A stretch of 63,592 bases of DNA, taken from positions 63,178,001-63,241,592 of the forward strand of contig NC_135761.1 in the NCBI RefSeq assembly GCF_052425735.1, given 5' to 3'. Positions 1-63,592 of this stretch are shown piece after piece; position 1 is the stretch's first letter, and each line of letters opens with the position of its first letter. A model generated the notes under the pieces. The model worked only from the letters and a program-made list of their open reading frames with translations, did not search any database and was not told the DNA's origin. This DNA is from Oculina patagonica (Eukaryota). Position numbers and translations under genes: made by a program.

Positions 1-506
1 AAAAAAAGCGGACTTTTTTAATGTTTAAGTGCTGTTTGGTAACATATTTTTACAAAATAGAAATAATAATTAGAACATGCGGTGGATGAATACCTCTAAA
101 AGCGTAAATTTACCTTGTTTAATTTTTCTCATTTACCCTCTAGTGAAGAGGGTGGCTTATTAAAACTGTACTTCCAGCTCTTACGGTATAGGGCTGGGGA
201 AGTAGAGGGAAAGACCATATTCGATTCCTTCCCCCCCCCCCCCCCCCTCTCCCCCACTCTTCAAAAATCTCCAAGACAAGACCCCGCTCGGTACGTAGGC
301 TATAAACAACAAATGTTACAAACGACGAAAATATTCAGTATCAGTAGTATTTGGGTGGCTGGCATATTTTAATAATTCTTTTTTGCTGTCGTAAAGTGTT
401 TGATGAAAGAAAAACATCTCGGCCGGTATTAATCGGGCATTCGGGCTCCTCGGAGAAAAATGAGTCCAACTAACGGGGCTTTATTTCACATGTTTCAAGT
501 TTTCCC

Positions 507-653
507 TAGTCCAGTTCCTGAACTCTCTCTTCCACGCGCCCTTTATAGGGGCTGAACCCAGGCGCGCGCAGAGAGAGCGTCTCATTCGCGCGCCTGGGTT
601 CAGCCCCTATAAAGGGCGCGTGGCCTGGAAGGGAGAGTTCAGGAACTGGACTA
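507..653. mobile_element. Short palindromic MITE with 9-bp target-site duplication
   Basis: Near-complete hairpin tagtccagttcctgaactct...agagttcaggaactggacta; agttttccc repeated at 498-506 and 654-662. Confidence 0.85.
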
Positions 654-2641
654 AGTTTTCCCCTGAATTTGCAAACTCTTTACGACAGCTTCAATTTGAC
701 GATTAACCTCAGTACCGTTTGGCGATTGTACCTAGGTCTTTTGGAATTCTGGTCTTGTTGCCTTTCTATCTCAACCAAAAAGGTACGGTAACCCAATTTT
801 AATTTTAGGTGCGTTCATTATCCGACACAAACAGAGGTACCGGGAACAACTAAAGCTTTTAGGTGTTGTGTAGTTTCAAAACAGCATTATCTGGTTAATC
901 AACAAAGTAGTCCAAATCATTGCTGAATTACTTCTCTCCTTTTTCTGCGAACATTTCGGATAAAAGAACGGAGACTGTAACAAATTTCATAATAATTTGT
1001 CAAATTGTCTCTTTAAATTATTATAATACTTACTTCGCTATATACGTTTTCGGTTTCTACCATATAAAGGTCTCCATTACGTTATCGTGACTATGATTAA
1101 CGCATTAACCCTTGTTCTTTTTAGTTTCTTGTAATCATAATTTATAAATTAATGTCACTGTGTTTTTTCCTTTTTATGTTTCTTGCAGGATTAGTTCATC
1201 CTGATTATCATAAATGATCGTACTGTATTTTTATTTTCAGTCTCTGATCATTTTGGCTTGGTAAGTTATGTCGATCAGCGTGTTCTTTTAAGTCCCCTAT
1301 TATATTACATCTCAGTCTAGCTCGCGAGGTCCGCAGTGTGCTATACGAACAACGATTTTTCGCGAGGCAAAAACGAAATCAATAAAATGTTTAACGTATC
1401 TTTTGATCTGGAGAAAGGAAGGCATTTTAAGTTGTAAACGCGCGGAAACAAACGTTCTGTTGAAAACAGACCGTAAAAATTGACCGATCTTAGGCGTAGT
1501 GCTAACTAATCTAGGGGTACAATAAGATGCTATTTCCTTTGTTCTTTTAGTTGTTCAGTCTTGGTCATTAGAGTGTGGTAGCTAGTGTAGGTAGATGTTG
1601 CATGTAAGGTCTGCGCTGAAATTAGATGCCAAAATGGTATAACTCAGTCATTTTAACCAATCCATTTTTGGATCTAGTTAATTGAGATTGCTTGAATCTT
1701 TGTGTTTGGTGGAACAAAATGAAAAAGTTTATTCGACGTCAAAACTGAAGGACAGAAAATATGAACAGAAAACCCCACGATCACTGCGGTTTTATACACA
1801 GAAATATTATGTTTCTTATGCAGAAACCATCTTTTTTGAAATATGAACGTATTGTTAAAATCTCTGGACATTTGTAAAGTGTATATTCAAATTATTTTGC
1901 TCTAATTCCGCATTGTCGTATGTTTAAATTAAGAAATCTGCGCACTGGTAGCTATATTTTAACATAGCAAAGTAAATAGCACCTGTTGCTTATTGCAATC
2001 AAAAATACTTTACAGGAAAGCTTCGAAGTCGTAAGCAATGAGAAACAACAATCACTTTCCTGAAAATTGTTCTCACGTTCATTTTATACGCCCATTATGC
2101 CTGGCTAACATTTCCATGACTGGTGTGTAATTTGGTATTGAAGAAAACATTAATGCATCTCCTTTTAATCCAGTTTTTTCAAATAGCACAAAAGCCACAT
2201 CACCAATATTTCAAGCACGATATCTCTCTAAGCTTTCAACCAAATTAATTTTCTCTTATTTTCAGGATTGAGAAAAACACCATTCTCTGCGATCCGCGAA
2301 TTAAACCTAAAACATATTACTGCTGTAGATCAATTGTCTAAGTCTCGGTTCCAGACCCCTTTCATACAATATATAAATAGTTGCCAAAAATTTTATCGGT
2401 CATACTTTTGAAAATGTATGTAGCTTAGCATACGAAACGTCAAGTTTATAAAAATGCGATTTTTCATAATGTTTATCACCGCTGTTTGTGTTATATTTTT
2501 AATCAAGTTACGATGGCCTAAAACCAAGAGTCCATATTAAATGTATTAAATCGTTGACCTATTGCCAATATATAATATGAGTTGATTTTCTCATAAATAT
2601 AAATTGATACCATCCGGCCACATTCATATTAAATGAATAGT

Positions 2642-2710
2642 CATTCTCGTTCCCAGAGCCCGCGTCCCGACCGCTGGTCCAGGGGGACGCGGGATCTGGG
2701 AACGAGAATG
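2642..2710. mobile_element. Short palindromic MITE (cattctcgttcccaga TIR)
   Basis: TIRs cattctcgttcccaga / tctgggaacgagaatg; flanks atgaatagt / atgaatact (8 of 9 match); related degenerate copy near 24677-24753. Confidence 0.75.
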
Positions 2711-2731
2711 ATGAATACTGAGTACGCTGAT

Positions 2732-3105
2732 ATTCGCTTTTTTCACGATCCCATAATACATCTTGTTTTATTTAAATAACCCCCCAAAATTTTTGCATAA
2801 GCATTGTTTTCAATTTCTCTGGGGACGATTGCACGTCACTGTAAATCCCAAGAGAAATTGAAAACAATGCTTATGCAAAAATTTTGGGGGGTAAACAAGA
2901 TGTATTATGGGAACTAATTCGCTGTTTTCACCGTTCCCATAATACATCTTGTTTACCCCCCAAAATTTTTGCATAAGCATTGTTTTCAATTTCTCTTGGG
3001 ATTTACAATGACGTACAATCGTCCCAAGAGAAATTGAAAACAATGCTTATGCAAAAATTTTGGGGGGTAAACAAGATGTATTATGGGATCGTGAAAAAAG
3101 CGAAT
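2732..3105. mobile_element. Dimer of a ~185-bp hairpin (MITE-like) element
   Basis: Outer TIR attcgcttttttcacgatcccataatacatcttgttt / aaacaagatgtattatgggatcgtgaaaaaagcgaat; two internal palindromic units with mutually inverted loops. Confidence 0.8.
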
Positions 3106-5891
3106 TCAATGAATTCTTCCTAGACTGCGCATGCACGACAGTTTATTGTTTTTAGAGACAACATGAGGCTTGTTGAATCTTCGTACAGTCCGCCATATTG
3201 TCATTTTAACAAACAGCCTGAAGAAGATCAGTGAAACTGATCGGAACGTCGAATTTTAAACATTCTTAACCTCGGAAAAGATCCCGGAAAACAGTGAATA
3301 ATTTTAATTTCTTAAGATGAGAGGTGTAAGTTTTAGAAATAGGATTAGGATTCGTACTTTATGTTTGTGATTTGTACACTGATTTTAAAAATTCGTTGTT
3401 TTTTTTTTCGAACGAATTGTTTTCATAACCATTTACACATTGCGCACACGAAATATAGTCAACAGTACGTTTAGTGTCAAAACAAACTTACTGAAGAAGG
3501 AATTCATCACTATAAAGCATCTGCTGATTATATGGTAAAAATTCTATGTATAGCATAAAATGGGTCGTTCAGGTCCGTTAACATAAAGTCTTAGTTGAAA
3601 TGAGTTTACAAATTGAAAATTCGTGATTAAATAATGCGAGTAAAAATTAAAGCATGAAACAAGTTTGAAAACATATTCAATTTAACGGCTTTTAAACATG
3701 CTTAAGTTTTAGTTCAGGACGTTATTTTTATTTTCGTGCTGTTAATGCACCTGTCGCCAATTCATGTGAAGTGTTTAAAGTTTGACGGCAGTTAATTGAA
3801 GCCGTCCACCAATGGGAAGCAAGAAAATTAAAATGCGTTCCTTTATTAACGTGATCACAACTGACTTAATGAGCTAGTGTCACATGACCACCTATAAGGT
3901 TGGGATCGAGAAATTCAGAAATTGTAAACAGACAAGGCAAACTTCAGTTCTCAGAAATTCAGGAACATGTGTCGTTTGAACTAGGCAAGAACTCTTCCTC
4001 GGCAAACATGTAAGTCGTTAGTTTTGTAGCTCAGTTTGGTTTTGGTATTAAACTATACACGCAAGTTATATATTTTCACCGCGGAGGAGAAAAAACAAAC
4101 TTTCTGAAATATATTTAAAATCGTGACTAATTGATTTTCAGTTTGAACCTAGAAAAAGTTTGCCCTGGATCCTTTATGAGAATTTCACACTATGAATACA
4201 CGAGCAATTCTAACTACTGAAAACAATTTCGGTTGTAAGTCATTAATCGCTTTCTGAAGAGGAATCTGTTTATACATCGGACGTTCAGTGCCGTTATCTA
4301 TTATTTTATTTTTATTCTCAAGATGTGAACTGTGGCAAGTCAGTATGATCCGAGAAAAAACTATCGAACATCGTACAAAATAATAAATCATAAAGTTCCA
4401 CTGAACATATTCCACACTACAGATCTATATTATGATAAAATTTCATTCCGGATGGTCTTGAAGCACATTTAAGTTCGATAGCAGAAAGGTATGCAAATAA
4501 CTTCTCTTCATTAAATATTCTTCACGGAACATGAATCAGCTTTTTCTCACATTTAAATTGTCTTCGTTTATCTTTTTTCCACGCATTTGCTGTGCTTATT
4601 TGTGACGCACTTGAATTTGATCTGCACGTTTGGGGTATGCATGTACGGTTTTCTTACAACCTCAACAATTATATCTTTTCCTTGCGGAGTCAAGTAAAAG
4701 TCATAAGATCGAGGTTGGATAATGACAGGTAATCAGAAATCGTTCGGGTAATACAGTTAACTAGTTTTTTAGGAGTTTAAAACATCTGTTCAGAAAGCAA
4801 TCCGTTGAAGTTTTCTTGGAGCACTTGGCGATCGCTCACTACATCGGTTATTACATTGTTCTATAAATGGCAATATTTGCACCAAGTTTGTTACTGTCGC
4901 CGGCCGTTCTGGGCAATCTCCCAATCTTTTTCCTTAATCAGTTTTTCCGCCTCCATGAAAGCTTCTTGGGCCTTCTTAGCTTCTTAGCTTTAAGTGGCAA
5001 TCGGTAACGGAATATTAATACTAAGTTCTGTTTCCCGCGACAAGGAATGCATGCAATTATTTAAAAATAGTCAATACATAACACATTGATTCGCTTACCG
5101 TTCGAGGTCTATATCAAAACAAATTACGACAGTTCGTGGCAAGGTTGTTTCAGTTCTTTCTGATCGTTAACTAGCGTATTAGATGGCTGTTAAACTCGTC
5201 GTAAACTCATAATCAAAATCAGATCCGTTATTTTCTCATTTTCAGTCTAATAAATTTCCGGTTCCAAGTAGCTAGCTAATTAATAGCTGCTCGAAATTTG
5301 GTTGGTTCTCGTATTTATTTTAAGATATTATTTAATGTGTTAATTGCGATACACGCATCGAATTATATGAAGGGAAAATATATAATATACCCACCGAAAA
5401 GCAGGTTCGTAGCGATTACATGCAATTGCGATCATATTTTTTTTATACCCGCCAACTTTATTTCTTTTTCATTTCTCGCTCACAGTCCCAGCTGACAACC
5501 ATGTCGCCAGTCAGTTGGAATTACCGTCATTTGCGCAGACTCAGTTTCTTGTCTAGAATTGGTTCGAGTCTACACATTTTTCGAAAGTTCGTCAGTCAGG
5601 CCGCCGTCTGTGTTTACAGACTACCCGCAGGCGTAAGAGTTGGATGGTATATCATCATGTTGAAACTTTGTCTTATTTACATTTTATGAACAGACGACGA
5701 AAAAGCTGCCGAAAAACTGCACGAGAAATGGTCGAAATAGGTAAACGATAACACATCCAAGTGTTGAAATCCTATGTCGATTGTTGTCGCTTAATTTCAG
5801 AGTTTGTCTTCAGCACATTTAAGTCTGCATTAATTACTATAATGATGACTGTTTGTGGGAATGAAATCAATTAATTCAAGGCATACATAGG

Positions 5892-5945
5892 TACCCTGGG
5901 TTCCAGAGGGTTCGCCGAAAAAAAAACCCTCTGGCACCCAGGGTA
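5892..5945. mobile_element. 54-bp palindromic mini-element
   Basis: taccctgggttccagaggg...ccctctggcacccagggta; flanks atacatagg / acacatagg. Confidence 0.6.
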
Positions 5946-7697
5946 ACACATAGGCCGTGCTTTTCAAACCTAGACCGAAAGAGCAGATGACAATTCTTTT
6001 TGTCTTTCTAAAAAAAATATTTGGGGTGGGGGTAAGCCTGCGAACAGGCTCCCAATAATGGGCAGGGCGAGAAAAAAAATCGGCGGGCAAAGCGAGCTGG
6101 CCACGCCTCGAGTAACTCTAACAAATCTCTCGTGCTCTCCAACTTTCCCGCGTGCATCCATAACGCCAGTTATACGCACGCTAAGATAAACCAGCTGGGC
6201 AATTGGAAACCAAACAGAGACCGGTGCCCGCTATTTTGAATCCAATTTCCAATTTAAAGTAAATGAAATGGGGAGCAATTTTTGGGATGTAATTAGTGAG
6301 GGTGAGCGCTCTATAACTTTTATTGATGATTCATTTCCCCATATCAAGCAACAAACCAAAATAAAAACAAACATTACCTATTTTTAAACTGCGTATACGA
6401 AACCGGTTTTTCTTCACGTTCCCATGCTTCTTAACACTTAAGCCCGCGAACACAGACCAATGTGTTACTGTTTACACACAAAATCAATCTGCGTATGCTG
6501 GTTTTATCAGATTCATCCAATTCCTGCCCGACCTGCCTACTCTCACTTATCCAAACCACTAAATAATCCAAATTGGCCTAAATTGTTTTGTAGCCTGCGA
6601 AGAAAGCAATGGTATATTACTCCTAACGTTAACCACTTGCTTTTAATAATTTCGTAAGCTATGTTCACTATAGCGGACAGTTCCTGCTTGCTTTTTCGAT
6701 GCTTCGGATTACTGATACTACTTTTTTTTTAATATTATGCAAAAAAATTCAACCATACCTTAAAAAAAATCCGATTACAGAAAAAATATTTTTGTTGAGT
6801 TGAATTTCATTCTGGGATTTCTGGAGATTACCAAATACTTGACTTCTACAAGTAGTAGCTAATTTGGCGGCTAAGGAAGTAATCGAGCAAAAAAATGACA
6901 AAGATGAAAAACCATTTACTAAAAACGTGCGAGAGACATACTGAAGGATTTAGCAAGCGAGGAAGCATTGCTGAAACGGTTAGGAAATTAATTGTTTCCT
7001 TAAGTGTCCGCTCTTGCAACACGAAATTTGCTTCCAGTTTCCGATGACGATTTTTTTTTCTTGATCAACGACTTGTTTCCGCCATAAAGTGTTTCCTCGT
7101 TCGCTCACCAAGGAAACAAAGTTGACTAGATTCTACGTTATAATGTTGCTTGTCTTTCGAAAACGTTTCTTGCAATTTCCATTTTAAGGAAGTATAACAT
7201 TTATTTGTTGTTTTCCATTATTTGTCGTTCACTAGCAACACTTCCTCGTATCCGCGAGTGTGTGACCAGCGGTTTTATTTCTGGACAGGAAGTTGTAACT
7301 TACGTCACCGCGTGACCACCATTGTCATGCAAGTTGTGATTTGCATTTTTGCCGGAACGTATATTTGCATGCAATTTGTTTTTTATGACAAGTTGCGTCG
7401 AATTCTTTTATTTCGTTCGTAACGGGAAATCGATCAGTTCAGCTGGAATAACCAGAGTTTTACGCGGTTACTGATCCTTGGTTTGAATTCCCATCGATCG
7501 AAATGTCGTGAGTTTGGAAGAAAACTTCATCTAGACGCTTATCGACGAATGCAGTCGCCATTTCGCAGCTATTCTAACTCCTACGGGCTCCTACGCTTCT
7601 AATTCAGGACGATTTTTCAGATTACCTTTTCAGATCTTGGATCAAGAACAGAGGTTTACCTCTTGAAGATTAAAAGAGGATAATAAGAGCACGAACA

Positions 7698-7858
7698 ATG
7701 CGGTACTTTGTGTTAGCTTCCCTGTTTGCCGTTATATGCGGGACAGCCGCTCAAACTCCAGCAAACTGCGAATATCATTCGGATGGCAAGAAACTGGTTT
7801 GTGAAGACATCATCGGCCCGTCCTTCGTCCAGGGTATTGCAGAATCTACCGAGCTTAT
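7698..7858 (+). CDS. Receptor exon 1: signal peptide plus LRRNT-like cap
   Basis: [18 protein letters not shown]|[35 protein letters not shown]; hydrophobic leader; donor gtaagt at 7859 (phase 2). Confidence 0.75.
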
Positions 7859-10800
7859 GTAAGTATCAGTTTGGTTCGGTAAAAGTGTTGTGTTTGTGTG
7901 TCGTTTCAAAAGCTATGACCATGATTTGCCTTTTATTTGTTGTCGCGTGCAAAACAACAGTTGCTCGCTTTAACAGAATAATTTGTACTTACGAGACTGG
8001 CCGACTGACCGTGTTCGAAGTCTAAAATGTCATCAGTTCCCCTGAATTCTGTAGTTACTCCTGAATTTGTTGTCTCGTGTTTTGAATCAAACCCAATATC
8101 GAGAATTAAGTTGATACTAAAGTTAACCACATGGGGATCGATCAAATTTATTTACACCGTATTAAAATTATTATTATTCGAACGAAGCTGCTTATAACTT
8201 TAATAAAGGCAAAAATAATCATGTAGTGAGTTTGAAACGCCTCAGTCTGATCAAGATGTGTAATGAGTTTATTTTTTCAAATGTTATGGACGCGAAATTC
8301 GTGAAGAATGATGCCATCTCATGACTTGCCGACTAAATATTGAGCCGACAACGAAAAGGTTTTTTGCAATGGACAAATTATACCTTTAACGTGAAATGTT
8401 AAAGTTATTGCGTAATTAACTGGCATAATTTTAATGGTTTTATCCCCGCAAATCGTAAATTTAGGCTTTACTTCTCTGTACTACAGCGATGAATAGAAAA
8501 AGTAAGAATTTGATTCCAATCGAATCCTTGACTACCTATGAATTTCACCTTTATGGTGCTGTAGTACCTTCGATTTGATTTTCACTCTCGAGGATGTCAC
8601 TTCACTGCATTTTGAATAAGCGGGGAGAAAAACGGAAATAAAGTTATTCACGATACTTCACCGAAAGCATGAAAGTTTCTTCTAACTTTATGTTAGCATT
8701 TTATTTTTCCAATCATTTGGGACTGAAGGAAATGCGACTTAAGATGCCGTACTTCCTTGTTTTGGTAAAAATAGGAACTCGTCATATCAAAAGTGACATC
8801 TGTTTGTGTACGGGTTGCCTCGTCAACAATTTTTACCCTGTTCTATTTGAATAAATATTTTTATTCATTATAAATTTCCCAATTTATGACAGTATACATA
8901 TGAAAAGCGAAAACGTTACTTACAAGTTGCTTTTCTAGTTCTGAAAATTACTACTAAACCTCTTTACGTACTGTCTCCAAGAGTTTCTCAGAAATGCTGT
9001 ACAAAAGTAGCAGAATTTTCTGTTAAAATTGGTTCTTCAGAATTTTCTGACTCTCTGAAACGCATTCTAGTCCTAGCAGAGTATGTAGTGGACGTAAAAC
9101 TTACTGAACGAAACACTTTTTACGAGAATAGGTCTGTATCCTAAGCTTTAACAGGGTGGGTGCAGTCTGGACGGGAAGTAACATGACCCAGGATTTGAAC
9201 TCGTTTCAGTCCAAAAAACTATTTTAGACGATCATGTTTCTAAAGCTGTGAAGCGCGACGAGTCGTGTATTTCAAAGCCGCCTCCTTTATCAAGTGCTGT
9301 AATTATGGATTGAATGCTTCTTAAGTCATAGGAAGTGGCGCCATGTATCTCACTGAAATGATTAATTGCTTGTGGTTTCGGATCTCTCGACTCCGGGTTG
9401 CATACATGTAGTTTCGCGTTATGAAGATGTCTTTGTTTTGAAACTTGCGATATTAAACAGAGTACATCGTTAGAGTTATTTAACAACAGTGGTAAAATGC
9501 AAACCAATATATCTGATCACATATATCATAACGAAATGTTTCAATTTGACTTCGGTTTAAAAATAATCTCGGAAAAAGGTAACATTGCATCTGTTGCGTC
9601 GAAATTTTTAAGCTTCTATCGTGCTATCGTGTACGAGAGTTTATTAATACAGTACTACAGTGCGCTGACGTTATATTTTTGTGGTTTGGATTTTAAGAAA
9701 TGTTGCGTGTTTCTTCGTGTGTATTTAAAAAACTTTTAATTTATTTGCAAAATACAGTCTGTTGCTATGAGATGTCTGAACAACATCCGTCATGTCTGGT
9801 TCGATTCAATTTCACTCCAGTCATTCCTAAAAAAAATTAATTTTAATTTTTAGAATTTTTAAAAAGCATGCTTCTTTTCTTATAATAATCTAACAGTTGC
9901 CGTTAAATTGCATTCCGCAGTTTTCTTCAAAGAGCAGACATTTACCGAAGGCACAAATATTAAGTCACTTTAAAGCAACTATAAATATAAAATGCACGAC
10001 AGAAAGTGAAGTTTATTTACCTTTCTGGTGTTATTTATTTTATTTACAAAAGGCAAAAATTTGAACGTTCCAAGTTCCTTCCTTTGAGTGTTTTGTATTT
10101 GAACAAACCAAGTCTTTCTCTCTGCTGACAAACTAACTTAAAGCAGATAAAATAGAGTTTTTGTAGCATCAATATTCACAACATTTGTTTGCATGTTTTG
10201 CCACGTTCTTCAGCACAAACAACGAATATTCCTTTTGTTTTCAGAACAATACTTTGACTTGATCGTTTGTGACGTCTTTACGACGTTTTCGTACTGTTGT
10301 TGCACGAAAGACGTTATATCCGTTGTTTAATTACAATTTCTGCTCCATTTTTTCCTAGTAATGACCGAGCAACGTTAAGATTTATAAACAAACGCCAATA
10401 TAACCATGACAGTGTAAAATGTTAAGAACAAAGGTAATGGTTGATCACCTTTTGACATGACGTGCTGAGTCACAAACGCCCACATAAGCCGCTTCACACG
10501 GACCGCTTCACACAAACCATGCGTGACGTATCCCCTTCTCATGCAGCCGTTTTCTGAATGTCACGCAACATTTAGGGGGAGCGTTGCGTGACATCCCAAA
10601 AACGGCTTCGAAGGAGACTATGCGTGACACTAACTGATAAGCGTGCGTAACTGGCGGGATTTCGTGTGCGAGTGCTTTGTTTCTTGCACAGAGCCTATTT
10701 TTGAAAGGTAGAAACTTCTTGTGGCTGCTTCAAGTTACAATTTTTGGACGTTGTTGATGTCAAGACATTTTTAAATTGTACGCGTTTGTCATTTACGCCA

Positions 10801-13800
10801 CAACATAACAGTATGACGTTACAGTTTTGTAATTGAGCGTTCTTAGAGTTATGTCACCCAACACTGGACAGTTGGATTCAAATGAAACTACTATAGTCCC
10901 TGATAGTCGTTTCCCTTTATATAGAGCATTTTGTTGTAAGCCTGTTTGAAAAGTGAAAAGGGTAGTAGCAGGAGGAAGAGGGGTGGAATGCGTTACGTAT
11001 GTTTTGTTGTGACATTACACTTCCTCTCTTTTCTACAGTGTTTTCACATCAAACGCTTTGGCTTGTGACTGCGCTTTGAAAAGTCTGCTTCAGTGGAAAG
11101 AACGCATATCATTGACAAGGGACATTGCTTTAGAAGGAGTCTGTTTTTCTCCAGAGTATCCACAGGGCAGATCTATTGATGATCTCTCTTCCACAGAGAT
11201 TCCATGTGGTAAGCAAGTCATTACAGTGAGCAGGATGCGCAATGCATCTGGCAAACAAGCGATCGTTGGGCAAAAATAACTGACTTGTATGCCGCAGGCC
11301 ATGCGGAAACTGAAACAACGAAATATAAAAAATAAGTGCAAACATAGCAACTACGAAACTGAAGTAAACAAAAAAAACAACTTATTCACCAATTGTGACG
11401 ATTAAATTTCTGGCATTTCGTAAACTATAATAATCAGTAAAAAAAATGAAAGCAGAAACTGAATTGAAACAGAATTAATACGTGACGAATTTTGGAGACC
11501 AAAATTTGCGGCTTACCAACAATTGAAAATGACAAGCGAAAAATAAAACCCAATAATTGACCAAACTAATACTAACATCCCTTGGGAAAGCTCTGCTGAA
11601 ATCGCTTTAAAACTGCACATGCACACACAAACAGGAAATAGAACACGTTGTACGGTCCGTTGTACGTGTTGTAGCCGGGGCGGTCGATGTAGTCGAATCA
11701 AGTAATAACAGTTCAAACACATTTCATGAAAATTCACAATTTTGGGTTGTTGTAGGGCAAAGACTAAATTATCTCAGAAAATGTAACAAGGCGACGCCTG
11801 AAGCTCGAAGCCAGACCACAGGTGTGCAACTGGAAATAGGTCCTTACTGCATTTCAAGCAGCAAAAACTAATAATTAATTTTTGAGTTTCAGGCGTTGAT
11901 GATGCAGTGCTTCTGCGAAAGAGACGCGCAGGTAAGACATGTGCTCTCAGCGAATTCCACCTTCCTGTCATTAACTGGACACTCAGTTGCACGCTGCACT
12001 AAAACGGCACTAGTTTATATCCTTTATAGGTTCTCAAACTATCTTCTCCGTTTGCTGAGCTCGTCAAAAGATTTAAGAGACTCGTGTTAACACTTAGCAT
12101 TTTAAATATTCTGCCCTAGCGAAAATGAGCCGTCCAGCAACTTTACCCATGGCTGTTTATCTCGTCGTAACGCATATCGCTTAGGCCAATCACATGCAAG
12201 ATCAAAACCACGTGATTTTTTCCCGCGCTTTACCACCGGCGACATGTCTTTACTTCGACTTCTGTTTGGTTACTACACCCTGCCTTTTCCTAAAGTCAGT
12301 GTAGAGTTTCTGCGCTACAGTTTGGGCGCCAACCGGTGGCAGGAAGTAAACTTACAGTTGATAAGCAGTTTATTGAGTAACCGTTTTGTTTTTGTTCTAT
12401 TGCAGTTGACGATAGCCAAAATGAGACGCTGTCAAGTGGAAACAGAACTCTTACACCAGGTACCGATTGTGCTCGTCTCAGTCCCCCTGCACAGTCACAC
12501 TGGCTCGAGGTTGTTTTGAAACAGCCTGGCTCAGAAGAAATTTCTAGTCCAAACGAAGGCAGCATTTTGCTAAAAATTGGAGTCGCACACTTGCAAGCCC
12601 TGCTTTTTCTCTAAGTCGATAACCTCGCTGATTCAGAATTGAAACTAAACCACGGCCTAACCGTCTTATTTCATTGCCTGTTCTATTACAAAGCCAACGT
12701 TGCAGACTGTTTTGAAAAACGAAGAAAAAATTAAGTCAAACGTGAGTCACACACAAAAACCCTTCTGAGTGCTATATGATAAAGTGCACCATTGAAGAGA
12801 CGTATTAATTGATGTGTGTAACGCTTGGTTTGTAGGTGCGCCTGTATGGCCATGTGATTTTGAGGACGGATTCTGTCAGTGGTTTCAGTTACATGATGCA
12901 GAATTTACCTGGACGAGGCACCAAGGACCAACACCCTCCCAGAATACTGGGCCTGACGTAGACCATACTACGGGAAAATGTGAGTAACTCAGAAAAATGA
13001 ACATGATACCAACATACAAACTGACGGTAAAGTTTCCACTTTTTTACAAACCAAGCTCCCAGTATATAGCGAACCTCCTAAAAATAGCTTTCTGGCGAGA
13101 AAAAAGTGTTTAGAGTGAGATGTGCTCAAAACGGTGATAATAACGTTACCCTGGTTTTGATAAATCCAGACATGTATTAATCACAACAAAACTTCCATTT
13201 CTTAAGAAAGTGCATGCATTCCTGTATACCTGTCTAGAATTTTACTTTAATTATAATGATCAGCATTCACCATTACCGAGCTATTTTAAAACTAACTTCC
13301 CTTTCCTCTGTCACACAGCTAAAGGATATTACATTTACATTGAGACCTCTTTGCCTCGCCGTCGTCACCACAAGGCCCGGCTAGTTAGCCCAACACTTGC
13401 TGCAGTGCAACCTAACAGCACTTGCCAGGTTAGTAAAGCTTCATTTTCATTGTTCTAAACCTTCTCTTTCACTCAAACATGCAAATGTGTATTACATCGC
13501 CACTAATGTCACGCAATCAACCTGCGTGTGTTACATGGCCGCCGCTTATGTCACGCAATCCACCTGCGTGGGTCACGCAAGTCCGATTTACGTGAATTTT
13601 TTTATTTTTTTATTTCACAGATGGACTTGTACGTCCACATGAAAGGCTCCCACATCGGTGCGCTCAATATTTACCAAGCGCCAGTTGTTGGTTTTGCAGT
13701 GAAGAAGTTGTCACTCTCAAGTAACCACGGCCAACACTGGTTTAAACAACAAATACAGTTTGACAGCCAAACAGAATTTCAGGTTCGTAAATCGTGAAGT

Positions 13801-14217
13801 CTCCACGAAGCTCCTTGTTGGCGTTTTTCTCATAGTGGTTTGTAGACGAAAGGCTTAGATTTAAAGTGTTAAAATTTTACATCAAACACAAGAGAGTGTT
13901 TCATCACAATTCCAAACAACTAGAAGGGAGTTGAAAATACGACGTACCGCGGTGCATTTTTGACGAACTTCCAGGTGTTTGGAAATGTTAATTTTCTTGT
14001 TATGTTTGGAAAGGTAAATCTCTTTTATGAAACACTCTCTCTCGAGTGTTTGAAATATCTTCTCAATCGAAACTAGTACTTAGGAGTAAACATGGAAATA
14101 AAACGTGAAAATCTATACTAATTCAATTGCCAAATCACCGTCTTCGTTCAGATTTCCTTTGTTTTAATTGTGACATAGGGTACGAGGCGGGGGGGGGGGG
14201 GGGGGGGCCCCCGGGTT

Positions 14218-14248
<31 letters not shown>

Positions 14249-17200
14249 CCGCCTTGTGATTTGGAAAAACGGATTAAATGCTGGACTGTTATTTGTGATC
14301 TGTATACAGGAAACCCACCCCGTACTGTCCCGCATTTCGTGTAAAATAAAGAGAAGCAAAACAAAACGAGGGACCTTTGATTTTAAACTTGTGTATAACC
14401 GAATAGCCTGCGAACACAGACGTATTTCCGGCTGTCGTTTCTCTTTCTTTTCTCTTGAAATCAACCTCACACATAACATCCTATGAGGGAAAAAAAAACG
14501 GTGAAAAGCTGGACTGTTATTTGTGGTCTAAGTTAAGTTATATCACTGTATTAAATCGCAGGTGATCATTGAAGGCGTCCGGGGTAGTCAGTACCAGGGC
14601 GACATTGCTCTGGATGATATCTCGTTCACAGCTGGCTGCAAAAGACTGGGTAAGCATCCTTTGTGTTTTGGTATTTAAGACTCTCGGTTAAGTTACTCTC
14701 ATTGACGACTCCTTGTCTGACTAACTTTTGTGTATTTTTTTTATCATTTAGTCCCTTCGTATGTACGCCTTGTCAACGGTTCGACGTTCAACGAAGGCCG
14801 CGTGGAAGTTTATAACCAAGGAGTATGGGGCCCTGTTTGTCGCGAGGGTTGGAGCCAATCAGCTTCGTCCGTTGCTTGCAGCGAGCTGGGCTTTACAAAT
14901 TCCACCGGAACGGGAGGTAACGTTTTGATTTTTTCGGTTTTAATATCAATTTGTAAGTTGAGTTCTCGAATACATTTTGCTAAGTATTTTAAGGCCATTG
15001 GAGCGTAGTGCCTTATGACAATGTAAGTAGGGTGTAAGCTATACGCAGGTAAAAATGCGAAAATTAAGGAATATAGAAGTGAATCAAGTGACCTGTCAAT
15101 CAAACGCCTCTCTCATGTCGTTTGTTGGTTTCTCATCAGGCTCACCGCTGACTGGCGCGTTCACTGGACTCTCGAATATCAGTTGTCAAGGTAACGAGAA
15201 GTCAATCAGAGATTGCCCATCAGGGGCGTGGTCTAACAATACCATTTGTCCAAGCAACAACACGATCACTGTTAATTGCTCAGGTAAGAAAGAATTTTAA
15301 TTGTAATTTACTGATTACTTTGCCTCGTTTTTTGATTGGTGTGGGGTGGGGGTGCGAGGGAAGAGAGAAACATTTGCTGTAGGGCAGTGATTGACTTAGT
15401 GAGGGAAATCCAAGGGAAAGAAGGTCAGCACTTTAACGAAAGTGGAAATAAATGAGGTACTAGTAAAAGGTTTTATTGAACATATTTTATCCCTTTCAGT
15501 GATGCGTTTACTGCGTTCATAAACTTACAGGGAAGTTTTTTTAGAAGTCGTTTCTAAATCTTTTTTGCTTAAACATGGCAAGTTCTCGAAACGATCTCAC
15601 AGTTATTTATTTCGAACTTTTTTTTCCATAGGCATCTTGCCAATATGTCCACTAAAAACCCACATGTTCTGTCCTGTGGACAACAACGGAACCAGGACGT
15701 GTATCTCGCGGACTCAGCTCTGTGACTTTACCAATGACTGCTGGGATGGCTCTGATGAAATCAACTGCGACAATTACACACGTTGTGATTTCAATGACAC
15801 AGGCCTCTGCGGCTGGCTGCAGGCGAAAAACGACCAAATGGACTGGACACGACACAAAGGAAATACACCATCACACTATACTGGTAAGAAAACGCTATCA
15901 AACCTTTCCAGTGTAAAATCGGGGGTTGAAGCGGAATAATGAATATTGAATACTGGCTTAAAATTGTAAAGGAATATTGAATATTGGCTCAAAATTGTAA
16001 GGAATATTGAATATTCAGTTTTTTAATCAAGAATATTGAATACTTGCAAAGATAAAATAAGTTCTCCTCACCCTCTCTGTCTCCAAATGAGAATCGCAGG
16101 TGTTCTATATTTTCGATATTTGGCAGGCGCTCTAGATCTGCCTCATGTTAAGCTTGCAAAATTTGCCATGCGGACTACTCCCCAAGGAAGATATTTTCTT
16201 GTGACGTCACTTTCAAAGCACATGTTTCAGTTGACCGCTTTAAATTTTGACGCTTTGGTTACGGTCTAAGAACTGTTCGAATTTGTAAAGATGGGAAAGC
16301 ACAGGAAAGACAGGTAAGTAAAGCTTTTAAGCTATTTTTAACTTGAACGTGTCCCCCCCCCCCCCCCCCCCAGTTTTTTTCCCCAAAAAGTAAAAACAGT
16401 CCTGTATAAAACGTTGAAAATAAATTTTATTTCCCGACAGTTTTGAAACAATAACATTTGTACTTCTTTTCATTTGTTTGTGGGGGACAACCAGCGGCGC
16501 AAGCCCTGTTTGAGAAATTTTCAAAAAACTACCTGCCGATGAAGTCTGCGTTTGCCTCTAAGGCAACTCAGACAGTTTAGTAACTACGAACCACTACGAT
16601 GACTCTGAAAGGTAAAACATTTGCTGGTTTCAAGATACAGAGACAGTGGGTTTCTATTTTCATCCCTCTTGATTTCGTAATTGACATTGCAAGTGTTATA
16701 CTCTCTTCAATGTGCATTGCAATTGGTTTGCTGAGACAGTGTGTAGGAAGTAAATAATTCGTGATATGCGTAAATCACAAATAGCTCTTGGAGAACGCTG
16801 GAAATAGCATTTCCAAGCCTCTAGATTTCAAAATTTTCTGGGGGGAAATGCCCCCAGACCCCCCTAGCGGCTCGCGTCTTCGGAGCTCGCGTGCCCCCCC
16901 GCCCCCCCCCCCCCCCCCCCCCCCCCCCACACTTATTTTACCCTTGCTACGGCACTGGTCGCAACCGAGTAACATGGATCTTTCTTGTGATGAAGAACAG
17001 GAGAATGAGGACAATCCAATCGAAAGAAAGATTACCGACAATTTTAGATTCATTCGCCGTATTAGTTATGACCGCGTCGAAGTTGTAGTCAAGAGGGTCT
17101 GCAAAAATAACAACTGTACACAATTTCGCAGCAAGAAGTTTTAAGAATTGAGCGGATACTCAAAGGAGGGTAGAAGTGAATTGACTCCGAGGATGAGGCT

Positions 17201-20200
17201 TCAGATGCCCAGTCAGACGACGAACAGCCGGGAGGACCATCCAGGGTTCCTTGTCGTACACGACAGGGAGAACAGCAACCCGTATTAGATTACGGTGATG
17301 TCGAACTTTTTGAAAAATCACAAAGCTGATCTAACAGCTACAGCTGAAAATAGATAACGCATAAAGCGGTGCTCAATGTAAAATGTGTCATGATATAGGA
17401 ATATACTAGATTGGTAACAGAATGCTACTTTTAAATTATGTGGCCCGTTGACGTACTTGTGGGCACTTGTACCATTCCTGTTATTCCTGAAGGCAAACAC
17501 TACATTTATCTTTCATCGGCTGTTCACTTATTGGTTTAGAAGTAACTCTTGATAGACAAGTCGTTATGTTACGTACAGTTTTGTTTTGTACATGCTTCAA
17601 AAGACTATGCTTCGCTTAAAGCGGGTGTGATTTATTTTTTTTGGTGACTATTGATTGATTGCACGAGTGATGATGTTAAGGAGATAAACGCGTTTCGAAA
17701 AGTTTGGAGTACAATGGCCTACAAAAGAACTTTTATAAACATCGTGCAACACTTCATTGTTTTCCAGATTATATAGACTATTGTTGGACCGCATTATCGT
17801 CATTGTTTGTTAAATAAAGCTTTTCACTGAGACATGTTGCTTGGCTTATTTTTTGGGGGGTACTATTTTGCTAGTCAGCAAATAAAGAAGCCACATGCGT
17901 CTTACACTTTAGTCAAGGCCATTGAAGGTGTAACTAGAGGGCACCATTAAAAAAGCATGTAATAAGTGATGAACTAACACCTCCAGAAGGAAGAGAGAAT
18001 GTCCAGTGTCTGTGCACAACTTGTGAATTAGAATAGAATATTTGACCGCTCTCGTTTTGTGGGTCTGAAAATTGTATACCTGGGAACATCAACCTATTTA
18101 AAGGAATAATGAATATTGATCTCAAAATAGGCAAGGAATAATGAATACTTGTGAAAAATGGGCGGGGAATAATGAATATTTAAAGTGAAAATATTCCGCT
18201 TCAACCCCCGATGTAAAATATCGCCATGGAAAAGGCCTCAAAGCATTTTGCAAAATAAGGTATTCATTTGACATCTTATAATGCGCGTAAAATTTGATTC
18301 CTGGAAAAATTCCGTCTGAACACGAGATGTATCCAATTTGAGGACTGAAACTTTTCTGGAAAGCTTGCAGTCAAGCAGTCACTGAAAATGATAAGCTGCT
18401 TTCGAAAATGCGTGAATGGAAGAAACGATATAGCGAGTTTCCAAGTATACTACGAGCAGTCCCTTATTCTTTTCGGGGCCAGTCGGGTGGGTGAGTGACA
18501 TGAACTTTATTTGTTTTCTTTAATATAAAATTTACAAAAGTACTTGCCCCGCAACTAGTTAAAAAAACTTATTGAGGCGGGCGCACAAGCACTGGAACAC
18601 ACGGGCACGCGAACGCACACATGCCGGCACGCGAACGCACACATGCACGCGAACGCAAGCAAACGTTATGCCTCGCGTCTTCTTTGTGTCGGCAAAGTGA
18701 TCTTCTCGCGTGTTTGTGTGTCCGCCCACTTGATTGACACTGAAAAAAATGAGACACTGTTCGTAATTTAAATTTTCGGTTACTTTGGATCTTTTTATTC
18801 CTGAACTTGAAGCCAAGTGGAATATCTACACGTGAATATTTTTATTTGTACTTTTAAGGTCCTTCAAGTGACCACAATGGCAATCCTGATGCTTATTATT
18901 TGTACATGGAAGTTTCCAATCGGCAAGGAGGTGAAAAGGCCAGGATACTCGTCACACCGCGATTTCAAGGTTAATAATAGTTTGGTGTCCATAACTTACT
19001 GTTCATTCCCAGATCTTCTCTAACTTATACTTACACAGATATGAAAGCGCTTCTTGTATAATTAAGCCTTAATTTTTCATGTTTGTAATCAACTAAATCT
19101 CCCCCAATCTTTCCTGTTCTTTTTCCATTATTGTCTTCAGTGTAAAGTTATTATATAATTGTGCATCAAAACACTTAATAGTTACAAATACCTTTGCGAG
19201 TGTAAAACTTCTTAGTGAGCAATTGTGTAAAAAGAAGTAACGACCAGATTGTGAACCAATATTAGTAATCGCGGCTGCGACATTTTGTTATTTTTACAGT
19301 GTATAAAATAAAGAGAAAGTAAGGGAATACAATGATCTTAACATTGAAGGAATATCCAAATATGTTACAGTGAATCTGGGCTGACAGAGCGCCTCGGGTT
19401 AACTGTGATGGACTGCATCCCTTCCGGGTTAAGTAGAGCTTGGTTTTCACTAGCGACGCAAGCACAAGCGCAAGAATAACAGCTCTCATTTCACCATGAA
19501 AACGGCTTCGACTCAAGCAAAAGCACAAGCGCAATGTAGTTTTATGCTTGTGCTTGTACTTGCGGCAAGCACAAGCGCAAGGTTCAAAATTTGTCCTTTT
19601 TGCGTGATTGCGCTTGTGCTTGCGTCACTAGTGAAAACCAGGCTTTACGACTGGAGTGAACTTTACCTACTGTACACAAAACATTACGGCAGTAAGTAAT
19701 CGCCCCTTATTGATGCATTTTTTTTTGTATTACACGAACAGGCGATAACAATGGGCTTTGCAAACTTCGATTCTATTATCATATGTATGGTGTCGGGATT
19801 GGCGCTCTCCGCGTGTTAGCCGCTGACCGGTACTCTCAGCGCACGCTGTGGACAAAGTCTTACACACAAAGCATCTATTGGTCGAGAGCTGAAATTCCAC
19901 TTGTCAATATGTCGTCCTCGTTTTATGTAAGTTTCACTGTGTATAACCGACAAGTATCATTATTCCAGACAATTTTGCTAGCGGCAATGTTTCTTAGAAT
20001 TGTGCCTTTGGCCAACAACAGGCCTGTCCGCGGTTTTGTTATATTTTTTCTCTTTTTTTTTTTTTGGGGGGGGGGGGGGGGAAGGCGGAGAGCGTGTGTG
20101 CAGGCTGACGAATGATACATCAGTGAGCTGACTAACGGGAAGTGTGGTGATTTGTTGGTCCGGATTTGAGTCTTGACTTAGGTCTTGGCCCATATTGTTG

Positions 20201-23200
20201 TGCTAGACAATTAAATCTGACAGTGCTTCTCCAACCAGGATTTAATTATTGAGAAGACATTACAAAAGTGCTTGTAAGGGTGGCCGGAGATTACTAATAC
20301 TCCTAGGTACATTATGCTCAAATCTGGAGATTCACGCTGGCTTCTTAACTCTGCCCTTAGGACGAGGTTTAATGGATGGGTTTCCTGGAACCACAGCTGC
20401 CCAAATACTTCAAGCTACCGAAGCTGAAGCTGAATTACAATACTCAAGAAAAACACGTCTTGGGTACTTTTACATCACAAATGTTGTGCGGACAAAATAA
20501 TTTATTGTCACCTTTCCTAAAGTAGCTTCGTTGTTTCCATTCTTGTTGATTGACAGGTGACGTTTGAAGGCGAGCACAGCGGAGTGAGTCCACACGGGGA
20601 CATTACTATCGATGACGTGTCGTTCACACCAGAATGCAGACCCGCCCCACATGGTACCGTTAATTATACCTTCTTTTTTAGATAACAAATCTTCCTTGCT
20701 GTACCTCTGAATTCTCTAAACCAACATGTTGTTGTTGTTTATATTTTAGAAAACGTTACGTGTAGGGATGGCACCTTTCCATGTGGCAGCGGCGAATGCA
20801 TTTCTTCGTCTCTTCAATGTGACTTTAATGATGACTGTTACGACGGCTCGGACGAGCTAAACTGCGGTAGGTTTTCTTTGTTTTGCACTTTTTTTTTTCA
20901 TTCAACCCTGATCTACTACGTCTACTGGGCGAGAAGCGAAAAAAAAAAAAACGCGGACAACTTTTTTGCGTCAAGCAACATCAAACAAAAAACGCTCATT
21001 ACTTTGCGCTTCCTTGTGGTAGTAGGAGGCGCGGTGGCCAAATGGGTAGCGCGCTCAACTCCGAGTCGAACGGCCCGGGTTCAAGCCCTGGCCGGGGCGC
21101 CGCGTTGAGTTCTTGGGCAAGACACTTTACTCTCACAATGCCTCTCTCCACACAGGTATATAAATGGTTACCGGCGACATAATGCTGGGGGGTAACCCTG
21201 CGATTGACTACCATCCCATGCAGGGGGGAGTAGCAATACTCCTAGTCGCTTCATGCAACAGAAACCGGGATAAGCTCCGGCTGTATGGGCCACTTGGCTC
21301 GGACACAGACTTTACCTGACTTTTTTTCCTTGTGGTAGAACAAGGCGTTAGGGTGCATTCTTAACGTATCGTCTACAAGATTTTTCTATTGTATCTGTGT
21401 GATTCCTCCTCTCGTGTCCTTTAATACTATGCTGATAGTTCTTGCAATTTCCAGGTCTCCAGACACCAGGGCGATGTAATTTTGAAGCTGATCTTTGCCA
21501 CTGGCAGAATTTGACAGATGATGATTTCGACTGGGAAAGACATACCGGGCACACAGCCAGCCTGGACACTGGACCCTTGTACGATCACAGTAAAGGTTAT
21601 AGTGGGGGAGGTACGTGTCTTTTTTTTAGTAAACTATGATAACTGCAAAGAGTCGATCGCAGTAAATTAATGACTTAACCTATCTAATACCCTACCCTGG
21701 CCCTGTTGAAAACTACTGCTAGTCGAAATATTGGCCATTAAAAGCCTGCGTATCTTCATTTCCGTCGTACAGGCCTTACAATTTAGGTTGTTTGTTCTAC
21801 AGTTTGAGTGACGTCTAGTACACGCATCCCTTCGGGAGAAAGTTGCCACGTAATTTTCAATTTGTGACATAATACCCTTTTCCAGGACTGAGAAATGAGA
21901 AAACATCGAAATAAACCGACGAAGTTCTTTTGCCGAAGAACGGACTGTGAATAAAAATTAATGTGCGTTAAGCTTATCAGACTACATAGACACAAGCCAG
22001 TTTGAAACGTGTTTGGATATTTGAATTGTTGCAGGTTATTACTTGTATATCGAGGCTTCTTCCCCGCGAAAGTCAGGCGACATTGCACGTATCATCAGCC
22101 CGCAGTTTATGTGGAAGAATGTGGCCAACTGCTCGGTAAGTTTTATTTGCCTGGAATCAGCATAATTTGCACGTAAAAAACGTTGATCACCGTTTTGAAG
22201 ACCCTTTACTTCATAGTGAACCCACACATAATTGTCTTGGCATCCCATTTTTTTTTCGGCCGAATTATCGTATCTACTACATTTTTTCTTTTATTTTAAA
22301 ACTGTCTAATCTTAAATAGCTGTAGAAAGAGAAACACTGTAAATTCTCCGTCTTGGGTAGTGCTCCATAAACACATAATTTGGTCATTTCAATTTGTTGT
22401 TTTGCAGAGGACGGCTAAGAAATGTACCAATATGTATGACGCACGCACAGAACCATTACAATGCTAATAAATTATTTTATTCAGTGAAGGCCTTATTGCT
22501 GACCTTGTTGTTTACTTAGGGTGCGTTTCTTTGGGAAAAATCTAAATCCGGATTCTTGATCCAAAAACGGATTTTGCGTTTCTTTACCTGTATCCGAAAA
22601 TGGATTAATCTTGGATCAATGATCTGAAGAATCCACACTTCGAGTGGATACATCAGTTCATATCTGAATCCGGATTTTTAGAATTCATGATCCGTGCGTT
22701 TCTTTGGGAAAGGATTCGAATAAAAGTACCTTGGCCCAGCGGTCTTTGCTGTGAAAATACAGGTTCACTCTTTGTAAACACTGCCATACGGAAAGTTTTA
22801 GCAGAGGCGGATCTAGGGGAGGGGTTTAGGGGGTTGCAACCCCCCCCCCCCTTGAGCAGCATTTTTTAATATTTGTATGACTCTTCATAAAAATAATAGA
22901 AAAAATGTTTCATAAGTAGTTGTTTCACTTCCACTGAATGATTGATTGTCAAGTTATGAAAATTAGATAACGTGCATTTCGCGATAGTTCATTATATGAG
23001 AAACAACTGAGAACGGCACCATCTTGAAAACTGAGTGGTGGGTAAATCGTTTCTTTAGTTTGCAAAGATGGCAAACTTTGTGGCAAAGAAGGAACTTTCA
23101 AGCAATCTTCTACTAGCACTGTGTGCCTATAACGAGAATGCTTCTCCAAACATCCATCGTCTTCTCCTCATCGCATGCACCCAATCAGTAGTGCAGAAGC

Positions 23201-26200
23201 TGAGCGGTCATGCTCGCTCATGAACTGTCTAAAGAGCGCTTCTCAGATCTCGCTGTTATTGCCAAGCGTTATTCTCAGAGATTTGAGGTAGACGACGTAT
23301 GCAAGCGCTTTGTAATAGTTCATCCAAGAAGATTCTTTCAGGCTACATTGTTCGATTAACGAGCCGTTTAGAGAAAGGACAAATAACTATCGTTGTTACT
23401 GTTGTCCCTTTTAATCATGCATTTTGGTTTTCTAGTTAAAAAGTAAGGTTTAATCTCCAGATTTTACAGCATTCCTTCACAAACGCTTTTTGAGTCTTGC
23501 GAAGGCTGGAAATGGCGTTTTAGGACATGTTTTAGAGGGTAAAATCGGAAAAATTTCCCCGGGGGAAGCATGCTCACGGACCCCCTAGAAGATATCACTA
23601 TCCACCCCGATAACGTCGAAACCTATTAATTAAAGGTGTGCAACCCCCCCCCCCCCCCCCTTTCAGTAATTCCTGGATCCGCCCCTGTTTAGGCGGTTAT
23701 TTCGATCAAACTACAAAAATATTTCACGATAAAAGGAAACAGTAGCTTCAGATAGGTATGTAGTATCATTTTAAACGGGATACAGGTTTTCTAGAACAGC
23801 CACTGTGTGCCTACGGAAGTTGTATCCTTTTGAAATTGTCACGAGTTAAATTTGCACTGATCATTTTGCAATCATTCTTCGCTTTCAGATGCTTTCTCGC
23901 CACATTGTGCTTAATGCTAAAGAAGATCTACTTCGACGTGTGGTTTTTGTAAAAGATTTTGTATGCTTAAATTATTTTAGCTAGGATACATTCGACGAAA
24001 AATAAATTTGTGCTGATATTTTATGTTCTGTGCGAAATGTGTTTACGGGGTTGTCATGGCAAAAAATCCGTTTCCGGATTCTTCGTTTCTTTAGGAGCAA
24101 AGTATCCGTGTGATCTGAGATCAATGATCCAATTTTGGATTTTCTCAAAGAAACGCACCCTTAGCTTATGATAAAATAAGCTCCCTTCTTTCATTAAAAG
24201 AAGGCTACGTGGTTATCAAACGCATTTTCATCGACCCTGTTGTCTTTGCTTTACAGCTTCGGTTTTATTATCACATGAAAGGCCTGTGGGGATGGTCGAC
24301 AATAGGGACACTGAGAGTGCGCCTGAGGAACACTATCACCGGTGATGAAACTGCTGCCCTGTGGTCAAGGACTGGCAACCAAGGCAACCAGTGGCTCCGA
24401 GCTGACGTTCCCATTAATACTACATGGACTGTATCGCAGGTACGTTTAGAACTAAGAAGTTTTTCTGATTAGTGCGAATGCGTGAAAAGAAAGGATGGTA
24501 TATTGTTAGCTTGGTACAATTTTAAGAAAGTTATTAATCGTACATTTTCTCACCCTCCCCTCCTCAGGTTATTTTCGAAGCTGAGAGAGGATTCACATTT
24601 CACGGTGACATCGCCATTGATGACGTATCATTCTCGCCCCAGTGCTATCCGTCCGAAGGTATGAAACCGAACGCATCATTCTCGTCCCCAGAGCCTCTTG
24701 TTTCTCTTAGCCGGGTGAGCCTGGGACACGAGGAACAAGTGGCTCTGGAGGCAATTTAAATCTAACCAATCAAATCAACCGTTGTAAAAATCCCTCACAA
24801 CAAAGGGGTTTTTAAACGGTTGATTTGATTTGAAACTCATCGGAATCCCTTTGCCTGACTGAAACAATACAGTAGAAACATTCTGCCAAATTTTTCGGTC
24901 GCTTTATGACAGATTTTCGTCATCATCGATAGAACAGACAGGTTCATGGTAAACTCCTTCTGTTTTGTTTTTTTGTTCTGTTTTAAGCGCAATATCGTCT
25001 TCAGTGATGTGTCCTGTTGAAAGAGCTCTGACACGAACGGCGAATTTTTTTAAGGTCGTCGTTCGTAACTTTCCTTAAATATCCTTGTTCTTGTCCTTTC
25101 CTTAGCTGTGCACATTTACAAGAACTACGACGTCCGTTTAACGGATGGCAAAGATGGTTCATTTGAGGGACGTGTCGAGGTGTATCGTGTAGGTACCTGG
25201 GGCACGATCTGTGATGACGGCTGGGGCCATGAAGATGCTCAGGTTGTGTGCAATCAATTAGGGTACGCTGGAGTGAAAACTGTCCACATTAAGTCGTATT
25301 TTGGTGAAGGGAAGGGACGAATCTGGTTGGACGACCTGGCCTGTTTTGGAAACGAGACCAACCTTGGCCAGTGTGCGCACAATGGATGGGGGAGTCATGA
25401 TTGCACTCACGAAAAAGATGCTGGTGTTGTCTGCGACAAAGGTAAGAGAAACTATGGTTAGGCTTTTTTGGAGGTTGGGGGAGGGGGGGGGGGGGGGTGT
25501 TTTCGAGAGAGCTTTTCTTGGGAGCGCTATTTTTGGACGAACTTAGAACTATCAAATATGGTTGGTTTGTTTAGAGGATTTGTATTTTAATAAAGAAGAG
25601 ATTTTTGTACGGATTTGTCCCAACCAGTATTGTAAAACTTAAAAGGTGTCACTTTTCTTAAAATGTTTAAGTCGGAATCCGCCAGGACTTCGAGTATTAA
25701 TTGGACAAAATTATGTACCAAAAGTATTTACATCTTATTGCGAATTTCTGTGTTACTGTTTCTTTTGAAGAACTAAAATTAATATTACTCGATCTCCTGA
25801 TGAATTCTGTCTCAATTCGTTTGATCTTGCTTCTCATCGTGATCATGACTGTCCTCTAGTCCTCTCCTCTGTAAAGATAAAGATAAGATAAAAACTTTAT
25901 TACCGTGTCTGTGTGTTTAGCCCTTATGGACTAATTGGGGACACAATTAAAATACCTAAAATACTATTAATAATGCTAAGCTAGAAATATTTAAAATACT
26001 TAACTAAAAACTAAAAAAAAACAACTAATATTTACAATGTCTTAAAATGTCTTAAGCGCAACAGAGTTTGCAACAGTTACTATTGTTGTCCACGTAGTCC
26101 GATAGATTGAGTTTTCTAATTTTAGTTTTGAATGCAGCCACAGTCGGCGAGTTTTTCAGGTCTTTGCTTAATTTTGACCATAGAAGTGGTCCAAGATATC

Positions 26201-29200
26201 TGATACAATGTTTCCCGTAGCGTTTAGTATCAAAACGCGGTAAAACAAAATCACTGTTTCTAAGCGAGTGTGTAGTGTCTTTGCGGACAAAAAGGGCAGA
26301 GACGTTGTCTGGCGCAAGCCCGTTCTTGACCTTGTACATAAGCGTTGCTGTATCTTGTAAACGCCTATTATATAATTGCCTATTATATAATTGTAAAATT
26401 GTCGTCACTATAATTTGCGATTAAATTTGTTCTAACAGTGTCAGCTACCAACTAAAAAAGTTCTAAAACCAACTAAAAAAGTTATGTACTAACTTTCAAA
26501 TATAAAAGATTTAAATCATTGTTCGTGGAGGCAAATAATTTTTGCAGCATTCACGAAAACATTTGTAGACTTACACGGCAATTTGTTTGTTCTAACTCAA
26601 GATGGTGGAAGTACAACTAAAGCTTTGAGGCTGCGAGATGGTAACAATACGCGCAGTGGACGAGTTGAGATTTACTACAGTGGCTCATGGGAAGCTATCT
26701 GTTACGATGGCTGGGATATCCATGATGCCTTTGTGGCGTGTCAACAGCTTGGCTTTTCCGGTGCCGATAGTATCACACGGGAAACAGGCTCAGGAATTAC
26801 CAGTACCTTGAAAAGAGTGCAGTGTAAAGGAAACGAAAATACACTGGGAGACTGTGTTCATGGTGATTGGAGTGTGGGGAATTGCAGTTATGGATATGCT
26901 GGAGTTATTTGTACTGGTAAGTTTTACTTCAGAAGTAGCTTATAAACGGGATTTTTTGTAATTGTCACTCAATCGTTTTATTTCTCGTCACGTAATTTTG
27001 TACTGTCACGTCACTCAAATTTTCCTCCCTCGTGTTAGGGAAGACAGAATGCGTTACAAGCCATTAGAAAATTTGCCTGACAAACAGAAAGAGTATATTT
27101 GTAGGAGACAGGTCAACCATCCAAGATATTTTTGTCAAGTTGCCCAAAAAAGTATACCCATTTCCCTGAGCACGATTTTCGGTATATCATTTTAAAGAAC
27201 GTTTAGCTAATCCAGTTTTTTTTTTTACTATTCAGTGAGGTTTTCTGTTTATATTTTGTGTACTTCAGTTTTGACGTCCACTAATCTCAAACTCCACTAA
27301 ACACTTTTTAAACAAGAAGAATCGAACCCTTGATCAACTTTTATTCCTGCGTTAGTTGGCTTTCGAACAACCCGGCCCTGGCACTATGACAGAAAGATCC
27401 AATAGGCCCGCCCACCGTGCCACCGTGTGTCACTTTTTAAATCTAATATTTTTTTCATCTTCCCTCTCTGTATAATGTAGCGGAAGGAACTGCCGAAGGA
27501 AACATACGTCTCCGCGGCGGCAGCTCTGAAAAAGAAGGCCGTGTCGAAGTGTTCCACCGAGGGGAATGGGGCACAGTTTGTGATGACGGCTGGAAGAAAG
27601 AGAACGCTCGAGTCGTCTGCTTTGAACTTGGGTTCACAAGCGTGAAAAAAATTAAGCAGAGTTTTGGACCAGGGGTGGGGAGAGTGTGGCTGGATAGAGT
27701 TAACTGCAATGGAAGTGAATCTGCCCTGGTGAATTGTCATCATAATGGCTGGGGCTCTACTCCTTGCCGACATTCAGAAGATGTTGGTGTAATTTGCTCA
27801 GGTTAGTTGTGAGTTTGTTTATTAACCGGATGCTGTATTCATTTTCTTTTCGTTTAGTTTTTTTATATCTCTAACTAGATGTTACTTGTAGCCTGGTCGT
27901 AGTTTTTTTCCTTCTTGTTTCTTCTTAATCAAGTTCGAGCCGTGAAGCGGAGACTACAAAGCACGAATTATGTCCTCTTATCTTTAAAGTAAAAGCTAAT
28001 TGTTTTTAATTTTCCTTTTTCAGACGAAGCTTATGTCGGCTGTTATACAGATAAGCCCCAGCATGTCATGACCCACGAATTCACATCGCCAAGTAAGAAC
28101 GAACAATGTTGTATATTCTTTCTATAAATAGGATAACGTTATTTTTCCAACTCTAAGATGACTTTCGTAGTGTGCGGCGATTTTCAAACATTCAGATCGC
28201 GCGGCACACGCGCGAATTGATCATCGTCAAGCTCAACGCACGAACACGCGCGCGGAATGTTTCTCGTCATCGATGATGAGGGTCATACGAAACCTGCTTA
28301 CCTTCCTGGTATTCTTCTCGCTTGGTGGCAAAATATCGAATAATTTTTTCCATTTTTTTCCATAACGATTGAGAAAAAGGATGCGTTTAATGTTTAATTT
28401 TTTCCCACACAGAATAAATTAAATCATTTATTCTGACCGACGTTTTCCGTAACTTTAATAGCTATGACCCCGGTAAAATGTGTACGCCGTTGTCAAAGCA
28501 AGGGATTCAAGTACGCAGGCTTGGAATGGGCCAATGAATGCTACTGTGGAGATCACGTGAGTTAGAATTATGTCTGCCCTCGAAGATGTTTGCACCTGTG
28601 TTTGCATAAACCTTAAAAAAATGATGGGCTCCCTCAGAATTTGAACCCATGGCATCCGCCCTACTGGTGTGATGCTCTACCAACTGAGCTATTGTCAGCT
28701 CATATGCTTAGTGAAAACTATGAATGACATTAGGCCTTTTTACAATTATTTAAAATGGAATTGTGTTTGCGAGGATTTTGTTCATAATTGGAATGTATAT
28801 TTCGTCCTCTTGAGGAAATTATGTGAAGTAATTTTTGCAAAGGTTTGAAACTAAAAGCCTCAAAGCCAATTTAAAATTGAACTTGTTGGGGGAAACGATT
28901 TTGCGATAGACTGAAAGCTTTTTAAAACTTGACAAGAAGTTGTTTTTATATTTAATCCTGTTTTATTTACAGTATGATAGATATGGAAATGCTACTTCAT
29001 GTAACCTCCCTTGTCTTGGAGACACCAATAAAATCTGTGGAGGACCGTGGGCGCTATCTGTTTATAATACTGGTGAGGATCTTGATTTGGCTAGTTCACT
29101 GAGAATCCAAGAAACCATTTTAATGACTTGTATAGTATTTGGACGAGTGGCTTTTGCCAATATACGATACAAAACCTCACATGCACCAGTTTAGATTTCT

Positions 29201-32200
29201 CTGGAAAAACAATGTCTCTAGGCTTCGCCTTCGACTCAAATTTTACTGCCACGCACGCTCATAGTCACAAAATTTGTATCGTCTTAGTTTCGCCGACAAA
29301 TGAGCACTAAATAAAGAAGTTTCTTTTTGGAATTAAACCAGAAAGACAACTGTTTGTCCTTCTGCTATATACGATGGTATTAGACCGTCTGCAAGTCTGT
29401 ATTGTCTGAATGTGTAGCTTAAAAATGATCGGCATAACAATTTACTTTTTTAAAAAACGTTTTATTTTCAAATTGTTTCTCCGTAGATCCAGCAATAGTA
29501 CCAACTGCAATACCGGGACACGCCGCTGTAACACAGAGTAAATAACTTCATTGCATTTGTTACATTAGTTTTACAACCCTTGCTTTGAGTTTTTTCCAAA
29601 CTTTCCTTCAATTTTGACCTTCCATGGACTTTTCACCATATACAGTAAAAACCCGCGAGTAAGAACCAAACATTTAAGAACCTGTTAGACTGAAATTTGC
29701 AAATCAGATACCATTTTTATAAGAACCTATTTATCCTAAAATTTAAAAACAGGTTCTTATTTTCTAAAATTGATTAAATATGTCTACTTTTGGGAAAATA
29801 TGATAAGTCAACATTCTGGATCCTCTTTGGAGATACGTAACCTTGTCCTAGAAGCCTTTTTACACCAGATGTAATGCAAATTTTACACAAGAAAAAGGCC
29901 GAATACCACTAAAATCTCTATTTAACAACATTAAAAATTTTTCTTCAGAAATTAAGAACCTATTAAGAACCTAATTAGCCTGAAAAACAATAGGTTCTTA
30001 CTCGCGGGTTTTTACTGTATTATGATTGGATATTTTTTTTAGGTTGCACAAGACGTATTTATTACCTCCTACAGTGGCACTATCAGATCCCTCAGCAATT
30101 CTACGGTGGAGATCACAGATCGGGTTGGGTCTCATCGCCTGAATTTCCTACCAATTATCTCCACAGTACTATCTGCATCTGGGTATTAAACCTCTTGCCT
30201 GGGACGCGAGCAAAAATAACTTTCAAGTCTTTCTACACGGGTAAGTCCTCTTTTAACAAAAAAGGCGCACACAATACTTTGTGTCGTATAAAATTAAGTA
30301 TACCGTTTGTCTTCCCCGTGAATGAACGGCACGCAATGCATGCAGAAGCGATGACGTTTCACAAAGGGAAAATAAAAAGAGAAAAATACAAAGGGAAAAT
30401 AACATAAATAAAATTGTTCAACAAAAGACATCCGATATACGATATTCTCACGTGCAAGGTCAAAGGCTGTCTCGTAACATTTTTTCCTGCGGTTAGTTCC
30501 CAATCTGGCTCTATTGATCAGTCTATCGCGCGCAACAGACTAAAAGGTCCGCTCCATTCCCCTGTTGGCATTAAGCGATGCCGTCGTGACGTCATCACTA
30601 AAAAATGCGCTTGTCAGCAGTTTTAGTATGCACATAAAAGGCATTCTTGATCGCGACCTCTGGGTACGAGAATGCATAAAAGGAAGACGTTTTGCATTTG
30701 TTGTGAGCCGCGTAAGATTTTTTGGCATTATTGATGTGGTTGTTGTTCACCGTGGGGTAAGATAGTAGGACGTTGAACGTTTAAGATTTTTTAATCGAGT
30801 AAGATTTTTTTGTCGATTTGTACATTGTTGTATTTCATGAGTGATTCTGCACAAGCTCCTTCAATTAGCAATCATATATTTTAATTGTTGTTAACCACTT
30901 TTTAAAAAAATAATACATAATGATATTTTAATTGTTTGTTCTTCTGCTAGAAAAATATTACGACTACATTGAAATAAGAGATGGCGAGAAGGACTATTCC
31001 GAGCCGTTCCTGACCCCGTCTGGGGGATTCTCTGGCAACTATAGCTACTCTGTCACGGCGTCTGGTAATGTGATGTGGATCAAATTCTACACAGACTCTT
31101 CAGTGTCCAAGAAAGGATTTAATCTGACATACGAAGCCGTTGGTAAATTCATGTTCTATAAATTCATTATACTTTCCTTGTTAGTTTTTCTGAACTTGTC
31201 GGTCTCTAAAGTGGTAATGCTGTTACTACCACCTCTTTGAACAAGCCACCTCCGTTGTTCAGGAAATAATATGCAGTAGGTTGTGGTATTATACCTAGCC
31301 CTAGTAAGCCATGAGTACACCATAAGGAATCGTAGAGGCACGTCACTGAAAGGCCAATAGAAATAAACACATACGGGGTCAATAGAGTTACACGATTAAA
31401 GGGTCAACAGAGGCACAAAACTAAAAGGACAACAGAGGTACACAAATAAGAGGCCTGGCACTATTAAATGCACGCGATACTAGGGACTAGTAGAGGTGCA
31501 CGATAAAGGGCTCAGTAGAGGCACATAACTATAAGGCATATGTAGGTATAAAAATATGGAGCCAGTAGAGGTACACACAAAAGGCACTTTTAGATGGACT
31601 TGATAAAAAGACCAATATATACACGCAACTAAGAGGCCAACAGATGTCCAATTAACACTTATGTCCAGGATTGAACGCAAGTATTGTTTAATGAGTACTT
31701 CATGTTTGACTGTGTTATTTGACATTCCATATAACTTCATATTTGACAAATTTTGGTGTGTTTTGGTGAACTTTTGTTGATGAGGACACTTTGTGATGGC
31801 TGTCATGAGGAACGTAAATCTCATTAGCGTTCAATCCTGGACATATCTGCTAATTAAGAGGCCAATAGAGGCTCGCTTTTAAGGGGTCGACAGAGGTACA
31901 CGATAAAGGGGCCAATAAAAGGTACATAACTAAGCGACAATAAAGGGTTCACAATTAAGACGTGCATGACTAAGGGTACAGGGAATGGTTTATAAAAATA
32001 GCTGGTCCAACAGCATCTTAATTTCATTTTTCTTGACAGGTGCCCCTACTGCTGCTCCGCCGAGTACCCCGCCAATAACTGCAACTATTCCGCCATCAGA
32101 ACTGCCTCTTTATCAGATGGTAGAGGGAGGTACGTTAAAACACCTCATAACATCTTCCTTTGTATTTTTTTACGCGGAAACGCCCCAGGGGCGGATTAAG

Positions 32201-35200
32201 GTGGAGGCTGCAGGGGTGCGCACCCCCCCCCCCACCCCCCGTGAGATTACCTGCAGCTTTCTAATACAACTGGTATTCTGCAAAAAAAAAACTATGTGGT
32301 TAATTGGTACACCCCCTCCTAAGAAAAATCCTGGATCCGCCTCTGCGCCCATGCTGTTGCCGTACGTTTAATCTTTATTTTAACATATTTGTTGCACACA
32401 CAGTTCACTGTTCATCATATAATTTTCATTTGGGTGAGAACGGAAAAACCATTACAAAGAAGTAAAAAAGATATGAAAAAGATATGAAAATAAATTAAAA
32501 AAATTTAAATGAGGGTCCTGAAGGAGGGGTTTAATCCCATTTCTCACCCTTTTGTTTTTCAAAATTTTTAAAATCCCAGTCCCAGTTCTATTGTTTTCCT
32601 GTCTGTGATTCCCAGTCCCAGTGACACAAATCCCATTTCCCCAATGAAAATTTGCCCAAATTCCAGTTTCCACTGTACCCCTTAAGGCCCCTCTTTAATG
32701 ACCCCTTTTGACTGAAGCACGCAGGCCATATAACAAGGGCAAAAGACGAGGATCCATATTTAACAGCTTAGACCGAGAAAACGAGGTTATTGGAAGGTTA
32801 TTCGAGACATTATATGCAATGAAATCTCTTGACATGTTTTTTCCTTTAGCGCAGTTTCCCGTTGTCAAAAACGTGATTTTCCTATGCGATACATCATGAA
32901 TAACCACTTCCTTTGTTTTTAAAGGATGCGGTGTTTCGGATGCTGTGAACACGACTTTTGGTTACTTTGACTGGTTTCACAACACTGGCTTCGTTCGAAG
33001 CCCAAACTACCCGTCAAACTACCCCAACAACCAGCTCTGTCGATGGTCCGTTAAGGTCGCACCAGGCTACCGAATATTGGTTACCGTAGATGTGGCAGAC
33101 ATTGCCTACGCAACTCATGCGGGGAAACTGGGTGACAGTTTGCAAGTGGATGACGGGAAATCTTTAAAGCGCTCCCATGATAACATGGCGCCGTGGACGT
33201 TTTTGTCGGCAGGTCATCATCTCCGTATTCTGTTTGTCACTGACTCAGATGACACTGCAAAAGGGTTTTATCTACGTTACGAAAGAGGTATTTGAGTTTT
33301 AAAAATTACTTTTTATTTGTGGTAGATTGTAAAACTTTGTGTTTCACCTGTCTACAATGTATTTAAATGTGCTTTCCATACATGGAATAGTAACAACGTA
33401 GGTTACGTTGCGTTTGCGTTACCAATTTTTCCGTTTCATTGTGTTACATTGTGTCACGTTATCGGTGAAATTCTTGTCACGTAATGTTCCTTTGTGGCAG
33501 CCACGTCTACAAAACGAACTGCTTGACATGACGTAACACTGATCGCTGACTTACTTTGACTGTGCTTCAACCAATAAAAAAATTTACAAGGTTATCACTA
33601 CCAAATCAGAAGTATCAGGATTGCGTGACACTTTCGAAGTCACGCAATTTTTCCTACTCAAAAGATTGCGCACTGATGTTTATCTGTTTTAACAAACACC
33701 TGCACAAGTACAATTAATTCATGTTATTAAATAAATGTACCTTTTTTTAATTTCTTTATGTCAATATTTTAACTGCTAGTAATGCTGCTTTGTTAACCAA
33801 GCAATATCACTGTACCTAAAAATAATTTTGTAAGCCTAAAATTAAATTTTTCTTTCTACTCTTCTTAAATACAGCCTCAATACTAAGTAATTCATTATTC
33901 ATATAGTTCAAGTTAATACTCATCATGTAATGGAATCTAAGTTTAAATGTAAAACCTTACTTGTGACCCCTTGTTGGTCAGTTAACATTGCTTTTGTGTG
34001 GCTAATTGAAAGAACTTTGAGTGGAAAAGCGCTGTTTGCATACTTCTTTCTTGTACATAGACAAACCCTCCTGCCTGTATGTGTGTACTGTAAATTAGTT
34101 CTTACTTTGAAGCAGCTTACTAAAATAAGGCTTTGATTCTTTGCCTGCTGTTCACATGCAAATAATCTTGCGAAATTTGTCTATATATTTTGCATGCAAA
34201 AACGTGAATTTTATGTAGAGTTTTCGTTGCATTTCGAACAACTGTAAAACATATATATTCTGCACTAACCGTAATCTTATGAAGATCTTTACTTGTTTAT
34301 TAATTCTGAAATGTCTCCACTCAGGCTTTGCACCACTAGAGTACAGTAGAGTATTTGCACCTGTATTGCAACAACCATGATTTGGAATCCAGATGAAGTC
34401 TCAAAATTTTGTAAACTTTCTATTCTTACTTTATAACTTTCACTGGCACTCTCTTATCTTTCCGCTGCAGTTTACAGTTTTGTGTTCTAGTCTTCTTTTC
34501 CTCCATCGGCTGTTTCAATGTTCGAGAAATGGTCGTGTTTCTTTAAGATGGTTACGACTTGAGGATCGCCTGAGCCAATTTTAATTTATTTATTCATGTT
34601 CAGTCAATATAACTGAAGAAAGTTCTACCATTCACACGCCAATCTTGACGTCCTCGGTAGAGGCATCATCGGTACAGACTTCTTCGGTACAGACTTCTTC
34701 GGTAAAGACTTCTTCGACAGAGGCATCTGTTTCGAGCCAGATGACTTCTACAGGTAAAGATATCGCTTTTTCTGCATGGTGGTTATTGACCTGGAACTCG
34801 CTGCATGAGACCGATAGTGCTTAGTGCATGCACAGGCAGCATACATGGAAGTTGATACGTAACTTATCGTCGCGAGAGTCAAGATCGAATTAAGAATTAC
34901 CTCATTAATGTTTTTTTAGCGGTTTATGTTTGCGAATCAGGCCATATATTCGAATTCGATCTGGAACAGTGGATGTTGAGCCACTGCAGATTATTGATTT
35001 ATTTATTTTCTATTTTACAATTCAAGCAAAATACGACTGAGGCCGGTTGTTTAAAGGGCAGATGAAAAAGTCCAAGTGGAGTCCACTCTGGACGACTTGA
35101 CATCCGCCATGTTGTTACGTCAGGCTATTGTTTCGCGCGTTTCCAAACGTTGACATTATTCTGGACTGACGACAATCCAGTGTATACGTTTTTACAAAAC

Positions 35201-38200
35201 TAACTGAGCTTTCCACTAATTTTTCCGCTGGACAACGTTATCCATCCTTTGAAAAACCTAGGCCTTATGAGTAAATATAAACCGCTCTATTAAATAGAAA
35301 ACCGTTTCATAAAATTTGTATTATATCGTTTGCATGAATTTCAGAATGATTAGAAAAACGACGCTGAATGGAAAAATATAAATATCACTGACCAGATTTC
35401 CCGCAAAAGCTGGCGGCCGTTTAGTTTAACTGTAACTATGATAAAAAACTGTTTTCTTAAAGCTGCCTTGAATTTTTTCAATCTAACTTATTAACATTAT
35501 GGCTGATTGGCTTGCTGTTAATGTTAATTTACTAACAGTTCATTGATATATTTACGCTCAGCCCAATTAATCCAGGCGACAAGTACATCAACTGTGCTAA
35601 TATCAACAATCCAGGCCGCAACAAGCTCTCCTGGCAGAGGTATAACCGTTTTAATTATCAGCTTAATATCCAGCATGAAACAATAATATAAGAGTAGGAA
35701 ATTATCGACTAATTGATTGAAATAAAGAACTTTTGTGTGTGCGCGTGCCTGCGGGCGCGTACACTCGAGATACGCGTTGAGCGAGAGAAAGCAAGTGTGC
35801 GAGAAAGTAACTAACTTTGATTGCGAGGGAATGGTTGAAGAGAATGAGAGAAAAAAAACAAAAGAATGAGTCGATCTGTAGTTATCACCCACAATGCATT
35901 CCACTCACTACACCACACCACTTAGTTAACTCGATAGTTTTTAGTGAGAGAGTTAAAGTTTTACGAGCTAATAATTAAAATAATATGAAATAGTAAACAT
36001 TCTTATAAAGAATGAAACAGCCAATGAAGACAAATTAAGTAAACTTTACCAAACTTTTTTTTATAAGAAACTGAGAAAGATTTTGGAGTTATTGAGAGCC
36101 AGGGCTTTTCGGAAAATTTTCTTAGCCTTTATTATTTTTGTGACACGGTCAGATCAGCAACGAAGGTTTTTTGAAGGCAAATTTGGCCCCAGACGTCGCA
36201 ACCACTGGCAAATGATTCTAGATGGAAACAAAATTTAACTTGCATGTGGTGTAATTTTAAAAGGATATGCTAAGGAAAGACTTAAATAAATTTGCAAGAG
36301 AATAACATAAACTTTTAATTTGTCGACTCCCAAAATTTCAAGAAAACCGTATAATTTGAAACTAAAATAAAGCAGAGATTGCTAAAGAGGCTGGTACCAC
36401 GAGAAACATGTTCTTTCAACTTGTTTGACGACAATGTTTACGATGTAAGTTGAAAAGCATCGTCGTGCATATCTCCGCCCGTGTTACAAGTTGCGGCAAC
36501 ATGTTGCGTAAAGTAGCTATGAATGTTTGCGGTGCCCCCCCCCCCCCCCCCTCCCTCCTAACATTGTTGCATGACAAGTTGTAGGAAAATGTTGCTCTTA
36601 TTACTTGGCCCTAAGTTAACAATAACACTAAAAACAGAGCATCAGATTAAACTATAACCTTGATGATGATAACACTTCGAAAACGTTCGGTGCTTCCAAT
36701 GTTTTCATAGTTTTTATAGCCTAATATATAAACCATAAACAAATTTCATATTTATTTTTCGTTTCGTATTGATCCCAATTTGCTGCGAACAGCACCGATT
36801 CATCAGACTGACATTACCATGACAACAATGACTTCATTGTCGACGACCGTCATGACGTCAAGGTCGGCATCACCTACGATCACTATGACGTCATCTACTG
36901 TCACTATGACGTCATCCATGATCACTGCGACGCAACTTACTAAACAATCCGCTACAGATACTAAATATGAACCAACATCTACCAGAGGTAATGTGGTTAC
37001 TTGCACTTTTCTAGCTAACTGTGTTGTTGTCAAGTAACACATGCATTCGAAACTGCAAATAACTGTAAGTAACTGCAATGCCCTAAAACGCAAACTCGAC
37101 CTGACCTACATCGTCCGTTAGGCTCTGAAGATGATGATGATGTAAAATATAACTTACATTGTTGTTCTTACTGGTGTTGTCTTTGTTGTTGTTGTTGTTT
37201 TCGTCTTCGTTGTTGTTGTTGTTAGTGTGGTGTTTGTTAGTCAAACAGCGAAATCCTGATTTGTGGACCCCCCCCCCCCTAAAACTTAGACCGAAAAGTG
37301 ATTTGCCTTCAATCAGTCGAACACCGTAATTTTACACCTGATTTCTCGAAATCCCTGACTTTTCGAACCAGTTTGTGCTTCCCCTGGAGATTCGAGAAAT
37401 CGGGATCGTACTGTATTTACAAAGACAATAAAAGTACTTTAGTAAAACCACTAAACTTAAGCCCCAAAAAGTTTAATATTTAAGAGAGAACCTTTCGGAC
37501 TTTAAACTATTCATAGTGGATATCTTAACTTAAGAAATGTAAACTGTATTTAGATCTTGTGGATGAATTGAGTACACCTCGTAATAACAAAATTGCAAGA
37601 GTCAAGTTGGCATTTTATGTTCCTTGGTTTGTTTGAAATAATTGTCTGCCAATAATTTTGTTTACCCGATCTTGCTACTAATTAGCACAGTTGCTAATCG
37701 TAACCTTCTTCAGCTGCTGATATCGAAGCTGTATCGGCCCATGTAAGGCTAACTGAGAATAAATGTAATTCAAACTTTACCCTTTAATTCCACCTACAAA
37801 TTTTCGCATACTGGTCAATATATACTTCCTATGGTACTAGGTGATTAGTTGAAATTAGAAGACCGCAAAACAAAAAAGGTTTCAAAATGTTTTAAGATCA
37901 GATCACAAGTCTGCTTCAAATACAGACATAGAAGCCATTCGTGAAGGGGAACGTTGATCATGTGCCGCAGGCGAACGAGCCACGTGACACAATTTCAAGC
38001 AGCTGCGTCTATGTTTGAAATCGACTTGTGGTCCCACGAGCAATCAGGCGAAAGCGTTCTTGGTTTAAATGGTTTTACTGCGTAGTGTTTTGTATAGAGT
38101 GTTTTCACTCATGTGACCAGGGCCATATTGGTTTACTAAAACAAAAGATCATATTTTCATTAAAATAAGAGTTCAATTCCCGGAGGAATGGCTTGGGTGG

Positions 38201-41200
38201 TTTTCACCAATATGGCCGCCGTTCCTTTGTTTTGGAACACCAATATGGCTGCCGTGACGTCATATGCTCTATAGCATTCATATGTGGTGTTTAAAATAAA
38301 GCGTTCACTTTACACATCTCATCTCCATCTATCTCATGCAAATATGAAAATAATAAACACGTGATCCTCTGGGAAGAGTAAAATTATTAATTTGAACTTA
38401 AAGCGGTGGCAAAAGGACACATTGTTGCTCTTGAGTTTTCTCGGGCGAGCAAACGGAGAAACATTTGTTGTCGACACAAAAGAAACATTTTTTGTGTCCA
38501 CAACAAATGTTGCGCGCCCCGGCAAATAGGGAAACTTTTGTGTCCACAACAATGTTCCGCAACGTTGTGTCCTCGTTTGCCACCTCCTTTAGGGGTAATT
38601 TTTAGTTCAATCATCTGATATTTTATTTGTTTTTCTAATTTGTAGTTTCTACTGAAGGAACACCAACACCCGGTAAGTTAATGGAAAATTATTCTGCATA
38701 GGATTCCCATACAAACACTATTTCATTGCATGTTTGCTTCATTTTATGGGGAGAGGTATTCGCATTATACTCAATTTTTTCTGTTCTTTCTTTTATCAGC
38801 TGTAGAAAATACTCTGGCGCCTCATAAAGGTAAATATCTTGTTTATCTTTCACTTTCGTTGTTTAGACTTATGTTAATAATGACATAACAATAGTCCATT
38901 TCTAAATTGTCTTTAACCTAAATGTCAAAACGAGTTTTCGTGCCAGGCCATTTAAATGAAAATGTTTTAATTCGCACGTTCACTTTCACATAAATTATGT
39001 AAATCTTATTTTCCCGCACGCGTCCTCGAGCATCTGTCTTCGGACAAGAGTTCACATATTTACGAGACCATGAACACTTGCTAGACATAAAGTTTAAAAT
39101 TAAACTTTAGAAACAGTTTTCATCAATTTGGAGAAGTCTGTTTTGAACTAGTAACCACATCTCTAATCTGTACCTCTCAAATTTAACGGACATTCCCATT
39201 AACTGATGTTGACCAAAGTTTTAGTCGAAACTTGTCTTTCAAACTTAAAAACGTTGACCTTTTTCTTTTTATTAATTTGAAATAACTTGTGATTAATCTA
39301 TTGGAGTTCTTGTTTGTTTACAGGAGGCAGGAGTGGCTTGGGAGGAGGTACCATAGCCGGGATTGTGGTGCCGCTGTTACTGCTACCAATACTAGTGGCT
39401 GTTGTTTGTCTGTTTGTTAAAAATAAAAAGAAGAGATACAACCAAGGAGGTAGGAATTCAGCAAATACTGTATACTGTGAGTACCATGCTAGATTTTTAT
39501 TTGTTTTCATCAGCTAACGAAAGCAATATTCAGATAGTGAAGTTATCATGGCCCTCAGTTTTCAGGTTTGATTTTAAACGCAGATGAATGTAAGAAAATA
39601 TATTTTGGATTCCGTCGCTTTACCTTAAAATTTAAGTCACTGCTGTTGTTGTTTTTGTTGATGTTGTTACTGTTATTGGTGGTGGTGGTGTTTTTTTTTT
39701 TTGTGTGTGTGTGTGTGTGTGTGTATGTGTGTGTTGTTTCTTCACACTTTGTTTACGAATAAATACAAAGTTGCGTTTTCACCTGAAAGAAAAAAGCCCA
39801 AAAAACAGCATAAACAAACTAATTAACTGCTACTTATAGAAATGCCTCTTACAAAACATTTGCACATGTAACAATACAATATAATACAATACAAGGGAGT
39901 TACTTTGAAAGTTAACTTTAGACTAACTTTGAGCAATTCTACGCATTGTTATTTTTGTTGTTGTCGCTGACATTGTTTTTTGTTGTTTTGGAGGCCGGCT
40001 TAATGGGGGGGGGGGGGGGGGAGGGGGCACCTGGTCCCATCGGGGGATTGCCAGGCCTCGAGTCGAAGCAAGATCTTGCTTCAGAATTTACTTTTCTTCC
40101 CCGCCTGTGTATGTAGTTGACTGATTTTCTATTTTTTGTCCTTTTCATTACCAGTCCGTCACGGGTTTGTCAACGAAGCGTACGACAACGTAGAATCGAT
40201 GAACATGGCGCCCACTCAGCGAACAGCTCAGCCAGCCAATCAAAGACAAGCACCAACACAACCCTTACCCAGCCAAGAGCCGGTGGCTTACTTTACAAGT
40301 ATAAACTACCGCCTTTTCTTTTTAAATACGAACTTCCTTTTCGGGTTGTGGCTGAACGTATTATTTTTTTAGGCTATTTGAAACCTGAAGATGTTGTTTA
40401 AACCTTTTTACTATAAGAGCGTTTTTCGAGTGACTGTTTTAAACTAAAACCAAAGTTATCACTCTGGCCAATTACAAAGGATATAGACAATTCAGTGAAC
40501 CAAACTCGAAGCAACGGAAAAGCGCGTGAGAGTAATTGACGATCGATTGGTTTTGATTTTACTTGATTGAATGAGAAAGTAGCGCGAGTTTTTTTAAACC
40601 AATCACTAATGCCAATTCAAAGCAAACATGAATTACTTTCAACACCAAAGTGAATTTGTTTTGTTCTTTTTCAAATTTCAACCTTGAGTACGCTCTAAAC
40701 GTAAATTTTATTTTTATGCCCTTTGCAGCCTCAACGCTTCTGTGGGATGCTAATCCATCGCAGGTTACTCCAAGCATTCTGTTATGAAGGTTGCCTCAAC
40801 AGCGAAACATTTTGTTCGTTGTGACTAGTTTTAACGTAGCCAGTTCGTTGTTGACATGAAAATACCCGGTGAAATTTTTTAAAACTGGCCGGAACTTCGA
40901 GATTTCTTCGTTACCATCGCATGTTCATGGACGCGAGGCCACTAAACCGGTTGCACAATACATTTTTGTGCTAATTTGTGCATACCAGAAAAAAAAAGCA
41001 GTTCTTGGAAACCACTTGCCCTGGGGCGGATCTAGAGGGAGGGTGTATGTAGGGGCAGGGGGTGCGCAGCCCCACGCCCCGAGATGTTTGAACTTTCCAA
41101 GCACTTACTAATCATCGTCTTTTATTTCTTCAGCTGCTCCGCCTCCATACAGCCAGGCCGCCCCTGGGAGTGTTTATTTTGTACCTTTCGCCGCAGGCCC

Positions 41201-43278
41201 GGGGGGTGGAATGGCCCCTGTAGTGATCGACAACCCCGGATATGCTCAACTATACACAGCTCCTCCTGCTTACGAACCCACCGCGCGTGCAGCAGCGGCC
41301 GGGACGACTTCAACGGGGATTGGGTCGGTAACCAGTCTGCGAGAAGCTGCCAGGGATGACGGGTAAATATTCTGACTGGTGTTTTTTTTTTTACATTAAG
41401 TGTACGCTAAATGTGATGATTTTAAGTTTCAAGTGACATGTATTAAGTTCGAACGAAAGCCCTTAGCTGCAGCTGCGAAGCTAGAATGTTTTTGGGAGTG
41501 AGTTTACTTCTGCTTTCAGTGTTACGTGCATAGCGGCTTTCTATCGACACCCGTCTTTTGACGTGCTAGACACCAAGAGTGATCGAAATCGTCAATCACA
41601 GCCCACCAGCATGGTTGCTGGGCTCATTTGCATGAAACGCACAACGTATGCATCGGTTTTAATTGGCCCATTTCAAACAGCACGTCAAAAGATAATGTTG
41701 AAAAATGTATGCAGAAAGATAGCTATGCACGTAACACTGAAATCAGGTGTAAGCTGGTCCTTGGAGCATTCGTATCCTCGTTAAAGATGTTCAACGGCGA
41801 CAGCGCCAACATTTGTTTTGTTAACATGCCGTAGAAAGTCAGAAGGAGCTAGTATATCACGCACTTTTAAACACAAATAAATAATAAAATGACACAACGA
41901 AGTGTGGATGGTCCAAACTGGACTTTATTGTAATGGACTGAACATTTATAACAATGGATTAGCGAAATGTATTTTTGATTTCATTTTTTTTTTATTTCAC
42001 TGCTAAATATATTTCGTTTATGGATGTTCTTCCTTCCTTTTCTTCTTGCAGCGCCGCAGTACCAAATGGCAACATTGCACCAGGTACTTTATTTCAAGAT
42101 TACAGATATGACATTTATGTTTTTACCATACAGTAAACACCCGCGTATAAGAACCTAGAAATTTTAGGTTCAGGCTGAATGGGTTCTTATATTTTGGGGT
42201 AGTTTTTCCGAACTCAGGCTGATTAGGTTCTTAGAAGGTTCTTATTTGTAGGAGTTGTCATAGTGATACCATTCAGAGAGCTACTGTTTTATACAGTATT
42301 CTATACTCTGTATTTAAAAGATTTTCAATTAAACAAACAATTTCCATGGTGTTTCTCAGAAATTTCACAATTTCTATCAATTAAAATCCAGTATTTTGGC
42401 TACAAAATAAGAGTGTTTTTTTTGTATAAGAACCTATTGTTCTTTGCCAGCCTAAATAGGTTCTTATATATTTGGGTATTAAAATGCCCAATTTCAGCCT
42501 GTAGGTTCTTAAATCACTAGGTTCTTATACGCGGGTGTTTACTGTATGGCTGAGTGGTAATTAACGTCTTTAATCTCATATTGTCTCTGTTTAGCGGCAG
42601 TTGCAGTACCGCTAGCCAGAGCGGTCCTTCCTCCCATCCGGGGTACCCACGGGGCGGCCGAAGGAGAGAAAAAGCACGTTCCCCAGGGGGATGAAGCCGG
42701 TGAGTTAAATGTCACAGGAAGAAGAGAAACAGTTTTAATTTAGTCTACATTGCTAATAGTGTTAGTTCAATTGTTTGCCTGTTGTTGTAACTTTATTCAG
42801 GTTTAGATTTCAGACTTTTTTTATTTGCACTATTCACAAGAATCACACAACAATTGAATTAAAATATCAGCGAAGAACATACATAAATCATTGTTTACAT
42901 TATCACTGTTAATTCATAGGCCCTCTCCCTGAAAAAGCTCCGCTGACTGTTCCAACTCCAGCCGAGCCGACGGCTCCCCCCAGGCCACCATCAGCTGGTT
43001 CCCAAGTCCGCGTGGTTTCACCGGTCCCCGCATTGGAAGAACAGTTTAACGAACCGATTCCATTTGAGTTCCTTTGTCCAATCACAAACAAGATCATGAA
43101 GGATCCCGTCACTGCTGCCGATGGTTATAATTACGAGCGAAAAGCCATTCGTCGCTGGTTCCGCAAAAAGCGAAGCAGCCCGATGAATAACGAGACCTTG
43201 ACGGATTTGGAAGTTCGGCCGAACGACGAGCTACGAAGCCGAATCGAAAATTTTGTGAGCGAGCATTCGGAGGTGTGA
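7698..43278 (+). CDS. Multi-exon type-I membrane receptor: SP-LRRNT/LRRCT-furin site-MAM-SRCR-LDLa-MAM-LDLa-MAM-SRCRx3-WSC-CUBx2-S/T stalk-TM-PPxY/NPxY tail-U-box (~2053 aa)
   Basis: 41 manually joined GT-AG exons, every junction phase-compatible, total 6162 nt (divisible by 3, ends TGA): 7698-7858, 11039-11208, 11893-11931, 12406-12459, 12836-12979, 13319-13428, 13621-13782, 14562-14649, 14752-14916, 15140-15283, 15632-15883, 18859-18969, 19742-19926, 20557-20653, 20750-20866, 21455-21610, 22035-22135, 24257-24439, 24568-24658, 25106-25441, 26602-26916, 27481-27801, 28024-28092, 28462-28556, 28973-29072, 29487-29537, 30043-30240, 30951-31142, 32040-32129, 32925-33287, 34604-34753, 35562-35639, 36793-36987, 38646-38672, 38800-38829, 39324-39476, 40155-40298, 41134-41362, 42052-42083, 42595-42699, 42920-43278. 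Domains recognised from consensus motifs. The low-complexity linker exons are the least certain. Confidence 0.85.
11039..11208 (+). CDS. Receptor exon 2: LRR C-terminal cap (LRRCT)
   Basis: [20 protein letters not shown]...[24 protein letters not shown] matches the N-x-L-x-CDC...C-x-x-P...G...L...C LRRCT pattern; polypyrimidine acceptor and gtaag donor. Confidence 0.85.
11893..12459 (+). CDS. Receptor exons 3-4 (11893-11931, 12406-12459): furin-type site RKRR and an N-glycosylated linker
   Basis: [13 protein letters not shown] then [18 protein letters not shown]; both exons are symmetric phase 1-1 with good splice sites. Confidence 0.7.
12836..14649 (+). CDS. MAM domain 1 (exons 12836-12979, 13319-13428, 13621-13782, 14562-14649)
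   Basis: [10 protein letters not shown]...[20 protein letters not shown]...GYYIYIETS...ARLVSP...[12 protein letters not shown]...[10 protein letters not shown], the MAM consensus. Confidence 0.93.
13881..14054. repeat. Intronic inverted-repeat element
   Basis: atcaaacacaagagagtgtttca...tgaaacactctctctcgagtgtttgaaat imperfect inverted termini. Confidence 0.5.
14752..15283 (+). CDS. SRCR domain 1 (exons 14752-14916, 15140-15283)
   Basis: [26 protein letters not shown]...VACSELG...[13 protein letters not shown]. Confidence 0.92.
15632..20653 (+). CDS. LDL-receptor class A repeat 1 plus MAM domain 2 (exons 15632-15883, 18859-18969, 19742-19926, 20557-20653)
   Basis: [23 protein letters not shown], then [11 protein letters not shown]...TPSHYTGPSSDH...YLYMEVS...[15 protein letters not shown]...[10 protein letters not shown]. 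Confidence 0.93.
15919..18211. mobile_element. ~2.3-kb non-autonomous DNA transposon in receptor intron 11
   Basis: TIR tcgggggttgaagcggaata / tattccgcttcaacccccga; tgtaaaa duplicated at 15912-15918 and 18212-18218; subterminal ggaataatgaatatt-type repeats at both ends; no intact transposase. Confidence 0.8.
19437..19644. mobile_element. MITE with internal gcaagcacaagc repeats
   Basis: TIR agcttggttttcactagcgacgcaagcacaagcgcaa / ttgcgcttgtgcttgcgtcactagtgaaaaccaggct. Confidence 0.75.
20750..20866 (+). CDS. LDL-receptor class A repeat 2
   Basis: [36 protein letters not shown]: six Cys and the DxSDE motif. Confidence 0.93.
21023..21325 (+). mobile_element. Full-length tRNA-derived SINE with 13-bp TSD
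   Basis: A box ggtggccaaatgg, B box gggttcaagccc, body cttgggcaagacacttta..., T-rich tail; ttccttgtggtag repeated at 21010-21022 and 21326-21338. Confidence 0.88.
21455..24658 (+). CDS. MAM domain 3 (exons 21455-21610, 22035-22135, 24257-24439, 24568-24658)
   Basis: [10 protein letters not shown]...TGPLYDHS...GYYLYIEAS...ARIISP...LRFYYHM...GNQGNQW...[10 protein letters not shown]. Confidence 0.93.
22519..24160. mobile_element. PIF/Harbinger-like non-autonomous element (TTA TSD) carrying a nested insertion
   Basis: TIR gggtgcgtttctttgggaaaaatc / gattttctcaaagaaacgcaccc; TTA on both flanks (22516-22518, 24161-24163). Confidence 0.82.
22802..23687. mobile_element. Nested non-autonomous DNA element with CAG(A/G)GGCGGATC termini
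   Basis: cagaggcggatc...gatccgcccctg, with tttag duplicated on both sides and tgcaacc-polyC near both ends; a short relative lies at ~32187-32345. Confidence 0.75.
25106..25441 (+). CDS. SRCR domain 2 (single exon, six Cys)
   Basis: VRLTDG...[20 protein letters not shown]...VVCNQLG...[12 protein letters not shown]...[21 protein letters not shown]. Confidence 0.95.
25874..26392 (-). mobile_element. 5'-truncated LINE (CR1/L2-like group): ORF2 C-terminus, 3' UTR and (TATCTT)n tail
   Basis: ORF 26052-26408 [22 protein letters not shown]...[34 protein letters not shown] is typical of a non-LTR RT C-terminus; the microsatellite tail reads (aagata)n at 25874-25890 on the + strand. Confidence 0.85.
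26602..26916 (+). CDS. SRCR domain 3 (single exon)
   Basis: LRLRDG...[33 protein letters not shown]...[11 protein letters not shown]...AGVIC. Confidence 0.93.
27481..27801 (+). CDS. SRCR domain 4 (single exon)
   Basis: IRLRGG...[20 protein letters not shown]...[12 protein letters not shown]...[11 protein letters not shown]. Confidence 0.95.
28024..29072 (+). CDS. WSC domain (exons 28024-28092, 28462-28556, 28973-29072)
   Basis: YVGCYTD...[29 protein letters not shown]...[22 protein letters not shown], the WSC consensus. Confidence 0.92.
29643..30017. mobile_element. Tc1/mariner (pogo-like) MITE, TA TSD
   Basis: TA|cagtaaaaacccgcgagtaagaacc...ggttcttactcgcgggtttttactg|TA, a perfect 25-bp TIR. 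Confidence 0.88.
30043..31142 (+). CDS. CUB domain 1 (exons 30043-30240, 30951-31142)
   Basis: C...[13 protein letters not shown]...CIWVL...ITFKSF...DYIEIRDG...[23 protein letters not shown]. Confidence 0.9.
31330..31980. repeat. Degenerate ~25-30-bp tandem repeat interrupted by a ~190-bp inverted-repeat element (31660-31845)
   Basis: Recurrent (a)aaggccaatagagg(t/c)acac units; the insert has tatgtccaggattgaacgc / gcgttcaatcctggacata termini. Confidence 0.6.
32925..33287 (+). CDS. CUB domain 2 (single exon)
   Basis: CG...[22 protein letters not shown]...DSLQVDDG...[20 protein letters not shown]. Confidence 0.92.
34604..38829 (+). CDS. Ser/Thr-rich mucin-like stalk exons (34604-34753, 35562-35639, 36793-36987, 38646-38672, 38800-38829)
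   Basis: All phase 1-1 with canonical splice sites. Translations: [17 protein letters not shown] (15-bp coding repeat); [13 protein letters not shown]; [15 protein letters not shown]; VSTEGTPTP; [10 protein letters not shown]. Confidence 0.65.
38094..38272. repeat. Short interspersed inverted-repeat element
   Basis: atagagtgttttcactcatgtgac...gtgacgtcatatgctctat, with two caatatggc(c/t)gcc motifs inside. Confidence 0.5.
38400..38590. mobile_element. Harbinger-like MITE
   Basis: aaagcggtggcaaaaggacacattgttgc / gcaacgttgtgtcctcgtttgccacctccttt imperfect TIR in a TTA/TAA context. Confidence 0.65.
39324..39476 (+). CDS. Transmembrane exon of the receptor
   Basis: [28 protein letters not shown] followed by the basic stop-transfer KNKKKR; donor gtgagt at 39477 (alternative in-phase donor at 39450). 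Confidence 0.9.
39703..39733. repeat. (GT)n microsatellite
   Basis: Direct reading of the sequence. Confidence 0.9.
40155..42699 (+). CDS. Cytoplasmic Pro/Ala-rich tail exons (40155-40298, 41134-41362, 42052-42083, 42595-42699)
   Basis: Open and phase-compatible; contains GFVNEAY, APPPY, DNPGY and APPAY. Confidence 0.75.
42131..42544. mobile_element. Tc1/mariner (pogo-like) MITE, TA TSD, related to 29643-30017
   Basis: TA|cagtaaacacccgcgtataagaacctag...ctaggttcttatacgcgggtgtttactg|TA. Confidence 0.88.
42920..43278 (+). CDS. Terminal exon: U-box E3 ubiquitin ligase domain plus C-terminal SEV
   Basis: [67 protein letters not shown] fits the U-box consensus P-x-x-F-L-C-P-I-T-x-x-x-M-x-D-P-V...G-x-x-Y-E-R-x-A-I-x-x-W...S-P-M...P-N-x-x-L. 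Confidence 0.93.
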
Positions 43279-45702
43279 CGTTTTAATGTGTGAGTGTAAA
43301 AAGCGTGAAACGATATTTTTTCTTTATTTTTTAGCAACGTTTTTGTTATTATTTGTTATTATAAGTTTGTTTTGGTGTGGTAAAAAACTTATCTCTAGTG
43401 TTGGCTCAAACTTGTGTGTCATGGCCAGTCTGATCGTAGATTTTAATAGACTTTATCCTTATTCCTCAATGGCCCTTGTGTGCTTACCAAACTGGTTACT
43501 GACTTCATGTTGACTGTCACGAATGCGCCCTGTCATTACACCACTACTGGGGGTACAACCGTACTAACAGTCAGTGTCGAGAAAGCGAAAACCGCCAGCA
43601 ATTTCTCCCAAATTACAAGTGTTTCTATTTGACTCATTCTCTTTATATGATCTCAAGAAATGTTACACTTTGAATTCAGCAAAAAAGTGGACCGTTTGGT
43701 GGAAATAAGGATGTCGTCTATTATCTTATGCTAGTTAATTTGACACATTATATTTGCTTTTAGTCTAAAATTAAGTTCTTAAACAGTTTTGCTATGTTGC
43801 TACTAAAAAACATAAATAGAATTAGATATTATTTTCGCAGTGATTTGATAAACGTCAATGGCTGTTCCCAATGGTTGAATGACTAGTTTTATCCCAGTCT
43901 TCTATGATGTTTTTCAATTACGTATGGACTGGGTACAAATTAATCATGTCGTCATATAGAAAATACTAAAAATGGCGATTCTGAAAAAGGAGATTTTGTT
44001 ACTGGTAAATCTAAAACCTTTTAATGGAACAATAATTACGGAATGATTAGCAACATTTCCATATCGGGGAGTGCCTTTTTGTTTTGAAAGGTGAAAATAG
44101 ATATATACAGTTTTTATAAGTTCGCCTCTTTGGAAAGTTTGGTTTGAGTCGAATTTTTGCTGAGATGATGAAATTGATTATTCTCATTATCCACTTGTTT
44201 GCATTTGTAATAACGTAGTAAAGAGAAATGCTAAACTGATCACTGGTGCAGCTGATTAACACCTGCAAAACACCCAGTACACCTGGTACGGGTAACTAAG
44301 GGTAAATTCTAGAATTTGTTTTTGGCTGTTATTTACCGTTTAACGCGCAGGAGCGATTTAATAAGGCATACTCTATTTTCCTGTTGAATCAATATTCCGC
44401 GCATAAGATGAAAGTACGAGAAAGAAGCAGACATTTACCCTACATTTACTACAAGTATTTTTGTAAGAAAAACGACAGCGGTTTTCGTGTGACTGTTGAA
44501 TGTTGATTTATGTTTTGCGATTGCTTAGTTCAGCTCTCTTGTTGGCTGAATAAAAAGGTGTACAGCTTGCTCTAACCGATTAGACCAAAGAATCCTGTTG
44601 TTTTAACCAATCAGGAACAAACCTGAACATGTCGGAATTTTGGCTAGGTGCGTTTTTCCCGCGCCTGGAACCGGTTGCATGTTTGTTTGATTTGAGTGTG
44701 TTGTGTTCGGTTAAGTGATTCCTTTGGTTTTTGTTGCACGACAGTCATCAGAAAACCGCTATGTCAGCTGCGTGAAGTGTGCACGATTTCTCTCGTAATA
44801 CTGTATATTGATTATACTGAAATATGTTTTACTTGCAGGTTGAGACTCTCAGCCTTAATTTGAGTTCACTTCAGTTAAACAGAATTAAGAGAAAACAATT
44901 TTTAAAATTTAAAATCAGAAATTTAGTTTACACAGAATCAAAATAGAATCCTAGCGACCTGAGGTACAGGATTCGAACTTTCAGGTCAGCGTAGCGAGTG
45001 AGCAGTAAGCAATATTGTGGAAAACGCAACTTTAAATTATTGTAGTCTGTTGCCCTAAGCAACAGAGAGAGTGCTTTGATTAGAGATATTTTGTCATCGT
45101 AAACCAGACGTATTTTGGTTAAAAATATACAGAAGCAGTCCGTGTTGAGGAACAAGGAAAATATTTGAATCTCGTCAAGTTTCTGGTATCCCAAATATTT
45201 TGCTAGATTCTGCGTGTAGCAGAATATATAAAGAGGTCAATACGCTCGAAATACTACTTCTTGTCATATTTATGACATAATGTAGACAAATTAAGTAGTT
45301 TTCTTAAGTTATTTGTTGACAGAATGTTGTGTTTGTTTGGTGTTTTTTGATTTTATAGCCCAAAGGCATTATTTGTCGGCAATCAATCGTGTACATATAC
45401 TACAATGCCTTTCATAAGGCAAATATGATCATTTAATTAAAGATATCTTCTTAAATACACAATCAGTCATTGTTTATTGTCTGTCCTTCAACCTCTTCTA
45501 ATTTCTTCTAACCCATTCCCCTTTCAAGCAAATATGCCTTACAGGACTAACATCACTTACACTGGCAAAACTTTTAATACGCCTGTTTATAATCCATCTC
45601 GATCTACCCCAGTCTTCAGTAAACTGTTATTTTGAAGTTTCTGACGACCTATTTGAAGATAATTTAGTACCTTTTCGTACCTCCCCAAGAAAGGATTTCT
45701 TA

Positions 45703-45980
45703 TAGAGCGATTGTCGATCAAGTGTCGTAACACCAAAACCCCAAAAATCACTGGCCAATCGCAAATGTGCGGCGCTCAGCATGCGATCCAGTAAACCAAT
45801 CAAAATTAGGAGCAAGTACATGTAGCCGGCGTAAAAAGCGGGAAACGTGTGTGAGCGAGTCGTGATTGGTTTTGGTCTTACTAGAAAGTGGCGCGGAATT
45901 TTTAACAAATCACTGAGCGTAGTAATGCAAATCCAAAGCAAAGACGAACTATTCTCGACACCCGAGTGAAAAACGCTCTG
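45703..45980. repeat. Interspersed 'tagagcg...ccaatc...gattgg...cgctct' repeat family member
   Basis: Palindromic layout with ccaatc/gattgg motifs; degenerate relatives near 12180-12340, 40415-40660 and 44560-44760. Confidence 0.55.
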
Positions 45981-46847
45981 TACAACCATTATTCTTTTTA
46001 TTAGGAGTTGCTGTTAGCAATTATGTGCTGCGAAGTAGTTAAAAAAATTCATAATTATGACGCGGAAGTTCAGGAAGTGCGTGGATTTTCACATAACCCC
46101 ATTTGTTTATAGATAGTTGTGTTAGGTAATGCTTAATCACGCACGTGCACAATCGCCGTATTTAAAGATCCCTTTGCTTAGGGTTTCGGGGCATTTCGAA
46201 AGAGATACGCAAGCCGGGAAGTCCGGGCGAATTTTCGACCCTCCCACCTCCCCTTCGGCGACGTAATAGACAACTATAGTGCTTTCTCACCCAGTCGCTC
46301 ATTGCCTCGGCCACAATCTTTCCCCATACCTTATCCACGCCGGACAATGAGCGGCATAATTAATGAGTGAGAATGGTATACTATTTTCGCACAGGCCCCG
46401 CGGGAGTGAAAAACGCTCTGTACAACCACTCTGTGGTCTTCGGTTAAAAGTGTGTCGCAGCCGGAATATAGATGTGGATGAATGAATGAGTTCAAACAAT
46501 GCTTTCTTTTATTAAGGGAAAACTTTAATTATATTTCAAACTTTGTTCAAGAGAGCAAAAACCTTTATTTTTCTATTTACATTCATAATGTATAAAGAAA
46601 GACGAGAACCAAAAATAATTAAAAGCTGCTACCTTTTGTCATAAATTAATAATCACCGCTCAATTCTTGTTATTAGTTTTTTGGCCAATTGAAGAATATA
46701 CCAGTATAAACTATCTCAATTCAATTTTCAGACAGTAAACGTCGAGGAACAAAGGAGACAAAATATATACAATAATAAAATTCAATTGAAGTCTTTTGAT
46801 TCCGGAGAAAACTATCTTTAGCATTTTGTCGCTATTTCAGTGTTATT

Positions 46848-48026
46848 TTACTCTTCAGGTAAATATTTGTACCACAAAATTTTTCCGCTGTCCTCTACAA
46901 ATCGGCAGTAGCTGTCCGTGTTCCATAAAGCTTTCCACACTGGTGTATTATCATAATTGTAGTAAGCTCCAAGTATCGGTTTAATCGCTTCAGTGGCCTC
47001 GGCAATGTGATAGTGAGGCATGTACGAGAACAGATGGTGTGCCACGTGACAATCTGTAAGGTGATGGAAGACATAGTTGAGTATACCATAATCCCGATCG
47101 ACAGTGCACAGGGCCCCCTTAAGCCAGGTCCATTCCTCGTCAGAATAGTGCGGCACTCTGATATCTGAGTGTTGGAGGTATGTGACAATCACGAGCCACA
47201 TATTGACGTTGAGTAAAGGAATCACGTACAGGCACACCAACCATCCGAGCGAGTAGACATGGGCGCTGAGATAGTACAGGACACCAATCCAGACCAGCGT
47301 TGCAACATCGCTTAAAATCACATCCCAGAAATCATTGGGTGAGAAAATCGGAGCGTACGGGTTGAAATGATTCGGCCGCATGCGGTGTTCCTTATAAGGC
47401 CTGCCTCGAGCGTTGATAAGCAGATATCCTGGCCAACCGATTGATAAGTATTTAACGAGGTGAACAAGTCTGAAGAAAATATTGGGAAATTCTAAATCGT
47501 TTTCCGACTTGAGAAGGCTTCTAGTGTTTGGGACAAAAGCTTGATCGCCTTCCATCCGATTCGTATTTCGATGGTGTTTGGCGTGAGTAATTTGCCATGA
47601 ATGATAAGGCACAAACAGCGAAGTGTGCAAAACTAAGCCGACGATATCGCAGATGCGCTTGCTGTCACAGAAAGAGTAGTGACCACATTCATGTGCAACT
47701 ATCCACACGCTGAACCCAACGCAGCCTTGGCAAATCCAATACACGGGCCAGAAAACAGCGTGCACGTAAAGCGGCAGTGACGCGTTAAACACCCAAAACG
47801 CGGCAGCGTACAACAGAGCAACGCCGACCAAATCCAACAGCAAATACGAGGTAGATTTGAGAAGAGACCGTTCGAAGCAGTGCGGTGGAACAGCATCTTT
47901 TAAATCCTTTAACGTAAAAGGAGGATTTTCCGTTGGCATCCTGGAACCGGTGATGTTGGTAGCCGGTTCATTGCTTTCGGCTGGCGGTAAATCGGTAATG
48001 GTACGTTTTCTAGTTGAATTTTCCAT
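46848..48026 (-). CDS. Methyl-end (Delta12 / omega-3, FAD2-like) fatty acid desaturase, 392 aa, intronless CDS
   Basis: Uninterrupted ORF with three His boxes (HECGH, HAKHH, HVAHH), the FAD2-like N-terminal PPFTLKDLKDAVPPHCFERS, LQH...EWTWLKGAL.TVDRDYG and hydrophobic segments; no fused cytochrome b5. Confidence 0.96.
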   Translation of the reverse strand: MENSTRKRTITDLPPAESNEPATNITGSRMPTENPPFTLKDLKDAVPPHCFERSLLKSTSYLLLDLVGVALLYAAAFWVFNASLPLYVHAVFWPVYWICQGCVGFSVWIVAHECGHYSFCDSKRICDIVGLVLHTSLFVPYHSWQITHAKHHRNTNRMEGDQAFVPNTRSLLKSENDLEFPNIFFRLVHLVKYLSIGWPGYLLINARGRPYKEHRMRPNHFNPYAPIFSPNDFWDVILSDVATLVWIGVLYYLSAHVYSLGWLVCLYVIPLLNVNMWLVIVTYLQHSDIRVPHYSDEEWTWLKGALCTVDRDYGILNYVFHHLTDCHVAHHLFSYMPHYHIAEATEAIKPILGAYYNYDNTPVWKALWNTDSYCRFVEDSGKILWYKYLPEE

Positions 48027-50699
48027 CTTTGCGCCTGAAAGTAAGTCACTGAATTTAAAATATACCCAGAATGGAACAATTCAGGCAACTCGCTTATTAA
48101 TGAGCGTAAGTCAAAAAAAGGCTCGATTCTCTGATTGATTGTTGTGCATGTTTGTTCGTGGCGCGTGGTATGTTTTCTCATATGAACGAATGAACGACGC
48201 GTACACCTTCAAACGAGAGTTAATAACCTGAATTATTCACTGCGCACCTGTTTTGGAATTAATAAATAAATCAGTGTAAATGGCGGGTGGTTATTTCGCT
48301 TCAACCGCAATATAAAGCGCGAAAATCACTCGCGCTTATGAGATTATATTTTCGGCAATGGCTTGAATTCGACACAAACATACCCAAGTGTTTCAATTTA
48401 TTAAAACCTGACGAGCAATTCAAAACAGAACAATTGCTGAGGTCATAGCAACGACAAGCAGTAAATGACTGCATTAATCGGTTTGTATTTAATAATTACT
48501 TACCGATTTCCCTTCAAAGAAAAGGAATTTCTCCATAGCATTGTTATGGGGCGGGCATCAAATAGTCTTTCCGTATTTCGGTTGCTTAGAAACGATAGTG
48601 ACGTCTTATGTTTCCCGCGCGCGGGAACCTGTCACCAGCGGGCTTTAGCTCGTGCGAACAATTCATTTGACCTTCGCTGAGAAGTCCAGCTAGCCACAAA
48701 GTTTTCGACAACGCAAATTAATCACCCCTCGAAGCAATTAACTTTCTTTCGCTATTGTATGTTTGAAAGAAAGGACCTAAATTATTCCTGAGGCGGTTTC
48801 GTTTGCGGTTTCACAGTTTTCTTCTAACAAATCGTTTCGTTTAATTTTCAACAGATAATTCACGTTTTCTAACTTTGTAATCGGCTCGTATTATAGTCTT
48901 AGTTTAAAATCATGTCAGACTTTAATTGCAAGTACATCAGATAACCTTCTTACATGACAATGTACGAAGAGAATTGACGCTCGCTCAGTTTAAATAAATG
49001 ATGAAGGGTAATATTACAGAATAAAGAATATTAAAAGCGAACTGAAGAATATTTTCAAAATAAAAAATAATTAGAACATCATATTTTAAATTCTTCTGCG
49101 TAAAAGGGGAATTGTCGAAATTTCCAGGCTAGTTTTCGTTTCTTTATCTTATAAAGTAAATCCTCGCCTTGTTAAGTTTTCAAAATCTGTATCCGCCCTA
49201 ATTCATTAAAATAAGTTGTCATTTAGCAATATACACATCTAAACCAGTAAAACACGCTCCTAGTTTGTTATGTCTTATAGATTTATCAAACCAAACATTT
49301 TCATATAAGCGGAAATTCGCTTTTGATAGGTATTTCGCTAGATAAAGCTAAAGGTATTCGCTAAATAAAGTTTGAATTGATTTGATTTGATTCTTTTGTG
49401 TTTGCTTGTTTGTTGGTTTAATTTGTTTATTTGTTTGTGTTGCTTCAAACATATAGAATTTTGCCTGACTTGTTTGCAATTTTGTACAAAAAATTGGGAA
49501 GCCAGCTGGTCACTAAACACCGAAGGCTCACTGCGTACTCCGAAGTTTCGATAAAAGGCAATTTTTCTCTTAATTTCCAGCTGACCTTGGCTTCCTTTGT
49601 TTTTATGTCGCTTGTTCTCTAGTAAAATTGCTTTATTTAAAAATTTCTCTACTTTCATTTGTATCCAGCAAAACTCTTGCGAAAGAATAATAATAAAAAA
49701 ATTGAAACCGTTTAGTAATAGCAAAGATTGCAAACTTCAAGATTAATAGTAATATTTGAAAAGCAATTTTTGTACACTTTTTTCCCAAAATAATTATTAT
49801 AATCAAATATAAAAGTTTTGCTAATATAAAGTGATTCGGAAACGTAATATAAGAATATTTCAAATTTTATCTTTCAAGTTTCTCTATTTTCCAGGCCGTT
49901 TTACAAATTTACAAATTCTACACTCGCTTTGAGTTACAAAGGCGCGCTTTGAGGCGCGCTTGGCGTTACAAAGTTTACCGGCGAGAGCCCAGCGGTCGAC
50001 GCATTTTTTTAATTAGCTTGTGTTCAAACTGAAAGAAAGCCGTCTTCCCTCCCACTGCGTTTTCAGGTGACTGAACTTTCAATATTCGCTAACAAAGTTT
50101 AAATTAAAATATACTATTGGTCAAGTCTGTTTGACCTTGGTTACTCATACATAACAAAGCCAAAAGACAAAAAGGGTTGAACAAATTTATGGCAGGGTTT
50201 TATTTCAGAAGCACAATTACTAAAGCACATAAAAGTTTATTTATGTTTATAAAGACAATGGCCGATCTGTTTACCAGCTGAAAAAGAATATTCGAGAATC
50301 GGATAACGCTTGAGATTAATCGTGAAGTTTACAACATTAGAAGGCTTTGTTATAACATTGTAGCCTCTTGCAGGCAACCGAACGCATTGAACAGGCTTTA
50401 TATATTACAATCCAGAGCCATCTGAAAGAAGGCAACAGAAAGAAGGAAGGCTAGCTATTAAGATGGTCTTCTATCTCTCCCCTCCCCCCCCCCCCCTTAA
50501 AAAATATACTTTTTTATTTATTTTTTATGTGGTGCAAGTATTTTTTGGAAAAATGTCGAAAATTAAGTCAACCATTTTCCGTAAGCCACCTGTTAGTTTC
50601 GATTGTTAACACCAACCAAGGTTCACTCGAGCTCATTACTAAATAAAACTTATAGTAAACCGGTAAAACGAAGTCTTGGCCACGAATTAAATAACTACA

Positions 50700-50942
50700 T
50701 AGGAAGCCACATCAGCTCTTGCTGATTTTCATGCGGGTCCTCTATCCAGGTCGACTGATTGGAATTTGGAAATGTTGGTTTTTCAGGAGGGAGGAAAATC
50801 GGAGAACCCGGAGAAAAACCATCGGAGCAAGGACGAGAACCAAAAAAACCTCAACCGGTCAACCCACATATGACGCCGGGTCTGCAGGAATCGAACACGA
50901 GCCACATTGGTGAGAGGCGTGCGCTCTCAACACTGCGCCAGC
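50700..50942 (-). mobile_element. tRNA-derived SINE (second family), minus strand
   Basis: Reverse complement starts tggcgcagtgttgagagc (A box) ... gtgttcgattcc (B box); body ggaggaaaatcggagaacccggagaaaaacc resembles the conserved V-SINE-type central domain. Confidence 0.7.
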
Positions 50943-51179
50943 ACGGTCTGCTCCCCAGACAATCAGAACCCAACGTCTTACGCCTTTATAGTATTTGTAG
51001 AGACACACCAATATTGCAGAGGTCGTGGGTTCGAAACCCTTCGGAGTCTTAAATATTTTTTAGGCTAACAAAAGCAATTCCACTATAAAGTAATATATTA
51101 ATTTAATACACGACCCCACAAGCATTCAGTGCTTAAATCACCTTTAGCCGTCGTGTTTAGGGAATGAACCCAGGTGGGA

Positions 51180-51214
51180 GATGATGATGATGATGATGAT
51201 GATCAGAATTGACT

Positions 51215-51247
<33 letters not shown>
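51180..51247. repeat. (GAT)n microsatellite, interrupted
   Basis: Direct reading of the sequence. Confidence 0.9.
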
Positions 51248-53760
51248 CAGGGGCGTAGCCAGCTTTTTAAGGCGGAAAGGAAGAGTTGTAGGTCCTGGCC
51301 AACCCGCTTAAATTTGAAGGGCTGGGGGTTGTGGGGTCCGCGAAAACGGGCTTTTTGAAGCGTCTCCGAGACTTGAGACGCTAGTGAAAGTTACCCTCAT
51401 CCATCCTTACTTTTTTGGTCGCTTTGTATGTATTTCAGGACAAGCCTATTACCTGAATTCTTAACATTTCATTTTCTATTTCACCTTTAAAGTGCATTAC
51501 CTTAAAGTTTGTGTCTATATGTACATTAAAAATACGAGTTGGCTTGCACAAAATTTGTAGGTAATCAAATTGCACGACTCAACTTATCTCCGGGCCTACG
51601 GGTTCTATTAGGCTAGCGGACGCCCTCTGGATGATGACTATTCCGGAATGGGAGGAACACTCGGAACAGACGGTGATCGCCTTCTTTTGGGACCTATTCC
51701 GTTTTCGGAATGAACGGAATACTATTCCGTTCATTCTGCCCCCGATAGCAGAATAAACGGAATGGACGGAAAACGGTTTACTCGGAATAAGCAGAATATG
51801 CGTTCTTTTGGAGGTAGTAGTTTTGGCGGGAAGTGATACGCGGCCGGCCACCCCAGGTCGTTCGCAACTCGCGCGTGCTCAGATACAATAGTTCTCAGGT
51901 CACCTCCGCCACCAGTATTCCGTTGTCAGAATACATGCCTTCTTTTGGGAATTGATATTCCGTGTATTCTGTTATTCATAAACCGGAATGAGAACACATG
52001 TAGTCAGAATAGTCCCTTAAGAATGCGACCTAAGATTAAGCCTTGCTAAAAGTAGATTGTACTGCAAGACTATTGCTCCTTTAATCACAAAGTTGCCTCC
52101 AGAATATTACCAGGTTGTTTCAATATTTTGCTGGTACCCATTTGAGGGCGGAGATAGAAACTGGGACTGAAACAGCGTTGACAAAGAACAAAATATTAAC
52201 ATAAAGAAAAAGATCAAGTCCTGGATTTCCAGTCCGACCAAACAGCTATCATGTCGTCCAGCCTTCTACCAATCTCTCCTTGAGGAAAATACGACCATGC
52301 TATATCACACCGTTATATACTCTCGTTAACATGGTGAGTTTGTTTTCATCTGTGGCGTTTCAGGTTTATTCTAAGCAATTGTCCGAGAAGCATGTGGTTT
52401 GACTCAGTTCGTGAATCACTTCAATAAGCGGGCTTTGTTTTCTGTGTCTGTGGCCGCCAATTATAATAATGTCAAAAGATCATCGTCAATTTAAATTCCT
52501 CCTAATTAAGCAATAGCTGCCCTAAAAACCTTAAAAAGAAGAAAAAGGGAGTTTTTAACTCATTTTGTTTTCCCGGCCTTATCCTCAATAAAAACAGCCT
52601 TTAATTCCTAATTCATTGGAAATAAATACTCCTTAACCCTCCATCTTGAATAACCAAATTTTATAATACAAAAACTAATGAGATCATCGTTGTAAAGATT
52701 CCCCCAGGGACACTTGCAAACAACATTTTGTGATCAAGAAAGAATCTGATATTCTTTCTCAGATTCACTGACTCGGTTAGAAATATATACACCGAGTCAC
52801 TTTCTAGATCAGCTTAGGCTACGAAAAAGGTTTTCTTAAAAGGAAAAAAGTAGATATCCGCGGTAGAATAAAACCCATTTGTGGATCGATATTCCTCCAT
52901 TTTGAATTTCGACTGCATGAGCCTTACAAATTGCTAGGCGCGCGGTTCTCGACGTCTGTTAATAACGAATGTTACCCATTATATATAACACTTTTTATTT
53001 GACCCCAACACACTTTAAACAAACAGCTCTTAACAGGGTTGGTTGCCGAGGAAACAAAAGCTCAAGTTACCATGTGACAGGGTTGGTTGAGGCATCAATA
53101 TGCATGAGAGAACTTTGAAAGCGTCACCGTGAAGTCACCGGTATCGTGTGATGAATTTAACATGAACTTAGCAAAGCGGGAAAAGAAGGAAGACTATTCA
53201 ATTTGTGGTAGGAGTGTTCGAAAAGCAACCTTGGTTTTCCTTAGGGTAAAAGAACTATAATTTTCTTTCCAGTAATTTTTTTGAGAGTAATTTGGGCGAT
53301 GCTGCTATTAATCCGGTGTTAGAAATTTGGGACATTTGAAATACGCTGTGTGAATGGGTAAGTGATTCCCGTCTCCTACGAAAATTTTATATCTACTCTA
53401 TAGTATCGTCCATTTGTTTTCTTCAGTCAAGCACTTCTTAAGATTCAGCGAGGTTTTGTGGTAATAGCGAAGGTTTTAGATTGGGATAAAAAATTTCTAT
53501 TGAAATGTGATTCACACTATATACGAAATTCGTCTTATCTCTTCTCGCTTTTCCTTTACGTTGAGTTATTTTTTAGAGACTGTCATTTGATTTTCTTTCA
53601 TTTAAACACCGTTAGCTGTAAGTTAATTATCGTTAACTATAGTTAAATAAAAAGTTTCATTTGGTTGTACTCGAATATGTCCCGCGCTAATATATGCCAG
53701 TGATCTTTTGACTCGGCGCTTAATCTTGTTTCCTTTATTCCCACTGCAGGTAATTTGAAG

Positions 53761-56700
53761 ATGTCTTCCTCGCCTTGTGTTATTCTTGCTTTTTTATCCA
53801 TATTTGTCGCTTGCCGAGCTGAAGTTGACTTTGACAAAGGTAAAATCACATACCAGTATCTAAAATTTTGAAATTTAACTACAAAGAGACAGAAAAAGAC
53901 AAGACAAATATCAACAAATGTCGACACATCAACAAATCCAAGCAATGCCATCAAACGTTTTATAAGAGTTATATTTTAGCTTATTTTCTATTTTCTCGTC
54001 AGTAACCTCTTGTAGTAATAATTTATCTTGTTGGACGGTGGTTGTCTGAGATGTGTCTTACAGCGATGAAAATAACGGAGGGATAACTGGGAATCCTACT
54101 GAGCTATAAACATAATTTTCGAACACTTCTGGCCAAAAGCCTATTTATATTGGGTTTAACTTTGTAGAGATTCTAACCAAGAATTACCTGAACGTAATTT
54201 ATATTTTTAGCGGTTTCCCCAGCTTGATTAGAAACCACAATTTCACAAGAACTAACCTTTCTCCTACGTTTGGCCTACAGGTCTGACTTCCAAATGAGAA
54301 TTACAGCTGATATTTCGTTTCTTAGGGTTTTATTTTAATCAGCAGGGGAATCTTTTAAGAAAATACTGCTCTAATTGTTCAAAGCAATGATACACGATTT
54401 CAAAACCTTCATGTGAAGCCAAATTAAAGCTACTATTAAATCCAATATCGGTTTGTTCATGGCGCTTTCGCGGCTTTCAAACCTCCCGTCGTACAGTTTA
54501 TTTAACCCTAACAAGTATAATAATGTAGCACCTTGCAAGAGCAGAATGGTACCCGTATAACAGAAATTTAGGAAATGTGGGCAATTTTAAAACAAACCCT
54601 TAACCTAACAGTTAACGCAGTTGATCAACAATTGTCGTATTAATCTTTATATATCTTTGTTTTACTTCAACTAAATTATGTTATTCCTAATTGCCCGATG
54701 CGAATGGTCCAGTCTCAATTTTACGTGTTTGAAACCAAATGGAAGTTTCCTTGAAAATCAAATGACTTATTCAAAGAATTCCCTCCTCTAGGCGCGAAGA
54801 ACTGACGATTTCAACTGACAATGCAATAGTTAGTTTTCACCAGGTTAAAATTTGCAAGTTTTTTATTCTCGGTTATATTTTAATATAAAGACAAGATGAT
54901 CTTTTTTTGTTGTTTGGGAATTGCAACAAATGGAAGTCAATTGTTTGATTAGCACCAATATCTAAAGTAAAGTCCCTAACTCAAATGTCGATTTCAAGAT
55001 CATGATAATTAATTGATTCAGAAGTTTCTTGTCTTCTTTGATATAAACTCAAAGCCTATCAGACCTCTAGTGCGTTTGCTTTTCACGAGAGATTTAAATT
55101 GCCCCAATGGTCCCTCGCTTTTTGTTTGTTTAAAAGTTTTCGGCCATCTTTTGGTAAAGTTTAAGTTTCACTCCCCGGAGTGCATTTTCCCTTCTTAAAG
55201 ACTGTACTAAAGTCCAATACTTCTCTGATATTGAGCCAAAAACAAGGAAATTAAACAGGTGATGAAACTTCCTCAAAATGAATGAATCAATCAATTTATC
55301 ACTTATAACGCGGGATGAGGTTGCCATCCCTATCCGAGCCAGAGGCTCAAGTGTAAAGCGCATGACATACAGGTCCCCCTGGAGGACGTTTCTCTCTCAA
55401 CGCTACTTGCATTGACATTTTGGTCGTCAAAAGGACCGGTTCTGAGGGGGGAGTTCTAGCCCTACTTCCTGCGGGATCCCCCTTTATTCTGGTACCGGCC
55501 AGCCTGCTCAACCGGACGCCACTTAAATGTTCCCGCATCCTATTGTAATAACAATTTATTTTCTTTTTCACCTTTTGCGATATACCCAGATGACATTCCG
55601 TCAGCTGAGCGCCTCCTTCGAAAGATCGTTCCACTGGGTTCCATGCCCTCCATGCCGGACGGCTTCCCTTCCTTATCAGAGCTGAAGACAGACAAGTTTG
55701 ACTACAGCACCAACAAAGGTAAAGTCACAGTCACTGCAGACCTTGAGGACCCTGTCTACCTTCTAGGACAGGGAATGACACTTCATGACGTGCAAATGAC
55801 ATTCAAGTACAACAAGAACATACCTGGTGGAAGGTGGCGGTTTAACGCGGAAGGTGAGTTCATCATTGGAATGAGCTCTCTTAAATTAAATCTTTCACTG
55901 CATGACCACTATTTCCTTTGGTTTTGTTTTTGCTGGCCTCCTTAATTTAATCGTTAGGAACTGACTAGCCCAACAAGCTCTTATGAAACAGACTATTCGA
56001 TAAAACTGATCAGAAGCAAAACCTTATACCCAATCGTAACTTGGTGTAAGAGAGCGGCTCACTAGGTGAATTTATATGCTTAGCATCGCAACGAAAAAGA
56101 TCTAAAAACTAGGGAAGTGTGCTCGTTACAGAAATAGCTAAGTTTGCAAACGATCTTTAAAATTACCGCTACGAAACTGCGAAATGACTGTCAGCCGATA
56201 TTTCGGTCTTTTGGCAATGACGTTTTCATTGGCAATTGCCAATTGACAATTTGCATTGACAAATTCGACGGCAATGTTGACCATTCTCCTAATGCATCTG
56301 CTCTCATAATTATAGCCAGGAATCGTCAAATATCAGAGTCGGCTATCCCTGTCAGTCAAACGAGCGCGGTACCTCCAAAAGCTGTCCTTTTACGTCCATG
56401 CCATTTTCTCGCTCGTGACACGGTGTATACGTTTTTGCGTCGGTCGGGTTCAGTATTGTTCGTTGTTGTTTTCTTTTGATTTACGTTTTGCTATACAATC
56501 ATTAGGCCTAACCTGATTTCGTATTATTCTCTTTTCATTCTATCGCAGGAAAGTGGAGACAAAATAACATGACAGCAACAGTTAAAATCGAGGAATCAAA
56601 AATTGGTGATCATCATACCATGGTGGCAGCGGCGGACAGACTTAATGTCTACGACGTAGCATCTGGGCTATCAGAGAAGAAAAGCGTTGAAAATGCAGGG

Positions 56701-59496
56701 ATGAACGTTGACACTCTAAAAGAACTTACTCTCAAGGATGTTGAGATGTACTCGGTTTTCAAAGGGAAGGATGATTACGTTTTTATGATTTCTGGAGACC
56801 CACTTCTCGCTGACACGCATTCAACCGATTGCAAAGTGTTCATACGCAAAATGCCAGGAAAGAAAAGTGTGTTTTCTGTTTTACTGGAATTCGAGCATGA
56901 TTTACCTTCACGGGCCCTCTTAAGACTCGTCAGTGACGATCTGTTCAAAATCCCGTTTATCAATCACCTCATCGCAAAAACTCGAGTTTTCCGAAAGAAC
57001 AGGACAAATTTTGGCTTCGTTGCTTCTACGGGAGATGTAGACAAACTTCCACTCAGGTCCTTCGGTGAAGGCATTCTGGCAGACGAGTTACAATCGCACA
57101 TTTCCAAAGGCTTAACTCTCCTGCTACCGTTCCGCTTGGGAAGTGAGGACAAGAAGCCAGTGAAGGTCGCAGTGGTTGTTAACCCTCCGCTGGTTAAATT
57201 CGTCACCTCCCGTCACGAAGAAGTCAGCGTAGCACAGACCCTCAAAGCACTGTCACCAAGTTCTAGGATAAAAGTTCTACCACATGGTTTCCCAGAGCTA
57301 TCATCTGTGAACATTAATCACTTCAGTTACAATATCAACCAAGAAACCTTCACTGTCCATGCAAAAGTACCTGAGACCTTCGCCGTGATTCCTGGCCTCT
57401 TGAACGTGTCTGACACCGACGTAACCTTTCGTCATCGTGTTGGGGACGAGTTTAACACGTGGTCGTTTGAAGGTCATGGAGTCTCAGAACTCGGAGGGGC
57501 AAAAGCAAATATCTCTTTGAAAACGGAAGAAGAAACTAAAGTGGTATTCATCACAGGAAAGGCTGAGAAGATGTCGGTGAAATTGCTGGCTCAGCAATAT
57601 GGGCTGTCATTTATCCCTGATGCCGAGAGCGAAGCTATAGTCCAAAATAGTCAAATGAGTGACTTTGATTTCATCGAACCAAGGATCAAGTCAGCCACTT
57701 CAGAAAAACAGAAAAATCGTTACATCCACATCTCTGGTCTTGGAAACTTCCCAGGTGTCGACAAAACTACGGAAGCTGAAGCAGTTGTCTACGAAGACAA
57801 AGGAAAATTGAAAACCTCTGTTGGCTTCATTTTCCCGAAGATACCCATGCCATTCATTATTGAAGCATTGACCGGCTATGATGTGGACAGACTGAAAAAA
57901 CTATTAAAAAACAGTTTCAACACGTCTTTGGTGCTTTCTTTAGATGACGACGATTCTTTGTTCGAGAATCCAACACTAACGGGGCTTTCATTCGAGCGTG
58001 GTATTTCCATGGTCGGCTTGTTTCGAATGCCTGAGGACTGCCGACACGATAAAATGTGCAAATCAGCCAAAAGCATGCTTGAAAGTGACCAGTGGTACCG
58101 GATCCAGGGTCTCGTGAAACGCGATGGTTTTACTTTGGCCGGGATGGTAAACCGTAACTATGTCCTGGGCAATGGTCTTGTGCTCAGGGATAACATGTTA
58201 AAGTTTGCTCTTAATCAGGATGATTCTTCCTTTACTGTTGAAACTAAGTTAACCTTTCCTAAGGAGCCTCTTTCGTTCACGGGAAATATAAACTTTGACA
58301 ACGGAAGTGTAGAGCTGTCCATGAGGAGCGAAGACGCCGTTTATCGATCGTACAATGGAGGCTACCTGACATTTGACCAGCTTCTGCTGAACACTGAAAT
58401 AATGAATTCCATTCCGTTGCAAAAGCTTCCACTGTCAGGAAGAATGACACTAGGTAAAATAGGCAGTGGGCATGAGTTATCAGCTCCCTGCTCAATATCT
58501 TATCAAGCAATGCAGCCTGATCTCAGCCGTGTCGAGTCAAAGCTTTCTCAAGTCACCATGTATCACATTGTAGAAGCAATGGGTATCAACGCAACACTAC
58601 CCTTTCCCTTGGCATATGCCCCTTTCATTGGAGGATTGGAAGTACTGTACGATCCAGTCGTGCATGCCAAAACAAATTTCTCCATGAAGGGAAGACTCCA
58701 CATCTTCGATCGGCACTTTGACTGTGCTATAAGGATGAATGACTCAGAACACATTCGGCTTACAACCTCATACACTAAATCTCCTTTCGTGGTGTCCAAC
58801 GGCTTTATTGTAGTTCAAGAAAGTAAAGAAGTATCCAAAAGTGGCCCAAAACTCGATGTGGACATTGCTCCCTTTGATGTTAAGGTCAAGCTTGTTGGTT
58901 TCGCCAGGGTACTTGGTACAGGATCTCCAACAGAAATAAAGATTTCTGATGCTGGTACAGAATTTCCTGTGGAGGGAAATCTTTTTGACATTTCATCGTC
59001 TGGGCTATACATTTCATCACCTGAAATAATGGGAACTTCCGATTCATCCTCGTTCCAGGTAAGATGACTGTCGAAGGGGAGGCATTCAATTTGCATGCAG
59101 GATAGGGGGAATTCAATGATTAGAATCGAGAGTGATAAGGCTAATGGACGAAAACCATAGTTTTCGTCCATTTTCCCCTGGGCAAGTTCTTTTCTTCTTT
59201 CTGCGATCCACCGGTTACTCTTTATTTGCTGCTTGCTACCGGGATCTTTTACGGCGTTTTCATCACGCTGGTATAAACTTGAACTGTTTTCCCAAATGGT
59301 TCTTCTTTTGATCTGTTAATTTCGCAATTAAAAAAATTACAGCATAGTGCTATACCACTCTTATTCCTCCTTTTAAAGAATTGTCATCAGTTTTTTTGGC
59401 CTTTAATGAAAACAATTCATTCAGTGCAGTCAATTTTTTTAATCAATCCATTCATCAATCAACTTGTCATAAACTGGTCAGTTGACCAATCGATTC

Positions 59497-59527
<31 letters not shown>

Positions 59528-62496
59528 GATAACTCAATCAGTGAAATTAACCGGTTGGATTTTTTTTCTCTTAGGCCTATGGATGTCTTCCTGGTATTCA
59601 CGACAAAGTTCTCAAGGCAGTGGACACCCTTATCAAGGCAGCCGCCACAGAAGCAGACAGCTTCATTCATCAAGCAACCGAAAATCTCAATGAAGCCAAG
59701 AACTACTACCGCAAAGCCACAACAAATGAAGCGTTTTATCGACAGAAACTGGACGAAGAGGAGAGAATTCTAGAGAAGAGAAATAGAGAAGTTTGGTTGG
59801 CAGAGCAGCGATACAACAGCAGTTGTACACTGGATGAATGCAAAAAGAGTAAGTTGTTTTCTCCGACTTGATACGACCATCAATGTTTTCCGTAGTCCCG
59901 GAACGCAAATGATAGCGTCGACAGGACGTGTTTTGCAAAGAAGGGAGAAACAGTTACTATATATATTTCTCCCGTTATTTGCGGTTAAGGAACAACAGTG
60001 CGATTTCCTGTTGTTATGTGAGAAATTAAAAAAAATAAGTATAGTTATGCGAGAACTTGAAAAGGATGTACTATCCAGTTTTCCAGAACTAAAAAACGCA
60101 CGTTCAAAAATTCGGCCATTATTTGTTTTTCAAATTTGCCGTTCGTTTTCCGTCTTAAACTTACTCAGTCGTAACCATACGTAATTCACTACCTTGCAAA
60201 GCTATAATGGTAAGGTCCTTAAAGGTAATTTTGTCTTTAAGGAAACGACAACAAAAAATCTTTCACTCGACAAAAGTAACTTCTTTATTGTATCTATCTG
60301 TGATACGAGCATTTAATCTTTTGATTTGTCCTGTTCCTTCGATTTTAGCCTTTTGTGTCATCGACTTTTGCTTGTTACATATTTAGGCTGCATTGGATGC
60401 CCAGATTGGAACAGATGTTGTGCACGTGATGTGTTTGGGAGCTGCGTCGAGTGTCCATCTTGGAATAAGTGCTGCTACAAGACAGGAGATCCCGTATGTG
60501 TTGCTAAGAATCACGGCTGTGACCATATTAGGAAAGTGGCCAGCGGAAATCTCGAGGACGCAAGAGTAAGTTCATGTTAAATGTTTTTAAGGCTTTATAT
60601 TCAGAGATGCATACACTTCTTTTGCTTTCACTGAAATTTGTTAACTAAATCTACATCTAACTAAATCTAAATCTAAATATGATTATGCCACAACTCTAAG
60701 TCGGGGGATTTGCTCCAATTTTAGCAGTTTCGATTCCAAGCTTAATTTAGAATCCTTTTTTCTCTTGAGTCTAATAAATGCTGTTGTCATGGCTTACATG
60801 ACACGGCCCGTAATTCCCACGCACTTTCATGGAACAAAACGCTTCACGTGGTACAAAATCGGACGACGGGTATTTAGTAATAAACCCCTTTAAGCGGCTG
60901 GTCTATTGGAGGATACTTCCTGAGGCTGAAAGATTGTCCGAAAAATGAACAGTTGGCCAAGAAGCAAAGCTTCGAGGGCAACTGTGAGATTTTGAGGCGA
61001 TTTTTCAGCCTTGGATATTATTCTCCAATATACCAGCAAGCCAAAAAGGCGTTTATTTACTAAAAATAAATATTTCGTGGGAACAGCTTCTAACTGACTT
61101 TCATATTCCCGATTTAGGAAACGTTCTTTAACATTAACACAATTATTTTTATTTGTTATCCCAGGATATCTACTTGGATCAGAAGAGACGAGTAGACAAC
61201 GTAACCCAAAGTGTGTTTGACTCAGAATTTTCCAAAGGCAAAACAAAAGCTGTTTTAGATGCCGCTGGTAAAGCCCTCTCTTTAATCGACCGAGACTCAA
61301 CTATTGGCATTGAAGCTTCAAAATCAATTAAACATGTTGGTCTCGAAAACGTGCTCAAAATACAAAGCATATGTTTCCAGGCTCCTGTTGATTCCTTGGC
61401 AACCAGCTGCATTAATATGACTGTGAATGCCAGTGTCATGGGCTCAGATGAGATCAAAACTCTACCTTTCCACGCATGTCTGAACAAAGAGCTTGTACCC
61501 CGGATGGCACGCTTCCTTGCCAACTACCTGTTCCCGGATATTGGAAGTGCCAAACAAAAAAGAAGCTTGATTAGTGAGGAAAAGAACTCTTTGCCTGAAG
61601 GCTTTGGAGACAATGGAGGGTTAACAGCTTTCTTAAGAGGCCGTGGATTGTTGCGGAGGGCGAGAGATGCCGAGTCAGCTGATGAGCGGGAAAATATCGA
61701 ACCGTTCTGGGATCTTATTCAACAACATGATCCGTTGAAAGAAGTGAAGAAGGCTTCACCGCCGAGTCATCCCAGCATGGGCAACTTGAAGAGAAAGTGG
61801 AAGATACCAGGTTTGTCATCACATTCNNNNNNNNNNNNNNNNNNNNNNNNNNNNNNNNNNNNNNNNNNNNNNNNNNNNNNNNNNNNNNNNNNNNNNNNNN
61901 NNNNNNNNNNNNNNNNNNNNNNNNNNNNNNNNNNNNNNNNNNNNNNNNNNNNNNNNNNNNNNNNNNNNNNCTTTCACTCCAAAGGGAGGTATTGGTCTAG
62001 TTACAATAAAGGTGTTATAGCAACTATGCTAACAAATTACTTAATAACAAACAATTGAAATACAATGCAAACGTTTACGGTAATAATTAAACTATTAATT
62101 ATACAACTATTTATTGATATAACTTTCAATTTAAAATTTCTTTTCTTTTTTGAAACATTAGGAAGATATATTTAGCTATGATTCTAGAGGTAGCATAATT
62201 ATCTAGTTTAAGAAGGTACTTTAATTTTTCATGATCAGTTAAATCTACAAACTCGAGGATCAGTTTGTGACACGATGGAATGAAGCTCTTTTCTAACATC
62301 ATTATACCCTTTGCAATACATTATTTCCTAATCGACTGACTGACTGACTGACTGACTGACTGACTGACTGACTGACTGACTGACTGACTGACTGACTGAC
62401 TGACTGACTGACTGACTGACTGGTTCATTCATTCATTCAATCCGTTCATCATTCATTCTATCAATCAATTTGTTCATCATTCATTAATTCAATCAT

Positions 62497-62540
<44 letters not shown>

Positions 62541-62978
62541 TCATAGCATGCATGTAGCCATTGCATGCATTTAGGCATGCATGCATACATACAACCAATG
62601 CATGCTTTCGTTCACTTTTCACTAACACACTTCTCTGACCCCACAATCACGTGGTCCTTGCTCTACTTGGCGCTTATAACGTAATCCAAGATGGTGCCTG
62701 CCGGGAAAAACTGCCAAAACAAATTCAAATTCCTGGAAATAATTTCCGACTGGCCTGATGATCTTTTGCATGGTAAACTGAACTCTCTTTTTGTTTTGCA
62801 GCTACAAAGACCGGGAAATGCAAGATTTATCACCAGTTGCTGGATATCTGCCGAGATATGATGAAGACAGTGAAAAAGATGTACGGAACATACATGTATG
62901 AGCGGTATCTGTTCGCGAAGGAGAAGGATCGTTTCACAAGGAAACTCAAGCGCGTCACGAAAAAATTGGAGATTTCAG
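53761..62978 (+). CDS. Large uncharacterised secreted protein (3'-partial, >1370 aa): signal peptide, ~310-aa beta-rich repeats, coiled-coil with Cys-rich tip, basic cleavage sites
   Basis: Phase-compatible exons 53761-53839 (MSSSPCVILAFLSIFVACRA signal peptide), 55590-55853, 56549-59058, 59575-59848, 60387-60565, 61165-61810, 62802-62978. Ends at a phase-1 donor, so it continues beyond the window. An upstream ATG G|gtaagt at 53354-53357 would add MGNLK in frame. An exon could be hidden in the N gap. Confidence 0.8.
56549..59058 (+). CDS. 2.5-kb internal exon of the secreted repeat protein
   Basis: 832-aa ORF bounded by a tatcgcag acceptor and a CAG|gtaag donor. Confidence 0.92.
59498..59527. 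repeat. (CAAT)n microsatellite
   Basis: Direct reading of the sequence. Confidence 0.85.
61827..61970. other. Assembly gap (144 N)
   Basis: Run of N characters. Confidence 0.99.
62333..62542. repeat. Compound microsatellite (GACT)n, (TTCA)n, (TTTC)n
   Basis: Direct reading of the sequence. Confidence 0.9.
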
Positions 62979-63592
62979 GTACGTTTGATAAATGCGGTTT
63001 GACTTTTGCGGTAGAAGTCCTGAGTTTTCTTTTTATTTACTGGTATACAGTGAAACCTCAATTATACGAATTGCCAAGGGACTGGGAACATGTGCTTGTT
63101 ATAACTGGGGCTTCATTATCCCAGGGGCTCTTTAAATCGGGGTTCCAATGTCCTAGTAAATGGTTTGGAAAAAGTGACTCAATATGTCCAATAATTTAAT
63201 GTTATAATGAATCTTTCTCTTCTGATAGCTAAACAAGTTTCTGGCACTGAAGACCAAATGGAAAGGATTGAACGAAGTCTTAATTTCGTTAGTGATGGTA
63301 AGTGAATAAAAAATACGTTAAATTTAAATAATGTAAAAATTAAATGTTGCATAGTACACAGTTCGACATACTCCACATACTGCGAGGCAGTGGCAGTGGG
63401 GTACAGTAACCTACAGTGAATTTGATACAGAATAGATGACACAAATGTTCAAGAGCTAGTGTATGATGGACAATGCCATTGCAAAGACTCCGTCGGCAAT
63501 GAACTTTTGATTGAGAAATTTTCTTCCATTTTAAAACAGCTTCCTTTTGCTGATCGTTTCCTTAAACCTCATACACCTAATAAACGTTGAGT

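What the first reader, a model, noticed from the sequence alone, without database searches (positions are those of the whole stretch)
7698..43278. Scavenger-type surface receptor fused to a cytoplasmic U-box ubiquitin ligase
Seen: 41 phase-consistent exons link a signal peptide, 3 MAM, 4 SRCR, 2 LDLa, WSC, 2 CUB and a mucin stalk through one TM helix to a C-terminal U-box. Established: familiar animal U-box proteins (CHIP/STUB1, UBE4A/B, PRPF19, PPIL2, UBOX5, WDSUB1) are soluble, and receptor-like single-pass E3s such as RNF43/ZNRF3 use RING domains. MEGF8 and attractin recruit a separate ligase (MGRN1). I know of no characterised MAM/SRCR/CUB receptor with its own U-box. Inference: a self-contained 'receptor-ligase' that binds an extracellular ligand, microbe or neighbouring membrane protein and ubiquitinates targets inside the cell.
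Basis: partly seen in the sequence, partly recalled or inferred. Interest (0 to 1): 0.93.

Follow-up and report, generated by a model that had tools for sequence, protein, structure and literature searches.

The report
Coral scavenger-type receptor ending in U-box
A coral gene encodes a large surface receptor whose intracellular tail ends in its own ubiquitin-ligase (U-box) domain; it is real and expressed, but the same domain layout was already listed for Acropora in 2016 and its function has never been tested.

Summary
Pfam scans of single exons confirm 3 MAM, 4 SRCR, 2 LDLa, 1 WSC, 2 CUB and a complete U-box (E 5.5e-23). The U-box model has pLDDT 93 and lies 0.8 Å from a rice U-box solved with its E2.

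It gives one 2045-aa ORF: signal peptide, ectodomain, Ser/Thr/Pro stalk, one TM helix, a 299-aa tail and a C-terminal U-box.

Assembled RNA contigs from four runs of four studies join the TM exon to the U-box exon through canonical introns. One contig carries the whole chain.

The ectodomain-to-TM junctions were not seen directly. They rest on four things:
- a reading frame still open at the 5' end of the RNA contigs, with no ATG before the TM;
- exon-by-exon collinearity in another coral and in Nematostella;
- the CUB2 exon being present in the same RNA runs;
- a published 1948-aa Acropora millepora transcript.

That transcript is in a supplementary table of Neubauer et al. [quoted passage not shown] The architecture is therefore already catalogued, but nobody has discussed or tested it.

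The receptor-ligase reading is plausible and unproven. Interest is moderate, not 0.93.

The parts
7698..7858 (+). Exon 1: ATG, signal peptide [19 protein letters not shown], Cys-containing N-terminal cap
   Evidence: An in-frame stop lies just upstream of 7674. Chain model. No Pfam hit.
11039..11208 (+). Exon 2: Cys-rich cap, LRRCT-like by eye only
   Evidence: Chain model. No Pfam hit.
11675..11821 (+). Exon 3: least certain exon of the model
   Evidence: Weak acceptor (0.6), no homology, no Pfam hit.
11893..11931 (+). Exon 4: 39 nt, encodes [12 protein letters not shown] with a furin-like RKRR
   Evidence: Strong donor (7.2).
12836..14649 (+). MAM1 in four exons: 12836-12979, 13319-13428, 13621-13782, 14562-14649
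   Evidence: Pfam MAM on three of the pieces. Splice sites.
14752..15283 (+). SRCR1 in two exons: 14752-14916, 15140-15283
   Evidence: Pfam SRCR profile positions 1-45 and 45-100.
15632..20653 (+). LDLa1 plus MAM2 in four exons: 15632-15883, 18859-18930, 19742-19926, 20557-20653
   Evidence: Pfam Ldl_recept_a and MAM. Chain model.
20750..20866 (+). LDLa2 exon
   Evidence: Pfam Ldl_recept_a, E 8e-12.
21455..24658 (+). MAM3 in four exons: 21455-21610, 22035-22135, 24257-24439, 24568-24658
   Evidence: Pfam MAM on all four pieces.
25106..25441 (+). SRCR2, single exon
   Evidence: Pfam SRCR, E 2.9e-32.
26602..26916 (+). SRCR3, single exon
   Evidence: Pfam SRCR, E 2.8e-22.
27481..27801 (+). SRCR4, single exon
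   Evidence: Pfam SRCR, E 2.5e-31.
28024..29072 (+). WSC in three exons: 28024-28092, 28462-28556, 28973-29072
   Evidence: Pfam WSC, E 3.1e-10 and 0.0039, on two of the exons.
30043..31142 (+). CUB1 in two exons: 30043-30240, 30951-31142
   Evidence: Pfam CUB. The end of the second exon is 82% identical in coral scaffold L002.
32040..32129 (+). Pro/Thr-rich linker exon
   Evidence: 74% aa identity in L002.
32925..33287 (+). CUB2, single exon
   Evidence: Pfam CUB, E 8.3e-15. 60% identity in L002 and 37% in Nematostella L001. Held by the same RNA runs as the U-box exon.
34604..34753 (+). Stalk (mucin-like) exon 1, phase 1-1
   Evidence: Splice candidates. Weak collinear match in L002. Junctions not seen in RNA.
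35562..35639 (+). Stalk exon 2, phase 1-1
   Evidence: Conserved at DNA level in L002 (71%). Junctions not seen in RNA.
36793..36987 (+). Stalk exon 3, phase 1-1
   Evidence: IHQTD.TMTT is conserved in L002. Junctions not seen in RNA.
38646..38672 (+). Mini-exon (STEGTPTP)
   Evidence: The donor joint to 38800 is seen in 4 RNA runs. The acceptor is inferred.
38800..38829 (+). Mini-exon ([10 protein letters not shown])
   Evidence: Both joints are seen in 4 RNA runs.
39324..39449 (+). TM exon: [23 protein letters not shown] followed by KNKKKR
   Evidence: The upstream joint is seen in 4 runs and the downstream joint in 3. Hydropathy. 50% identity in L002.
40155..40298 (+). Juxtamembrane exon ([11 protein letters not shown], an FxNxxY motif)
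   Evidence: Joints. Conserved in L002 and Nematostella.
41134..41362 (+). Tail exon with PPPY, NPGY/YAQL and PPAY
   Evidence: Joints in 4 runs. 76% identity in L002. Both PPxY motifs are kept in Nematostella.
42052..42083 (+). 32-nt mini-exon
   Evidence: Both joints in 4 runs.
42595..42699 (+). Pre-U-box exon (VLPPIRG ... QGDEA)
   Evidence: Joints in 4 runs. The same exon join is present in the Nematostella protein P0007.
42920..43278 (+). Last coding exon: Pro-rich linker, U-box (model residues about 1972-2044), stop at 43276-43278
   Evidence: Pfam U-box, E 5.5e-23. PDB sequence hits. AlphaFold2 pLDDT 93. Foldseek TM 0.86 and rmsd 0.8 Å to 7xed.
43279..45150 (+). 3' UTR; the end is approximate
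   Evidence: RNA contig X3 record 7 (2909 nt) reaches record position 1210 at 43450 and runs on for about 1.7 kb. The end point is inferred, not read.

Best explanation
What it is. One gene of about 35.6 kb and about 40 exons encodes a type I surface glycoprotein of roughly 2000 aa in a coral. It appears to be the counterpart of the Acropora 'SRCR+CUB' proteins with MAM, WSC and UBOX that Neubauer et al. listed in 2016.

Ectodomain. It reads: signal peptide, Cys-rich cap, MAM, SRCR, LDLa, MAM, LDLa, MAM, SRCR x3, WSC, CUB x2, then a 160-aa Ser/Thr/Pro stalk. This is a scavenger or pattern-recognition type binding array.

Tail. After one TM helix comes a 299-aa, mostly low-complexity tail. It carries conserved sorting and adaptor motifs (FVNEAY, PPPY, NPGY/YAQL, PPAY) and ends in a canonical zinc-free U-box that keeps the Ile, Trp and Pro of the E2-binding face.

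Most likely mechanism (inferred, not shown):
- A multivalent ligand (microbe, symbiont surface or modified self) clusters the receptor.
- Clustering brings the U-boxes together, and they recruit a UBE2D-type E2 (or UBE2N/UEV).
- The juxtamembrane and tail lysines of the receptor, or of proteins bound to it, are ubiquitinated.
- This drives endocytosis and lysosomal or phagosomal sorting of receptor plus cargo. The PPxY motifs give a second input from NEDD4-type ligases.

In effect it would be a one-chain version of the plant immune receptor plus PUB-type U-box ligase pair.
For: Shown:
- Domains by Pfam.
- A single 2045-aa ORF over 40 GT-AG exons.
- One TM helix with a positive-inside flank and the tail motifs.
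- RNA contigs from 4 runs of 4 studies with GT..AG joints linking 38672|38800, 38829|39324, 39449|40155, 40298|41134, 41362|42052, 42083|42595 and 42699|42920. One 2909-nt contig carries all of them, and most intron bins show little or no depth, the exceptions being interspersed repeats.
- The spliced frame is open from 38646 to the stop, with no ATG before the TM, so coding must continue upstream.
- The U-box is full length. It has only one Cys and one His, so it is not a RING.
- Ile of CPI, Trp of RRWF and Pro of SSP align with the same residues of the plant PUB-type U-boxes (GmPUB13 7c96, OsCIE1 7xed), which are known ligases; the Legionella LubX U-box 1 row also keeps all three. Trp and Pro are invariant, and the Cys-Pro of CPI nearly so, among 30 relatives.
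- The U-box model has pLDDT 93 and its best fold matches are U-boxes solved with their E2.
- Conservation: all exons from CUB1b to the U-box are collinear in a Tara Pacific coral scaffold, and DNA similarity there is confined to exons. In Nematostella, CUB2, the juxtamembrane exon, the PPxY exon and the U-box keep the same order.
- The CUB2 exon is held by the same RNA runs as the U-box exon.
- Literature: an A. millepora transcriptome contig of 1948 aa with the same domain string ending in UBOX, and an A. digitifera model written '...CUB-TM-UBOX'.
Against: - No read or contig was seen across the junctions 33287|34604, 34753|35562, 35639|36793 and 36987|38646. All four RNA contigs break at 38644.
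- No full-length relative with a U-box was found in the protein libraries.
- The old Nematostella annotation splits the locus into two genes, although it does so at a 1.9-kb assembly gap.
- All ectodomain exons are phase 1-1, so phase consistency is easy to meet by chance.
- There is no biochemical evidence for ligase activity, ligand, substrate or topology.
- The mechanism (clustering, autoubiquitination, endocytosis) is inference from known U-box and receptor biology.
Confidence: 0.6

Rival explanations
1. There are two products. The ectodomain exons give a secreted or separately anchored scavenger protein. A shorter transcript from an internal promoter downstream of CUB2 gives a small stalk-TM-U-box protein, or a soluble U-box protein starting at the Met after the TM.
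For: - The RNA contigs of all four runs begin at 38644 and none was seen to reach the stalk or CUB2 exons.
- Unspliced contigs covering 38237-38672 exist.
- The old Nematostella annotation has two genes.
- No long U-box relative was found in the protein libraries.
Against: - The spliced frame is open, without ATG or signal peptide, through two mini-exons before the TM.
- The contig break two bases before the exon start is what a de Bruijn graph gives when spliced and unspliced forms both end in AG.
- The stalk exons are conserved and collinear in another coral.
- An A. millepora transcript of 1948 aa carries signal peptide through UBOX.
- The Nematostella split coincides with an N gap.
Confidence: 0.12
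2. It is a cis-acting surface regulator like RNF43/ZNRF3. The ectodomain docks a neighbouring membrane protein or a secreted modulator, and the U-box ubiquitinates that neighbour to set its surface level. It would not be a cargo-uptake receptor.
For: - The layout matches: ectodomain, one TM, an E2-recruiting domain at the end of a long disordered tail.
- MAM and CUB domains are known mediators of protein-protein contacts at membranes (established knowledge).
Against: - SRCR x4, WSC and a mucin-like stalk fit broad ligand or glycan binding better.
- The conserved FxNxxY, NPxY and PPxY motifs point to trafficking of the receptor itself.
- Nothing here discriminates firmly between the two readings.
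Confidence: 0.18
3. The U-box is a signalling scaffold. It would build K63 chains with UBE2N/UEV, as TRAF6 or Act1 do, and start an NF-kB or MAPK type immune response rather than sorting the receptor.
For: - Among the fold matches are CHIP-UBC13-UEV1a and TRAF6-Ubc13 complexes.
- SRCR, MAM and CUB proteins are treated as candidate pattern-recognition receptors in cnidarians (PMC5119243).
Against: - E2 preference cannot be read from the sequence.
- The best matches are UBE2D-type complexes (7xed, 3l1z, 4wz3).
- The tail carries endocytic motifs rather than known signalling motifs.
Confidence: 0.1

Closest known systems
Acropora millepora 'CUB1' (transcriptome contig c000424, 1948 aa) and A. digitifera 'CUB2' (aug_v2a.03894.t2, 1126 aa), in the supplement of Neubauer et al. 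2016, PeerJ 4:e2692 (PMC5119243)
   Same: [quoted passage not shown] The A. digitifera model is written ...CUB-TM-UBOX.
   Different: Only a table entry and a cartoon exist. No sequence was available to me for alignment, so orthology or identity is inferred from architecture and length (1948 vs my 2045 aa). The paper does not comment on the U-box or on a ligase function.
RNF43/ZNRF3 and the PA-TM-RING family (RNF13, RNF128/GRAIL, RNF130, RNF167)
   Same: Single-pass type I membrane proteins with a ligand or partner-binding ectodomain and a cytosolic E2-recruiting domain. They control surface receptors by ubiquitination.
   Different: They use a zinc RING and a single PA ectodomain. Here the domain is a zinc-free U-box (one Cys, one His) and the ectodomain is a roughly 1700-aa MAM/SRCR/LDLa/WSC/CUB array. 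It is not a member of that family.
Plant immune receptor kinases with PUB-type U-box ligases (FLS2-PUB12/13; OsCERK1-OsCIE1)
   Same: The closest solved U-boxes by fold and among the closest by sequence are plant PUB-type (7xed OsCIE1, 7c96 GmPUB13, 1t1h AtPUB14). Functionally this is a surface pattern receptor coupled to a U-box ligase that ubiquitinates the receptor.
   Different: In plants the receptor and the ligase are separate proteins, the ligase is recruited by phosphorylation, and the PUBs carry ARM repeats. Here both parts are on one chain, with no kinase and no ARM repeats.
DMBT1, MALRD1 and other SRCR/CUB/MAM/LDLa surface or secreted proteins
   Same: The same extracellular module set, and presumed broad ligand or microbe binding.
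   Different: They have no cytosolic ligase. DMBT1 ends in a ZP domain, which was not found here.
MEGF8-MGRN1 and Attractin-MGRN1; Act1 (TRAF3IP2) at the IL-17 receptor
   Same: A receptor-proximal E3 acting on membrane proteins or adaptors.
   Different: In those systems the ligase is a separate soluble protein recruited to the receptor tail.
Soluble animal U-box proteins (CHIP/STUB1, UBE4A/B, PRPF19)
   Same: The same fold and E2-binding face.
   Different: They are weaker sequence matches than the PUB and LubX types (E 1e-4 to 1e-7 against 1e-10 to 1e-15). They are soluble and have different partner domains.

Membership tests
U-box E3 ligase domain (Pfam PF04564) | Full-length match to the family profile above the curated cut-off | tested here: met
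   81.4 bits against a cut-off of 21.4; profile positions 1-73 of 73; E 5.5e-23.
U-box E3 ligase domain (Pfam PF04564) | RING-like cross-brace fold without zinc ligands | tested here: met
   AlphaFold2 pLDDT 93.3. Foldseek TM 0.86 and rmsd 0.8 Å to the OsCIE1 U-box in 7xed. The 78-aa domain holds one Cys and one His only.
U-box E3 ligase domain (Pfam PF04564) | Conserved E2-contact residues: Ile in loop 1, Trp in the central helix, Pro in loop 2 | tested here: met
   CPI, RRWF and SSP align with the corresponding residues of the plant PUB U-boxes and of LubX U-box 1. W39 and P47 are invariant, and C12/P13 nearly invariant, in 30 relatives. The Ile itself is invariant among the seven cnidarian relatives.
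U-box E3 ligase domain (Pfam PF04564) | E2-dependent ubiquitin transfer | not testable with these tools
   Needs an in vitro assay.
Type I single-pass membrane receptor | N-terminal signal peptide, one TM helix, positive-inside flank | tested here: met
   [19 protein letters not shown] at the start. A single hydropathy peak at residues 1724-1746, followed by KNKKKR. No dedicated predictor was available.
Type I single-pass membrane receptor | Ectodomain, TM and tail on one mRNA | tested here: inconclusive
   TM to U-box is shown by RNA contigs. Ectodomain to TM rests on an open frame, collinearity, co-presence in RNA runs and a published transcript. The junctions themselves were not seen.
Cnidarian 'SRCR+CUB (DMBT-like)' group of Neubauer et al. 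2016 | SRCR and CUB domains combined with MAM, LDLa, WSC and UBOX | tested here: met
   Pfam on exons compared with the table entry.
Transmembrane RING ligases (RNF43/ZNRF3, PA-TM-RING) | C3H2C3/C3HC4 zinc RING and a PA ectodomain | tested here: not met
   There are no zinc ligands in the ligase domain. No PA or RING Pfam hit reached its cut-off on any exon.
DMBT1-type SRCR proteins | C-terminal zona pellucida domain | tested here: not met
   No ZP hit in any scanned exon. After CUB2 the chain goes on to stalk, TM and U-box.

The most novel reading that the evidence does not exclude
This is a natural ligand-gated receptor-ligase, conserved in Hexacorallia since the coral/sea-anemone split. A pattern-recognition ectodomain would be directly coupled to its own U-box, so that binding of microbes or symbionts triggers self- or neighbour-ubiquitination and decides uptake, sorting or tolerance. 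It would be a one-chain animal counterpart of the plant PRR-PUB module, and the first cell-surface receptor shown to carry an intrinsic U-box.
Probability: 0.4. Interest if true: 0.75.

Novelty: already known. Interest (0 to 1): 0.45.

Why it matters
All characterised receptor-like E3 ligases of animals use RING domains, and all familiar animal U-box ligases are soluble. A surface receptor with a built-in U-box would show a second, independent way of wiring extracellular recognition to ubiquitination.

Corals make the question biologically relevant. There, the decision to take up, keep or destroy microbes and algal symbionts is central, and SRCR, CUB and MAM proteins are prime candidate receptors.

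The protein has sat unremarked in a supplementary table since 2016. This work adds several things:
- a curated exon model;
- direct transcript evidence for the TM to U-box link;
- the conserved tail motifs;
- evidence of conservation in another coral and in Nematostella.

Together these make the hypothesis testable with ordinary biochemistry and with Nematostella or Aiptasia genetics.

Tried and rejected
1. Automatic exon chain. I wrote a codon-usage plus splice-score chain finder and calibrated it on the RNA-proven tail, where a penalty of 7 recovers exactly the seven exons in the test span. Run alone on the rest, it put false exons into poly-Pro low-complexity DNA (14179-14255, 17205-17294) and read the stalk in wrong frames. 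I replaced those by hand, using Pfam-supported pieces and conservation.

2. Search of 1.84 billion representative proteins with the U-box exon. The closest hits are short fragments, 74-49% identical. Those whose source I looked up come from coral-reef metagenome scaffolds and from Nematostella. Some are ORF calls that read into the intron. No long MAM/SRCR plus U-box protein appeared in the best 150.

3. Three attempts to get round the length window of the search for homologous proteins:
- The U-box region of the 1192-aa P0097 gave 14 candidates and nothing useful.
- An alignment headed by P0097 was swamped by ankyrin proteins.
- An alignment headed by the 1278-aa P0141 gave 14 hits, none cnidarian.
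A blank here does not show absence.

4. Other long proteins with U-boxes have unrelated architectures (kinase/ankyrin, multi-U-box). P0037 (cadherin-like, TM, two U-boxes) sits on a compact intronless metagenome contig and looks bacterial.

5. An exact search for the 38672|38800 exon junction in JGI metagenome contigs, aimed at fetching a spliced transcript, gave no hit.

6. Loci for P0003 and P0012 carried no DNA.

7. The Nematostella locus is riddled with N gaps, one where the TM exon should be.

Full report
**What is in the sequence.** The window is AT-rich animal DNA (about 39% G+C) with one N run at 61827-61970.

- MAM pieces at 12.8-14.6 kb.
- SRCR in two halves at 14.7-15.3 kb.
- LDLa plus the start of a second MAM at 15.6-15.9 kb, and the rest of that MAM at 18.9-20.6 kb.
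- LDLa at 20.75 kb (E 8e-12).
- A third MAM at 21.4-24.7 kb.
- Three single-exon SRCR domains at 25.1, 26.6 and 27.5 kb (E 3e-32, 3e-22, 3e-31).
- WSC split over three exons (E 3e-10 on the middle one).
- CUB in two exons at 30.0-31.1 kb, and a single-exon CUB at 32.9-33.3 kb (E 8e-15).
- A complete U-box at 42922-43275 (81 bits, profile positions 1-73 of 73, E 5.5e-23).
The U-box exon starts after a good acceptor at 42918-42919 and ends at a TGA at 43276-43278.

**Gene model.** I trained a codon log-odds table on the Pfam-supported pieces and combined it with generic splice scores in a phase-aware dynamic programme. On the tail, where RNA gives the truth, a penalty of 7 returns exactly the true exons.

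Over 7698-38672 the programme found most domain exons, but it also made errors in low-complexity DNA. I corrected these by hand.

The result is 40 exons, all AG...GT, giving 6138 nt and one ORF of 2045 aa without a stop. Almost all ectodomain exons are phase 1-1, which is typical of shuffled extracellular modules. Phase consistency alone is therefore weak evidence.

The protein has the following features:
- The signal-peptide-like start [19 protein letters not shown].
- 25 N-glycosylation sequons and 67 Cys in the ectodomain.
- A 160-aa stalk that is 51% Ser, Thr and Pro.
- One strong hydrophobic segment (residues 1724-1746) followed by KNKKKR.
- A 299-aa tail containing FVNEAY, PPPY, NPGY/YAQL and PPAY.
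- The U-box at the very C-terminus.

**Transcript evidence.** Public RNA runs hold the U-box exon. I laid Logan contigs of four runs from four studies on 37460-43450.

GT..AG joints appeared at 38672|38800, 38829|39324, 40298|41134, 41362|42052 and 42083|42595 in all four runs. The joint 39449|40155 appeared in three. The joint 42699|42920 appeared in all four; in two runs it is shown shifted by 3 nt, which a synonymous C>T difference at 42921 explains.

One contig (X3 record 7, 2909 nt, depth 392) carries the TM exon, all intermediate exons, the U-box exon and about 1.9 kb of 3' UTR. Most intron bins have little or no depth, apart from interspersed repeats.

Translating the spliced form gives one frame open from 38646 to the stop. 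It has a stop just upstream in the intron and no ATG before the TM helix. The coding region must therefore continue into upstream exons.

All four contigs start at 38644, two bases before the inferred acceptor. Every candidate upstream exon, and the intron itself, ends in AG. That is what a k-mer graph produces where alternative predecessors meet. It means the upstream junctions were not observed.

**Conservation.** The best library hits to the U-box exon are short fragments. One of them, P0007 (223 aa), is a Nematostella vectensis gene model that already joins the PPxY exon, the pre-U-box exon and the U-box exon.

At its locus (L001), CUB2, the juxtamembrane exon ([10 protein letters not shown]), the PPxY exon and the U-box lie in the same order and orientation within 7.8 kb. 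The old annotation splits them into a 1309-aa upstream gene and the 223-aa U-box gene. The split falls at a 1.9-kb N gap, where the TM exon should be.

P0001 comes from Tara Pacific coral-reef metagenome scaffolds, presumably coral DNA. On scaffold L002 every exon from the end of CUB1 to the U-box is found in order:
- the linker, at 74% aa identity;
- CUB2, at 60%;
- the three stalk exons, with weak matches;
- the TM exon, at 50%;
- the juxtamembrane exon, at 52%;
- the PPxY exon, at 76%;
- the pre-U-box exon, at 53%;
- the U-box exon, at 72%.
The three mini-exons are too short for this search to pick up.

DNA similarity between the two corals is confined to exons, and a fatty-acid desaturase gene follows on the minus strand in both. 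The CUB2 exon is held by eight of the fourteen RNA runs that hold the U-box exon, with a share of 0.97 in run X8.

**The U-box.**
- Zinc ligands: it has one Cys and one His, so it cannot be a zinc RING.
- Sequence: it aligns end to end with Legionella LubX U-box 1, plant PUB U-boxes, UBE4A/B, Ufd2 and CHIP. The Ile of CPI, the Trp of RRWF and the Pro of SSP fall on the known E2-contact positions.
- Conservation: Trp and Pro are invariant, and the Cys-Pro of CPI nearly so, in an alignment of 30 relatives.
- Fold: AlphaFold2 gives pLDDT 93.3. The top Foldseek matches are U-boxes solved with their E2, namely OsCIE1-OsUBC8 at TM 0.86 and rmsd 0.8 Å, then E4B-UbcH5c, CHIP-UbcH5/Ubc13 and LubX-UBE2D2.
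Nothing in the sequence suggests a dead domain. Activity itself is untested.

**What is already known.** A full-text search for U-box, SRCR, MAM and CUB together finds two papers. The second uses 'U-box' for a THAP zinc-finger, which leaves one relevant paper: Neubauer et al. 2016 on cnidarian scavenger receptors (PMC5119243).

[quoted passage not shown] Its supplementary table lists two entries:
[quoted passage not shown] The first is a transcriptome contig. It is independent evidence that signal peptide, ectodomain and U-box sit on one mRNA in a coral, and it matches the window's domain order almost item for item. The paper draws no functional conclusion from the U-box. I found no paper on a natural transmembrane U-box receptor.

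**Interpretation.** The gene and its architecture are real, expressed, and conserved in stony corals and a sea anemone. The most economical reading is a type I scavenger or pattern-recognition type receptor whose own U-box ubiquitinates the receptor tail or bound partners after ligand-induced clustering.

The conserved FxNxxY, NPxY and PPxY motifs point to endocytic sorting and to cross-talk with NEDD4-type ligases. This mirrors, on one chain, the plant pairing of immune receptors with PUB-type U-box ligases, which are also the closest solved relatives of this U-box.

Three other readings remain open: a cis-regulator of a neighbouring receptor (as with RNF43/ZNRF3), a K63 signalling scaffold, and a split into two products. 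The split reading is the least likely, given the open frame, the conservation and the Acropora transcript.

**Verdict.** The novelty claim is overtaken by a 2016 catalogue entry. The remaining value is as a well-documented, testable candidate for the first receptor with an intrinsic U-box ligase.

Noticed in passing
window 46854-48026 (- strand): A single-exon fatty-acid desaturase gene, 84% aa identical to the one downstream of the U-box gene on Tara Pacific coral scaffold L002. Local gene order is therefore conserved between the two corals.
   Followed up: partly
window 38060-38260, 40260-40660, 41460-41860, 42060-42660: Intron stretches with very high summed contig depth in all four RNA runs, many partial or loose-ended contigs and odd non-GT/AG joints. 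They look like interspersed repeats transcribed elsewhere in the genome.
   Followed up: no
window 14179-14255 and 16825-17085: Two intronic stretches encode almost the same Gly-run/Pro-run peptide (GGGGG...[10 protein letters not shown]). They are probably copies of one repeat family, and they fooled my exon finder.
   Followed up: no
window 11893-11931: A 39-nt phase 1-1 exon encodes [12 protein letters not shown], with a furin-type RKRR, between the N-terminal Cys-rich cap and MAM1. It has a strong donor (7.2). No RNA or homology check was made.
   Followed up: partly
window 7698-7858 and 11039-11208: The N-terminal Cys-containing exons give no Pfam hit even at E 5, so the 'LRR cap' reading of another first-stage note is not supported by profile search.
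   Followed up: partly
window 39640-39760: A (GT)n-like microsatellite in the intron after the TM exon. Contigs are cut there (repeats skipped at 39638-39742).
   Followed up: no
L001 5322-7226 (Nematostella DS469565.1): A 1.9-kb N gap lies where the TM exon should be. It probably caused the old annotation to split the orthologue into a 1309-aa gene and a 223-aa U-box gene.
   Followed up: partly
L007 1728-4679 (JGI metagenome 3300022690): P0037 is a 983-aa intronless ORF with repeated GGFVVVW units, a Cadherin_3 domain, one TM helix and two C-terminal U-boxes, on a compact contig. It is probably a bacterial protein reminiscent of the double U-box of Legionella LubX.
   Followed up: partly
window 42921: Runs X1 and X3 (organism A) seem to read T instead of C here (GGC to GGT, synonymous). 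This shifts the displayed joint to 42701|42922.
   Followed up: partly
window 61827-61970: A run of 144 N. I left it as it is.
   Followed up: no
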